From positions 310,001 through 374,000 of the forward strand of contig CM022672.1 of NCBI GenBank assembly GCA_012295275.1: a stretch of DNA of 64,000 nt. Reading direction: 5' to 3'. The stretch comes from Chrysomallon squamiferum (taxonomy: Eukaryota; Animalia; Mollusca). How positions within the stretch are numbered: the stretch's first letter is position 1; the number at the start of each line of letters is the position of its first letter. Below the pieces are notes generated by a model. That model was given only the letters and a program-made list of their open reading frames with translations. It was not told the DNA's origin and made no database searches. Positions 1 to 64,000 of this stretch are shown here, one piece after another. Both the position numbers and the translations under genes were made by a program.

Positions 1-157
1 ACCAAAATAATGCATTAAAATACCCAAACAACAAAATAATAATAGTTCCTTTATAGTCATTAGTGCTGTTTTAAAATAATTATATGATTTACATGTACAA
101 TCCTGCCAGTTATTATTTATTATTTTATTTATTTATTTATTTAAATTTATTTAATTT

Positions 158-188
<31 letters not shown>

Positions 189-191
189 CAG

Positions 192-1995
<1,804 letters not shown>

Positions 1996-4900
1996 ATAAT
2001 TATCTTTATGTTTCCTTGAAAACCACATATAAATAAAAAGTATGACATAAAGAATACCAATGTTTCAAAAGAAGACATTACCTAGAAGAATGTATGATGG
2101 CTGTATATTGTTACCATTAATGTATGATGGTGCTATCTGATTACCCTATGCCATCTTTATACTGTATGGTGACATTTGTTTACACAGTTTATCAGAATGA
2201 AATAGAACCATTCTGAAAGTAATTTTTATCATCAGCTGTTGAGACAAGTGAGATAAAATTCCGTTTTGGCTTTTTCTTATGTCCGAATGCTATCATTCTG
2301 ATTACAACTCTGGTTTTGCAATAACAGCATGTCAAGTGTTTTGTGACTCAGTATATTACTTACATGATTTATCAGAGTTTACGTTCAGATATTTCACACT
2401 TCCACCCAAATGTTATAGATTTAACCATGTCCATGTAAGGAGACAATGGTTTAGTTTTTTTGTAATTGTTTTTCTAAGTCTAAGTACATGTTGATTTTCA
2501 TTTAAAAAATCTTTTAAAATGTCTTGGAATCAGTTAAAACTACAGAAATGTCTTTAAAAGCTCTGTGTTAGTAATTATAAAGAAGCAAATATCTGTAACA
2601 ATATAAAGTCAGATATTTCCTGTAAATTGTAATAGATGTTTTTTTGCATATTAAAGTGCAGTTTATACAAAAACATCAGACAATTATATCAACATTTTAA
2701 AAAATGTCAGTTATATATCAACACAATAATGTGATTTTTTTAAAAAGTTTAGAATCTGTAAATGTTGACAATCATTAATCTAAAAGCTAAAAATCAACAT
2801 TTAAAAGAATTATTTCTATAAACCATCTCTTGTGCATTTCTCTGTATGTATATTTACTTAATTATGTGGTTATTAATAATGTTTGTGAACTCTTCATAGT
2901 GTTTCACTTAGTATTTGATACTAGATGTTTGAAATGTCATACTGAGAAAATATTATGCATTTTCATTCAATTTCTTTACCAAAGAATAGCTTTTAACAAA
3001 AATAATCTATTGAAGAAAATTACATTTTCTCAATAGTCGAGTAAAGAAAATTGCTTTTTCTCAGTATTCCAGTAAAGAACAGTACAGTACATTTTTTCAG
3101 TAGTCCAAACTTCAGAACTATTTGTTTAATATTTATTTTTTAACTACTTAATTCGAAGTGGTAACTGCTGAAATGGCTGTTGTTTTTGTCTGGTGTGTGA
3201 AATTTTATTGTTATAAATTGAAAGTTTCTGTATTATTAAAATATTTTCATCATAGACTATGATTAGAAAAAACCCAGTAGTTGTGTTAATTTGATGGTAA
3301 GAAAAAAACTAAAATTAGTTGTGTAAATTTTCAAGATAATCAGTGTTAAATACAATAATAATTTCTCTTCTACCAAGACATCATTATATAAACATAGGTG
3401 TATCTTTTTTGATTATGATTTCATTTATTTTTTAATTATTTAAATTAAAAAATATATATTTTATTTATTTGATTTATTATTGTTATTTATTTAATCTTTA
3501 GAAACAGCAGTGACAACTATTTTTTTTTTTTTTTTAAAGAATAATAGTTTAAGTTGAGTTCATGTTTGTATGAGATAACAGAATCAGATGATTCTGCTAC
3601 TAGAAGCTTCAGTTCATGTTTGAATATAAAATGCAGAACTTTGCTTTGGAGAAATGAACCAGTCATAGCAGCAACTCTGATTGGCAGAAGACACAAATCA
3701 CTGGGTATATTTATGTGTACAGCTTATATCAGTTTCATACCTGTGATAAGTGAACATCATTGACAGCCATTAGAACATTAATTTTGTAAAAATTTTGCTT
3801 AATGTAATTATTATATATTTTATAGTATGAATATGGATTTTATAACAAACTTTTATATTCAGCATATAAATATAAAGTAGATGTTTATTTTACTTTTCTG
3901 TTTAGCCTATTATTAATTTGATTTGGTACAAGGAAAATTACTGTCTTTTTTTCAATGAGAATAAACCACTATACGAGCTTTTTAGAGAAATATATAGTAA
4001 CATACTATTCTCCATCCTACCCCAATTACATTTTTCATTTAGTGTCTTTTTCTTTTGACAAGTGGAAGTTATATTGTTGTTATTTATGACCAAGAACAAA
4101 TTATGCTGTCAGTATTAAGAAAATGTGTAAGTAGTTACTTATCTCATTCATAATTTACAGATTTTCATACTTCCTTGTTCAAGTTGTGTTTTATTTATTT
4201 TGTTTTCATTATGTAACATTTATTTCAGAGATAACAGTTTCCTCCTAGTCTTTCTTTTTTTGATCTAGAGTAGTCTGCAGATTATTTCCTTGTCAGATAG
4301 TTGGCAGTTGAAATTTATTTAGATTTAGAATTTTAATATTTGTCATGATGTTACTGTCATGTAAGTAAACATGCTTTGTTGGTAATACTTACATGTAGAA
4401 AATATGCTATGTTGATGGAAAGTAAGATTACATAATGTTATGTTAATGTTTTAGTGGTAAATTTGCTCAAAACTGTTTATGTAGCATTCTTAGAACATTG
4501 ACATAAACATTTAAAGATATGTAAATATGTTCTGTTTAGTCAGTTTTGAATGTCAGATTTATTACCTAAACTTACTTGGAATTCATTTTATTTAAATATA
4601 TATTTTCATTTAGTTTCTGTATATTATTTTTAATCTCCTATATTGATTATAGTTTTGTCTACACTTAAACTTATAAAAACAGACTTGTGAATATAGTAAA
4701 CTCCTTTATGACAAATTATCACATAATAAAAACTTGTTTTTTTTAACACTAACTACAAATTTCTTTTGTTATGTTTGAAAATTTTATGCTGTGAAATAAC
4801 CGACATCTCAAGTTAGTGAGGTCTAGTGGGTGGAGCTGATTGAGTATTAATATTATAAAAACACTTGTTAATTAATATATCAGTCATTGAGGCAACCTGT

Positions 4901-5359
4901 GAAAATATTAGTAAATTATTGTACAATGAATCTCCATGATCATATTGCTTTTGAAATAATTGAAATTAGTTATAATTTATTGATATATCATTATGCTAGT
5001 TTTCTAAAAGTTTTAAGCTCACCATGTTGTAGAACTGCTTATGTTCATACAAGTTATGTTTATAGAATTGTAATGCACATTAATCACTGTTTTTAGTTTT
5101 GCTTCTCAGTTTTTGTGCAATAAAAGCTAGTTTGACTTGAAGAATGAATTTTTGTTTCAATTTATGATATTGAATTATTATATTTGATACAAAGAAATGA
5201 TTTATAATAATGTTTTAGAAATCTGTTGTGATAGTACATTGGACTTCTTCATGATTTCTTCTGGGAAAAGGCTGCAACTGTTCAAACTATTTTCAAGTTT
5301 CATAATCACAAACATTTTTCTGTGTAATTACTTGAGAAGGCCCATAGAGGAGCATTAAT

Positions 5360-6095
5360 TCTAGTGTGTCTTAAGTGTTACAGCTAATGTGTCTCAGTTA
5401 CAGCTAGTATGCCTCAGTTGGTACAGCTAGTGTGTCTCAAGTGTTACAGCTAATGTGTCTCAGTGGTTACAGCTAGTGTGTCTCAGTGGTTACAGCTAGT
5501 GTGTCTCTGTACAGCTAGTGTGTCTCTACAGCTAATGTGTCTCAGTTGGTACAGCTAGTGTGTGTCTACAGCTAATGTGTCTCAGTGGTTACAGCTAGTG
5601 TGCCTCAGTTGGTACAGCTAATGTGTCTCAGTGGTTACAGCTAGTGTGTCTCAGTGGTTACAGCTAGTGTGTGTCTGGTTTCAGCTAGTGTGTCTCTGTA
5701 CAGCTAGTGTGTCTCTGGTTACAGTTAGTGTGTCTCAGTGGTTACAGCTAGTGTGTCTCTGGTTACAGTTAATGTGTATCAGTGGTTACACCCAGTGTCC
5801 CAGTTGGTACAGCTAGTGTGTCTCAGTTGGTATAGCTAATGTGTCTCAGTAGTTACAGCTAGTGTGTCTCAATAATTACAGCTAATGTGTCTCAGTAGTT
5901 ACAGCTAGTGTGTCTCACTGACAGCTAATGTCTGGTTACAGCTAATGTGTCTCAGTGGTTACAGCTAGTGTGTCTTAGTGGTTACAGCTAGTGTGTCTCA
6001 GTGGTTACACCTAGTGTCTTAGTCATTACAGCTGGTGTGTATCAGTGATTAAAGCTAGGTGTATGTCGTTACTGCTAGTCTCTGTCATTACAGCT
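5360..6095. repeat. Minisatellite, ~23-bp unit (CAGTGGTTACAGCTAGTGTGTCT), ~30 copies, degenerate at the ends
   Basis: Directly visible tandem array between the convergent 3' ends of TEX261 and ANKRD53; it explains the spurious ORF 5631..5816. Confidence 0.95.
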
Positions 6096-8262
6096 ATTAT
6101 ATCTCTGATTACATCTACTGTGTCCCACCAGTGCTACAACTGTTTTATCAAAAGCTATGGTTGTGTTTAGAGACATCTTAGAAAAAGATGCCAAAGGAAA
6201 GCGTTATTTTTTTTCCTATGTGGTCATTAAGGTTATGTTTGATCCTACAAACATTTGTAGATATGTTAAGTGTGTTAAATAAAAATTATATTATTTGCCT
6301 TCTTTCAAAACTAAGCCAACTTTTTTTTTCTTTAGCAAAGATGTATCCTGCATTGTGATTGGCTTGTTCAGATTTTTCAGTCAGTGATATGGTTTTGGCT
6401 TTAGTCATACATCCTAAACAGCAGAGCTAAGATAATGAAAACTTTTAACAGAAGACAAAGACAAAGTATAGATATATAATTATTGGTAATAAAACACAAG
6501 CAGTATTGTCAATCACAATAAATGCTTACGATATAAATCACAACTAAAACAATAACAGTTGTCAATAATGTTGTATAAAGCTTTCTGAAGGCAAGACATT
6601 AAAACTGGTCACCTCTAGAAATACTGGTTATAAGATTTGAACTTGTATTCAGCAGTAATCAACAATGTACTTTTTTTTTTTTTTCAGAGATAAAATACAA
6701 ATTATAAAAGAACAGGATACAGTAAAAGAGATACACACACAAAAAATATACTTTTAAATATATATATATATATATACAGTATGTTTAGATAAACGATTTA
6801 GATATAAAGAATTTTACATACAACTTATGTTTAATTACTACAGAACTGGAAAAGTCAATATAGCAACAGATTTTTCAGCTTAACAACTGCATTAACTTGT
6901 ATCAAAGTAAAATATAACACTAACAGTTGTCTTTAGAGCTAGAAATACATATAATGTTATTACTAGAATTAATATTTACATTTACATGTTTACATATGCA
7001 AATTAATACATAGATAAGAAGATTAAAGGGGTTATTAAGATATAATTCTGACTTTTTAAAGAAAAAATGGAATGTTGATTTTATGTATATATATATTCAT
7101 GAACAACCAATGTAAAGATATTAGACTATTAAAGATACATTACTGAGAATATAGAAAAAGTTATCACAACCATCAATACTGTATAGCATTACAAAATACC
7201 AATAACCAAATACATAATCAGCATATATATCAACAATGCATTACATACAAATTAAAACATATTTTTCTTTCACATTAAAGTAACAGGAATGTATATAGTC
7301 AAAATTTTTAAAGAGTACAATGTACACGCTAATAAGAATAAAAAAGCAATGAAATTTATAAATAAAATTATATAACACTATGTACAGGCTAAGATTAGTA
7401 AATGTTAATATAAATGTTTAATATTGATACAAGGCTACATTTAGATTTAAGCTGATATATTCAAATAATTCATGGTTATAAGGCTGTTATACTGACATAA
7501 AAATGCTATATGGGTATAAAGCTATTATAGGGATAGTTGTGCAGTAAGAAAAATATCAAATAGGATCAGGTAGTCATTCAAGGTAAACTGACAAACAAGG
7601 ATGATATTAATGTTAAGGATAGGACTAAAATCATTGGATACATTCAGGAAGACACATTCTGTTTTATATCAGCATTAAGGCTAAGGTTATTATATGTGGA
7701 AACAAAAACAGAGTAGGTAGGACCAATTATAAATACAACATGAAAGGCAAAACTGATAAGAATAAAACTGAGGGTAAGACATAAACACAACATTAACATT
7801 GAGGTAAAATTGATACAAAAAATTAACATTAAAATAAAGAATAATATTGGTTAAAATGAAAGGGTAAATAGTAATATTATGTTATTAAAAAGCTAAGTGA
7901 AAATGTTCAGTACACCATAAACTGGTAAAGGGAGCATATTACCTCCCCTTAATGTAATGACTTTACAAACATGTTTTTCAGTTTAAAAATGTTGGGTTTT
8001 TTGCAGTCGCTGTCATCAGAAAGTTACATTTCCCAAACACCTGTTTAGTTTAATGTTTTTATGGCTGTCAAATAAAGTCTATTTTTACATCAGATTAGAC
8101 ACTTAACATACTTCAGTGCAGTTCCTACTCTCTAAATCAACAAACATATTTCAGTAGTATTTCCAAATATATAGTGTTATATGAAACTGTTCATTATTTC
8201 AACTTTAACTACGAAATAACTAAAATCCGAATCAATCAATGAAGCCTACACATCAGTTATGT

Positions 8263-11087
8263 TCAATTCATTTCACCACATCTCAGTACATATTCTTTGC
8301 CTTGAATGTTGGGAAAGTGATCTCGTTTTGACATCTGTTTGAGAGTGCTGGCCAGCTGGTCATGTAGGAATGGGTCAAAATCAGGCGAGCCTGACTTACT
8401 TGAAGACTCTGAATCATTCTTACAAAACTTGAAGTTGTTTCTGATGAGGAATGAACGAACATTATTGGACAGATGCAGTGGAGCCTCTACTGGAGAAATA
8501 ACATCCTGATCGTATTTGCGCTTTGTGAGCACATCACAGATAATCTTTGGTTTGAACACAACTGGACGTTCACTGACACTTGGATCTCTCGCCAGCTCCT
8601 TCTCAAGCAGGTCATTGGGAAGGTCAGGTTTGCGCAGCTTCTTCAACACCATGGATTTAGAGTCTTCCAAATCAGACAAAGTGATCACCTGCTCAAACTT
8701 GCCAGTGAAGTACTTTGGAGCAAATTTAAGTTTTGGCATCATGGTATATTCATCTCGAGGATACAGATCTTTAAGAATTGGTACATACTCCTTCTCATTC
8801 AGCTTAGAGTACTTGATCCATGGGTTGGGATGAGAGACCTCAGATGATTTCAATGATGATTTTGCTGGTGTCATTTTGCTTTCTTTTTCTTTTGACCTGC
8901 TCGTATCTTCTCTGTCGGATTCATGCTGCATGTCATCTAACAAATCACTGGAGGTGAGTTCTCTCCTTGAAGAAGGAGTTGTACTTTTTTCTCTCATCTC
9001 TGTGCTAACTTTTGAAATATATTCAGATGCAATGCTGTTTGCCTTATAAATGCCCTGCTGGTCATCAGCTCTCAGGTGTAGTCCTGTTGGTTTCACCTCT
9101 AGTTTTCTGTCTTTTACAAACTGCTGGAAGGCTTTCTCTGTCTGTGCTTCACGTATTGCTTGAAATTCTTCATCATTCTCTATCTCCTGCAGAACTTGCT
9201 GCATCTTCAGTTTCTTCAGCTGCAGAAGTTCTTTAGCTACATGTTCCTTGTCCTGATGCCAAATCTCTGCTGCTAAGATTCTGTATACAATTATTCAAAC
9301 AATGTTAGAAATTTTACAATGATCATACTTCAAAATTCATCAAATAACAAACTGAAAGCAGATTTCCATTTCTATCATAAATTACTTGAAATATAAAACC
9401 ACAACAATACTTACCTAGCACATTTTCTATGTCCCCACAGTTTGGCCAGATCTAAAGGTGTGTTACCTCTGCAATCTTTGGCTTGGACATTGGCTCCATT
9501 TTCAATCAGCAGCTTCAGACACTGTACATGTCCTTCACTGGCAGCCTGGTGAGCGGGTGTGATGCCATCTTCATTACACCTGTGTTATAAACAAATATTA
9601 ATATCTCTAAATTAACAAACATTATATCTTTAAAAAAAAAAAAATTATTACCAAAATAACAAAATTACTAAAACAACAAACATTAATACTCAAATAAAAT
9701 ACTACTTAACTAATTATTGCTCAAATTATAAAATATTATTACTCAAATAACAACAAACATTATTATGGTAACAACTAAAATAATTAACATTATTTCTCAA
9801 ATAACAAACATTACTACTCCAGTAACAAACAATATTATAAAATTACAAGCATTACTCCTAAAATAACAAAAAATGCTCAAATAACAAACATTACTACTGA
9901 AATATAATTGATCTCTAATAAAATGAAATATCAGTCTTACTTGATATTCAAAACTACATTAACATTCTTACATGGATAGATCAGGATGTTTTTCTAGTAA
10001 GTAAGTCAAACACTGCAGTGCTCTCTTTCCTGTTTGGTTACTAATCACAAGATGGATAGCTCGCCAACCAGTCGAACTTGGAAGATTCACATCCATCTTG
10101 AACTTTTCAATGCAAACCTTCAGACAGTCTAACCTACCATGGATAGCTGAAAGATGGAGTGCTGTCAGGCCCTACAAACAAACATATAACAAAACTGAGA
10201 CAGAGTTCTGTCAGACTTACAAATAAAAATATAACAATGCTGTCACATCTTACAAACAAAAAATATAACAAAGCTGAAATAGAGTACTGTCAGACTCTAC
10301 CAGCAAAAATATAACAAAGTTGAAACAGAGTGCTTTTAGACCCTATGAACAAAAATTTAACTAAGCTGAAACAGTGCTGTCAAATGCTACATAATAAAAT
10401 ATAACAAAGCTGTAATATAGTTCTATCGCACCATACAAATACAAATAAAGCTGAAATATTAATGTTGTATTATATAACACTGTCAGACCATTAAACAAAA
10501 CTATAACAAAGCTATAATACAATACACTCGAACCACTGCAAAACCAAATATAAGTGCTGAAATATTAATGTTGTCAAATCCTAGGAACAAACAAAAATTA
10601 ATACGAAACTTAAATATGAATGTTGTCAGGCCGATTAACAAAAAACGAAACAAAACTTAAATTTAATAATTAATTGAGATATTTGTTTGCTGACAAACAA
10701 CAAGAAAATACTGAAGTTTTCTCAACTTATACACACGAAGATACACTATAAAATAAAATGAATTATTATCACATTTTAAAGCCTGCAGTCACATAGAAAT
10801 GTATGTTGTATAAATAAAATTAATAGTTTAACAACTAATACGTTCATTACATTTTTGTCATAATTCAATTTTCCTCCTGCATCTCGTAGACTTTGTTTCA
10901 ACCATTCAACATCTCCGATTGCTGCTGCCATGAATTCATCGTCTGAAAGTTTTTTGTCGCTCGAAGTTCTCACGGGACTACGTCTCAGTCGCAGAGTTTT
11001 GCTTGTTTTCGTTACACTTGAACCTGATCCTTTACCTAACGGAATTTCGCTTAAAGTTCTGGATGTTCCAGAATCTTCGAAAGACAT
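8263..11087 (-). CDS. ANKRD53: Ankyrin repeat domain-containing protein 53-like (~539 aa, 4 coding exons)
   Basis: Exons 11087-10851 (ATG), 10171-9972, 9579-9415 and 9280-8263 (stop), all GT-AG with compatible phases. Ankyrin repeats: FMAAAIGDVEWL, GLTALHLSAIHGRLDCLK, GWRAIHLVI, GITPAHQAASEGHVQCLKLLIENGAN, GNTPLDLAKLWGHRKCARILAAEIW, followed by a coiled coil. It lies tail-to-tail with TEX261, as ANKRD53 does in vertebrates. Confidence 0.85.
9590..9905. repeat. Degenerate ~21-bp tandem repeat (AAATAACAAACATTACTACTC) filling ANKRD53 intron 2
   Basis: Visible repeated motif; a related short tract occurs at about 15200-15300 in ENO4 intron 5. Confidence 0.7.
10157..10660. repeat. ~46-bp tandem repeat spanning the ANKRD53 intron 1/exon 2 acceptor
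   Basis: Units resemble GAGTGCTGTCAGGCCCTACAAACAAACATATAACAAAACTGA. The first unit contains 15 nt of exon 2 plus the acceptor; about 10 progressively degenerate copies extend into the intron. Confidence 0.8.
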
Positions 11088-11450
11088 TATATGAAAAACT
11101 CTGGTATAGTTTTAGTATATTTTATTTTATTTTTTATTTGAAATACAAGTCTTAAAACAACGTCATTTAATAACAAACTTTCTTTTCTGGTCGGTTGCTC
11201 CCAAACCAAAAAGAAAGCGTGTCGTGGCTTTCGATTGTCGTAAAATATTTGCAGCAATGTAACTTAATGTTACTATTACAGATTACGGGTTTTATGGATA
11301 TTTAAATATTTTATTTTATTGATTTATTTATTAATAATAACTTTAGTTCTTATTTTGATCGTCAGAATGGTAGAATGAAAACTTGATAGCAATCCCATAA
11401 TTCTATATCCTTGACGACCACAAAGATGGATTCCAGGAGCGAAACATTTT
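11088..11450. promoter_or_regulatory. Putative bidirectional promoter shared by ANKRD53 (-) and ENO4 (+)
   Basis: The start codons are head-to-head, about 840 bp apart (11087 and 11931). CpGs are locally retained (about 10880-11450) in otherwise CpG-poor DNA. The ENO4 ATG follows an acceptor AG at 11923-11924, implying an upstream non-coding exon here. Confidence 0.6.
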
Positions 11451-11930
11451 TGTTTTTAAATTAGTGAATATCAGATTAATGTTCTGCTTGTGGGTAACAT
11501 TTTTATTTCTATGCTTATTAAATAGTACATGTCCACATATTATATTGTCTCAGAATCTGCAGAAACAGAATTCATAACAGAAAGTTTTGTACTAATATGT
11601 GCTTTATATTTAATACTACATTTGCGACAAAATACTTTTTTCAAATATGAAATAAGAATGAAATGACAACAAATATTTAAAAACTTTGCAGTTATTAACA
11701 GTAGTTAACAGACATTTCATTAACATTTTTTCGGTAATATTTTTAATAATTCATTTTAGAATAATGTTTAGATTTTAATTAAAACGTTTTATGTATATAT
11801 TCATAAGGAAATTGTCTTTCCATTTATATATGTGTGTGTGTGTGTGTGTACACACATTTAGCAATATTTTTCATTTAAAAAAAAAATGTTTTTACTAATT
11901 ATGTAACTCTAACAAATATTTCAGAAAAAA

Positions 11931-14900
11931 ATGTCAAACAATTCTGTTGGTTTAACTACAAATATGTATGAATTGAGACAGAGAGCTGAAGAATACTACA
12001 AAGAAAATGGAGTTCCAGAAAAAATGGAAGATCTCCTTAATACAATGTTTATTGACCAGCCACCTGATGTCTATGGTCACATAGTAAGATTTTAATTTAC
12101 AATTCAAAGACTGCATTCAGGTACTGGCTAGGAAAATGATGGCGTGTACAAACAATACATTTTCTCTGATCCATCACTAACACTCAACTTCTGTTCTAAG
12201 TTAGAATAATGTTATTTTGGTATTATGTATTATCACAATCATAGTTTTAAAAACTGGGTGTATCTTTTAATATTTCTCTTTTTTTAAATTCTAAAGTTCT
12301 ATTTTCAATTGTTGTTTTATTTAAAAACATGTCTAAATTTATATTTCACTTCTTTTCTAATTATATCAATTTATGAAAATTAATTTTATTTTATTTTTTT
12401 ATAAATTTTAGTCTGAATTCTTCAGAGACTTTGCAAGAGACCCATACATAACAAAGGTTTGTGACAAAAAAACAAAAACAAAAAAATAAGAATAAAACAG
12501 GACAGTCAAACTTTGATAATTCAGACTTGAAGGCATCAGTCAAGCAGTTAAAGTTAAAATTAAAATATCTGCTGCAGTTGTGTTGGACTAGTATGTTTGA
12601 TTTTCATGATGTGAGAAACATAAACTGTTACATATTTTGTAAAACTAAGTAAATAACAAAATCAATAAGACACACACAACACTCACATGCATGCAGATAC
12701 AAATATATTTATTGATAAATAAAAAAGCAGAAACAAACCATACATACATATAAATTCTTCATACATCAGTGGAAACAAATCAGTTGAAATACATAATCAG
12801 AAATAAGCATCAAATTCATACATTTTCAGATTTCCAAACTTTGAGGAACATAACACAACACAATTCCATTAATTAACATTTAAACAGCAAATGGTATGTT
12901 TGACACAATGCACTCATTTGTAAGCAAAAAAATATACTAGTCAGTGAACTTTAACAGTTTACTACGACGGTTCTCTGAAGATTGTCTGCAATTATGTATT
13001 ATGTAAAGACGCTGTATGCAGACTTAACTGAGGCAGTTATATTGTGTTGCACTTAATCAACAAATTCCTGGGATCATAAAAGATTTTCAACTTATAATTT
13101 TCAAATTATTATTGCTAGCATAAGAAGGAACTTGGCCTAGACAAGACTGTCAGTTTGAGAGATCAAAGTTTTGAATTTTCAAAGTTTTACTGTCTTTAAT
13201 GAAGTAATTATCAAAACAATAGATTTCTTCACAATATAAATTAAGATAATTTTTGTGGATCAGTATCTCAGTTCTTTTTTTGATGTGGCAACATTGTTTT
13301 TAATATGGTTTTATTTTATCTGTAGATATATTCATAAAGCAATCAAAGTGAGTTTAATGTGCCAGTATAATAATTTTTGTATAACTTCAAAATTTTGTAA
13401 TTTATTATATTCTGTATTGTAATTTATTTTATTCTATATTGTAATTTATTATATTCTACTTTAAGACATTTTTTCTTCTTTTTTTCTCTCATTTTATTAG
13501 CTGAAATGCAGAAAGGCTTATGACAGCAATGGCCACCAAACAACACAAACAGAGGTTCACTGTATGGTGAGAAATAAGGAGAAGGTAAACAAATGTAAAT
13601 TCGGACTGTATTATTGTTCATTTTACACACATCAGTTCCAGTGTTTGTGTCTGAGGTTTTAGTTAAAAAGTTTATTTTAGTTATCTAACAAGATTGTGTT
13701 AATCTGTGCATGCTTTGTTTCAGACTAAGTACTAGTATTGTATGTTAAACAACAGCATTCAGCTGATCACTCATTAGTTTGTAGCATGATGTCTGGTTTA
13801 ATAAAATAATAATCACAAACTTGATAAATACTGGATGCATTTTAATTTCTACAATTTTTTAATTAATTGTGTATGTTAAATAATTTGTAAAGTATTGTAT
13901 ATTAATTATATATTTTTGTTAATTTAAAAGCTAATTTGTAAACTATTTTGCATTACTGTGTGAAGTATTTTGTTTATTTGTGTGTTTTAATTACTGTGTG
14001 ATGTATTGTGTTTATTTGGGTGTTTTAATTACAGTGTGAAGTAATTATGTTTATTTATTAGTGAAATATTGTGTTTATTTGTGTATTTTAATTAATGAAA
14101 TATTGTGTTATTTGTGTGTTTTAATTACTATGTGAAGTATTGTGTTTATTATGATTTAATTGCTCTGTTGTGTTTTTCAGCTAATCTGCACGTGTCTCAG
14201 TTCAGGTTATATGTACAGTGTTGCTGAAACTTCTAGAGCTGAGGAGAAAGAAGCAGAGGAGATGGAGCAGTGTGAGTCAGTGAGAACAGCAATTGAACTT
14301 ATCAACACAGAAATCTGTCAAAGCCTGCAAGAGCAAGATCCCTCAGCACAGGACCTCATAGATTCCATATCATAGTCAGTAGACTGATTACATCTTTAAA
14401 CCAGTGTTCTATTTCTACACTGTACACACATTAATATTGAATCTCTAGACCTATAGACTCACTAACATTATATTTCTATACCTGTGTATTCATTAATATT
14501 AAATCTGTATACTGTACACTCATTAATATTATATCTCTACACCTGTTCATTAATTAATATTATATCTCTACACCTATTCATCAGTTAATATTATATCTCT
14601 ACACCTGTTCGTCAATTAATGTTATATTTCTATACCTGTTCATCAATTAATATTATATCTCTACATCTGTACATAAATAATATACATCTTTACACATGTA
14701 CATTAATATAACTTTTCTGCACCTGTACATCAGTTAATAATACCTACCTCTATATCATCATCAGTATTACACCTCTGCATCTGTAAGTAGACATGTGCTA
14801 CCTATAGTGAAATATACTATTGTGTCATTACAGTAAGTATTATAATGGTGTTAAAAATATGATCTTGTGTTACAGTGATTTACTTGTCAAACTGAAGGAG

Positions 14901-15677
14901 ATGAAAGAAGTGTCACAGTTTCTTGACAAAGAAAATGTCCCTGATGATGATGAAACAAATGAAAAATTACCAGACAATCCAAGTCCAGGAAAACAGAAAA
15001 GAAATGCCACTCCCAAGTTAGTGTGCCTCGTAATTATCAACTGAAATCTTAGAACCAGTTCAAGTCTACCTGTAGTTATACTAACAAAATTTATTCTCAG
15101 ATAATTTATATATATTCAGCTTATTGTCTAACTTGATTTATTTAAAAACATGCCTTTAAGAGTACTAATACTCAGCCTAAATGATATCTTTATTGAGAAT
15201 AAATAAATATCATTACTAAAAAATCATACTACTCCAGTAACGAGCATTATTACCCAAATAACAAACATTACTACTCAAATTACAGATATTATTTATTAGT
15301 CAAGAAATATTAATCATTTAATATGTTCTTGAAAATTAATGGTGATATATTTGTTATATGATGTGTGAGAGGGGAAACTCACATTACTATATTAAATGAT
15401 TTTTCTTGTTAATTGTGGATATTTAGTTTACTTCTTTAAATGGGAGAGTATATATGTAAATCAGTAATAGGGGCACTGGCTAGAACTGGATACTGAGTAC
15501 TACTGAACCTGTGAACCATAATGCTTCACAATGAGCTAAAACATGTTTTTACAATACTAATGATTATTTAGTCAGTTTCTAAAAATAATCGCTGCATTAA
15601 ATTTACAAAAGAAAATTACCAGAAATTATTGGACAGCCTAAACATGTTGGTCATGTAATGGACAGCCTAAACACATG

Positions 15678-15727
<50 letters not shown>

Positions 15728-18700
15728 GTAATGATTTTTTCCACCATCTGAAATATGAATTAATGAAAAGTGTATATGAAATATCTGAACCCATGCCAAA
15801 TAATTGATTTGTATTAATACCAGTTTATTTTACAGTACAGTAATTTCCAGAATAAACTTTATTTTCCATCTGTAAATCAAAACTAAGAATTATATAAATA
15901 AAATCAAACACACACTGTAACATTACACTAGAATCTTGATTTTATTTGTGCATTTTCCCTTCTGTGACCTTAACTCATTTTCTTAATCTGTTAAACTCTT
16001 TTCACAGTTATTTTATTTTCATTCAAATCAAAACTGATTACAACCTTCCCAGTCCGCAGCTGCCCAGTTTATTTGTAGAATTTTACTTTCACAGGTCTCA
16101 ATGCTAAATACAAAAAAAAAAAAAAAAAAAGAAAGATTCCTTTTAGGATTCAGATTTAGAATTCAGAATTGTATGTTAGCATTCAAAATCACAAGCTAGT
16201 GTTGAGAATAGTGAATGGATGTTTATTAACACATGAATCAGTCAGAAACACTGAGAGTAAAAAAAAAAAACTGTACTGTTTATATCAGACTGGTATTCTA
16301 CATCTTCCTCTGTTCCACTGAAAACTAAGAAAATTGAAAACCAATATAACTTCAGTGTTACTGTCCTTCTAAATCATTTAACATGAATAACAATTCAGCT
16401 TTTGTCTGTTCTGCTCTAGAAATCAGAAACTTTAATATTTCTAATTTATATAAATGGATTAGATATATTAAAGGATTAAAGTTTCCCTGTTTATCAAAAA
16501 AGATTATTTTGTGACAAGATTTTTGTTACTGTTGTAGGAAGTTGTTTGTTTTTGAAAGGTGAGGTCATTACACTATGGGGGAAATGCACAGATATTAAAA
16601 AGAACAACAAAAAACCCCAAACAACATCATGTTGTGTTTTCTTCACTCAGATAACATCGTTATTGCAGGTGTCATTGCTGTTCAGGTTTGGCAGACTCCA
16701 GTTCTGACATCATCTCAGTGTGAGTGAGCTGACATTTTGGCCTGTATGTGAGAATATGTTAACGGGAAAACTCTAAGTTTAGAAACATTACTTCAGTAAT
16801 ATTTTTTGAGAAACACAGCAATGTGTAAAATGGTACTGAAAGTGCATTTCCTCTCCATTTCCCTCACCTACCAAAAACAGCACCATGGGGAAATTGTAAA
16901 AAACACACCTCACTCATCACAACACAGAGAACAGATAAAGTCAAAGATTTAAATGATTAATGTTCCACTCCTGAAAAAGAACAGACATGTAAAATAGTAG
17001 ATTAATAATACACTGTACTAATAATTATTATTAAACAGGATCCTTTTCTTAATATGTAGGCCTAAAACTAATTTCGGGATAATATTGTTAAGCAGGAAAT
17101 ACTTTCCCTCTGTGGTTTGAAACTAAACTATTCCATAACTTTGACATTTTTTCAAGCTTACTAATAATAACAACAAATAGCACTGAAAAAAAACCTATAT
17201 CATTAATGCTATCATCTCATATTTTGTTTTCATTTTGAGTATTTCACATAAAAATACAACAACAATTCAAATGTTATTTTTTACCTTCAGAGGTAAAGGC
17301 AAGATGCCCCAGGCAATCATCATCCCTAATGAACCCCAAGAGAAGTTGGTGTCAGGAAGTTCATCTGTGTCAGCTGTGTCCCGAGCCGTCTGTACAGCTG
17401 CTGCTCTAATTAAACACATACCTATTTATGAATACATCGCATCTCTCATGCACTCTGAAGTATTTACCTTAATTCTCTTTATATTTTATTTATGAATACA
17501 TTGCATCTTATTAATTCTGAAATGTGTTATTAATTAACTATTCTCTATAAATTTGAAGAGTGTGTGTATGTGTATAATACAGTAAATATGAAATATAGAG
17601 TATATATTTACTTTGTTACAGGTTCCGGATAAGTTCTGTTTACCACAGTTGCTGGTAACTATTCTTCAAAATGGAAAATTTGCTCCTGGCAAACTGAACT
17701 GTGTCAAAGAATTCATAGTAATCCCAGTGCCAGGCATGAGAATACATGAGGTTGGTACCAATTGTTTGTCTAACAACACTCTTCTTTCAACCTAGATATA
17801 TATTTTTTTTCTTGTTGTAAATGTAGAGGGTAATAAGTATAGAAACCAGTTTAAGTTAGCAGTACTGAAAGTGATGTAATCCTGCATACAAATTATTTCT
17901 GTTTTTGCTAGATGTATAACAACAACTCTTTCAAAAACAATTAAAATAAATTGTATAACTGGCAGAACAATATCTTCCTAGATTTAATTAAAGGTTTAAT
18001 TAGGATCATGAAATAACCAGTTTGAATTGAGATGTTCTTAATCTTTTCTTTACAGGCCATTGATAAAATTCTTCAGATCTACCACCAGGTCGCAAAGATG
18101 TTGGTTTCAAAAGGAGGTGTACGTTTATCTTTGACAACTTAGTTAACACTAACTAAATAAACAAATTAACACCTTAATTCATTAATCCATTAACCTGACT
18201 ACACTAACCAAAGTTAAGAAACAATGGAAATAATTATAAATAATAAAAAATACAATTTAGAATAACATTTATTTTAACTTTAAAGCACATTTTGTTTTTA
18301 TAGACAAAGATTTTACACTCTGTTGAACAAATATCTTTTATATCAAAACTGTATTCATAAGAACCCTTTTAACCTAACATGTATAACAGTATAAATGCAA
18401 AACAACATGATCAGAGACTGTTGTAAACAAACTACAATATGTTTCAATACACTGACTAGTCCAGATCACCTAGTGAAACAGGCAGGAGATAATTTTCATC
18501 CTGCTGGTTACTAGTTACAATTTTCTGATTTTATGCTGTAAGCATGAAGGGATGGTAACATTTTTGCAAATTAAGCAATGAAAATTGTATGCTTAATGTT
18601 AACAGTTATTAAACATGGATCTTTTCTAATATTATAATCTGAACAACTTTATCTACCATAAGCACCTTGCAGCAGTCAGAAAAGTATGTACCAAAGATTT

Positions 18701-21700
18701 GATAAACTAAATACCTTTCTCTGTGTTACCATTAGTTGTCAGTCTTCTGTCAATGTTTGACATAAATTTATTAATGTCATAGTTTCTGCTAACAATCAAC
18801 TATAGAACTGCTGTTTGTAGAACAGTATGATAAAATATCCTTGACAAACCCTGAAATTTATTAAATTTACCAGTATTTCATCTGCTTGTCTCTCTGTCAG
18901 TCTGTCCATCTGTCTATTTAGATGAATCACTGTTCTGTAATATTTAATTAGCATAACCCATTTTAGTATTATCAAAAATCTGTTTATGATATTTTTATGA
19001 TTTATAATTTTATTATCCACGCAGTGTTTTATTTCAAAATATTGTTTTATGAATACAACTTTTTTTACAACACATTGTTATCATTATACCTTTTACTTAT
19101 AAAACCTTATTTTATCTTTAACAATTTTATTTATATCAGTTTCATCATTATTATTTATAGCACATTGTTTTATCATTAATCATATATAAACAGCTTTATT
19201 ATTAACAATTTATTTATAGCAGATCTTTTACCATTAAAATTTTATTGCACTTTCTTTTTTTCAGAGTAAAAAGGGGCCAGTTGATTATGTAATTGTTCCA
19301 TTGATTTTTCTTTAAAAAGCTTTTTACTATTGTATTGCATGTTTTCTAGACACTTTTAACTTTTAGCACCAACATCAATTAGTATTTTTGAATTACTGCT
19401 TTGTTCATGCTGAGTGTTTTGAATTACATCCTGATCTGTAATAAGCAAATATAAAACTGTATTAATAACAACAGTAGACAGTTTTAGTGAGAGTTAAATA
19501 TTTCAGAGTCCTTCGTACTGCAAAAGATAAAAATTATTTTTTATATGTAGTTGAGCGTTTATGTTTAGTGTTTTAGTGATTTTTTATTGTTGTTCTTCTT
19601 CATGTTGTTATTTTTCCCTTTTCATGTTTATTTTAACTTTCTTTCTCTTATTGTTGTTGTTTTTATTGTTATTATTTTTATTATTATTTTTTGTTTAGAT
19701 AACTGTTGGTGATGTTTTACATTATTTCATTTATATTTTACTACTAATATTCATCATGTTTTGCAGTATGACAAATTAAATCCAGTATTCTTTTCATAAA
19801 ATTATGCATAACCAAATTTTGTAGTTATAAGTAAATTTAGAACAAATGTAAAGTAAGTGTTGTTACATAGTATTAAAATGGGAAATTTGATAAAAGGGTA
19901 TTTCATTCAAAATTAAAAGTAAATAATACTGTTCTTGTTGAATGTACCTACAGGTTTAGATCAGAGGAAAAACAGTAATTAATATGCATAACTTTGATTT
20001 ATATAAAAAATGATACAAATAATTAAGTGCTATACAGAATATTATATATATCTGATATATATCTTACTGTAAAACATGTTATTGTTACAAATATCTGACA
20101 GTAATCTTACTGTAAAACATGATATTGTTACAAATTTTTGAAAGTAATCTTATTGTAAAACATGATATTGTTACAAATATCTAACAGTAATTTTACTATC
20201 GAAACTTGTTATTGTTACATATATCTAAAAGTAATCTTAGTATCAAAAAATGTTATTGTTACAATATTTAAAAGTAATCTTACTGTAAAAACATTACTGT
20301 TACAAATATCTAAAAGTAATGTTACTGTAGAAACATGATATTGTTACATATATCTGAAAGTAATGTTACTGTATAAACATGTTATTGTTAGATATATCAG
20401 AAAGTAATCTTACTATAGATTCATGTTATTGTTAATGGTATCTGAAGGTTATGTTTACTATAGAAACATGTTATTGTTACAGACAACTGCAAAGAATGTT
20501 ACAGAGATTGGAGCTCTATGTCCGAGTCTGGATAAACCAGAACAGGGAATTGACATGTTGATAGATGCTATGACAGCCTTGGACTTGAAACCTGGTGAAG
20601 ATTTCAACATTGGACTCAAAGTAGCAGGCCACGAAATGTTTGATTTGGTTAGTCTCTCCCACTCATCCTCATACTACCATTCAGATCCATCCTCAGTAGT
20701 AACCAAAATGCATAATAACACTACCGTTCAGTTTGATGCTTAGCAATAGCTGCATGATACTACCATACAAATCCAGTCCCAGTAGTAGTCAAGATGTAAC
20801 TATAACTAGAGTTATCTATCTTGATTCTCAACTGTACTAGAGAAGCGGTCAAACATGCTCAGGTTTTTTTTTTTATATATTAAATGTTATTGCAGCAATG
20901 GAAAAAATATAATCATGGTTCGATTTTTTACAAATAGTGTTATGAAATATTATTATAAAATATATATTTATATAGCAAAAATGTAGCTTTTATCTCTGAA
21001 GTGATTGGTATACTTAAAGTCAGCTATTTTGTACAAATGTATCTCAGTTATTTACTGAAAAGGGAAAAAGAAACTTGTGCTGAATGTAGAGAATGATCAA
21101 AGTAAGATTTTAAAACATGTTTTTTCAGGATAAAGGAAAGTATGAAGTGATGACAGGTCAGTTCAAATCTCCTGAAGACTTGGTTGATTTCTGGGTTGAG
21201 TTGTTAGGAAGATACCCATCCATTAATGTTCTCATTGACCCCATGAGGAAAGAGGTAATTTTGCTTATCACAAACATACAAATGATCATATTATTGTTTT
21301 CTCTATAGAATTCTCCTTCCGTCTGATCATTCTTATTTAATGTTTTTCATAACTGTGTATTTTTTTCTAAAGGATCGAGTGAACTGGTTAAGGCTCTGTG
21401 ATAAACTGACAGATCGTTGTTACATGATTGGTGAGTATGGTTACCACCGACCAGGACTGTTGATAAATGAAAATCTGGAGGAGGTGTACAGGGAATACAA
21501 AACAAACGCCATCATCCTGCGTCTTGAGCAGATGAACACCATCACACAGATCATCAAAGTGATAAACAAAATGAAAGGTGGGTAATCAAAATTGTAGACA
21601 AAATGAAAAGTTGGTATTCAAAACTGTAAACTAAATCAAAGGTTCGTAAATGGGTTTTTTAGTGGATAATTTACTACTAAAACAAAAGTTTTTTTTTTTT

Positions 21701-23002
21701 TTTTCAGAAGCTGATAATGAGATTGTCATTGCAACTTGTCATGGAGAAACAACAGAGAGTTTTATTTCTGATTTTGTAAGTCATTAATTAGTTTTAAATA
21801 GGTTTTAAATGTGGATACGTTAATTTTAATGCATACAAACAACACATGGAGATTTTAAGTTTCATTTATAACACAGTGTTTTATCATTTGGTGATCTTCA
21901 AAGTTTTGATAACAGATTTTACTACTTGGATGTTTTTATTGTTTTAAAATTTGTTTTGTATTTTCAAGCTGTCAAGTTTTATTTTACTTATACTGTACCT
22001 TTATAGATAAAAATAGTCTAATTACATTCTGTGTTCTTACAAGATGTCTTTTAATGCTACACTTTGCTGTTATCAGTAATAACGAAATATACCAACAAAT
22101 ATACTATAAATTTAAAAATATCTGTGCTGCCATTTTTCTGTAGTCAAGATCTCTGAGGGCTGACAATTTTGCTTTGGAATTTAAAATCAGTATCAGACAA
22201 AAATGTATTTTTCAGTCAACCATGAATGTGATGATGTTACAAATCTAGTTGTAATGAAAGCATGCAGTTGTTATATAACAGTATTATTTTTTATTAGTGG
22301 AACAGTAAAATGTGAAAGTGTTAAGAATTTTATTAGATCATTTAATCATGTTAATAAATATACCATTTTCTGTTACTTTTTAATGTCTCATTATTATAAA
22401 TACATATTTAAATGTCTTTTTAATAAATTATTCCTTCATCTTCATGAAAAGGAATGTTTCAGTTTTCTAGTAAAGCAATATTTTTTAAATTTACTTGTGA
22501 TTGGCATTTCAAAACATTTTGTGATTCACATATTGATACATATTTAATTTCATTCACATTTAACATTTATTTCGATTAATAATTTAATTAATTTCATTCA
22601 CATTTAAAATACATATTTTATTTCATTCACATTTTAAAAAATATTTAATTTGATTCATATTTTAATATGTATTTGTTTCATATTTTAATACATTTATTTT
22701 GAATTGTAATTTAATTTGATTCATATTTGTAATACATATTTAATTTGATTTACATTTTGACGTATATACAGGCTGTGGGTTTAGGTGTGAAGTTTTTGAA
22801 AGTTGGGGCCCCAGGTCGAGGAGAGAGAATCTCCAAACTGAACAGACTGTTACAGATTGAAGATGAGCTGGAAGACAAATCAAAGTTAACTTTCCACACA
22901 GAATATGTCTATAACCACATCGAGATGCCTCCTAGTCCAGAACCAGAAGAAACTCGTGAAAATTCCCCATCAAATTTAAAGAAAGATGCAAAGAAGAAGT
23001 GA
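11931..23002 (+). CDS. ENO4: Enolase 4 (enolase-like protein ENO4, ~590 aa, 13 coding exons)
   Basis: Exons 11931-12083, 12412-12456, 13501-13584, 14181-14374, 14876-15016, 17291-17459, 17622-17750, 18056-18118, 20483-20647, 21129-21254, 21373-21577, 21708-21775, 22772-23002 (TGA); all GT-AG, phases consistent. N-terminus YELRQRAEEYYKENGVPEKMEDLLNTMFIDQPPDVYGH is typical of ENO4. Enolase-fold motifs include GKLNCVKEF, YPSI..LIDP and AVGLGVKFLKVGAPGRGERISKLNRLLQIEDEL. It lies tail-to-tail with SHTN1, as in vertebrates. Confidence 0.95.
12503..13192. mobile_element. Decayed non-autonomous TIR element (MITE-like, Tc1/mariner-pogo-type CAGT terminus) in ENO4 intron 2
   Basis: Left end CAGTCAAACTTTGATAATTC (12503) and right end GAATTTTCAAAGTTTTACTG (13173-13192) are inverted complements at 18/20 positions. 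No ORF; a TA target duplication is not preserved. Confidence 0.55.
13940..14180. repeat. Degenerate ~38-bp tandem repeat ending at the ENO4 exon 4 acceptor
   Basis: Repeated TTAATTACTGTGTGAAGTATTGTGTTTATTTGTGTGTT-like units run into the polypyrimidine tract and AG at 14179-14180. Confidence 0.7.
14405..14785. repeat. ~32-bp tandem repeat (TAATATTATATCTCTACACCTGTTCATCAAT) filling ENO4 intron 4
   Basis: About 11 visible copies starting about 30 nt after the exon 4 donor. Confidence 0.85.
20048..20510. repeat. 43-bp tandem repeat spanning the ENO4 intron 8/exon 9 acceptor
   Basis: Unit CATGTTATTGTTACAAATATCTGACAGTAATCTTACTGTAAAA, about 10 copies. The last copy supplies the acceptor (TTGTTACAG, AG at 20481-20482) and still aligns with the first ~22 nt of the exon. 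Confidence 0.9.
22520..22762. repeat. Degenerate AT-rich tandem repeat (ATTTAATTTCATTCACATTT) ending at the last ENO4 acceptor
   Basis: About 8 visible copies directly upstream of the AG at 22770-22771. Confidence 0.65.
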
Positions 23003-25556
23003 TTGAATTCACAAATGACATGTTTTAGTGACCATAAAAGATTATCTTGAGAATTTTATTTACAAGGAAAGTGGAAGAGTTTCGGCCAAATGTTTACATT
23101 CAAAATATCAGAAAAATATAACATATTAACAAAAGTAATAATTTATTATTATCTGAAGATTAATTAAAATATTTTATTTACAAACTTGGAATGTGATAAA
23201 TTTAAAGTAACTGTACTTACAAAATAGGTTGAGAGTCCATTTATAGACTTCACACAAAAGTTGTTTTAGGGTTGGGTTTTTTATTTGTTTTTTATTATGT
23301 TAAATTAAATTTTACTTGCAAAACTGAAGACGTAAACTGTTATTTACTAGACAGGACTAAAGTGAATGAAATTAAAAAATATATATATTAACTAGTAAAA
23401 CACTCTCGGTTTAAGTATTTTCAATAAAAAATTATTATCTTTTTTTTCTTTTTTTTTGTGAAATTAAGAGAAAACAAATGTTTGGCGATCTAGTATTAAA
23501 CATGCTTAATGATAACTCTCTCTTTAAGCTTTCACCATACTTGTTGACCAAGTGTCATTCTTTTAATAAACATTATTTTCTTTTTATTTGTTACAAGGTT
23601 ATTTTTTTTATAAAATGTAAACATTTATGATATTCTGTGATTGCTTTTTTTACCTAAAGTGTTCATCTTATTGTAAATTCAAAATAAATTATTTCATGTT
23701 CTCAGATGTTTTGCATCGAAATGTGTTTTTTGCAGCAGATCAGAGGACTTTAATAGATTGCAGTTCGATTTTCTTTCATTCTGATGTTTCAAATTAACTA
23801 CAGCTCAACATATTTTAATATCAAGATAGTAGGTCTCAATAGTATTGTCTAATGGCAGAAAACCTGTCAATCTTTGTGCTTCTCTCTAAAGTTAAAAACA
23901 AGATGTATTGTTTCAGAATAGCATGCACCATGATCAGACAAATGCTTCACTTAGAAGTGAAATGACTGTGTTCACTGAGGTGGACTGATCCTACTATATC
24001 TAACCACATAGTCTGTTTTTGTTTGATACTAAACACAGTAATTTTGAAGAATTCACTAACTATAAACTTTGCATAGATCCTTTTTAACATCATATCTACT
24101 TAGCCCTATTGTTTATTTTCTTTTGTGTACAATTCCATAATTTGCTCTATGGAATGATAATCATCAAAAGCTGTATTTTCTTAACACTGAAAAATGCACA
24201 AGACAACAAACAGTTTGTAGAAAACAGAAATCCAAGCAGTAATTATATACTGGAATGAAAATCTGTGTGCTTACATTTGGTTTCTGAAAATAAAAATGTT
24301 TGCTGTGAAGAACAGACTTGCAAGAAAACAGAAAACTGACATTATCACCATGCATTTTCTGGTTATACATTCATAAGTGATGTAAATGTGACAATATGTA
24401 GTAGCATACACAACTTAAACAATAAAGATTAAATTAAAAACAATAAATGCTTCTTTAAAAATTTTATTGGCCATTTTCATGAAGATTACACAAACAGAAA
24501 GAAGCCAAATTTAACATACAGAGATTCCATAACACATTGCAGCTGTTTTAATATTGCATGTAAATGTAAAAGATAAATATGTATTTAAAACGTGTAATAA
24601 TATAAAGTCCAAATTTTAAAATAAAAACTAATAAACAGGACTGAACAAAAACTGTTTATTTTATAATCTTCAAATTTCTCTGAACCTCCAGCATAAATAT
24701 TCTAATCATGCAGTTTCAATAACAAAACCAAAATAAACAATGTTTTATAATATTAAAAAAAAATTTAATACATTTTTCTTAAAAATCATTAAGTATACAA
24801 ATAAATATTCATGCAAAAAATAAAATGCTGACAAGCTAATATTAATTATCTAATTCTGTAAATAAATTTTCTATTTTAAGTTTTCACAACCTGGCAGTAT
24901 ATTTATCATGGTGTATTCCTGTATATTTTATTTAGTTTTAATCAAATGACTATTTTTAAGATACAAAGTAAGAAAATTATTAAATTATAACTGCTAGACT
25001 GAGATTAAAAGCAGTTTAATGAAAACAAACAAAACACAAACCTGATATTAAACAAATAACAACACACAAATGTTCTAGAAAAATAAAACATCAAAATGTA
25101 TGTTTGCTATAAACTATCTTATAAATGATAAACTTGATCATCATTGTCATCAAAATAATCCTGATCATATACATGTTCCTTACTTGATAAACAACTAAAC
25201 ACCAGTGTGACAACATTGTCTACATACATGTGCATCCATCCATTTCTCCAATACTTCTACAAAAACAAATACATTTTAACCATCACCTACACAGCAAAAC
25301 TAAAAACATTTTATTAACAAACTAAAAAGTGTATTTTCATTATTTCCTGAGAAAACCATTTAAAAAAACTAGTGTTTTTTTTAAAATCTCATGACAAACT
25401 GGTTAGACTTTGTATGAGAAAATGATGTATTTAAAAAGTGAAATCAGTGTGATTGTAGCATAATGAGAACCTAATGTTTGTAACTAGTGTTTTTATAACA
25501 TTGAAAATATGATGCGTAACTTTGTTTGTAACTTGAGAAATTTCTGCTTACTGTTT

Positions 25557-28500
25557 TCACTGTGAATCATCTGGTGGTTCCTCCTGTACAGCAGACAGTA
25601 TTTTTAAACGAGGTTTTGCAACAGGACATGACTTTGATGTGAAAACTGAAAAATCAATTCAAAACAGAAACAATGTATAACAAACTGCAGTCAGTAACAA
25701 TAATAACTGATCTCTTTTGTTTTTTTAAATGTGAAAGCAGTTGTAAAGTATGCAAATAATGTCAAAAGTATTTTATTTCTTGTTTTTTTTGTAAATTATA
25801 TATAATTTATTTATCTAAAATTATTTTTATTTATTATTTTTCTGAATCTTTATGAGTAATTCTGGTATCTTAGCAAGTCTTACCAGTATCATCATCTTTG
25901 ATGCTGACATTGCTGTTGCTGCTGCCATCTCCATCACCGCGAATTTTTCTGAACGCTGCCGTCAACTCTGATGATTCATGCTCTTTTTCAATAGGAGCCA
26001 GAAGATCTGGATCACTTCTTGTTCGCTTCATTTTGTTCTGAATGAATGAATGAATGAATGAATGAATTATTGAACCTCTAGATAAAGATAACAGAAGAGG
26101 AGAGATCTACCTTTATGACACTAGTTGTTCATTCTGAATTAGCAGCAATGTACTGTTTCAATCCACCTTCCCATAGATAGGGAAAGACTAATTATGATTA
26201 CACACAGGACACTGACTGCAGTCAGATGCAGAGTTTGTCACTAACCAAAGATGAGAACTTGTGTGTGAAAAACAAACGACAGGATGTGAACTAGAACAGT
26301 AAATGTTACACAACTGTGACATACAAATATTTAAAAACAAAAAGCAATTCTGCTTTCTCTTGGTGAAGTAACAAATAAAAGTCTGTGTTGTACCAGAATG
26401 GTGTGAAGTTCCTCCATAGCGCCACATTCTTTACTCTGGTCACTTTTCTGAAAATAAACATAACTATTTTATACTGTTTGACTATAATAATAATAGTATG
26501 TTACGAATATATATTTATTGCTTGTCATATAAATATTTTTATAATTATACCAATCTATATTAAAAAAAAAAATGTATATATTTTATACATAAATTGAAGA
26601 TATCAATTTGTTTTGACATTAAATAAACTAACACAAATTAGTATGTGAAAAATGAGATCAACATTACAAATGTCTAAATGAAACACATACATTAACTTGT
26701 GTCGGGCGGAGCACTTTTGTCAGTGGTTTCCCCTCCTTGATTCTCTTCATCATTTCCTCAAGGGCCTTCGAGTATCCTTCACTGACCTGAGCTCCTCCAA
26801 CTGCCACTGCAAACACAGAAAAAAAAATACAGAGTATGTATTACTAAAACAAAACGTATTCAAAGCTTCACATTTTCAATTTTTTAAATACTAAAGACAT
26901 CTCTATTTTCAAACCACTAGAGAAATTAATATATATTTTCTGGTTTTAAACACAGAACAAGTTGACTGACTATAAAGAATAATGTCTAAAATATATTTAA
27001 CAAAACACTGTTGTTTTGTGCTACATTAATCTCTGCATATTTCACTTACATGTTTTTTTCACAATTTCTGTTTTTTTCTTCTTCTTCTGAAATCTACCTA
27101 GAATTCTGAAATGTATAAAATAAATAAACTGTCATTAAAAAAATCAGTTAAATCACATTCAAGCTAATGCTGCAACTGTCAGAGTCATTCAGCAACAGTT
27201 TTCAACACTTACCCTATGTTACGCAGACCAGACGACAGAGGGGGAGGTGGTGGTGGTGGTGGTGGTGGTGGAGGTTTGATTGCATCTTCATACTTTCTTT
27301 GAACATCAGCACCTGAAAAATTTCAACTCTTTAAATCAACATGTTAAACATTTTCTCTGTACAATGCAATCATCAACATATTTTTATCACCGACATTATA
27401 ATTTTAATTATGAATGTGATACTACCAGGAAAACAGTTATCTTCAACTTCTAACTTGTGAATCATATATTATTAAACACTTAACATATCAATATGCTACA
27501 CTATATTATTGAGATGTTACACCATATTATCAATATGCAACATTATATTTATGTTATTATATTAAGTATTATCTAATTATCAACATGTCTCATTATCAGA
27601 GTGTAATATTATATTGTAAACATGTGAGGCTAATGTAAAGATCAAGTAACACCAGTGTTAGTGCTGTATTACATCTAATTATACATAACTACAAACCATA
27701 ACAAGAACTAAAACAAAACACTAAAATTAATATAAACTTGTAGATACACCAAACTAAAATTATATCCCTATAAAAAAATCAACCAACATTTTGTAAAATA
27801 AAAAATGAAATGTGGGAAAACTGTGTCTGTAGTGACTGGTACAATGTTCTGTATTTACACTGTGTAGTGACTGGCACTGTGTGCTGTATTTATACTGTGT
27901 CTGTAATGACTGGCACTGTGTGCTGTATTTACACTGTGTCTGTAGTGACTGGCACTGTGTGTTGTATTTACACTGTGTCTGTAGTGACTGGCACTGTGTG
28001 CTGTATTTACACTGTGTCTGTAGTGACTGGCACTGTGTGCTGTATTTACACTGTGTCTGTAGTGACTGGCACTGTGTGCTGTATTTACACTGTGTCTGTA
28101 GTGACTGGCACTGTGTGCTGTATTTACACTGTGTCTGTAGTGACTGGCACTGTGTGCTGTATTTACACTGTCTATAGTGACTGGCACTGTGTGTTGTATT
28201 TACACTGTGTCTGTAATGACTGGCACTGTGTGTTGTATTTACACTGTGTCTGTAATGACTGGCACTGTGTGTTGTATTTATACTGTCTATAGTGACTGGC
28301 ACTGTGTGTTGTATTTACACTGTGTCTATAGTGACTGGCACTGTGTGTTGTATTTACACTGTGTCTGTAATGACTGGCACTGTGTGTTGTATTTACACTG
28401 TCTGTAATGACTGGCACTGTGTGTTGTATTTATACTGTCTATAGTGACTGGCACTGTGTGTTGTATTTATACTGTCTATAGTGACTGGCACTGTGTGTTG

Positions 28501-31500
28501 TATTTATACTGTGTCTGTAATGACTGGCACTGTGTGTTGTACTTACACTGTGTCTGTAGTGACTGGTACTGTGTTTTGTACTTACACTGTGTCTGTAGTG
28601 ACTGGCACTGTGTGTTGTACTTACACTGTGTCTGTAGTGACTGGTACTGTGACTCCAGTGAGTTGTACTGTTCTCTCAGTTCTATTAGTTGTTTCTGGAG
28701 TTGTTCTCTGTCCTCTGACAGTTCACAATTTTCTTTCTCCAGTGAGATCAGTTGACTGTTGTCTTTCAGTTCAGCCAGTTCTTCTTCGAGTTGTTTTACC
28801 TGTGGTAACAACATTAAGTTACATGCCTAACATGAAACCAAGTACTACCACTCTGTACTAGACTCAAGGATAAAAACATTTTCTTAAAATTCACTTTTTT
28901 CAAACACAGAAAGGAAACTTCCCAGTCAAGAAAAACTAGTCTTCTAGATATACTTTTTGTTTTTTCTTTGTCTGCAGTGTCATATCAAATGTACTGCTTA
29001 AGTCTGCTAAATATGTTAACCAACAAATATATGTTTCTATTCATTGACTGTCAATATGCTGTTAACCTACAGCTATATGTTTCTATTAAGAGACTATAAA
29101 TCTACAGCTAATCTACAGTATGTTAACCTTCAGGTAAGTGTTTGTATTAAAAGATTGCTAATCTGTGTCAATCTACAATGTGTCTACCTGTTTCTGGTAG
29201 TCAATTTTTACTGTTTCCAGGCTGGCTGTCAGATCTTCAACTTCTGCTAAAGCTTTCATCAATCTGGTGTCTGAGGAAACAGACTGCAGCAACACAGAAC
29301 TCTGCCTCTTTATGGCTGTGTTTTCTTTGAAGAGCTGAACAGAATAGAAATATTTATTCACATAACGTATTACAAACTCAGGCAAAGTTTCGTTCTGAAA
29401 ATAAACACATAACACAGGAAATGTCTGGTTAACTTTAAGATGAGAAGTATGCTGTGACCAAAACAATGTGAAACATCAATTTTTGGTTATTCAGTAAATA
29501 CAAATATACAGTCTCACTATTTATGTACTGAATATAGCTTTGACAACACTGCTGATGACAAAAATGATCTTACAAGCTGAAGTAGATATAAAAAAGGTGA
29601 CATTGTTCGAAGCTGATTGTAAGTTATACAGCTGGTCTCTCAGCAGATGTGTCTCACCTTGGAGGCAAAGTTTTCTGCTTTGTTTCTGCACTCAGCCTCC
29701 AGTTCATATTCACTCTTCAGTGCTTCATACTCTTTGAATGCTGCCTCAGACACTGAAATAAAACTTTATTTAACACCATCTCACTCTGATATCACAACTT
29801 TATTAACATCATCTCACACTGATATTAAAACTTTATTATATCAGAACTTATTTACAACTGGAGCCAGTAAATGATTAAATAATAATAATTATTATTATTA
29901 TTATTAGTTTTGGTTTTAGTTTTTAAGCAGAACTGGTTTTAAATTTAATTTTTTATTGTTATATTTCAATATCTAAATATTCTTAAATGAATTTCATATT
30001 TGTTTTCTCAAAATTTTTCAAACAAAACAGTTACATATAAAAATAAATTAGTGCAACAAATTATTGGAGCATCAGGTTGAAGTGACAGGATATTAAATAA
30101 AAGAACCTTTAGACAGTTGCTGTATTGCCTGTTTGTGCTGGTGAAGGGAATGCTGTATTTGCTGCAACTCACTCCTGGCAATCTTCTCCTGTAAAACAAA
30201 GTGAACTCAATGAAAAATACAATATAAAGCGGTATAAAACACAATGTAAAGCAGTAAAAACACAATGTAAAGCAGTAAAAAACACAATGTGAAGCAGTAA
30301 AAACATAATGTGAAGCAGTAAAAACAATGTGAAGCAGTATAAAACATGTAAACCAGTAAAAACACAATGTAAAGCAGTACAAAACAGTATTAAAAGCAAA
30401 GTTAAACAGAGTAAAATACAAAACAAAAACAATATTAACAGAGAGGGGGAAAGGATTAAGAATATTACAAATAGTAGTAGTAGTAACAATAATAAAAATA
30501 AGTATAATTTTTTAATTGTCATTAAACATGTTCAGATCAAAAACGATAAAACAGAAAATCTTTCTCTATAAATATCACTGGAAGAAAATGTGAACTGAAC
30601 TTAAAGATAATACAAAACTAATTGTCAAAGATATAAAAAAAAAACTTATAATGAATATTAATTAACATTATTCTCTCATGTGATGCCACTGGTGTTATCA
30701 TTTAAAAAATAAAATTAAAAAAAAATAAAACTTTAATGATAATATGTGACTTTTTAAAATCATCAAAAAAAAAAAAAATTCTATTCACCTTTTTAATGGC
30801 TTGTTTACAGTTGTGTTGTTCTATCAGTAAATCTTCCTGAGCTTTTTTCAGCTGTGAGTTCAGAGTTGCCTTCTCCTCATTTAGTCCTGTAGTAACATTA
30901 CACAGCTCAGTTACAACAGTTACATTTCCAGTTGAAATCAATGAGTTAACACTGATTTGACTTTTTTTTTTAAAATCATAACACATTTTCATTCAAAAAT
31001 ATATTTTAGTCTGTTGGGTATTTGTGTACAGCTGTTTAGCAAGAAAACATACTGTTGACCCTTGATTTCATAGATTACTGTGAATGTAAACATTAACCTA
31101 AAATTTACCAAAACATTTTATTATCTATAACATCTACAACATTAGATTAATATAATATCAGAACAATACACAGACATAATACCAACAGATCAACAGAGAC
31201 AATTATCATACAGTACACGTAAGGACAATGTGTAGTAGGAAAATGAAAATGTAAGCTAAGTTGGGTGAAGTTTCTTAGGTTAGGATTGTTATGGGTGCTT
31301 TTGTAAAACTTACTTTTACCTTGATGGATTGTGTAGAACAGCCTAACAGTACCTAGAGGTAAGGTTTCAAGTGGGAAATGATTGTAATTTCAGATTTTAT
31401 GATTTTTCCAGATTTTGTCTGGATTTCCAGAAAATTGAGCTCTGTGAAATCGAGTAAAGCCACATTTCAAAGAGGCTCAGTAATAACTGTAATGTGAATA

Positions 31501-34500
31501 CATAAGAGGAGGTTTTGAGTAGACTCAGTCTGATTAGTAAGTTTACAGTTATGTAGTGAGAAGGCATCAATAAAATGGTCACGGTGACTCAGTCTGATGG
31601 GTGTTTGTTCCCTTGTTTAGGAAGCATGCTTCTTATGGTAGCTAAGTTTTGCTCATTCATTTTGTGTAAGAAAGTATTTGGTGAGTTAGTCTGACAATCA
31701 GTTTACTCTCTAGAATTAATTACACTTCATTCCAGAGGGTGAGTCTTTGTTTTAATGCATTTTCTTACTGTAGATTTAAGATCATTTTTTTCTTTTCAGT
31801 TTAGAAGTTGATCAGACTGAGCAACAATAAAGACATATGGACGATATACACATTTTTAATTTGAAATTAAGAATAACAACGACGTTTAAGTATTCTGAAA
31901 ATATTAATTTTTACAGAATGTAATCATTGATTCTGTGAAAAATTATACTGTTTGAGCAGTTAAAAAACTGTTATTTAATAATTCCCATGCAGATATCTTT
32001 TACCTCCATTTCTAGTAAGACCTGTATTTAGCACTGGGCTGTCATGTTCTGAAGCAATGTGTTTTTTTGTAAATAACTTACTAGTGATTTCATCAGTCTT
32101 TTCTTTCAAATATTTCTCATTCACACTGTCCACAACATCGGAGGTGATAGCAGCATCTGGGATGTCAATAATCTTTGATGATTGGCTTAAAACCATCTGA
32201 CTTTTCCTTTGTAATATCTTGTACTCTTTTGTAATCTGGAAAAATAATTACAATTTGTGGAAATCTTATTTAGATAGGTATTTATTAAACAAAATAAATT
32301 ATATTAAGGTGTAAATAAAAATGAAGCATCCACACACACAGTTCTCTGTTAAGAAAAAACAAATTATCAATAACAACAATCCAGTAAAATAGGTGTTGTT
32401 TTTTTTTTTTTTTTTTTAGTTTATCTTTCTTTTAAACTTTAAGAGAGAAAATATTTTCACACAAAAAAACACATCAGTTTTAGCCCTATTGGCAAAATGA
32501 AAAACTTAACAATGATGAAACTGTTTTTTCAAACCTTGCACCAAATTAGTAATTATTAGAAATACACGTACATTACTCTATCTAAGTTTGTAAATGATAA
32601 ATGTTATTTTATAAATAATTTTATATTTCAGAATGAAAAATCCTGATTCATTCAATTAATATTGTGAACAATTATTTACAAAATTCATCTAAATACTGTA
32701 TAAAAACAAAGCTGATTACATTATTATGGAAATATTAATAATTCAAAAATTTATATCTTGAATGAATGTATGAACAAACACACACACACACACACCACAC
32801 ACACATTATAAAAGAATTCTAATTAGTTGTTTCTAAAAAATTAATATAAAAACAAATTTGTTGGTCTGTCATGAAAACATAAAAGAGTTAATTTCATAGG
32901 CTGCTTTGAAAATGTAAAAAGTAAAGATTAATCTTACACTAGAAGCATACGACTCTGCCTCCTGTTGACACTGCACCGCCTCCTCATACTTCTCCTTGAT
33001 ACACTCATACTCTACACAGGCTGGTTCCAGTACTACACAAATAAAAACAAATACACAGATAATGTGTGGAAATGGCTGGAAAAGATAACAGATGAGTTGA
33101 TTCAGCAAATCAAACAGTATAGACAGTGTAACAGATGAGTTGATTCAGCAAATAAAACAGTATAGTCAGTGTAACAGATGAGTTGATTCAGCAATTCAAC
33201 TAGTATAGACAGTGTAACAGATGAGTTGATTCAGCAAATCAACCAGTATAGTCAGTGTAACAGATGAGTTGATTCAGAAAATCAACCAGTAGACAGTAAC
33301 AGATGAGTTGATTCAGCAAATAAAACTGTACAGACAGTAACAGATGAGTTGATTCAGCAAATAAAACTGTACAGACAGTAACAGATGAGTTGATTCAGCA
33401 AATCAAACATTTTAAACAGTGTAACAGATAATTTGATTCATGATTCAGCAAATCAAACAGTACACAAAGTGTAACATGATTTGATTCAGTTAGGTGCTCC
33501 AGTAATGACTGATATTTTAATCAGAATTCATCATAAGTGGTGAGTTATAAAAGACAAAAGATTTTACAGAAGTGGACAATCAAAACTTTAAAAACAATTT
33601 TTGTTTACAGTATTACAACTGATTAAAATGACACAAAACTGATTTAAAGAAATAAAAAACTGATTTAAAACAACCATATACATTTTCCTGTTGAAAGATG
33701 TTCCTTGTTTAATATTTCCAAAAGTGACAGATTTGTAACTTCAAACTTTTCCTGTCACTGTTAGTTATGAAATATTTAAACATAAATCATTAAAACACTA
33801 CGTATGTTCACTTTTCACTTTTTACATACAAAATATGTTATATCAATACTGTGACATTTTTATTGATAAAATGTATTTCACAGAAATATCAATAAGTAGT
33901 AAAACAGAATTTAACTGATATATTTTTGATTTCATTCAATGTGTCAACATTTCCTAGCTACATATTATATTTGTGTTGTTAGAAAATTCATCTAACAGGA
34001 GACAGGATCATTGCTCCTCAATGCCATTTACTCCTCCAGCCACTACTGGTTTATCTGTGGTACGTGCTGCATGTTTGATGAGTACCCTATGAAGTAGGTT
34101 TTCTTTCTGATACCATTACACGAGTCACCCTTCATAATAAATGAGTGATCTATGATATTTTATCATCACTCAAGAAATAATTCATAATAACAATTAATTT
34201 TAAAATTATTTCTGTTAAAATTATTTAATATATGTGTATTGCTATCAGACAAATTTATTTATGTTGATCATGAAAATAAATCATTTAAATATATATTAAT
34301 AGACATTACACTCAAGTCTGGCAGACAAGCAAAAACATCTTACATTTCTGTACTTCTTTTAATTCTTTCTCTCGTTCTTCAAGTTTCTTCACCAGCAGGT
34401 CATACTGAAAACAGTTTAATCAACTTTAACAGTGTGATTACAAGATTACTAAAACTGCTAAAATTAGCATGTATGTATTACAATACTACTTATATCAGGA

Positions 34501-37094
34501 GACATTTATAAATGATGACGAAACTGCCTGTTAATGGTGACAGTAATGGAACAAAAATGAAATTGTTTACCTGTTCTTCATTTTTCTTATATTTCTCCAA
34601 CAGCTCTTCATGTTTCTCTACAACTGAAACAGAAAACAAGAACATAAAAAAAATTACATTTTTTATTTTTTAAATACTCACCTGGTGTCACTGATTTATC
34701 AAATTTGCCAGTATAAAAAATGTTAACTATCTACAATGAAAACATATGTAAGATTTATTTAAAATGAAAATATCCAGTAAAACTTTAACAAATACAAATT
34801 AAACAAAGTTATTGTTCAAGGGATATTTTAAGCAACAGCAAAACAGATTCATCAGTTTTTCATTAAAGTGAGTTGAATAAAGATACATGTAAACATTCTT
34901 TACAAGCTTATGTAAATTATATTGTATCAGTATGATCAATATTATTTTAGTGAGCAATAAATTAAAACAGGAACAACATGATGAGATTTAAAAAAATAAG
35001 AAAATAAATGATTTGTGCTGCTGCATTCTACATGATTTTCATTTCAAAAGGAAGTATGTTATTTCCAACCAAATCTTATTATTTGATGACTCAAAGTCAC
35101 AATTTAAGAATGAAAAGGTTGGATATTTTGGTGGGGTTCTGGTTTATTTGTTTTTATAAAATACATTCTGTTTACTCAGGTATTCCAATTGCTCTGTTTA
35201 GTTTTTGTAAGTTTTTTTTTTTTTTTTTAAATATTCTGTTACCTATTTATTCAGTAGATTAACTGTTTTGTTTTAAACATAATGACTGTAACATAGAAAC
35301 TGAAAATGGTTAAAACAATGTATAGAGGCAATCAGCAACTGCTACAGTTAATATTCATATACTCCAATACTAGTTCAGTGTCAACAAAATGTTGGAATGA
35401 GTCCAATAAACTTTGATTTAAATAAATCACTAAATAAATATTCTTGATTTTATATAATTTATGACAGATTTAGCTGTTCTATTTGATATCCTTCCCAAAT
35501 TTGGTAAACTTAAAAAATAAAATGAAAAACAAATCACAGGCAGACTGATCCTGAGTGATACGACTGTGTGTGTTTCATGTCAAACGTAACCAGTTCATTT
35601 TAGCTCTGTATAGGTACGTAACTATTACGATTGTTCACATTTTTACGTTATTTCAATGTAAATATATTTCTGAATATCTTATGAAAGAACAGCTATTGCT
35701 ATGCCTGTCTACCTTATTAAATGAAGTCATTATTATCTTTGATATTGTTAAGTAGCAGAAGGAGGGTACATTTTGTGTGTGAATAAATGAAACGATACAA
35801 GTGATAACAACTGACAAACATCTACATCACACAGTTCTTACACAGGCATTATTTAACACAAAGATATAACGGGTATGTAAATATCAAAGGTGAAAACTGA
35901 AAATTTGAACAATTTCATCCTACTTTCTTCTGTTATTAACATTTACAAAGGCAATTAACAATTAGATCCAATTTACCTAATCTTATAATTGTTGTATCTA
36001 TTTTTAGCACTTAATCTTGTGTTTTTATAAGGAGTAAATGTCAGCAGTAATGTATTTCAGTTGAACTTCTTTGATTCTTATACTTAATAATTAGCAGAGT
36101 AGCTGCTAGTAATTAAATCGTAACTTGAAATGTGTATGTGTAGTTTTTCATTTTGTGTGTTCCTGTGTGTGTGTGTATTTTTGTCTGTGTGAGCAGAGAT
36201 GTGTGTACATATATGCATGTATCTTCTCAGTAAGATAAAATACAAATTCAACTTGCTGCTACCATTTTGAAAGAATTACAAACATAAATTATATTAACAT
36301 TTCTTTGTTTATTTTCTCTCTGTATACATTTCATGTCATCTCTCAGTCATCATCTAATAACTGGTCCAACAAAGGTCAGAGAGAGGTTCATGAATCTGGA
36401 TCAGTCAGTTTGAATCAGGTTATGGTATTCACAAATCATTCATTCATGTTTTATGATAAAATAATTACTATTTTTCTATTTCTTGTAACTGATTATGAAT
36501 ATAATGTTGAAAAGAAGTAACTCTAATGTATTTAATAATTGACACATCTTTGTTCAGTATCCCTTTTGACTGATACATTTAAAAATATATTTCACTTTAC
36601 TCACCAATGTCAAATATTAAACAATGTTATTTTTTATGATTTATTTCTTCTTATTATTATTAATTTAACTTATTTTATTATATATATATATATTTTTTTT
36701 TTTTTTTGATAAATATTGTTATTTTTGTATACTGTAATATGCATCTTGACGAGGGATAGATAAAGGCTTTCTGTAGGGGGGGGATAATCCAGTAAAATCA
36801 CCAGTCAGGTGATTTAATTTGTGATGACCCTGCTTCCTAACAGAATGAATTACAGTCACATTCAACTAGTGTCTAACCTCCAACACTGTGACAAATAGTA
36901 TTATTTCTGTTAATATGTGAGTCCATCCAATTTTTTTTTTGTTTTTGTTTCTTTCTTTCCCTTGCCCCTCTTTTTGTAGTTATGACCTCACAGATATACT
37001 CAAATTTTACATAAATTCTTGTTCTTGTCCTCATTGTCAAAAATCCATGAATCCTCATTTAAGTAAGATTAAATAATAATAACAACATTATTTA

Positions 37095-37125
<31 letters not shown>

Positions 37126-37450
37126 TTAATTTTTTATAAATCAATACTTGTAATTCTTTTTATCTTTTATTTTACAAAATCACAACAGACGTACAGTTAG
37201 GGTTATACAGTGTTCTGCAGTCAGTTGTTACATTTTATTCTGCACTGTAGCGTGACTGTCAACTGAACCGTGCAGTTATAACCTTATATAAATTATAACC
37301 ATAAATTACATTTATTCAACTAGATCTCGTTACCAAGTTTAAAAAACAATAATTAGGCTGCCACTAACCTTTGTAACAGTGACCAGACAACGTTTTAAGA
37401 GTTTTCTCCAAAAGCAAACACTTGTCTTTCCAGTTTACTTCGTCTGACAT
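25557..37450 (-). CDS. SHTN1: Shootin-1 (KIAA1598; coiled-coil, polyproline, actin clutch protein), ~536 aa, 16 coding exons
   Basis: Exons (minus strand) 37450-37369 (ATG), 34623-34571, 34404-34344, 33032-32938, 32235-32082, 30886-30789, 30188-30107, 29752-29658, 29334-29188, 28799-28625, 27312-27213, 27105-27050, 26806-26691, 26447-26394, 26037-25884, 25645-25557 (TGA); all GT-AG and phase-consistent. Motifs VSEAAFKEYEALKSEYELEAECRNKAENFASK, IKRQSSVLLQSVSSDTRLMKAL, a poly-P tract, ALEEMMKRIKEG..LRP and AMEELHTIL parallel vertebrate Shootin-1 as I recall it. Confidence 0.93.
27820..28651. repeat. 39-bp minisatellite (~21 copies) beginning inside SHTN1 exon 10 and repeating its donor site
   Basis: Unit on + strand GTAGTGACTGGCACTGTGTGTTGTACTTACACTGTGTCT; on the coding strand it reads QCQSLQTQCKYNT. 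A few units are shortened. It explains the stack of spurious ORFs at 27760-28861. Confidence 0.97.
29745..29845. repeat. Three ~33-bp copies spanning the SHTN1 exon 8 acceptor
   Basis: CTCAGACACTGAAATAAAACTTTATTTAACACCAT / CTCACTCTGATATCACAACTTTATTAACATCAT / CTCACACTGATATTAAAACTTTATTAT; each copy retains CTG (a minus-strand CAG acceptor). Confidence 0.75.
30190..30425. repeat. ~21-bp tandem repeat (AAAACACAATGTAAAGCAGTA) abutting the SHTN1 exon 7 acceptor
   Basis: About 10 visible copies; explains the spurious ORFs at 30008-30571. Confidence 0.85.
33085..33490. repeat. 41-43-bp minisatellite (GTAACAGATGAGTTGATTCAGCAAATCAAACAGTATAGACAGT), ~9-10 copies, near the SHTN1 exon 4 acceptor
   Basis: Directly visible tandem array ending about 50 nt from the acceptor at 33033-33034. 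Confidence 0.92.
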
Positions 37451-37479
37451 CTTTCCTACCTTGCACAGGTCTGCTGTCT

Positions 37480-37640
37480 GACACAACAGTGCGGTGAATA
37501 GGAGGAAACAATGGAAATGAACGTGTCATTATTTTACTTCCTGCTTGTTGACCAATCAGCGCCACGTAGATATTTCGAGCTTATCTCCCTTACATTGTAA
37601 ACTTGCGATAGGAAGTTTATTAATAACCGCTGAATAAACC
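37480..37640 (-). promoter_or_regulatory. Putative SHTN1 promoter
   Basis: Immediately upstream of the ATG (37450), with CpGs retained. It clusters an ETS-like ACTTCCTG (37536-37543), a CCAAT box (37552-37556) and GCCACGT (37561-37567). Confidence 0.55.
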
Positions 37641-37954
37641 AAGTAATGGTAACGGAATAAGAAACAGGTCATTTTTTATAATTATAATTCATTTAAAAAT
37701 ATGGTCTCTTGTGAGAAATGTCGGCACGCAAAAACATTACACATTTTTTTGTTCTTTTGTAGACTTATGCCAAACCTCGTCTGTTTAATCATATATGCTG
37801 GTATTAGGGAAATACTGACCCTGTTAAACAATGAAAATGTAAATAACAGTGGCTATTTTGATAGACGTCGGTCTATGTAGTGAAAAGTAACAACTTAGAT
37901 TTGAATTTCAGAATCTGATGAAACTATTCCAAAGGCTCCGCATTGTCGTCCTGG

Positions 37955-38033
<79 letters not shown>

Positions 38034-38420
38034 CCTTTTCTCACTGCTTGAAATTGTTGCCAATACAATAAATATTACGCGGCTATGAATAAAATGTCTA
38101 AAATATACAGTTACGGGTGCCATTTTTTCAGTACCCCGTTACTACAAACAGATGTAAGAAAAATATAACTACAGCGACAAACAATGCCAAACAAAATTAC
38201 ATCATGGACGCACAAACATCTAACTAGTTAACGTCTATTTTCAGTGATTCTGTCTAAATCAATGAAATTTCAATTTATAAAAAGAAAAATACATTAAAAA
38301 AATGCATAACTGTGGTCCCGTTTTAGACAGGTGTCACTGTACAAGGATCTTGATTAGTAATATACTGATATAATATAAAAAATAAAACAAAAAATAAAAA
38401 AATAAACCTGTATAAAATAA

Positions 38421-38462
<42 letters not shown>

Positions 38463-38821
38463 TTAATTACATTGTAACAGTAAAAGTGCCAAATAATTGT
38501 TATTTTATGGACGTCGAAAAAAACCCTGCATTGCACGTAGTAAAATATATCGTCGATAATGGACAAAAATTAATGTACTTTTATAACTTAATCTGAATGA
38601 GGTCATATCTCTGCTGGTGAAATAGTTGAGTTCTCGTTTTGTTAAGACATTATTTCCAAAAGTTAAACACATTAGAACATATTGTAACACTGAATTTAAA
38701 CAATGTTTTCAATCGGTCATGACCTTTTTAAAAAAAGAGAGAAAAGCGCGCGCTTTTTGTGGTGGGGGCGCGATGTATGATATAGACGATGTTCTGTATT
38801 TTGTTATGCTCTTAGAATGGG

Positions 38822-38869
<48 letters not shown>

Positions 38870-38877
38870 CTGATTAA

Positions 38878-39210
38878 TTATGATAGTGGATTTTAACTGT
38901 ATAACCGTAGGTTTTAACTGTATGATAGTGGATTTTAACCGTATAACCGTAGATTTTAACTGTATGATAGTGGATTTTAAACCTTATAATCGTAGGTTTT
39001 AACTGTATGTTAGTGGATTTAAACTGAATAATCGAATATTTTAATTATACAACCACTATGATTTTGACTGTAAAACCGATTATTTCAACTGTTGTTGTTA
39101 GCTGTTTAACCGAGGTTTTTAACTGAATACTCGAGTATTTTAACTGAGTAATCGATGATTTTAACTATATAATCGTGGATGTTAATTATGTAACTAACCG
39201 TGGATTTCAA
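38878..39210. repeat. ~21-bp tandem repeat (GGATTTTAACTGTATAACCGT), with a 42-bp higher-order pattern at its left end
   Basis: Visible array directly after a (GT)n microsatellite; it decays rightwards. Confidence 0.85.
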
Positions 39211-39744
39211 ACAAAACATTTCTTCCTTACGGAAAGTTAAATAAAATACCTATTGCTGCGGAAGTTGTCAAATTTGATCAAAGGCAAGTAAAACAAAACT
39301 GAACCAGAGCAAAGTAAAGTTGACAGCAGGCAGCTGGCAGTTCAGGAGGTTAGAGTACATATAACAACACCTTTTGATACATAAATAGTCGTGTATTATC
39401 TCGTGTTTACACAAATCAGTAGTGTATCATCACATTTTTATTCAAGTATCATTTGCGTGACATAAATTCACAGCCATGTCAAAATATCAGCCATTAAACT
39501 AATGGAGTCCATTGTAAAAAAAAAAAAATAATAATAATAATAATAAATAAAAGTAAAAAATAAAAGATTCTATATGTGTACATGTACTTAGGTATGTATT
39601 CGTATATGTATGTATATAATTACGCATGTGGGAGTTTTTATGTGCATATATGCATGTGTGTGTGTATGTATGGGTTACATATATATATATAATTGTGTAT
39701 GTGTTTGTGGGTACGTGTATACACGTGTGTATATATAGTTGAAT

Positions 39745-40072
39745 GTATGTGTGCGTGTGTGTGTATGTGTGGCAGTGTTTGTACGAGTGTGTGTGGGTGT
39801 ATGTGTGGCAGTGTTTGTACGAGTGTGTGTGGGGGTGAATGTATGGCAGTGTTTGTACGAATGTGTGTGTGGGGGGGTGTATGGGTGGCAGTGTTTGTAC
39901 GAATGTCCGTGTGTGTGTGTACGTAGATTGAATGTGTGTGTGTGTGGGGGTGTATGGGTGGCAGTGTTTGTACGAATGTGTGTGAGTGTGTGTGTGTGTG
40001 TGTGTGTGTTTGGGTGGCAGTGTTTGTACGAATGTGTGTGTGTGTGTGTGTGTGTGTCAGTGTTTGTACGAA
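39745..40072. repeat. Compound repeat: conserved core GGCAGTGTTTGTACGA separated by variable (GT)n/G-rich linkers, 7 copies
   Basis: Cores at about 39771, 39807, 39846, 39887, 39960, 40016 and 40058 (partial). Confidence 0.85.
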
Positions 40073-40344
40073 CTGTAGGTGCGCCTATGTGACACTTGTC
40101 GCTTATCGCTAAATTTGGTGTTGTAAGTTTTCGGACAAAGAACTCGGCTCCCAGTTTACAATTCAGCCGTATTAAACTTACTGAAAATCATATTCCTGGT
40201 GCTCTAACACATCGACGATTATTTTGTTTGCAAAATTTTCGCAAAAAACGGCGAATTAAACTCGATTTCAGGATCATAAACATAGCTACAAAACACAAGA
40301 GTTCAATATATTCTGTGAATCCAAGACATTTTGCTCGAATGCTG

Positions 40345-40381
<37 letters not shown>

Positions 40382-41529
40382 CACTTTTATTATTATTATT
40401 ATTATTATTATCAGTAACTGATTTTTAAAACTTGGTTTATGTTTGCTTGAAGTGTTGATTAGTTCCATCAGAGGCAATACGGATAAACTTTTACAAATGT
40501 CCTCAAATTGGTGAACGGAAAAAGAAAAAAAAGAGTCACATGAAAATAATTCATAGAAAAAAACCCACAAAATATTATTTATATTTTTATTTGCTTTTTT
40601 ATTTATTTTGATAACTATATTTAATAGTTTGGTGATAAGACACTTATGTCAGATAAGAAGACTTACAAGTCGAATATAAAGTAAAACACAGCCAAGTAAG
40701 ATTGCCAAACCCACAGACAGTTCAGCCTCACAACCAAGCTGCAGGTGAAGTTCGACTTCTAAGGTGTGTATCCTGCTGTCAAACAAGACTCGCAAAAAGT
40801 ACAACAATGACAGTATAATAACTGCAACCAAAACAAGATATACAAAACATTAAATATTCAAAGAGAAGTATATACATAAGAGAACAACAAAATAAAGAAT
40901 AAAAAAAAAAAAATAGTAAATAAATAAATAACAAAGAAATGATGAAAAATGAAGAAGGAAAGCAAACTAAAGTGATTTATGTTAAACAATATTTCCACAT
41001 ATAAAAATACTGCTCACGACTGTAATCCTTTAAAACAGTAGTGATCAATACGAGCGAAATAAAACAAAACTGATGAGAAGAAATAACGATAAAAGAAAAG
41101 AAAAAACACAAGAGCTTGCTCATGAGTTGCCCATAATAGTAATGCTAGAATGTAAACGCTTCTCATTTCATTGGTAAAGAAAATACGTCTAAACCAGTTA
41201 ATTCCGTCCTGGCACTTCACAGTTCGGCAAACCGTACTACACAAAACTGAAAAGAGACCAATAGTGGTTAGACGATGTGTATTTCTTGTTTGCAGTCAAA
41301 TCACAACAAGTGCAAAGCTAAGAAAACTATTCTGTTTCTAATATCCGACCCATTACACCTGTCCTCCAACTGCCTTTAGTCTCATGATTACAGAAATGTT
41401 TTTACTTTTAATTAGTAACAACACCTTTCTGGAGTGGGCTCCAAGCTTTAGCCGTGTTTGTCTATTGCAGAAGATAATGGTCAAAGATCAAATGCTTATA
41501 GTCCTTTTAAATGAATAAATCAATCAATC

Positions 41530-41571
<42 letters not shown>

Positions 41572-41730
41572 TACTTTAAATATGCATTTAAAGTTCAATC
41601 ACAGAGTATGTAAAATTAAAAATTAAAAAAAAAAAAAAAAAATAAAAGTAAGAAATAATGAAATTATAATTTAATTCAATGTGGGGAAAAATATAGAAGA
41701 TTCGCCACGCTTTAAACTCAAAAAAAAAAA

Positions 41731-41770
<40 letters not shown>

Positions 41771-42231
41771 GTAACCGGGCGCGTGCTTACTTAACATTAT
41801 TATTTTATATATATATAGAAACCATTGATTTCATTTGCTGCATCGTAACTGCACGCGTACGGCGTGACAGTTTGAGCTAGTCGAGCGCAAAAAATGGAAA
41901 CAATTCCTATCGGTATTTTGTCGCGCGCAACTGAAATTAATGTTTCTAAAAAAAACGCACGCCTCGCTCGCATCACCCGAGTCCGGTTGGGATACACCAT
42001 TAAACAGACGCAATTTGTACAAGCGTGTTATGTACGTGTATTACACATAGCCCTAACTGCTAATGTGTGTCTGTGTGTCAAAAGGTAGTTCAGTCAATGA
42101 AAAGATACCACTACTACGGCAGCTACTACTACTACAAAAATAATAATAACAACAACAACAATTCCGTAAAAAAAAGGTTGGGAATATAGTTATTGATAAG
42201 ACTTCAAAATCACTACCGGATACACACACAC

Positions 42232-42275
<44 letters not shown>

Positions 42276-42687
42276 CACTCCCAAATATGTATTTTTGTTA
42301 TATTGTGCAAGCACGCAGACACTGGTTTTCAGACTTGTGTCAGTTTGTAATTTCTGTGACCGCTAAGTATAAAAACTGAAACGGAAGTTGCAACAAAAAA
42401 TATACGTAAGTTTACTTTGTATTCTTGTGCATTATGTGTACTACAATTCTTCAAAGGCGGGCTGGTGGAGATGTATTTTTTGACACATTCCTGAACGCCA
42501 TATTGTTTAAAATAAACGTCCCGACATTCTTCATACTTGTAAATTTTCGAATAGAACTTCCACGTCTTAGATAAGAATGTACGAAATGATGATAATTCAG
42601 TGGTAGAGGCGCCGCTTCTTTCTGAATTACCATATAAATATGCTACAACGGTGTCATTACACAAAACAATTTTTGTATTTTATTTTA

Positions 42688-42719
<32 letters not shown>

Positions 42720-42770
42720 CTGCGTCTTCTTGTTGTAATACCTGGCTCTAAGAGATGGTGTTCGCGACTG

Positions 42771-42900
42771 AATTGAAAGTTTTAACTAATATAATCATTT
42801 ATTAGAATAATTTTAAACAAGAACCATATTAGAAGTTAATTGAAAAGTTTAAACTAATATAATCATTTATTAGAATAATTTTAAACTAAGATAATTGAAA
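42771..42900. repeat. Direct tandem duplication of ~65 bp upstream of nanos
   Basis: AACTAATATAATCATTTATTAGAATAATTTTAAAC occurs at about 42784 and 42852. Confidence 0.85.
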
Positions 42901-43474
42901 AGGTGTGTTTTGAGGGAGGAGATTGTTGCTGCTTTTTGGTGTAAATCAGAGATGTGGAACCCGCGATATCGTGAGCAAGGAGGATACATCAAATAATTTT
43001 TATCATTTATTAATAGTTATTTTCGTAATTATTATTATTTATTTATTTTTAAGCAATAATTAATAATATAATACTTAAAGAGTTTGTGAAATGCATTTTG
43101 CTTCATCAAACAAGCATTTATTAAAAACATCTATGTGGATTATTTAAAGAGTTGATCGTAAATGTCACTTGTCAGAGTTTTTCGTGCTGCACAGGCTCAT
43201 ACAGCGGTATATTTCTGTCGCCTGTTGCTGAAACTAAGTCTAATATTTCAAAGGAAACTGAAGCGGGAAAAGGGGTTATGGAAAAATACTAAACATTGGC
43301 GGGGGGGGGGTGAGATTTTTTTAATAAGCCACGCCTTTTCGATTTGATTTGATCAATGAAAATTAATTTAGTTACGCATGCGCTAACAACGCTTATATTA
43401 ACTATTAGCAGTTCTGAGTTTTCCACATTGTTTTTAGTCAGTAACGGAAGATTTTTGCTTTTTAAGGAGTGGTC

Positions 43475-44146
43475 ATGGAGTACCGAAATAAAACCGATTA
43501 TTTTATGAAAAACATTACATCACTGACACAGTCCATTCATTATTGGCCCCAGGATTTAGATGTATTGTGTAGAGAACTAATTTCAGATAATTTCGAAAAA
43601 CGTTGCGGAACTGAAGACGACGTAACATTAACTTTGGGCCTGAAAAACATTACTTACGGCCAGTTTGATGACCAGCTGGAAGAACTACGCAATGATGCGT
43701 ACACCGACTTTAAAAAAAACGGAATAGAGGCGGAGTTGGATCACTTCGATATGATTCAAGCGAAAATCCGTGGACAAAATTTTAGAAACGTTATTCCGTA
43801 TGCGATTGAAAGGAAAAACGACAAAGTACTGGAATACATGGTTCAGAAGGAAAGAAAAAAGGGGAAACAAAAGATATGCGGGAAAGGAAGAAAGAAAGTT
43901 TGTGTCTTCTGCAAGAACAACGGAGAGCAGCCGTCGGTGTATTCCACTCACGTCCTCAAAGACGATGACGGAAAAGTAACGTGCCCAATTCTGCGCAGAT
44001 ACACCTGCCCGGTGTGCGGCGTGTCAGGCGATTACGCACATACCATCAAGTATTGCCCGCTGAACGACGGCGATTTCACTACCGCCATATTGCTCAAAAC
44101 TGCAAGACAGGCGACAGGCAAAAAAAGGAAAGTTTTCAAATGTTAA
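43475..44146 (+). CDS. nanos: Nanos homolog (intronless CDS, 223 aa from the first ATG)
   Basis: Single ORF with the diagnostic tandem CCHC zinc fingers CVFCKNNGE..YSTHVLKDDDGKVTCPILRRYTCPVCGVSGDYAHTIKYCP. First ATG at 43475 in a favourable context (GTCATGG); stop TAA ends at 44146. Confidence 0.97.
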   Translation: MEYRNKTDYFMKNITSLTQSIHYWPQDLDVLCRELISDNFEKRCGTEDDVTLTLGLKNITYGQFDDQLEELRNDAYTDFKKNGIEAELDHFDMIQAKIRGQNFRNVIPYAIERKNDKVLEYMVQKERKKGKQKICGKGRKKVCVFCKNNGEQPSVYSTHVLKDDDGKVTCPILRRYTCPVCGVSGDYAHTIKYCPLNDGDFTTAILLKTARQATGKKRKVFKC

Positions 44147-44210
44147 CTTTGAATCTGAAGAGACTTGTTTGATGAACTGCTTAAAAATAACGTTTGACTT
44201 GTAATGCTAA

Positions 44211-44258
<48 letters not shown>

Positions 44259-46674
44259 TTTTTATTTATTTATATTTTTCTCTTTCTTTTTCTTTTATTT
44301 AATTTTTTTTTTTTTTTTTTTTTTTTTTTTGTCTAATAACGAGTCTGAAATCAGTGGCCATTTTCCTCCCGAATAGAACTAAATTTTATTTAAAATTTTA
44401 AACATCGGATTTTAATAGATCTTCGCTGGTGCGTTTAACATGCATTTGTAAATATGAATCATATAGTGCAAAATTTACACTATTTATTGTACTGTATTGT
44501 AACATCAATTTTTAGTCCTTACAGTTTTATTATTTTATAGTTTTTAAAATATAATTTCAATTCGGGAAAGGTAATGTGCAGAATATTTCATGAAGTAAAA
44601 ATGTTTGGAGTAAACAGCTAGTTTATCTCTTTTGTACCAACGTTTACAATTAAATGGAAAGTGGATAGATGCCAGTGTTGATGATGGAATGCTGCGAGCA
44701 AAAAAAAATATTTTATTTTTCTTTTTTAATGTATTTATTTATTTTTTATTTTAACCTTTCAACTGCCTCTCGGGTCTTCAGCTAAAAGGTAGGCTTGAGT
44801 TATGCATATTGATAATAAATTCGTCACGGATCAGAATAACCGAAAGAAAGCAGCAAGTCATGAGTACTAGTTACAGAAATCGAGAAACTGACGAGTTTTA
44901 AAGCTGTAGCCAGAGACGCACGACCTCGCCCAACTTGTGCAAAGACGCTTTGACGTAACTGACCGATTATCATGAAAACTATTTACCAAATGCATTTACT
45001 TAAATTTCTTTATTTTGTTAGCAGTCCTATTTTGTATTTTGTTACTAGCAAGTTCTGATTAAAAGCAGTCTTTTAGATGATGCAAGGACTGGTAATAATC
45101 GAGGATAAAATGTAATAAAGATAATGTGTTCGTAAACGAGATGGCCATGACATCAGTATTTGATATTCAAAACACAGAAACATATATAGTAAATAATTAA
45201 GATATCTTAAGACAGCAGTTAATGATATTTCTTTTATCCTGCTATCCTTAATGATACAGTATTTTCTTTTTCTCTAACTGCGTATACATTTCGTTCTTTC
45301 CTAAGAAGATAACCAAAATAATTGTTATACCACAAATATTTATTTATAAATATAAAACGTTTTCAAAATTGTATTATCTAAATCGCCTATCGGTAGCCAG
45401 GTGAATGATTTGTTTTGCTATGCAAGAACTAGAGTCCAGCAAGTTACAACATAAGTTTTGATATTTTTAACATTTTTATATTTTTAAAGATAGTTTTTGT
45501 TAAAGAACAGTTATTTAAAACACTTACAGACGATATCAAGTGTCTTATTGATTTCGTCGTGTTATTATTTTATTTTATTGTAATTTTATTACTTTAATTT
45601 AATAGAAATAGAAATTCTGTTAGAAAATATATTCAGTCGCGCGTTCTTCATACAGTGCATTCATCTTCTTTCTTCTTTTCAAATGATTAGTGTATTTGCA
45701 TGTCCCATTTTCTGTAGAACACGTTTATACTGAATCCCCGTTTATTCGTACCAACTGTTTGTTGTTCGCTTTAGTAGTTAGGACCGTGCGTAAGTTGTTA
45801 GTTGCTTGCTGCGTATGCGGCCAAGTAGGATTTGCCAGGTGTCCGTGATTTTTATAAACAAACACTGTGATAAATGTTGTAACAGCCGATTTCCACGTGT
45901 GTCAGGCAAGATAGCAGTGTAACGACAGTGCAGACAGGGTTTTTGGGGGAATGGTGAATGCAAAGATAAAATTTAAATAAATTCAAGCTTCTAACTTACT
46001 GTAGCAAGATTATTTTTTGATAGTTATTATTATTTCTACTTATTTATTTATTATTAAAATTTCTGTGAAATCGACTCCTCTGTATATGTGTGCGCGTGTG
46101 ATTAATTAATTAATAAAAATTACAAAAACACTTGCTTTCGATTTCTGTTTATTGGCATTTCGTTTTAAGTTAATATTAAAATGTGTTATTGGTTTTCAAA
46201 TATTTTCTTAATTAATTCTTATTTCAGTTTGTTTAAATCAAGAGGTCACTCACTCTTGGCATGTTTATGAAAAAGCCCCCAGTTGCACGGTCAGATGTTT
46301 TGTTGTTGAGAAGAAATGAAAACAAACACTGGACGATTATTTCAGTGTAATTCATTTGTGATGTCGGACATTATCTGTGTTCCATCAATGTTATTTCCTC
46401 TCGGTTCCCGGATCATCCATCAGTAAAACTAGAGATAAATAACGAACATTGCCACTTTCACTGTACAATGTTAATTATTTACATCTTCAGATCGTCCAGT
46501 CTGTAAAGCAGTCACTAAAAATTAACAATGAACTTTACTACTTTATTTTACAGCATGAAGTACAGAAATCTTGTTAGTCTACTAAATATTCCAATACCTT
46601 ATTGTAGGTGATTATATGCGTGGGAATTAAAAAAATGATGATAATAAAATAATATATATATATATATTTTTAGA

Positions 46675-47176
46675 TTAAACCTAATTATTTGTTTTTATTA
46701 ATTATGTTAATCGTTTATACTCGATATCGTATTTATTATTATTATCATTATTACCTTTTTTTAAAAAAATTCTCGGATTTAGAAAATACGATAATTTCAT
46801 AATGATTTAAACATATTTTTGACGAATTTGCCAAAATAATTAAAGAACAAGAAAATAATAATAAAAACTTGACGATCATTTACAAAAACCGTAACTAAAT
46901 AACTTTCCTTACGTAATAATCAAAACTTAAGAGCAAAATATGATATAATTACATAAAACCACTTCACAAATAAAAATAAAACGAAGATAAAAATACTTTG
47001 AATTTGCCTTTTGGAGAAGAGAATCCGTAACTGACACTTTTTAAAACTAAATTAAACCTAATTTTTGATTTGTTTAAAGAATGCGTTAATGTTATACTCG
47101 ATATTTTATATTATTACCATTTCTAATTTTTAATGTATTATATTTCTTTTATTAAATGCTCTTTCTTATTTCTTCT

Positions 47177-47208
<32 letters not shown>

Positions 47209-47790
47209 CGATGATTACATTTACCTCGGATTTAAAAAATACGATGTGATATTTCATAATTCCAAAATGATGTAAACATATTTCTGGACGAATTAAAAAA
47301 AAAAAAAAAAAAAATCATAATAATAATAATAAAAAAAATAATAATATAAAATTAATAATAATAATAACTTTAAAACAACTCAATAAATTTTAAAAAAAAA
47401 AGGTTTATTACTGGATTTTAATATTATTTTTAAACACTATTCCATAACTAAATAACATTTCTTAAACACATTATAATTAAAACTTAGGAGCAAGATATTA
47501 TAACAAATACATCATGGAAAAAAAAAAAGTGCTGTGAATTTGCATTTTGGCGGATAGAACCTGTTAACTGACACTTTTAGAACTAAATTAAACCTAATTA
47601 TATGTTTGTATAAAGTAAAGTTTTAATAATACGTGAATCGTTTATACTCGATATACTATTTTATTATAATAATAATTATTGTTATTACTTTTTTATATTA
47701 ATATTTAATTATATTATATTATACTTATTATATCAATATATATTTTTTTTAGAATTTTTTTTAGGGAATCTGTTACTGACAATTTTTGAA
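46675..47790. repeat. Old tandem duplication, about 2.5-3 copies of a 375-540 bp unit
   Basis: Ordered landmarks repeat (TAAACCTAATT..TATACTCGATAT..CTCGGATTTA..AATACGAT..GACGAATT..TAACTAAATAAC..AAAACTTA.GAGCAA..TGAATTTGC.TTTTGG..AACTGACACTTTT) in units starting at about 46676, 47052 and 47589 (partial). Confidence 0.8.
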
Positions 47791-48847
47791 AATTCTTCTC
47801 GAAGCAATAAGCGAGTGATCGCGAAGACAAAAATAACATTTGTCCCTTGTTTAACAATCAAACGTCAGTGACCGCCTGTACTTAGAGGTCAAACGAAATG
47901 ACGCAAGCCATAAAGTTGAAGTCTCTAACCGACACATCTGTTAAATAGGTTACTTAGTACTCGTTTCATCTGAAAGTATTTTTCTCACTTAATAAATTAT
48001 GATAAAATTTTTAGAAAATACATTTTAAATAATTATTTAGTTTGTTATTTTGTAACGTTCGTCGAAAATGGATAGATTAAAAGAAGATTTTTATTGCTAA
48101 TATTTGTCAGATTATAATAAAATATCTCCCCCCACCAGAATAAATAAATGCATATTTGAAAACAAGCCAAATTATCCTTAGAATTAATAATCTATTATTA
48201 TAATATAATCTATTTGTTAAAATATTTATTTGCCAACAAAACTAATTTATTAACTGTTATTTTGTTATTTAGTTTTATTTTATAACTGATTTTAAGGCGT
48301 GTACTTAGATTACGGCCATGTTTTACGTTCAGTGGTGTCGTCCTGGTTAATTCTATCTTCTGTTCGGTGGGGGTGGATGCGTTTTAAATCAAATCGCATC
48401 TATAGTCAGATAAAAATTATATAATAAAATAAATGAACACAAAAAATATTGCATTATAGGTTTTTGCAAACAATATCAAAGGTTTTATTTATTTATTTAT
48501 TTATTCATTTATTTTCAAATACATCTATTAATGGTTGACGTATGTTTCGGGACGAAGCAGATTGCGAAAGTCGGCAGTTAAGCTTCACTGTGAGATTCAC
48601 AAGCAATGCTTTTGATTCGACAAATGTATCGGTAAGAAAACAAAGCTTATTTTTATTAACTGGTAAATTAAAAATTAAAACACGTTCATTAATTTATTTA
48701 TGTATTTATCGCAAACGGATCAGTTAATAGTATTTTCAAACATTATTTTATATTTATCTACATATTCGATATTTTTAATGCCCACTCTGTGCGGAATGAA
48801 ACAAAAATGTAACTCGATGTTATAAGAAAATACTAGAAGTATTTATT

Positions 48848-48878
<31 letters not shown>

Positions 48879-49221
48879 ATGTGTTGATGGTTTATTATTT
48901 TATTTATTATTATTATTTTTTAATGTTATTGGTTATAATTTAAGTTAAAAATTTTATGCACCTTTTTAATAATTTGAATAATTTATCAGAAATATTAGAA
49001 AATTCATTACGCTTTGATTATAATTCAGTTTAAAAAAAAAATAGGTATAGCTTATCGAGGTTGTCATTCCATATACAGTTAACAAATCAGTACCACCTCA
49101 GTGAAGAGTTTGTGTTAAGTGAGAAGTCACCTGATGATATCACTATATGACTCGTTTTATTTTTCACATTCTGTTTTAAACATCAACTCAAATGTTAACT
49201 TTTTTATGTAAAGGTAAAAAT

Positions 49222-50650
49222 ATGGTTCTCTGCAAAAAAGTGACTGAACTACTTTGTAACAAGTTTGTTGTCATTACAGGAGATTCAGATAAGAACTTAA
49301 AATATATATTATTAGAATTTCAAATAATTTATTTTCTTTGCTGCATCTTGAGAATAAAAAATAACATAATTTAATATTTATATAAAATTGCATTTTAATT
49401 ACATTTATTTTATCTTTACATATTTTAACACTGGAGATGGGATAGCAGAGAACCAAACTACAGTAGCAATATTTTTTCCTATTCTAATTTTGCTTAAACT
49501 TTAATGATTTTGTATTGATAACAGATAAATTTGTTTTACACAATTTTAAAAAATGTGCATTCAGACTGAGTCGTTAATGGTATTTACAGACAAGCATTAA
49601 TGAAATTATGATATATTTAAAGATATTTTAAAACATTTTGTTTTTGTTTTATAGTTTAAACAGGTATTTACAAAGATCTTGTTTTAATTCTGCAGATTGT
49701 TATCTAATAATGGTCATGTATAACAATGCCTAATAATGACCATGTATAACAGTCCCTGACAATAATAAGTTACAATAATCCCTAATAATAACATGTAATA
49801 ATAAATAACTGTAGATATCACAAAGCTATTCCTAAAAAATGATAATGTATAACAATCTTTAATAATAATCACATGTAATATTCCCTAATTATAATCATAT
49901 ATAGCAATCCCAAATAACAATCATACATGTATATCAATCCCTACTGATAATCATATATAACTTTTCTTAATAATGATCATACTTAACAATACATAGACAA
50001 TAATAATCCTTAAATATAATCATACATAACAATTTTTAACTGGGATTTATAAGTCTGGAACTGACTGAAAAGGGAGAATAAATTAATTATTTGTAAAACA
50101 CAAAATAGTGAGTAGCCAGACAAGCTGAAAAATAAATCAACTGGTGTCCAGATCTCCTTAATTTCATCCACAGGTTTTTATTGTTTTGTTTTTTTTTTCA
50201 TTCTTTTACAACTGAATTATCTCTATAATATCAACACATTAAACTGTAATTAGAGAATGGCTGATTTTGGGAGATTATATTCATTTATTATTTTATTTTA
50301 TTTTTTGTTTTATGGTGAGTTTTGTTTTGAGACTGATGAAGTGATTGAAGGAGGTAGAAAGAGTCTTCCAGAGCAGTGTATTGTGATTTGGAACACAACT
50401 TTGCCCATATCAAAGAATGTGGATTCCTTATTCCAGAGATAGCCTTCATAAACAGTACTCCCAAGCAGCAGTAGAGTCTGGCTGTGATGTACTGGATCTT
50501 TACTACTTACGACAGTATCTTTCCCATCGCATGAATGACAGTGTTCACTGGGACACACTGGCTCACAGAGTTATAACCAGTATTCTTCTGTCACACATGC
50601 CTGCGGTGCTGAACCACTTGGTTGTGATGACCAAACTTTCAGTGAAATGA
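49222..50650 (+). pseudogene. PCED1: PC-esterase domain-containing protein 1 (PCED1/FAM113-like, SGNH fold) pseudogene
   Basis: Collinear fragments: ELLCNKFVVITGDS (about 49245-49287, followed by ATAAG where a GT donor would be expected); V*TGIYKDLVLILQ (49655-49695, in-frame TAA); GEFCFETDEVIEGGRK joined directly to SLPEQCIVIWNTTLP (internal deletion); then, after a frameshift, CDVLDLYY..RMNDSVHWDTLAHRVITSILLSH. These parallel the PCED1 motifs LLHNKFVVILGDS / YKDLVLLLQ / DVLDLH / DGVHWD..AHR as I recall them. Confidence 0.85.
49700..50040. repeat. Degenerate ~26-bp tandem repeat (AATAATGACCATGTATAACAATCCCT) inside the PCED1 pseudogene
   Basis: Begins immediately after the second pseudo-exon fragment; about 12 copies. 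Confidence 0.75.
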
Positions 50651-51811
50651 GAAGTCTGAGATTTGAGTTTAAAGTGGACAGAGACTACATATATAATGAT
50701 TTACAAACTGCCTTCAATACTGTACACATGGTCAGCAGTGATGTGTCTGATGGTGCCTGTTACAAGCAGGAGGATTCATTGTGGGGCAGGATCTGTCATG
50801 TAGAATGTAGAAAACATTGTGCATCTAGAACAGACAACTCTGATCAAGATATTGTCCTTACTAGACAATATAGACACAGTAGAGATACAAAACAAAATAA
50901 ATTTTACATAAAATAGTCAGATAGTCCTTGAAGAGATATAAAACAAAATACACTTTACATAACTAAGCAGTGAGATGGTTTTACAGAGATAAGAACATTC
51001 CTGATACAATTTACACTGATATAGGTTATTTCAGGCTTTTATAATAACTTACACATATGAGATATATCTTAATGGTCTATACAGGTATACTTGAACAAAA
51101 CAGAACTCAAATAAATATTGTCCAAACTTTTTAACTGCATGCTTCAATATGAAAAATACTTTTATATTTTCTTTTGTTTTGTTTAAACATTGTATATAAA
51201 CATCAGATTTGTTTCAGTTTATTACCTAGAACATGGCCAACAAATGATTTAACACAACAGCAGATTCCAGATGAAAAATATTTTATTCATTTAAACATAT
51301 TATTTTGAAAAGAAATAAAAACCGAAATTTGAAACCTTTAGTTTGGTTATTAATTTTGTGTATTTTATGCTTATCACAAATCATTTTTTTATTTAACATG
51401 TTTTGGTAAATCTAAAATCTTGTATACTTTGATGTATAAAACACTACATTTCTAAGTGCATTCAGTTCATCATTATACTATTAAAATTACAATAATTATG
51501 ATTCAACATTCTGTGGTATATGTAACAATAAATTTAAAACTTTTTAAGCACACATTTTTCATTTCAATAGTATTCGCTGTCATTATAAAATAAGAGAAAA
51601 TGTTTCATTAAAAATAAAGCAAGATTAAAAAAAAAAAAAGAAGTTTATTTTAGTATTACTTAATAAATTAAAAAGAAAATGGTTTTTAAAATTGTCTGAG
51701 CTGTACTGTTAGAGCTATTCTGTTAGATATATCTATTTTCAAATATAAAAACAGGTTTACAAAGGAGATGCTTAAAAGCAAAGAAGGTTATTTTTGTAAA
51801 TAGAGTATAAT

Positions 51812-52385
51812 TTATGTCTGGTTGAAGGAGAGTGGATGCAACTCAGTGTAGACTGATAAGTGTTATGTCTGGTTCGAGGAGAGTGGATGCAACTCAGTGT
51901 AGACTGACAAGTGTTATGTCTGGTTCAAGGAGAGTGGATGCAAATCAGTGTAGACTGATAAGTGTTATGTCTGAAGGAGAGTGGATGCAACTAGGTGTAG
52001 ACTGATCAGTGTTATGTCTGGTTGAAAGAGTGGATGCAACTAGGTCTAGACTGATAAGTGTTATGTCTGGTTGAAAGAGTGGATGCAACTCGGTGTAGAC
52101 TGAAAAGTGTTATATCTGGATGAAAGAGTGGATGTAACTCAGTGTAGACTGATAAGTGTTATATCTGGTTGAAAGAGTGGATGTAACTCAGTGTAGACTG
52201 AAAAGTGTTATATCTGGATGAAAGAGTGGATGTAACTCAGTGTAGACTGATAAGTGTTATATCTGGTTGAAAGAGTGGATGTAACTCAGTGTAGACTGAT
52301 AAGTGTTATGTCTGGATGAAAGAGTGGATGTAACTCAGTGTAGACTGATAAGTGTTATCTGGTTGAAGGAGAGTGGATGCAACTT
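51812..52385. repeat. 49-51-bp minisatellite (TTATGTCTGGTTGAAGGAGAGTGGATGCAACTCAGTGTAGACTGATAAGTG), ~11.5 copies
   Basis: Directly visible, highly homogeneous array with no unique spacers. Confidence 0.95.
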
Positions 52386-52527
52386 CGTGATAGGTGCCAA
52401 AACAAGAATAACTTGACATATTTTATGAAATTTTTATACCAAATATGATAAAAGTATGCTGAAAGCCAAATTGGAAAATTAATTTCTTACCAAGAATCTG
52501 AATGTAAGATTTGTATGAATATCACAG

Positions 52528-52558
<31 letters not shown>

Positions 52559-53479
52559 AACATCAACAAGAAATAAAAAATTAAATGAAATCAGCAACGA
52601 CTGTTGTAACATTAATGTAATATCTATGTTTTCTGATTCTAGAATTACTGAAAACTTATGTAAATTTTATTTCAAATTTAGGTCTAAATATTTTGTAAAC
52701 ATTTTGTTTGTTTAAAGCACAACCACTGATATTCTTCGTTGTCACTGAACTCTCGTACAATTTGATATAAAACGCTGTTGTTATTTTTGTACACAAAATA
52801 CGTTAAAAATTACATTTTCTACTTCACCACTGCTACAAAACATCATTTACTTCAAAATTCATTTTATTATTGCTAACTGAATTTAAGCTGACGATGTATT
52901 TTTACAGTGCAGTACATCGAGTAAAAAATAGAAATAAAAGTCTTATGATTTCTGCATATTCATTTTAATCATTTTATTTTATTATGTTATTTTAATCAAA
53001 TTATTTTATTTTATTATGTTAATGATGATTATTCTTTATTTAGATATTATCCCCTTCTGGTTATGCATTAGAAGTGTGAAAATAAAAGAAGAAAGCAAGA
53101 ATTGTATGATATTTAGGAGATAAACCAAACCTACTCCGAGACTGAATTTATTTTTTTTACTTTAAATGGATTTAATCAGTAAACGGATTTATAACAGAGC
53201 GCATTATTTATTACTTTATAATATTCATTTACACAAATTATGATAAATATTTCACAGGTACGAAACAGTTTGGATAAAGATGTCTGTGTGAAAATCTCTT
53301 CTGCTGATAAACGACTTCAGACTTGAATATTATAAATGTATTTTACTAACAAACTCTACCCCTATGCTCCTTTCAACTTTTAATTATTATTATTTTTAAT
53401 TATTTATGATATTTTCAACATATTTTAGTTATTAGATCCAATATTTAATAATAATAATCATCATCGTCATCTTTCTACA

Positions 53480-53880
53480 TTTTTATCATCGTCTTTGTCG
53501 AAAAATTCTATTTATAGCTCCAATAGCGTACCTGTCCCATCGTGCACTGCGCCTTAATGTCTGTTCTTTCAAAATCTATTTATAGTTCAGTAGGTTCATA
53601 TATTTTCAACATTGCTGGTTACTCCTTGATATTTAGGTGTGGAAACCAAGAAAATCTTATTTATTCTGTAAGTATGCTATTTTTTTTTATCTGCCAAAGT
53701 CTGTTTTCTGTCGTAAAGGCTATTTTGTAGTCTCTCACAACTGTCCAAATCATAGAAATTGTATTTTTTTCTGCTAGAAATCAACCATCGGCCTAATCTG
53801 CCTCCCGAAAAACATGAATGGATTCCAACGAAACAGAAACAAAACATATATTATCCCACCCGTACCTCCCTTAGATTCCA
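53480..53880 (+). promoter_or_regulatory. Candidate promoter/non-coding first exon for the gene whose coding exon starts at 54996
   Basis: CpG-retaining patch (about 52700-54000) with a consensus GTAAGT donor at 53668-53673, 1.3 kb upstream of the acceptor at 54977-54978. Confidence 0.35.
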
Positions 53881-54609
53881 TAATAATAATAAATATTATT
53901 AATATGCAGTCAAAAGGAGGTGCAATGTATACGAATAATAATTTAGTTCCAAAATAATCTATTAAAAATCTTACTTAGAAGAAAATGAGCGCAGATCAAA
54001 CGTTAATATACATAATACTAGGAATAGGATATTAAGTTCAATGAATATTATTAAAAAAAAATAATAATAATAAAAAAATTAATAATAATAATAATAATAA
54101 TAGTAATAATAATAATTTTAAATAAAGAAGAAAACAAATAAAAAAAGAAAACATTAATTATTTTAATCAATCAGTTGTTGATTCCCCCCCATTATTTAAT
54201 GGAAATAGTATTTTATTATTTGAATTGCTATTTATTAAACATAGTATTCCACTTAAATTTATATTTTAAAAATTTAATGAATAAAACACCAGTACAATAA
54301 AATGATGTGTTGGTAGGTCAGCATTATATGACCAACCAACACAGCATTTTATTAAAAATAAGATAAATCCAACACCATTGTAAACTGAATCACATTAGTC
54401 ACAAATAAAAAAGATGCTGTCTGTCTCTCTCTCACACACACAGACACTCATAAACATAAACATACCAACACACAAAGACACCAACACTCATGCACATACA
54501 GAGAGAGACAAATTGTAACTGAAGGGACATTTATTTAAAAAATATTTATATGTATTTAAATTTGAATTTGTAGTATTGTTTATATGTGTGTAATGTTAAA
54601 TATTGTTAA

Positions 54610-54737
54610 ATTTCAGTTTAATCTATAGTTTGATTTATTATAATTATATATATATTTCTTTCAGGTGTGTAGTATAATTTGATATATATAATTATGTATA
54701 TATTTAATTCACATGTGTAGTATAGTTTGATATATTG

Positions 54738-54774
<37 letters not shown>

Positions 54775-54997
54775 TTATTTTAGATGTGAAGTATACATTT
54801 GATATATTATAATTATATACATATTTCAGATGTGTAGTATATGCTGATGTATTATAATTATCTTTATTTCAGATGTATAGTATAGTTTGATATATTATAA
54901 TTATGTATATATATATCTATATGTTTATTTCAGATGTGGAATATATTTTGATATATTATATTTATTTATTTATTTCAGATGTGTAGTATAGTTTGAT
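54610..54997. repeat. Tandem repeat of the acceptor region TTTCAG|ATGTGTAGTATAGTTTGAT with (TA)n linkers, ~8 copies
   Basis: Copies near 54613, 54660, 54708, 54780, 54824, 54867, 54928 and 54973; the last copy is the exon boundary. Confidence 0.85.
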
Positions 54998-55129
54998 GCA
55001 TCAGAAAGTCAACAGCCCATCACCAATCACTCTGGAAGGGCTACCGCCAAATCTTGGTCCCAGAATGCCAATTCAGGCTCCCATGCCCGGTCCAATGGGA
55101 CCAATGGATCGGGAACCGCATGGAATGGG
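54996..55129 (+). CDS. First coding exon of a gene extending beyond the window; Pro/Met/Gly-rich N-terminus, tentatively LIM domain-binding protein (LDB/Chip)
   Basis: GC-rich exon 54979-55129 bounded by TTTCAG and GTAGGT. An in-frame stop precedes the ATG at 54996. Peptide MHQKVNSPSPITLEGLPPNLGPRMPIQAPMPGPMGPMDREPHGMG ends in phase 2. The LDB identity is only a guess from a loose MDR(E/D)..G.G resemblance and from synteny; no further exon was recognised in the window. Confidence 0.6.
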
Positions 55130-55873
55130 GTAGGTTTGGGAAAACATTCAAAAATTTCTCACATTAATAATGTTAATTTCTTAATGTAATGATTTACTAG
55201 CAACACAACAAAGAGTTAAGTGAAAAGAAAAATTAATGTTAGTAAATTAACATTATTACTACATACAAACACATATACATGCATAAATATAATAAAATCT
55301 AAATCACTGGATTTTTTTTTTATTCTATAATAAGTTCTAGGGGTTTGAATAAAGCTTTAATGATAAAAACATTGGATACAACTGATATGACAAGATGAAA
55401 GAACACAGTACAGAAACTAGTGTTTAACTTAATTTTAGAGTTTGTCATGAAAATTATTCCTATGTTCAGACATGAATGGCAGTGAAAGAGAAACATTTTG
55501 TTTGATACAGCTGTATGACAGAATTACATGGTGAAAATGTCTGAGGTTAACATGTCAACTATTGAAGAGGCACCTAGCCAAAAATGTCAAATTTCAGTCT
55601 CTATTTCTCAAAATAATTAACAGCAGATTCAGTATACTTTGTTTCTCTTTGACCTATCAGTTACATACCAAGTTATTTAGACAAAACTACATACAGAAGT
55701 GTATGAACACACACACACACAGTCACACAGGTACATATCTCATATTCAACATAAAATTCAATAACAACTTTACATTACATCACATTAGTGTTTTGTTTTT
55801 CATTATTATTCAGGTCTCTGGGATTTTAATGGCTCACATTTTGTCCACTGATGTTATATAATGTCCAGTGACA

Positions 55874-56325
55874 TTTTGTTACACCCAGGAAACTTTTTTT
55901 ATGTTTTAGTTAAAATGTGGGAGATTAAATTTCAGTAAAGGTCATCTCAAGGTCACATGGTCCACAGTGTCAATTTCAAGGTTATAACAAAGGTCTAAAG
56001 GTCATTGACCCCCAAATTTTCCAAACTGAACAATAATGGCAGATTTGGAATCCTTGTCATATTGCCTTTTCAACAATACCAATTTTACAAAGATTGTTCC
56101 AGTAGTTCCTGAGATATGAGGATTCAAATGTTGGTGGTCATGCCCATTTTTGCCAAAAATCTCAAAATTTGGGGGGGGGGGCATATCTCCCACACCACTG
56201 GTCCGATTGGCCTAAGATTTCAGATTTGGTGCTGTGGGATCCCAGTCAACAAGTGTACCAAGTTTCATAAAAAATCTGAGATGGTCGGGTTTAACCCATT
56301 GGGTGATTTGACACGGAATGACCCT
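55874..56325 (-). mobile_element. GC-richer interspersed repeat / non-autonomous DNA transposon fragment
   Basis: Abrupt compositional shift with CpGs retained. The minus strand starts TAGGGTCATTCCGTGTCAAATC and contains ATGAAACTTGGTACAC, GAGATATG and TGACCTTGA motifs common in invertebrate non-autonomous repeats. It is flanked by identical 17-mers TATAATGTCCAGTGACA (55857-55873, 56328-56344). Confidence 0.65.
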
Positions 56326-57634
56326 ACTATAATGTCCAGTGACAGTTTGTCCATTGTCATTTTGTCTGCACCAGTGACATTTGTTCCAGCTAAAACTCTG
56401 TCTTATAAGTATTAAAATGAATTTGTCTTCAAGCTGTATGTTGAAAGATACAGCTCTTGAACTTTTTAAAATTAAATGTGTGTTCTCAATACTTGGCATG
56501 TTGAAAATCTCTTTCAAAGTTTAAATTGATCTGTTGACATGACAGGAAGGGATATAACTCTTGACTGGTTACTTTTGTTGTGGATTGATTGGTCCAGTCT
56601 ATGATTTGTTGTGAGGAATATGATGTGAATAAGATTAATCTGTGGTCACAAGTAATGTTTGTTTATGTGAGTTTTAATTTTTGTTTAGCTATTTCCCAAT
56701 CCAGCCACTCCTCACTGACTGGTTTATCAAAGATTCATTTTACAATTTTTAATACTTAAAAAAAAATCTCTTTCAGTGGGTTTTTGTTCATTAACTGCAT
56801 GATCCTTCTGAAAATTTGTTGAGTGCATCTTTAAAATATTCCTTTTTACCCCCCTCCTCATTCAGTCGTATATATCTATATATCTAACAAGTGGATATGA
56901 CATATTACAGTTTTATGACATCTGTTACAACCACAAGTATTAACAGAGCAATATGTTGCACTATTTTATACAGCATTAAAATACATTTATCATTATTTAA
57001 AGCTGTGTAAAACTGATATAACTAATAGGCTTTACATACAGGATTTATTATTGTTGTAGTTGTATGTTTTGCAAGACACAACTTTCACATATATATTATA
57101 AAAGAAACAGAAAAAAACTTAGTAAATTCAGCATTTGTATGATCAAATCAGAGATGAACCTTGCAAACAAAGACAATGAAATTTGATTCTGAAATTAAAA
57201 AACAGTGTTTAAGTTTATTATGACACAGTGAGTATTATGTGAAAATCTTTATTCCTTTTCAAGTTTATTCAGTTTAGTGTGTCACTATGATTTTGTGAAT
57301 TATTAACCAGCACTAAAATATCAAATGTGAAAGTGAATACTGGCTAAGTTCACTCATCTCTTTGAATTCATTTGAGATGTGTAAATAAAAAATTAAAAAG
57401 AACTGCTCTTTTGAAAAAACCTCTTAGGAAATAAAAGAGAATATTTTGTACAACAGATTGTCATAACATTTGATTAAATAGATGAATCTTTCAAGGTTTA
57501 CATTCACAAGATAACTCCAGATTTCCCACTTATTTATTAATTATCAAACTTGAATTTGTATAAATTAGGAAGGAAAGATTTAATATTCTAGACCATATAT
57601 ATTCTGATCATGTATAATTTTAATATTACTATTA

Positions 57635-57679
<45 letters not shown>

Positions 57680-57929
57680 CCTTGCCACATTAATATGTTT
57701 ACAAAAATAGTTATATAGAAGAACCAGGATAAAATCCCTGTTTCCAGGTTACAACATAGGATCCCAATAGTTAGTAAATTATAATAGATAAAAATATTAG
57801 CAACATATTTTTTAACAAACAGTTGCTAATGTCAACCTTTGTTATTTATTTATTTATTTATTTGTACAATAATGATGATATGAGAAAGGACATCCACTGT
57901 TGCATATTCCTGTAGTTTCTGGAGGGGTA

Positions 57930-58167
57930 TGGAAAAAATGGCACTGTGGAGTATTGGAAAAAATGACACCTTATTTATTTTTTCTGTTTAGTTGCTTTAA
58001 AAAACACTTAAAAGTACTTTATTCATACAATATTGTTACATACATGTATATTAATATATAGCATCACTCAGCCACTTGGTTTTGCTTAACAAAGTACAAT
58101 ATTATATCTGAGTTTAATATTACACAAATATACATACATATATATACACACACACATACATATTATG

Positions 58168-58203
<36 letters not shown>

Positions 58204-58349
58204 TATCTTATGCTATGTTTGAACTGACTGAATGCTATCATTCTGTAACATATTTTAAATGGTATGGTTATTACATTAGGTACATCTGTATGAACATATT
58301 CATTCATTTATGTACGTGTGAAAGCATACATGTGTTTTTTGTGTGTGTC

Positions 58350-58391
<42 letters not shown>

Positions 58392-58403
58392 CATATGTTT
58401 TTA

Positions 58404-58436
<33 letters not shown>

Positions 58437-58635
58437 TAGTGTGTATATGTATGTATATGTGTAATATTAAACTGAGTGATGCTATATATTAATATAGATG
58501 TATGTAACAATATTGCATGAATACACTTTATTTTCAGAAGTACTTTTAAGGTTGTTTTTTTATGCAGCTATACAGAAATATCTGTACTGTGCCATTACTT
58601 CCAGGTGCCATTTTTTCTTCTGCAATTTTTTCCTA
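57930..58635. mobile_element. Foldback/MITE-like element, ~700 bp imperfect palindrome
   Basis: Left arm (..TTAAAAGTACTT..ATTCATACAATATTGTTACATACATGTATATTAATATATAGCATCACTCAG, about 58008-58071) is the near-exact reverse complement of the right arm (about 58472-58549). The outer GAAAAAATGRCAC motifs and the inner CA/TA microsatellites are also mirrored. Confidence 0.8.
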
Positions 58636-61119
58636 TACACAAATAGCCATATAGTGACAATGGAACAAGGATTGATTCTGTAACCATTATTTTTATCACA
58701 CTGAATAATTAACTTAATGTTAACGTTGTAGCTTCATAATATTTAAATTTCAGATGAGTAATATAGTTTGGTGTAATCTGTTGTCTGTTTGTCTATGTAT
58801 ATACATGTATTTAAATTTCATATGAGTAGTATTGTTTGGTATAGTGTAACTATCTATCTGTCTGTATAAATATATATAATTTATATACATACATTGTCAC
58901 TATATATAATATAAAGAAAATTTGCTGCATTCCTAGGACTAACTACCAGCTTACAGAGATGTTGTTTTAACATGTGTAAAACTTACCATTTTTTGACAGT
59001 CTGTTGAAAAACTGGTTGTAATACAGTCAGTGTATTTTATACAAGTTAGTCATATTGATTTATTTTTAAATATCAGTGTGAGTGCACACACAGTGCTGTT
59101 TATTTGATGAACATGTTAGCCATTGTCATCTGATTGTCTGCCATGATGTCAAACAACTGTCACTCACTAGAACCTGTTTCTAGTCTGGTCCTGTCTTGCT
59201 AATTGGGATTCATAAACACACACACTTCTCAGATATCTATCTATACAGTCTCTTAGTGAGGGGCTGTGCAACTGATAAAAGCAGCACTGGCTACCATGGC
59301 AACTGTCACATGACCTAGCAGAGTTAACAAAAGATGGTTAAGTGGACAGTCAAATGAATCTGTAGATAAAATATATTTTTGTCTTCCACATTTCCTTGTC
59401 ATTCCATCTGCTGCACTTGTAAATGTTTGCAACTTTTTGTGATTTTACTCTGTGGTGGTTCTGTAGTAAGTAGTTTAAGTTTAATGATGATTTAAAACAT
59501 AATTTTGGTGAACAAAGAACATTGATTTTGTCATATATGTAGGAATGCAAAATATTTGACCTGCCAATTTTTGTTTGTTGTAAAATTAATTTTAAATTTA
59601 ATTTAACAACTTTTTTAATTGTATTTGTTTATAGAAAGTTGCTACTAGATTTTTTGTATATGTCTTAGATCTGTGTAAATAATGTAAGATAAATACATTA
59701 ATTTTGTTTTTTGTTAAATGTTAAGCTTTTTGCCTGTTGAAATACATTTTTATTGTAATGATGAAACAAAATTTGTAATTGTAATTAAAGAAGAAAAATA
59801 ATGGAAATAGTAATTATAATGTATATCATTTTAAATTTTTACTTTAATTAAAAAAATGCTATAAACTAGATAGCTTTACTTAAAGTTTTCACTCTTCTTG
59901 CTCTGTGCTTGGTGCATTTTCACCAGTATTGTTTGAAATGACAGGCTTCCTTCCTGTGTTCCTGTCAGTTGAAAGATCTCTAGCTGCTAAGTAAAACAAA
60001 GATTAGCCTATGTTCTGATTGTGTTTGGTTTTCTATCTTATCTGCGTAGTCCTTACTTATGTGTTTATACATGATTAGCATCTTTAAAATATTTAGCAAG
60101 TTTAAAATAAAAACAAGGCAATAGATTAATTATTATTATTATTATTATTTTTTGTAATGTATTTTTTATTTGATATGAAAACTGTATAACACTGAAGATT
60201 AAATTATATATAGTTAGGTCAAATTCACCTTTGTTTACCTAGCATTTACTTAGCCACAGATATAGCAGACATCCAACCAAATTCTTGGTTTTGTCACCAT
60301 GTGCTGTAAGTAATGAATCTGCAGTCACAAAATATATTAAAAGACTGAGTTTCTAATATTTCGGTTTAACTGTGTTTTATAGAAACTTAGCTTTGAAAAT
60401 ACACATTTCTCATGTTAAAATTGGTATTAAACATTTTTTATAACATTTCATTTTTTTATTTATTTATTTATTATTATTATCATTACAAACATTTTAATTA
60501 TGGAGTTAATGACATAATTTGACATCAGTTGTAACTAATGTATAGTGGTTACTAGAGGTACACAAACAGTTATGTAAATAAGGATTACAGACTTTCAAAA
60601 ACATTGTCAAATGTAAAAAGCATGGACATTTATTATGTTATATAAAATACAGTCATTGTTGTGAAGCAGTTTGAAATTAATAAGTAAAGTGAATTTACAG
60701 TTCATTAATATATAGAAAGGTAGATAGATATTCAATTTGGAGAGTGGCATGTTCGGCTTATTTATTTTGTGGTTTTGTATAAAAAAAAGATAAAAAAAAG
60801 TTGAAAGGTATATTTGACTTATTTCTTTGAAATTATAACAAGAACATTAATTCACTGTTAAAATAATTATGGTGTGTATTTAATGGGTCTTGTGAGCTGC
60901 AGCGTCTACAAATACACATTTACAAATAACGATGACAGCTTACTCCCAAATTACAATGTATGAGAAACCATTATTCTAATTTTAAAATGAAATTTCTGTT
61001 TTCATGTCAGTGCAGTTATTTTGAGTACAATATATAATTAATTATTATGTTAAAATGTTGACTTATCTACTCTGATGTTTTTTATAATATCTGGTAATTA
61101 GTTAGTGACAGAAACTTAG

Positions 61120-61665
61120 AAAAAGTGAGCTACAGTTTAATATAGTGATAGTAAATTAGTAAAAGTGAGCTAGGATTGAATATAGTGATAGTAAATTAGT
61201 GAAAGTGAGCATTGGTTTAATATAGTGATAGTAAATTAGTAAAAATGAGCTAGTGTTTAATATAGTGATGTGATAGTAAATTAGTAAAAGTGAGCTAGGG
61301 TTTAATATAGTGATAGTAAATTAGTAAAAGTGAGCTAGGGGTGAATATAGTGATAGTAAATTAGTGAAAGTGAGCTTGGGTTTAATATAGTGATAGTAAA
61401 TTAGTAAAAGTGAGCTAGGGTTTAATACAGTGATAGTAAATTAGTGAAAGTGAGCTTGGGTTTAATATAGTGATAGTAAATTAGTAAAAGTAAGCTAGGA
61501 TTTAATATAGTGATAGTAAATTAGTAAAAGTGAGCTAGAATTGAATATAGTGATAGTAAATTAGTAAAAGTGAGCAAGGGTTGAATATAGTGATAGTATA
61601 TTAGTAAAAGTAAGCTAGGGTTTAATATAGTGACAGTAAATTAGTAAAAGTAAGCTAGGGTTGGG
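61120..61665. repeat. 40-bp minisatellite (TTTAATATAGTGATAGTAAATTAGTAAAAGTGAGCTAGGG), ~13.5 copies
   Basis: Directly visible homogeneous tandem array. Confidence 0.95.
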
Positions 61666-62753
61666 TATATGAAAAGATATTAACTCAAAAGATAATGCAC
61701 ACAGCTGATAGATTGCTATCAAATGTACTGATGCCAACAAAATTAACACAGTAATTTTTTGTTTAATAAGGAGAATCCATCATGTTATGTGTAGATGAGT
61801 TGTACTAACAGTTTTGTAGATATTTTATATCATATAGTCAAAAACCATAGTAACAAAATTCTCTTCTAGTTTTTGAGATCAGCTAAATCCCACAGCTGTT
61901 CACAATTAATATTTGTTACACAGTAGTAATTTTAGTTTTGTCTGTTTCTATAGCCTGTATTCCACTGGTTGTATTTAACATTTTAATATTACTGGATGTT
62001 AGATATGTTTTTGTACAAAACAATTACTGTTTCTATCAGCCTCTGTGGAGAACTGATCCTGAAACACATCACTCCTAAGTACCAGTAGCTAGACATTACT
62101 TAATAACAAAAGTATAACTTAGCCATGTAAACTGATATTTGTTTATTTATATTTCCCTTATTTACAAAATAGAAATGTTAAAAAAAAAAAAAAAAAAAAA
62201 AATTAAGTTTGAAGATGCAGTAAGTTTATAATGTTTAGATGTTTGTTTCTCTGTATCAAGTGATATCACAAACGTTTCTCTTGTCACACTTTATTATTAA
62301 AAAACACTGGTTACTGCTAACAACAGATTACTCTTTAGGACAGATATATTCTAAATCTGGTACATTTAATTTTATAAAACTGAAACGTCATTGCAGACAT
62401 GACATGTTACCAACAACAGACACAATTTTTTATCAAGGTTAGAAATGTAAATATTTTGTTTGAATTTATTATAAACGATTTGTAAAAAATTATTTGTTTT
62501 TAAGATACATTTTTTTTAATAAAATAAAAAAAAAAACCACCCAAAAAACAACTAATACTAATAATGATAATGATAATGAATAACTAATTATTATCAATCA
62601 TCCAACAACAGTTTGACTTATTTCTGTGTTCAATTTAAGTCACATTGTATTATATTTACTGGTAGTTTTATCTGTAAAGTTTAACTATTTCACTTATAAA
62701 TAATTCTTTCTTTTCGAACCTAGTTTCACTCGGCTTTGCCAGTGAAGTTTACC

Positions 62754-63103
62754 GGCCCAGTCGCATAAATCTGATACATCAAATAGAGCAGGTACACTGA
62801 AAAACACCTTTCAAATCAATACTCACATGTACTGCTTACACTAAAATCAATGTCTCACTCTTAACGTTCTCTGTGTCTATCTATATGATAGGTGCTGTCT
62901 TGACTGTGGTGAAGTACATGTTACAGGAATGCTGAAGCAGGTTTCTTATTAAGCTTTAAAAATTATCAAATGTTCCACATAAAACAAAGATATTTAAATA
63001 ATGAAGCTGTGAATATGAATTCAGATTTTAAATTGTCTAGTTATTTTTAATTCTGGAATTAAATTTTTAAAGTGGCACTAAATTGGATCTTGTTACGGTA
63101 AAC

Positions 63104-63140
<37 letters not shown>

Positions 63141-63544
63141 AATAAATAAATAAATAAATTATCATTTTTTTTTTTTTTTTGATGTTTTAACACAATAATT
63201 GTGATTTTATAAATAAAAAGCTGTGATTTTGTGACAAATATATTTTGTATACATTGTAAATGTTGTTAAAATGGATCTATATGATCTTTTTACAGTGTTT
63301 CAAGAAATAAAGGCTAGAAATGTGCAGTGATTATTAATTTTGTTTACAACATCATTGATAGTCTTTATCTTTTTTCTTTTTTCATACAGAAAGCATTACT
63401 TCAAAATTGTTTAAAAATAACTACATTTAATTTATTAATACTTTTTTTTTTTTTTTTTTTTTTTAAGATATCAAATTATTTTATTATTTTTTTTTTGTAT
63501 TTTTCAAGAAATAAGTAACAGTAGATATTTTAAATTATTTTTCC

Positions 63545-63595
<51 letters not shown>

Positions 63596-63795
63596 CCCAA
63601 AAATAATAAAAAATAGAAATACAGACATACGTTTATATGCATTTTTGTAGAAATACCCAAGTTAATAGATGTATATTTATCAGTTTTAGAATTATTTATG
63701 TAATGCTTGTTTTCGTACTGTTTACGTAGTTTTTTGACCTTGACAATGTAAGATACAGTGTTTAATTCGCTCTTGTTGGTCTATGCGACTGGGCC
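62754..63795. mobile_element. Putative non-autonomous TIR element (PIF/Harbinger-like termini), ~1.04 kb
   Basis: Perfect 14-bp inverted repeats GGCCCAGTCGCATA (62754-62767) and TATGCGACTGGGCC (63782-63795), GC-rich in a very AT-rich context. TTA follows the right end, but the left flank has no exactly matching target duplication. Confidence 0.55.
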
Positions 63796-64000
63796 TTATT
63801 CAGCTCTCTGACCTGTTACTGCCTGCAATGTAAGCTAACATTAGGGGTCGTCTCAAAACTCTGATAAAATACTCTTTTTTAATAATAATAATCATTTTAA
63901 AAATTCTTTTAAAAAAACAAGAAAGAAAAAATATTTTAAAATGTTTAACAGTTGTATTATATAAAAAATGTTTTAAATAATGTCATTAAACATATTTTTG

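What the first reader, a model, noticed from the sequence alone, without database searches (positions are those of the whole stretch)
10157..54997. Tandem repeats recurrently anchored on splice junctions across four genes
Seen in sequence: in at least 7 places the repeat unit includes the exon edge plus the splice dinucleotide and is amplified into the intron. These are the ANKRD53 exon 2 acceptor (10157-10660), ENO4 exon 6 donor (17426-17530), ENO4 exon 9 acceptor (20048-20510), ENO4 exon 11 donor (21564-21650), SHTN1 exon 10 donor (27820-28651), SHTN1 exon 8 acceptor (29745-29845) and the 54979 exon acceptor (54610-54997). Other arrays abut or lie close to a junction (13940-14180, 14405-14785, 22520-22762, 30190-30425, 33085-33490). 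The units are mutually unrelated (21-46 bp), so this is not one mobile family; each arose locally. Inference: a lineage-specific process may seed minisatellites at exon-intron borders (for example repair or slippage tied to splice sites, nucleosome edges or methylation boundaries), or selection may retain such arrays. Either would expand introns and create decoy or alternative splice sites. I do not know of this being described as a system, but cannot check the literature.
Basis: partly seen in the sequence, partly recalled or inferred. Interest (0 to 1): 0.8.

Follow-up and report, generated by a model that had tools for sequence, protein, structure and literature searches.

The report
Splice-junction "mirage" minisatellites in a snail
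In this stretch of a snail genome, six or seven exon edges have been copied head-to-tail, splice signal included, into the neighbouring intron; the RNA at hand uses only the original splice site, so these are likely tolerated by-products of a repeat type already known from lancelets, humans and chickens, though repeats here sit near exon edges about twice as often as chance predicts.

Summary
The window is AT-rich gastropod DNA (best hits Gigantopelta aegis). Six of the seven claimed arrays copy a splice junction that RNA or homology supports. One of them (ENO4 17422-17530) has only two copies, and one (29745) includes only 3-9 exon bases. The seventh array (54610-54997) is real, but its acceptor position is unverified. 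RNA contigs of two runs (one study) use the exon-proximal site at all five junctions shown, including SHTN1 exon 10, where two identical in-frame donors follow. Copies derive from the exon. Splice dinucleotides are not systematically purged. Strict junction-spanning is about twice chance and borderline (p 0.008-0.36 by definition); the lean of arrays towards exon edges is firmer (p 0.004 and 0.0008). Such repeats are published as amphioxus "mirages", human F7/CBS VNTRs and chicken "exon stuttering". This scan found the same on other DNA (brachiopod, urchin, annelid, and another piece of this genome). Likely mechanism: local duplication, filtered by selection and retained longer near splice sites. 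No genome was held for a genome-wide test.

The parts
10157..10667 (-). Acceptor-spanning array, ankyrin gene (ANKRD53-like) exon 2; unit ~46 bp = 31 intron + 15 exon; 9 degenerate copies, 4 keep AG, the two nearest do not
   Evidence: (RNA joint 10171)
17422..17530 (+). Two-copy duplication (period ~64) of the last 37 bases of ENO4 exon 7 plus the donor 17459|17460; copy lacks GT in register
20042..20507 (+).
   Evidence: junction by homology
21553..21649 (+).
   Evidence: junction by homology
27820..28651 (-). Donor-spanning array, SHTN1-like exon 10, donor 28625|28624; 39-bp unit, 21 donor-like sites (3 GTAAGT, 13 GTAAAT, 5 ATAAAT); sites at 28586 and 28547 are in frame and would add 13 or 26 residues
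29011..29189 (-).
29745..29843 (-). Acceptor-spanning array, SHTN1 exon 8, acceptor 29753|29752; 33-bp unit, 3-9 exon bases; both copies keep AG; the nearer copy would bring a stop
54610..54997 (+). Array of ~45-bp units with embedded (TA)n at the edge of an orphan exon (54979 or later, to 55129); acceptor position unverified
9585..9929 (-). Array ending 5 bp from the ankyrin-gene exon 3 acceptor; no exon sequence; unit shared with 15217-15355
13842..14175 (+). Array ending 5-30 bp before the ENO4 exon 5 acceptor (14181); no exon sequence
14407..14785 (+). 31-bp array starting 32 bp after the ENO4 exon 5 donor (14374); marginal match to the exon end
19027..19249 (+). Very degenerate array ending 15 bp before a predicted 24-nt ENO4 micro-exon (19265-19288)
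22506..22757 (+). Array ending 14 bp before the last ENO4 acceptor (22772); no exon sequence
30192..30441 (-). 21-bp array ending 3-24 bp from the SHTN1 exon 7 acceptor (30188); no exon sequence; small indels in run X4
33086..33489 (-). 43-bp array 53 bp from the SHTN1 exon 4 acceptor (33032); not junction-spanning; differs between individuals
8266..11201 (-).
11400..23002 (+). Host gene 2: ENO4, 15 exons modelled (start of the 5' UTR exon approximate)
25200..37490 (-).

Best explanation
These are 'mirage'-type minisatellites: short local tandem duplications that copy an exon edge with its splice site into the adjoining intron, likely born by slippage or gap repair in a repeat-prone AT-rich genome and likely tolerated because the exon-proximal site stays in use. 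Shown: units hold exon-derived sequence, each array is local, and RNA contigs use the original site. Inferred: a duplication across a junction leaves one intact exon edge and puts the extra copy in the intron, whereas wholly exonic ones are removed by selection; unequal exchange or slippage then amplifies the intronic copies. Inferred and untested: the roughly twofold excess near edges arises mainly because deletions that would erase an array are constrained next to a splice site and the exon keeps an intact template, so no dedicated seeding process is needed.
For: Exon is the source: ENO4 exon edges match G. aegis ENO4 while the intronic copies decay. Both long donor units end just past the donor motif and align to the exon end; the SHTN1 unit equals the last ~45 exon bases plus the donor with a 9-base deletion, joined through a shared AGT. 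RNA of X8 and X9 uses the proximal site at 5 of 5 array junctions shown (10171, 17459, 28625, 29188, 29752). Arrays fill 4909 of 22761 intron bases in 37 introns of median 392 bp, so many must lie near exons: 2.6 of 18 are expected to span a junction, 5-7 do. Splice dinucleotides survive about as other columns do (acceptors 12 of 28 kept, 16.0 expected; donors 18 of 27, 20.0 expected), as expected of tolerated copies. Papers report the same anatomy with normal splicing (PMC3087553 passages; PMC3902484 passages) and selection of the most upstream donor in human F7 (PMC1557585 abstract and introduction).
Against: Short introns alone do not explain the position: arrays lean to the edges against placement in their own introns (p 0.004 and 0.0008, 11 of 15 within 15 bp against 5.0 expected). 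The retention step is untested, and biased birth fits equally. RNA is contigs from one study, which drop rare forms. ENO4 exon 11 copies all lack AG (0 of 9, 4.8 expected), and the two nearest ankyrin-gene copies lack it, which could mark selection against decoy acceptors, though one early mutation explains the first case.
Confidence: 0.6

Rival explanations
1. Duplications are born preferentially at exon-intron borders, through repair, stalling or chromatin boundaries there, and most often on the acceptor side.
For: Edge lean holds under both TRF settings. With the permissive setting 11 of 15 arrays end within 15 bp of an exon, 8 of them at acceptors. Real junctions carry an array edge at 6 of 77 against 80 of 2320 intronic GT/AG sites (p=0.05).
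Against: Strict overlap is not significant with default TRF (3 of 13; p 0.36 and 0.12) and ranges p 0.015-0.24 over four probe shapes. Permissive TRF can run T-rich units into polypyrimidine tracts. One window only. The same anatomy occurs in GC-rich chicken chromosomes and human genes, so it is not lineage-specific.
Confidence: 0.25
2. Pure chance: minisatellites are dense and introns short, so some arrays touch junctions; the excess is a selection of cases and a boundary-calling effect.
For: 15% of intronic GT/AG sites (359 of 2320) have a nearby copy. Overlap counts are not significant against the own-intron null. The curated list of 18 was assembled after looking.
Against: The position test rejects uniform placement with uncurated TRF lists; 9 of 13 default arrays lie within 60 bp (p 0.03 and 0.004).
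Confidence: 0.1
3. The arrays are kept for function: spare splice sites tune isoforms, above all the two in-frame donors behind SHTN1 exon 10 that would lengthen the coiled coil by 13 or 26 residues.
For: The only three GTAAGT donors of 21 are the three nearest the exon, 39 bp apart, in frame and without a stop. Human 6-16 and CBS do use nearby pseudo-sites (PMC1557585 introduction).
Against: Both RNA contigs (depth 90 and 16) join 28625 to exon 11, and no other join was shown. Alternative sites of the 32-, 44- and 46-bp units would shift the frame (unit lengths), and the 33-bp one brings a stop. Proximal copies may simply be the most exon-like ones.
Confidence: 0.05

Closest known systems
Amphioxus 'mirage' minisatellites (Adh3, globins BflGb6 and BflGb9, troponin C, PGBD5); PMC3087553 and PMC3902484, passages read; the 2002 Adh3 paper was not held and is known only through these
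   Same: Unit spans an exon-intron boundary at donors or acceptors; many but not all copies keep AG/GT; unrelated units; Adh3 units 10-72 bp; normal splicing; edge unit least homogenised.
   Different: Host is a gastropod; 6-7 cases in 74-77 junctions of one window; allelic and somatic length instability not shown here.
Human junction-spanning VNTRs: F7 intron 7 (37 bp), CBS intron 13, 6-16 intron 2, lamin B2, PDGF intron 4; PMC1557585, abstract and introduction read
   Same: First monomer spans the donor; identical pseudo-sites follow; most upstream donor used. The SHTN1 exon 10 array is a close match.
   Different: Human cases are scattered single loci and donors; here acceptors are as frequent, and the SHTN1 unit is in frame and almost wholly exon-derived.
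Chicken 'exon stuttering' on dot chromosomes; bioRxiv 10.1101/2025.09.16.676548, abstract, passages and discussion read
   Same: Local expansions between exons, exon-edge fragments copied into the proximal intron (over 90% of sources within 1 base of the border), alongside purely intronic arrays.
   Different: There GC-rich, spans 112-23,555 bp, 3.4% of dot introns, strongly length-polymorphic; here about 28% GC, spans 100-830 bp, 6-7 of 37 introns, little length change seen.
Internal tandem repeats that modify human gene structure; PMC2812944, listing and outline only
   Same: Minisatellite expansion at exon-intron structure.
   Different: Concerns paralogs in segmental duplications; no change of gene structure was seen here.

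Membership tests
Mirage minisatellites | Tandem repeat unit spans an exon-intron boundary | tested here: met
   6 of 77 junctions, 5 of 74 with an exon-weighted probe; four of these junctions in RNA, two by homology, one unverified
Mirage minisatellites | Copies duplicate the splice signal (many, not all) | tested here: met
   12 of 28 acceptor copies keep AG, 18 of 27 donor copies keep GT
Mirage minisatellites | Minisatellite-sized, mutually unrelated units | tested here: met
   Units 32-64 bp; no cross-match among the spanning arrays above shuffled level
Mirage minisatellites | Authentic site used, no aberrant mRNA | tested here: met
   5 of 5 array junctions shown in RNA contigs of two runs, one study; rare forms would be dropped; 20483, 21577 and 54979 not seen in RNA
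Mirage minisatellites | Allelic length instability | tested here: inconclusive
   X2 contigs span the arrays at 20042, 29011 and 29745 without gaps and 10157 with 2 gaps in 2.2 kb; a 22-base unit is missing at 13408 and small indels occur at 30260-30276 and 33120-33126 in non-spanning arrays; the 830-bp array was not spanned
Mirage minisatellites | Somatic instability | not testable with these tools
   Needs single-molecule data from tissues of one animal
Chicken exon stuttering | Exon-edge copies in the proximal intron, local origin | tested here: met
   Proximal against distal intron screen
Chicken exon stuttering | GC-rich dot-chromosome setting | tested here: not met
   GC 0.24-0.36 per 2 kb
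Mobile element or dispersed satellite family | Shared unit or ends among copies | tested here: not met
   Only 9585/15217 share a unit; neither spans a junction

The most novel reading that the evidence does not exclude
In this snail, tandem duplication is seeded two to three times more often at splice junctions, chiefly acceptors, by a process tied to exon borders, and it occasionally yields usable in-frame splice ladders such as the three identical donors of SHTN1 exon 10, which would let the coiled coil grow in 13-residue steps. The genome would then be a good system for asking how exon borders mutate and slide.
Probability: 0.2. Interest if true: 0.55.

Novelty: new member of a known kind. 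Interest (0 to 1): 0.25.

Why it matters
It extends mirage minisatellites to a gastropod, at high local density, with RNA support that splicing ignores the copies. No mollusc report came up in my searches (listings only for 23, 51, 52; open-access library only). The mechanism is stated to be unclear in amphioxus (PMC3087553) and speculative in chicken, so a genome-wide birth-versus-retention test in such a genome would be useful. In practice these arrays mislead gene annotation. As it stands it is a further example, not a new system.

Tried and rejected
No whole genome was held, so no genome-wide test. Two scans of metagenome contigs for orthologous loci (ENO4; nanos) found none, so orthologous introns were not compared. 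Run X10 (another organism) gave only short low-complexity pieces. The first TRF calibration was trained on blocks that included the arrays and overstated chance; it was replaced (0.37 chance arrays per 64 kb at score 130, against 22 observed). The (30,4) probe overlapped its own exon-side control and was discarded. One search used a wrong SHTN1 exon 5 donor (32004); RNA gave 32082 and searches use that. The orphan 54979 exon: no hit among 1.84 billion representatives, no Pfam match, atlas lead SSDP family at 0.76, below the trust level; one unconvincing downstream candidate exon. The name SHTN1 could not be confirmed: one unnamed 92-aa hit at 83%, generic coiled-coil atlas hits, no Pfam match. 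Match of the 54610 unit to 58740-58770 (E 5e-4) lies within the shuffled range. A collapsed 69-base array contig at depth 130 in RNA run X8 and an intron 10 contig at depth 6.5 are compatible with unspliced RNA or DNA carry-over and were not taken as intron retention. Systematic purging of decoy AG/GT was tested and not found. Assembly artefact rejected: contigs of another haplotype run through five arrays. The 2002 Adh3 paper is not held. No supplements were opened.
Full report
Setting. The window is AT-rich animal DNA (GC 0.24-0.36 per 2 kb). The single-exon nanos gene at 43475-44146 is 62% identical over 98% of its length to Gigantopelta aegis nanos, the best of 46 hits, and the last ENO4 exon hits only G. 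aegis enolase 4. The organism is therefore a gastropod near G. aegis (inference). I modelled an Erv26-family gene (TEX261-like, name recalled; Pfam), an ankyrin gene, ENO4 and a coiled-coil gene; all give open spliced frames. There are 37 introns with both ends known, 22761 bases, median 392.

Junctions. RNA contigs of runs X8 and X9 (one study) were laid on 9300-27800 (15 of 64 joint rows shown) and 28500-33600. They place the ankyrin exon 2 acceptor at 10171, ENO4 junctions at 13584/14181, 14374/14876, 15016/17291 and 17459/17622, and SHTN1 exons 4-10. The exon 10 contigs end at 28623, two bases past 28625 through shared letters, and continue with exon 11 sequence, so the donor nearest the exon is used. 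The ENO4 junctions at 20483 and 21577 rest on homology. The exon at 54979 is unverified: all three frames hit a stop within 18 bases.

Are the copies real? A 26-base probe across each junction finds a copy in its own intron at 6 of 77 junctions, at or above the maximum of 2888 cross-pair scores. An exon-weighted probe gives 5 of 74, adding 17459 and leaving 29752 at p=0.016 (the orphan exon was left out there). Per-copy alignments give units of 46 (15 exon bases), ~64 (37), 44 (24), 32 (25), 39 (27 or more), 33 (3-9) and ~45 (19, if 54979 is right). Exon edges agree with G. aegis ENO4 while copies decay, so the exon is the source. The SHTN1 unit aligns to the last ~45 exon bases plus the donor with a 9-base deletion. 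Of the five 'abutting' arrays, four contain no exon sequence and one a marginal match. Contigs of run X2, which differ by SNPs from the window, cross the arrays at 10157, 14407, 20042, 29011 and 29745, so these are not assembly artefacts; X2 is listed as possibly DNA but shows spliced ENO4 joints, so its nature is uncertain.

More than chance? It depends on the definition, and I give all that I ran. Default TRF, 13 intronic arrays: overlap 3 (own-intron null 2.1, p 0.36; seed null 1.2, p 0.12); within 15 bp 4 (p 0.38, 0.11); within 30 bp 6 (p 0.16, 0.03); within 60 bp 9 (p 0.03, 0.004). Permissive TRF at score 130 or more, 15 arrays (chance rate 0.37 per window): overlap 5 (p 0.21, 0.04); within 15 bp 11 (5.0 expected, p 0.0004; 2.9 expected, p 2.5e-6); thresholds 80 and 100 gave the same pattern. 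Pseudo-junctions: 6 of 77 real sites against 80 of 2320 intronic GT/AG sites carry an array edge, 2.3-fold, p 0.05; three other probe shapes gave 4-7 of 77, p 0.015-0.24. Curated list of 18 arrays (post hoc): 5, 6 or 7 spanning against 2.6 expected, p 0.10, 0.03, 0.008. Position within the intron: mean shorter-flank fraction 0.145 (13 arrays) and 0.134 (15 arrays) against 0.25, p 0.004 and 0.0008. So arrays lean to exon edges, and strict spanning is about twofold and borderline. Caveats: one window, picked because a reader noticed the pattern; permissive TRF may extend T-rich units into polypyrimidine tracts; one intron holds two arrays.

Effect on splicing. All 5 array junctions shown in RNA use the exon-proximal site. 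Splice dinucleotides in copies are kept about as often as other columns: acceptors 12 of 28 (16.0 expected), donors 18 of 27 (20.0 expected); ENO4 exon 11 is the exception, 0 of 9. Copies within an array are not independent. SHTN1 exon 10 has 21 donor-like sites; the three nearest are identical GTAAGT, in frame and stop-free, and from the fifth onward the frame shifts or stops. No use of sites two or three was shown, but contigs drop rare forms.

Mechanism. Shown: local origin, exon as source, proximal site used. From published work: the most upstream of identical donors is selected in human F7 (PMC1557585), and amphioxus mirages do not disturb splicing (PMC3087553; PMC3902484). Inferred: birth by slippage or gap repair, survival only when extra copies fall in the intron, amplification by unequal exchange, and longer retention beside splice sites, where deletions are constrained. 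Biased birth at exon borders remains a live rival (0.25) that this window cannot separate.

Known kinds. The anatomy meets the tested defining features of amphioxus mirages; length instability is inconclusive. It resembles chicken exon stuttering without its GC-rich setting. I had reached the mirage reading before looking at earlier notes. One search listed 8 of 10 matching notes on other genomes, mostly with the same reading, and gave the chicken lead; one search listed one related array elsewhere in this genome. These are unchecked AI notes and are not counted as support.

Verdict. Observation partly confirmed, interpretation partly supported, new member of a known kind, interest 0.25.

Noticed in passing
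window 192-44146: Gene order TEX261-like, ankyrin gene, ENO4, SHTN1-like, nanos. From memory, human TEX261/ANKRD53 (2p13) and ENO4/SHTN1/NANOS1 (10q25-26) form two linked groups, so this may be an ancient syntenic block. G. aegis nanos and ENO4 list the same longest contig length.
   Followed up: partly
window 11201-11489: The ankyrin gene and ENO4 start head to head within about 200 bases; ENO4 has a non-coding first exon with donor at 11489 seen in RNA.
   Followed up: partly
window 9585-9929 and 15217-15355: Two arrays in different genes share a ~21-bp unit (E 1e-9): a small dispersed satellite family.
   Followed up: partly
window 19265-19288 and 13326-13347: A predicted 24-nt in-frame ENO4 micro-exon that matches a segment of G. 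aegis ENO4 in position, and a 22-nt AG/GT-flanked candidate that would shift the frame; neither seen in RNA.
   Followed up: partly
window 26038-26067: A (TTCA)7 microsatellite runs straight into the SHTN1 exon 15 acceptor.
   Followed up: no
window 50330-50600: A coding-like fragment with an internal stop that resembles, from memory, a PC-esterase (PCED1/FAM113) C-terminal part; Pfam gave nothing relevant. Possibly a pseudogene piece.
   Followed up: partly
window 54996-55129: Orphan Pro/Gly/Met-rich 45-codon exon; weak atlas lead to the SSDP (SSBP2-like) family, score 0.76.
   Followed up: partly
window 55900-56340: A higher-GC stretch that looks like a fragment of an interspersed repeat.
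   Followed up: no
window 5361-6127, 38874-39210, 49704-50052, 51801-52393, 61098-61682: Large minisatellites (units 21-49 bp) outside modelled introns, with no junction known nearby; they show that arrays arise without exon edges.
   Followed up: partly
window 32004-32082: An open in-frame 78-base extension to a second GT donor lies behind the RNA-used SHTN1 exon 5 donor; not seen used.
   Followed up: partly
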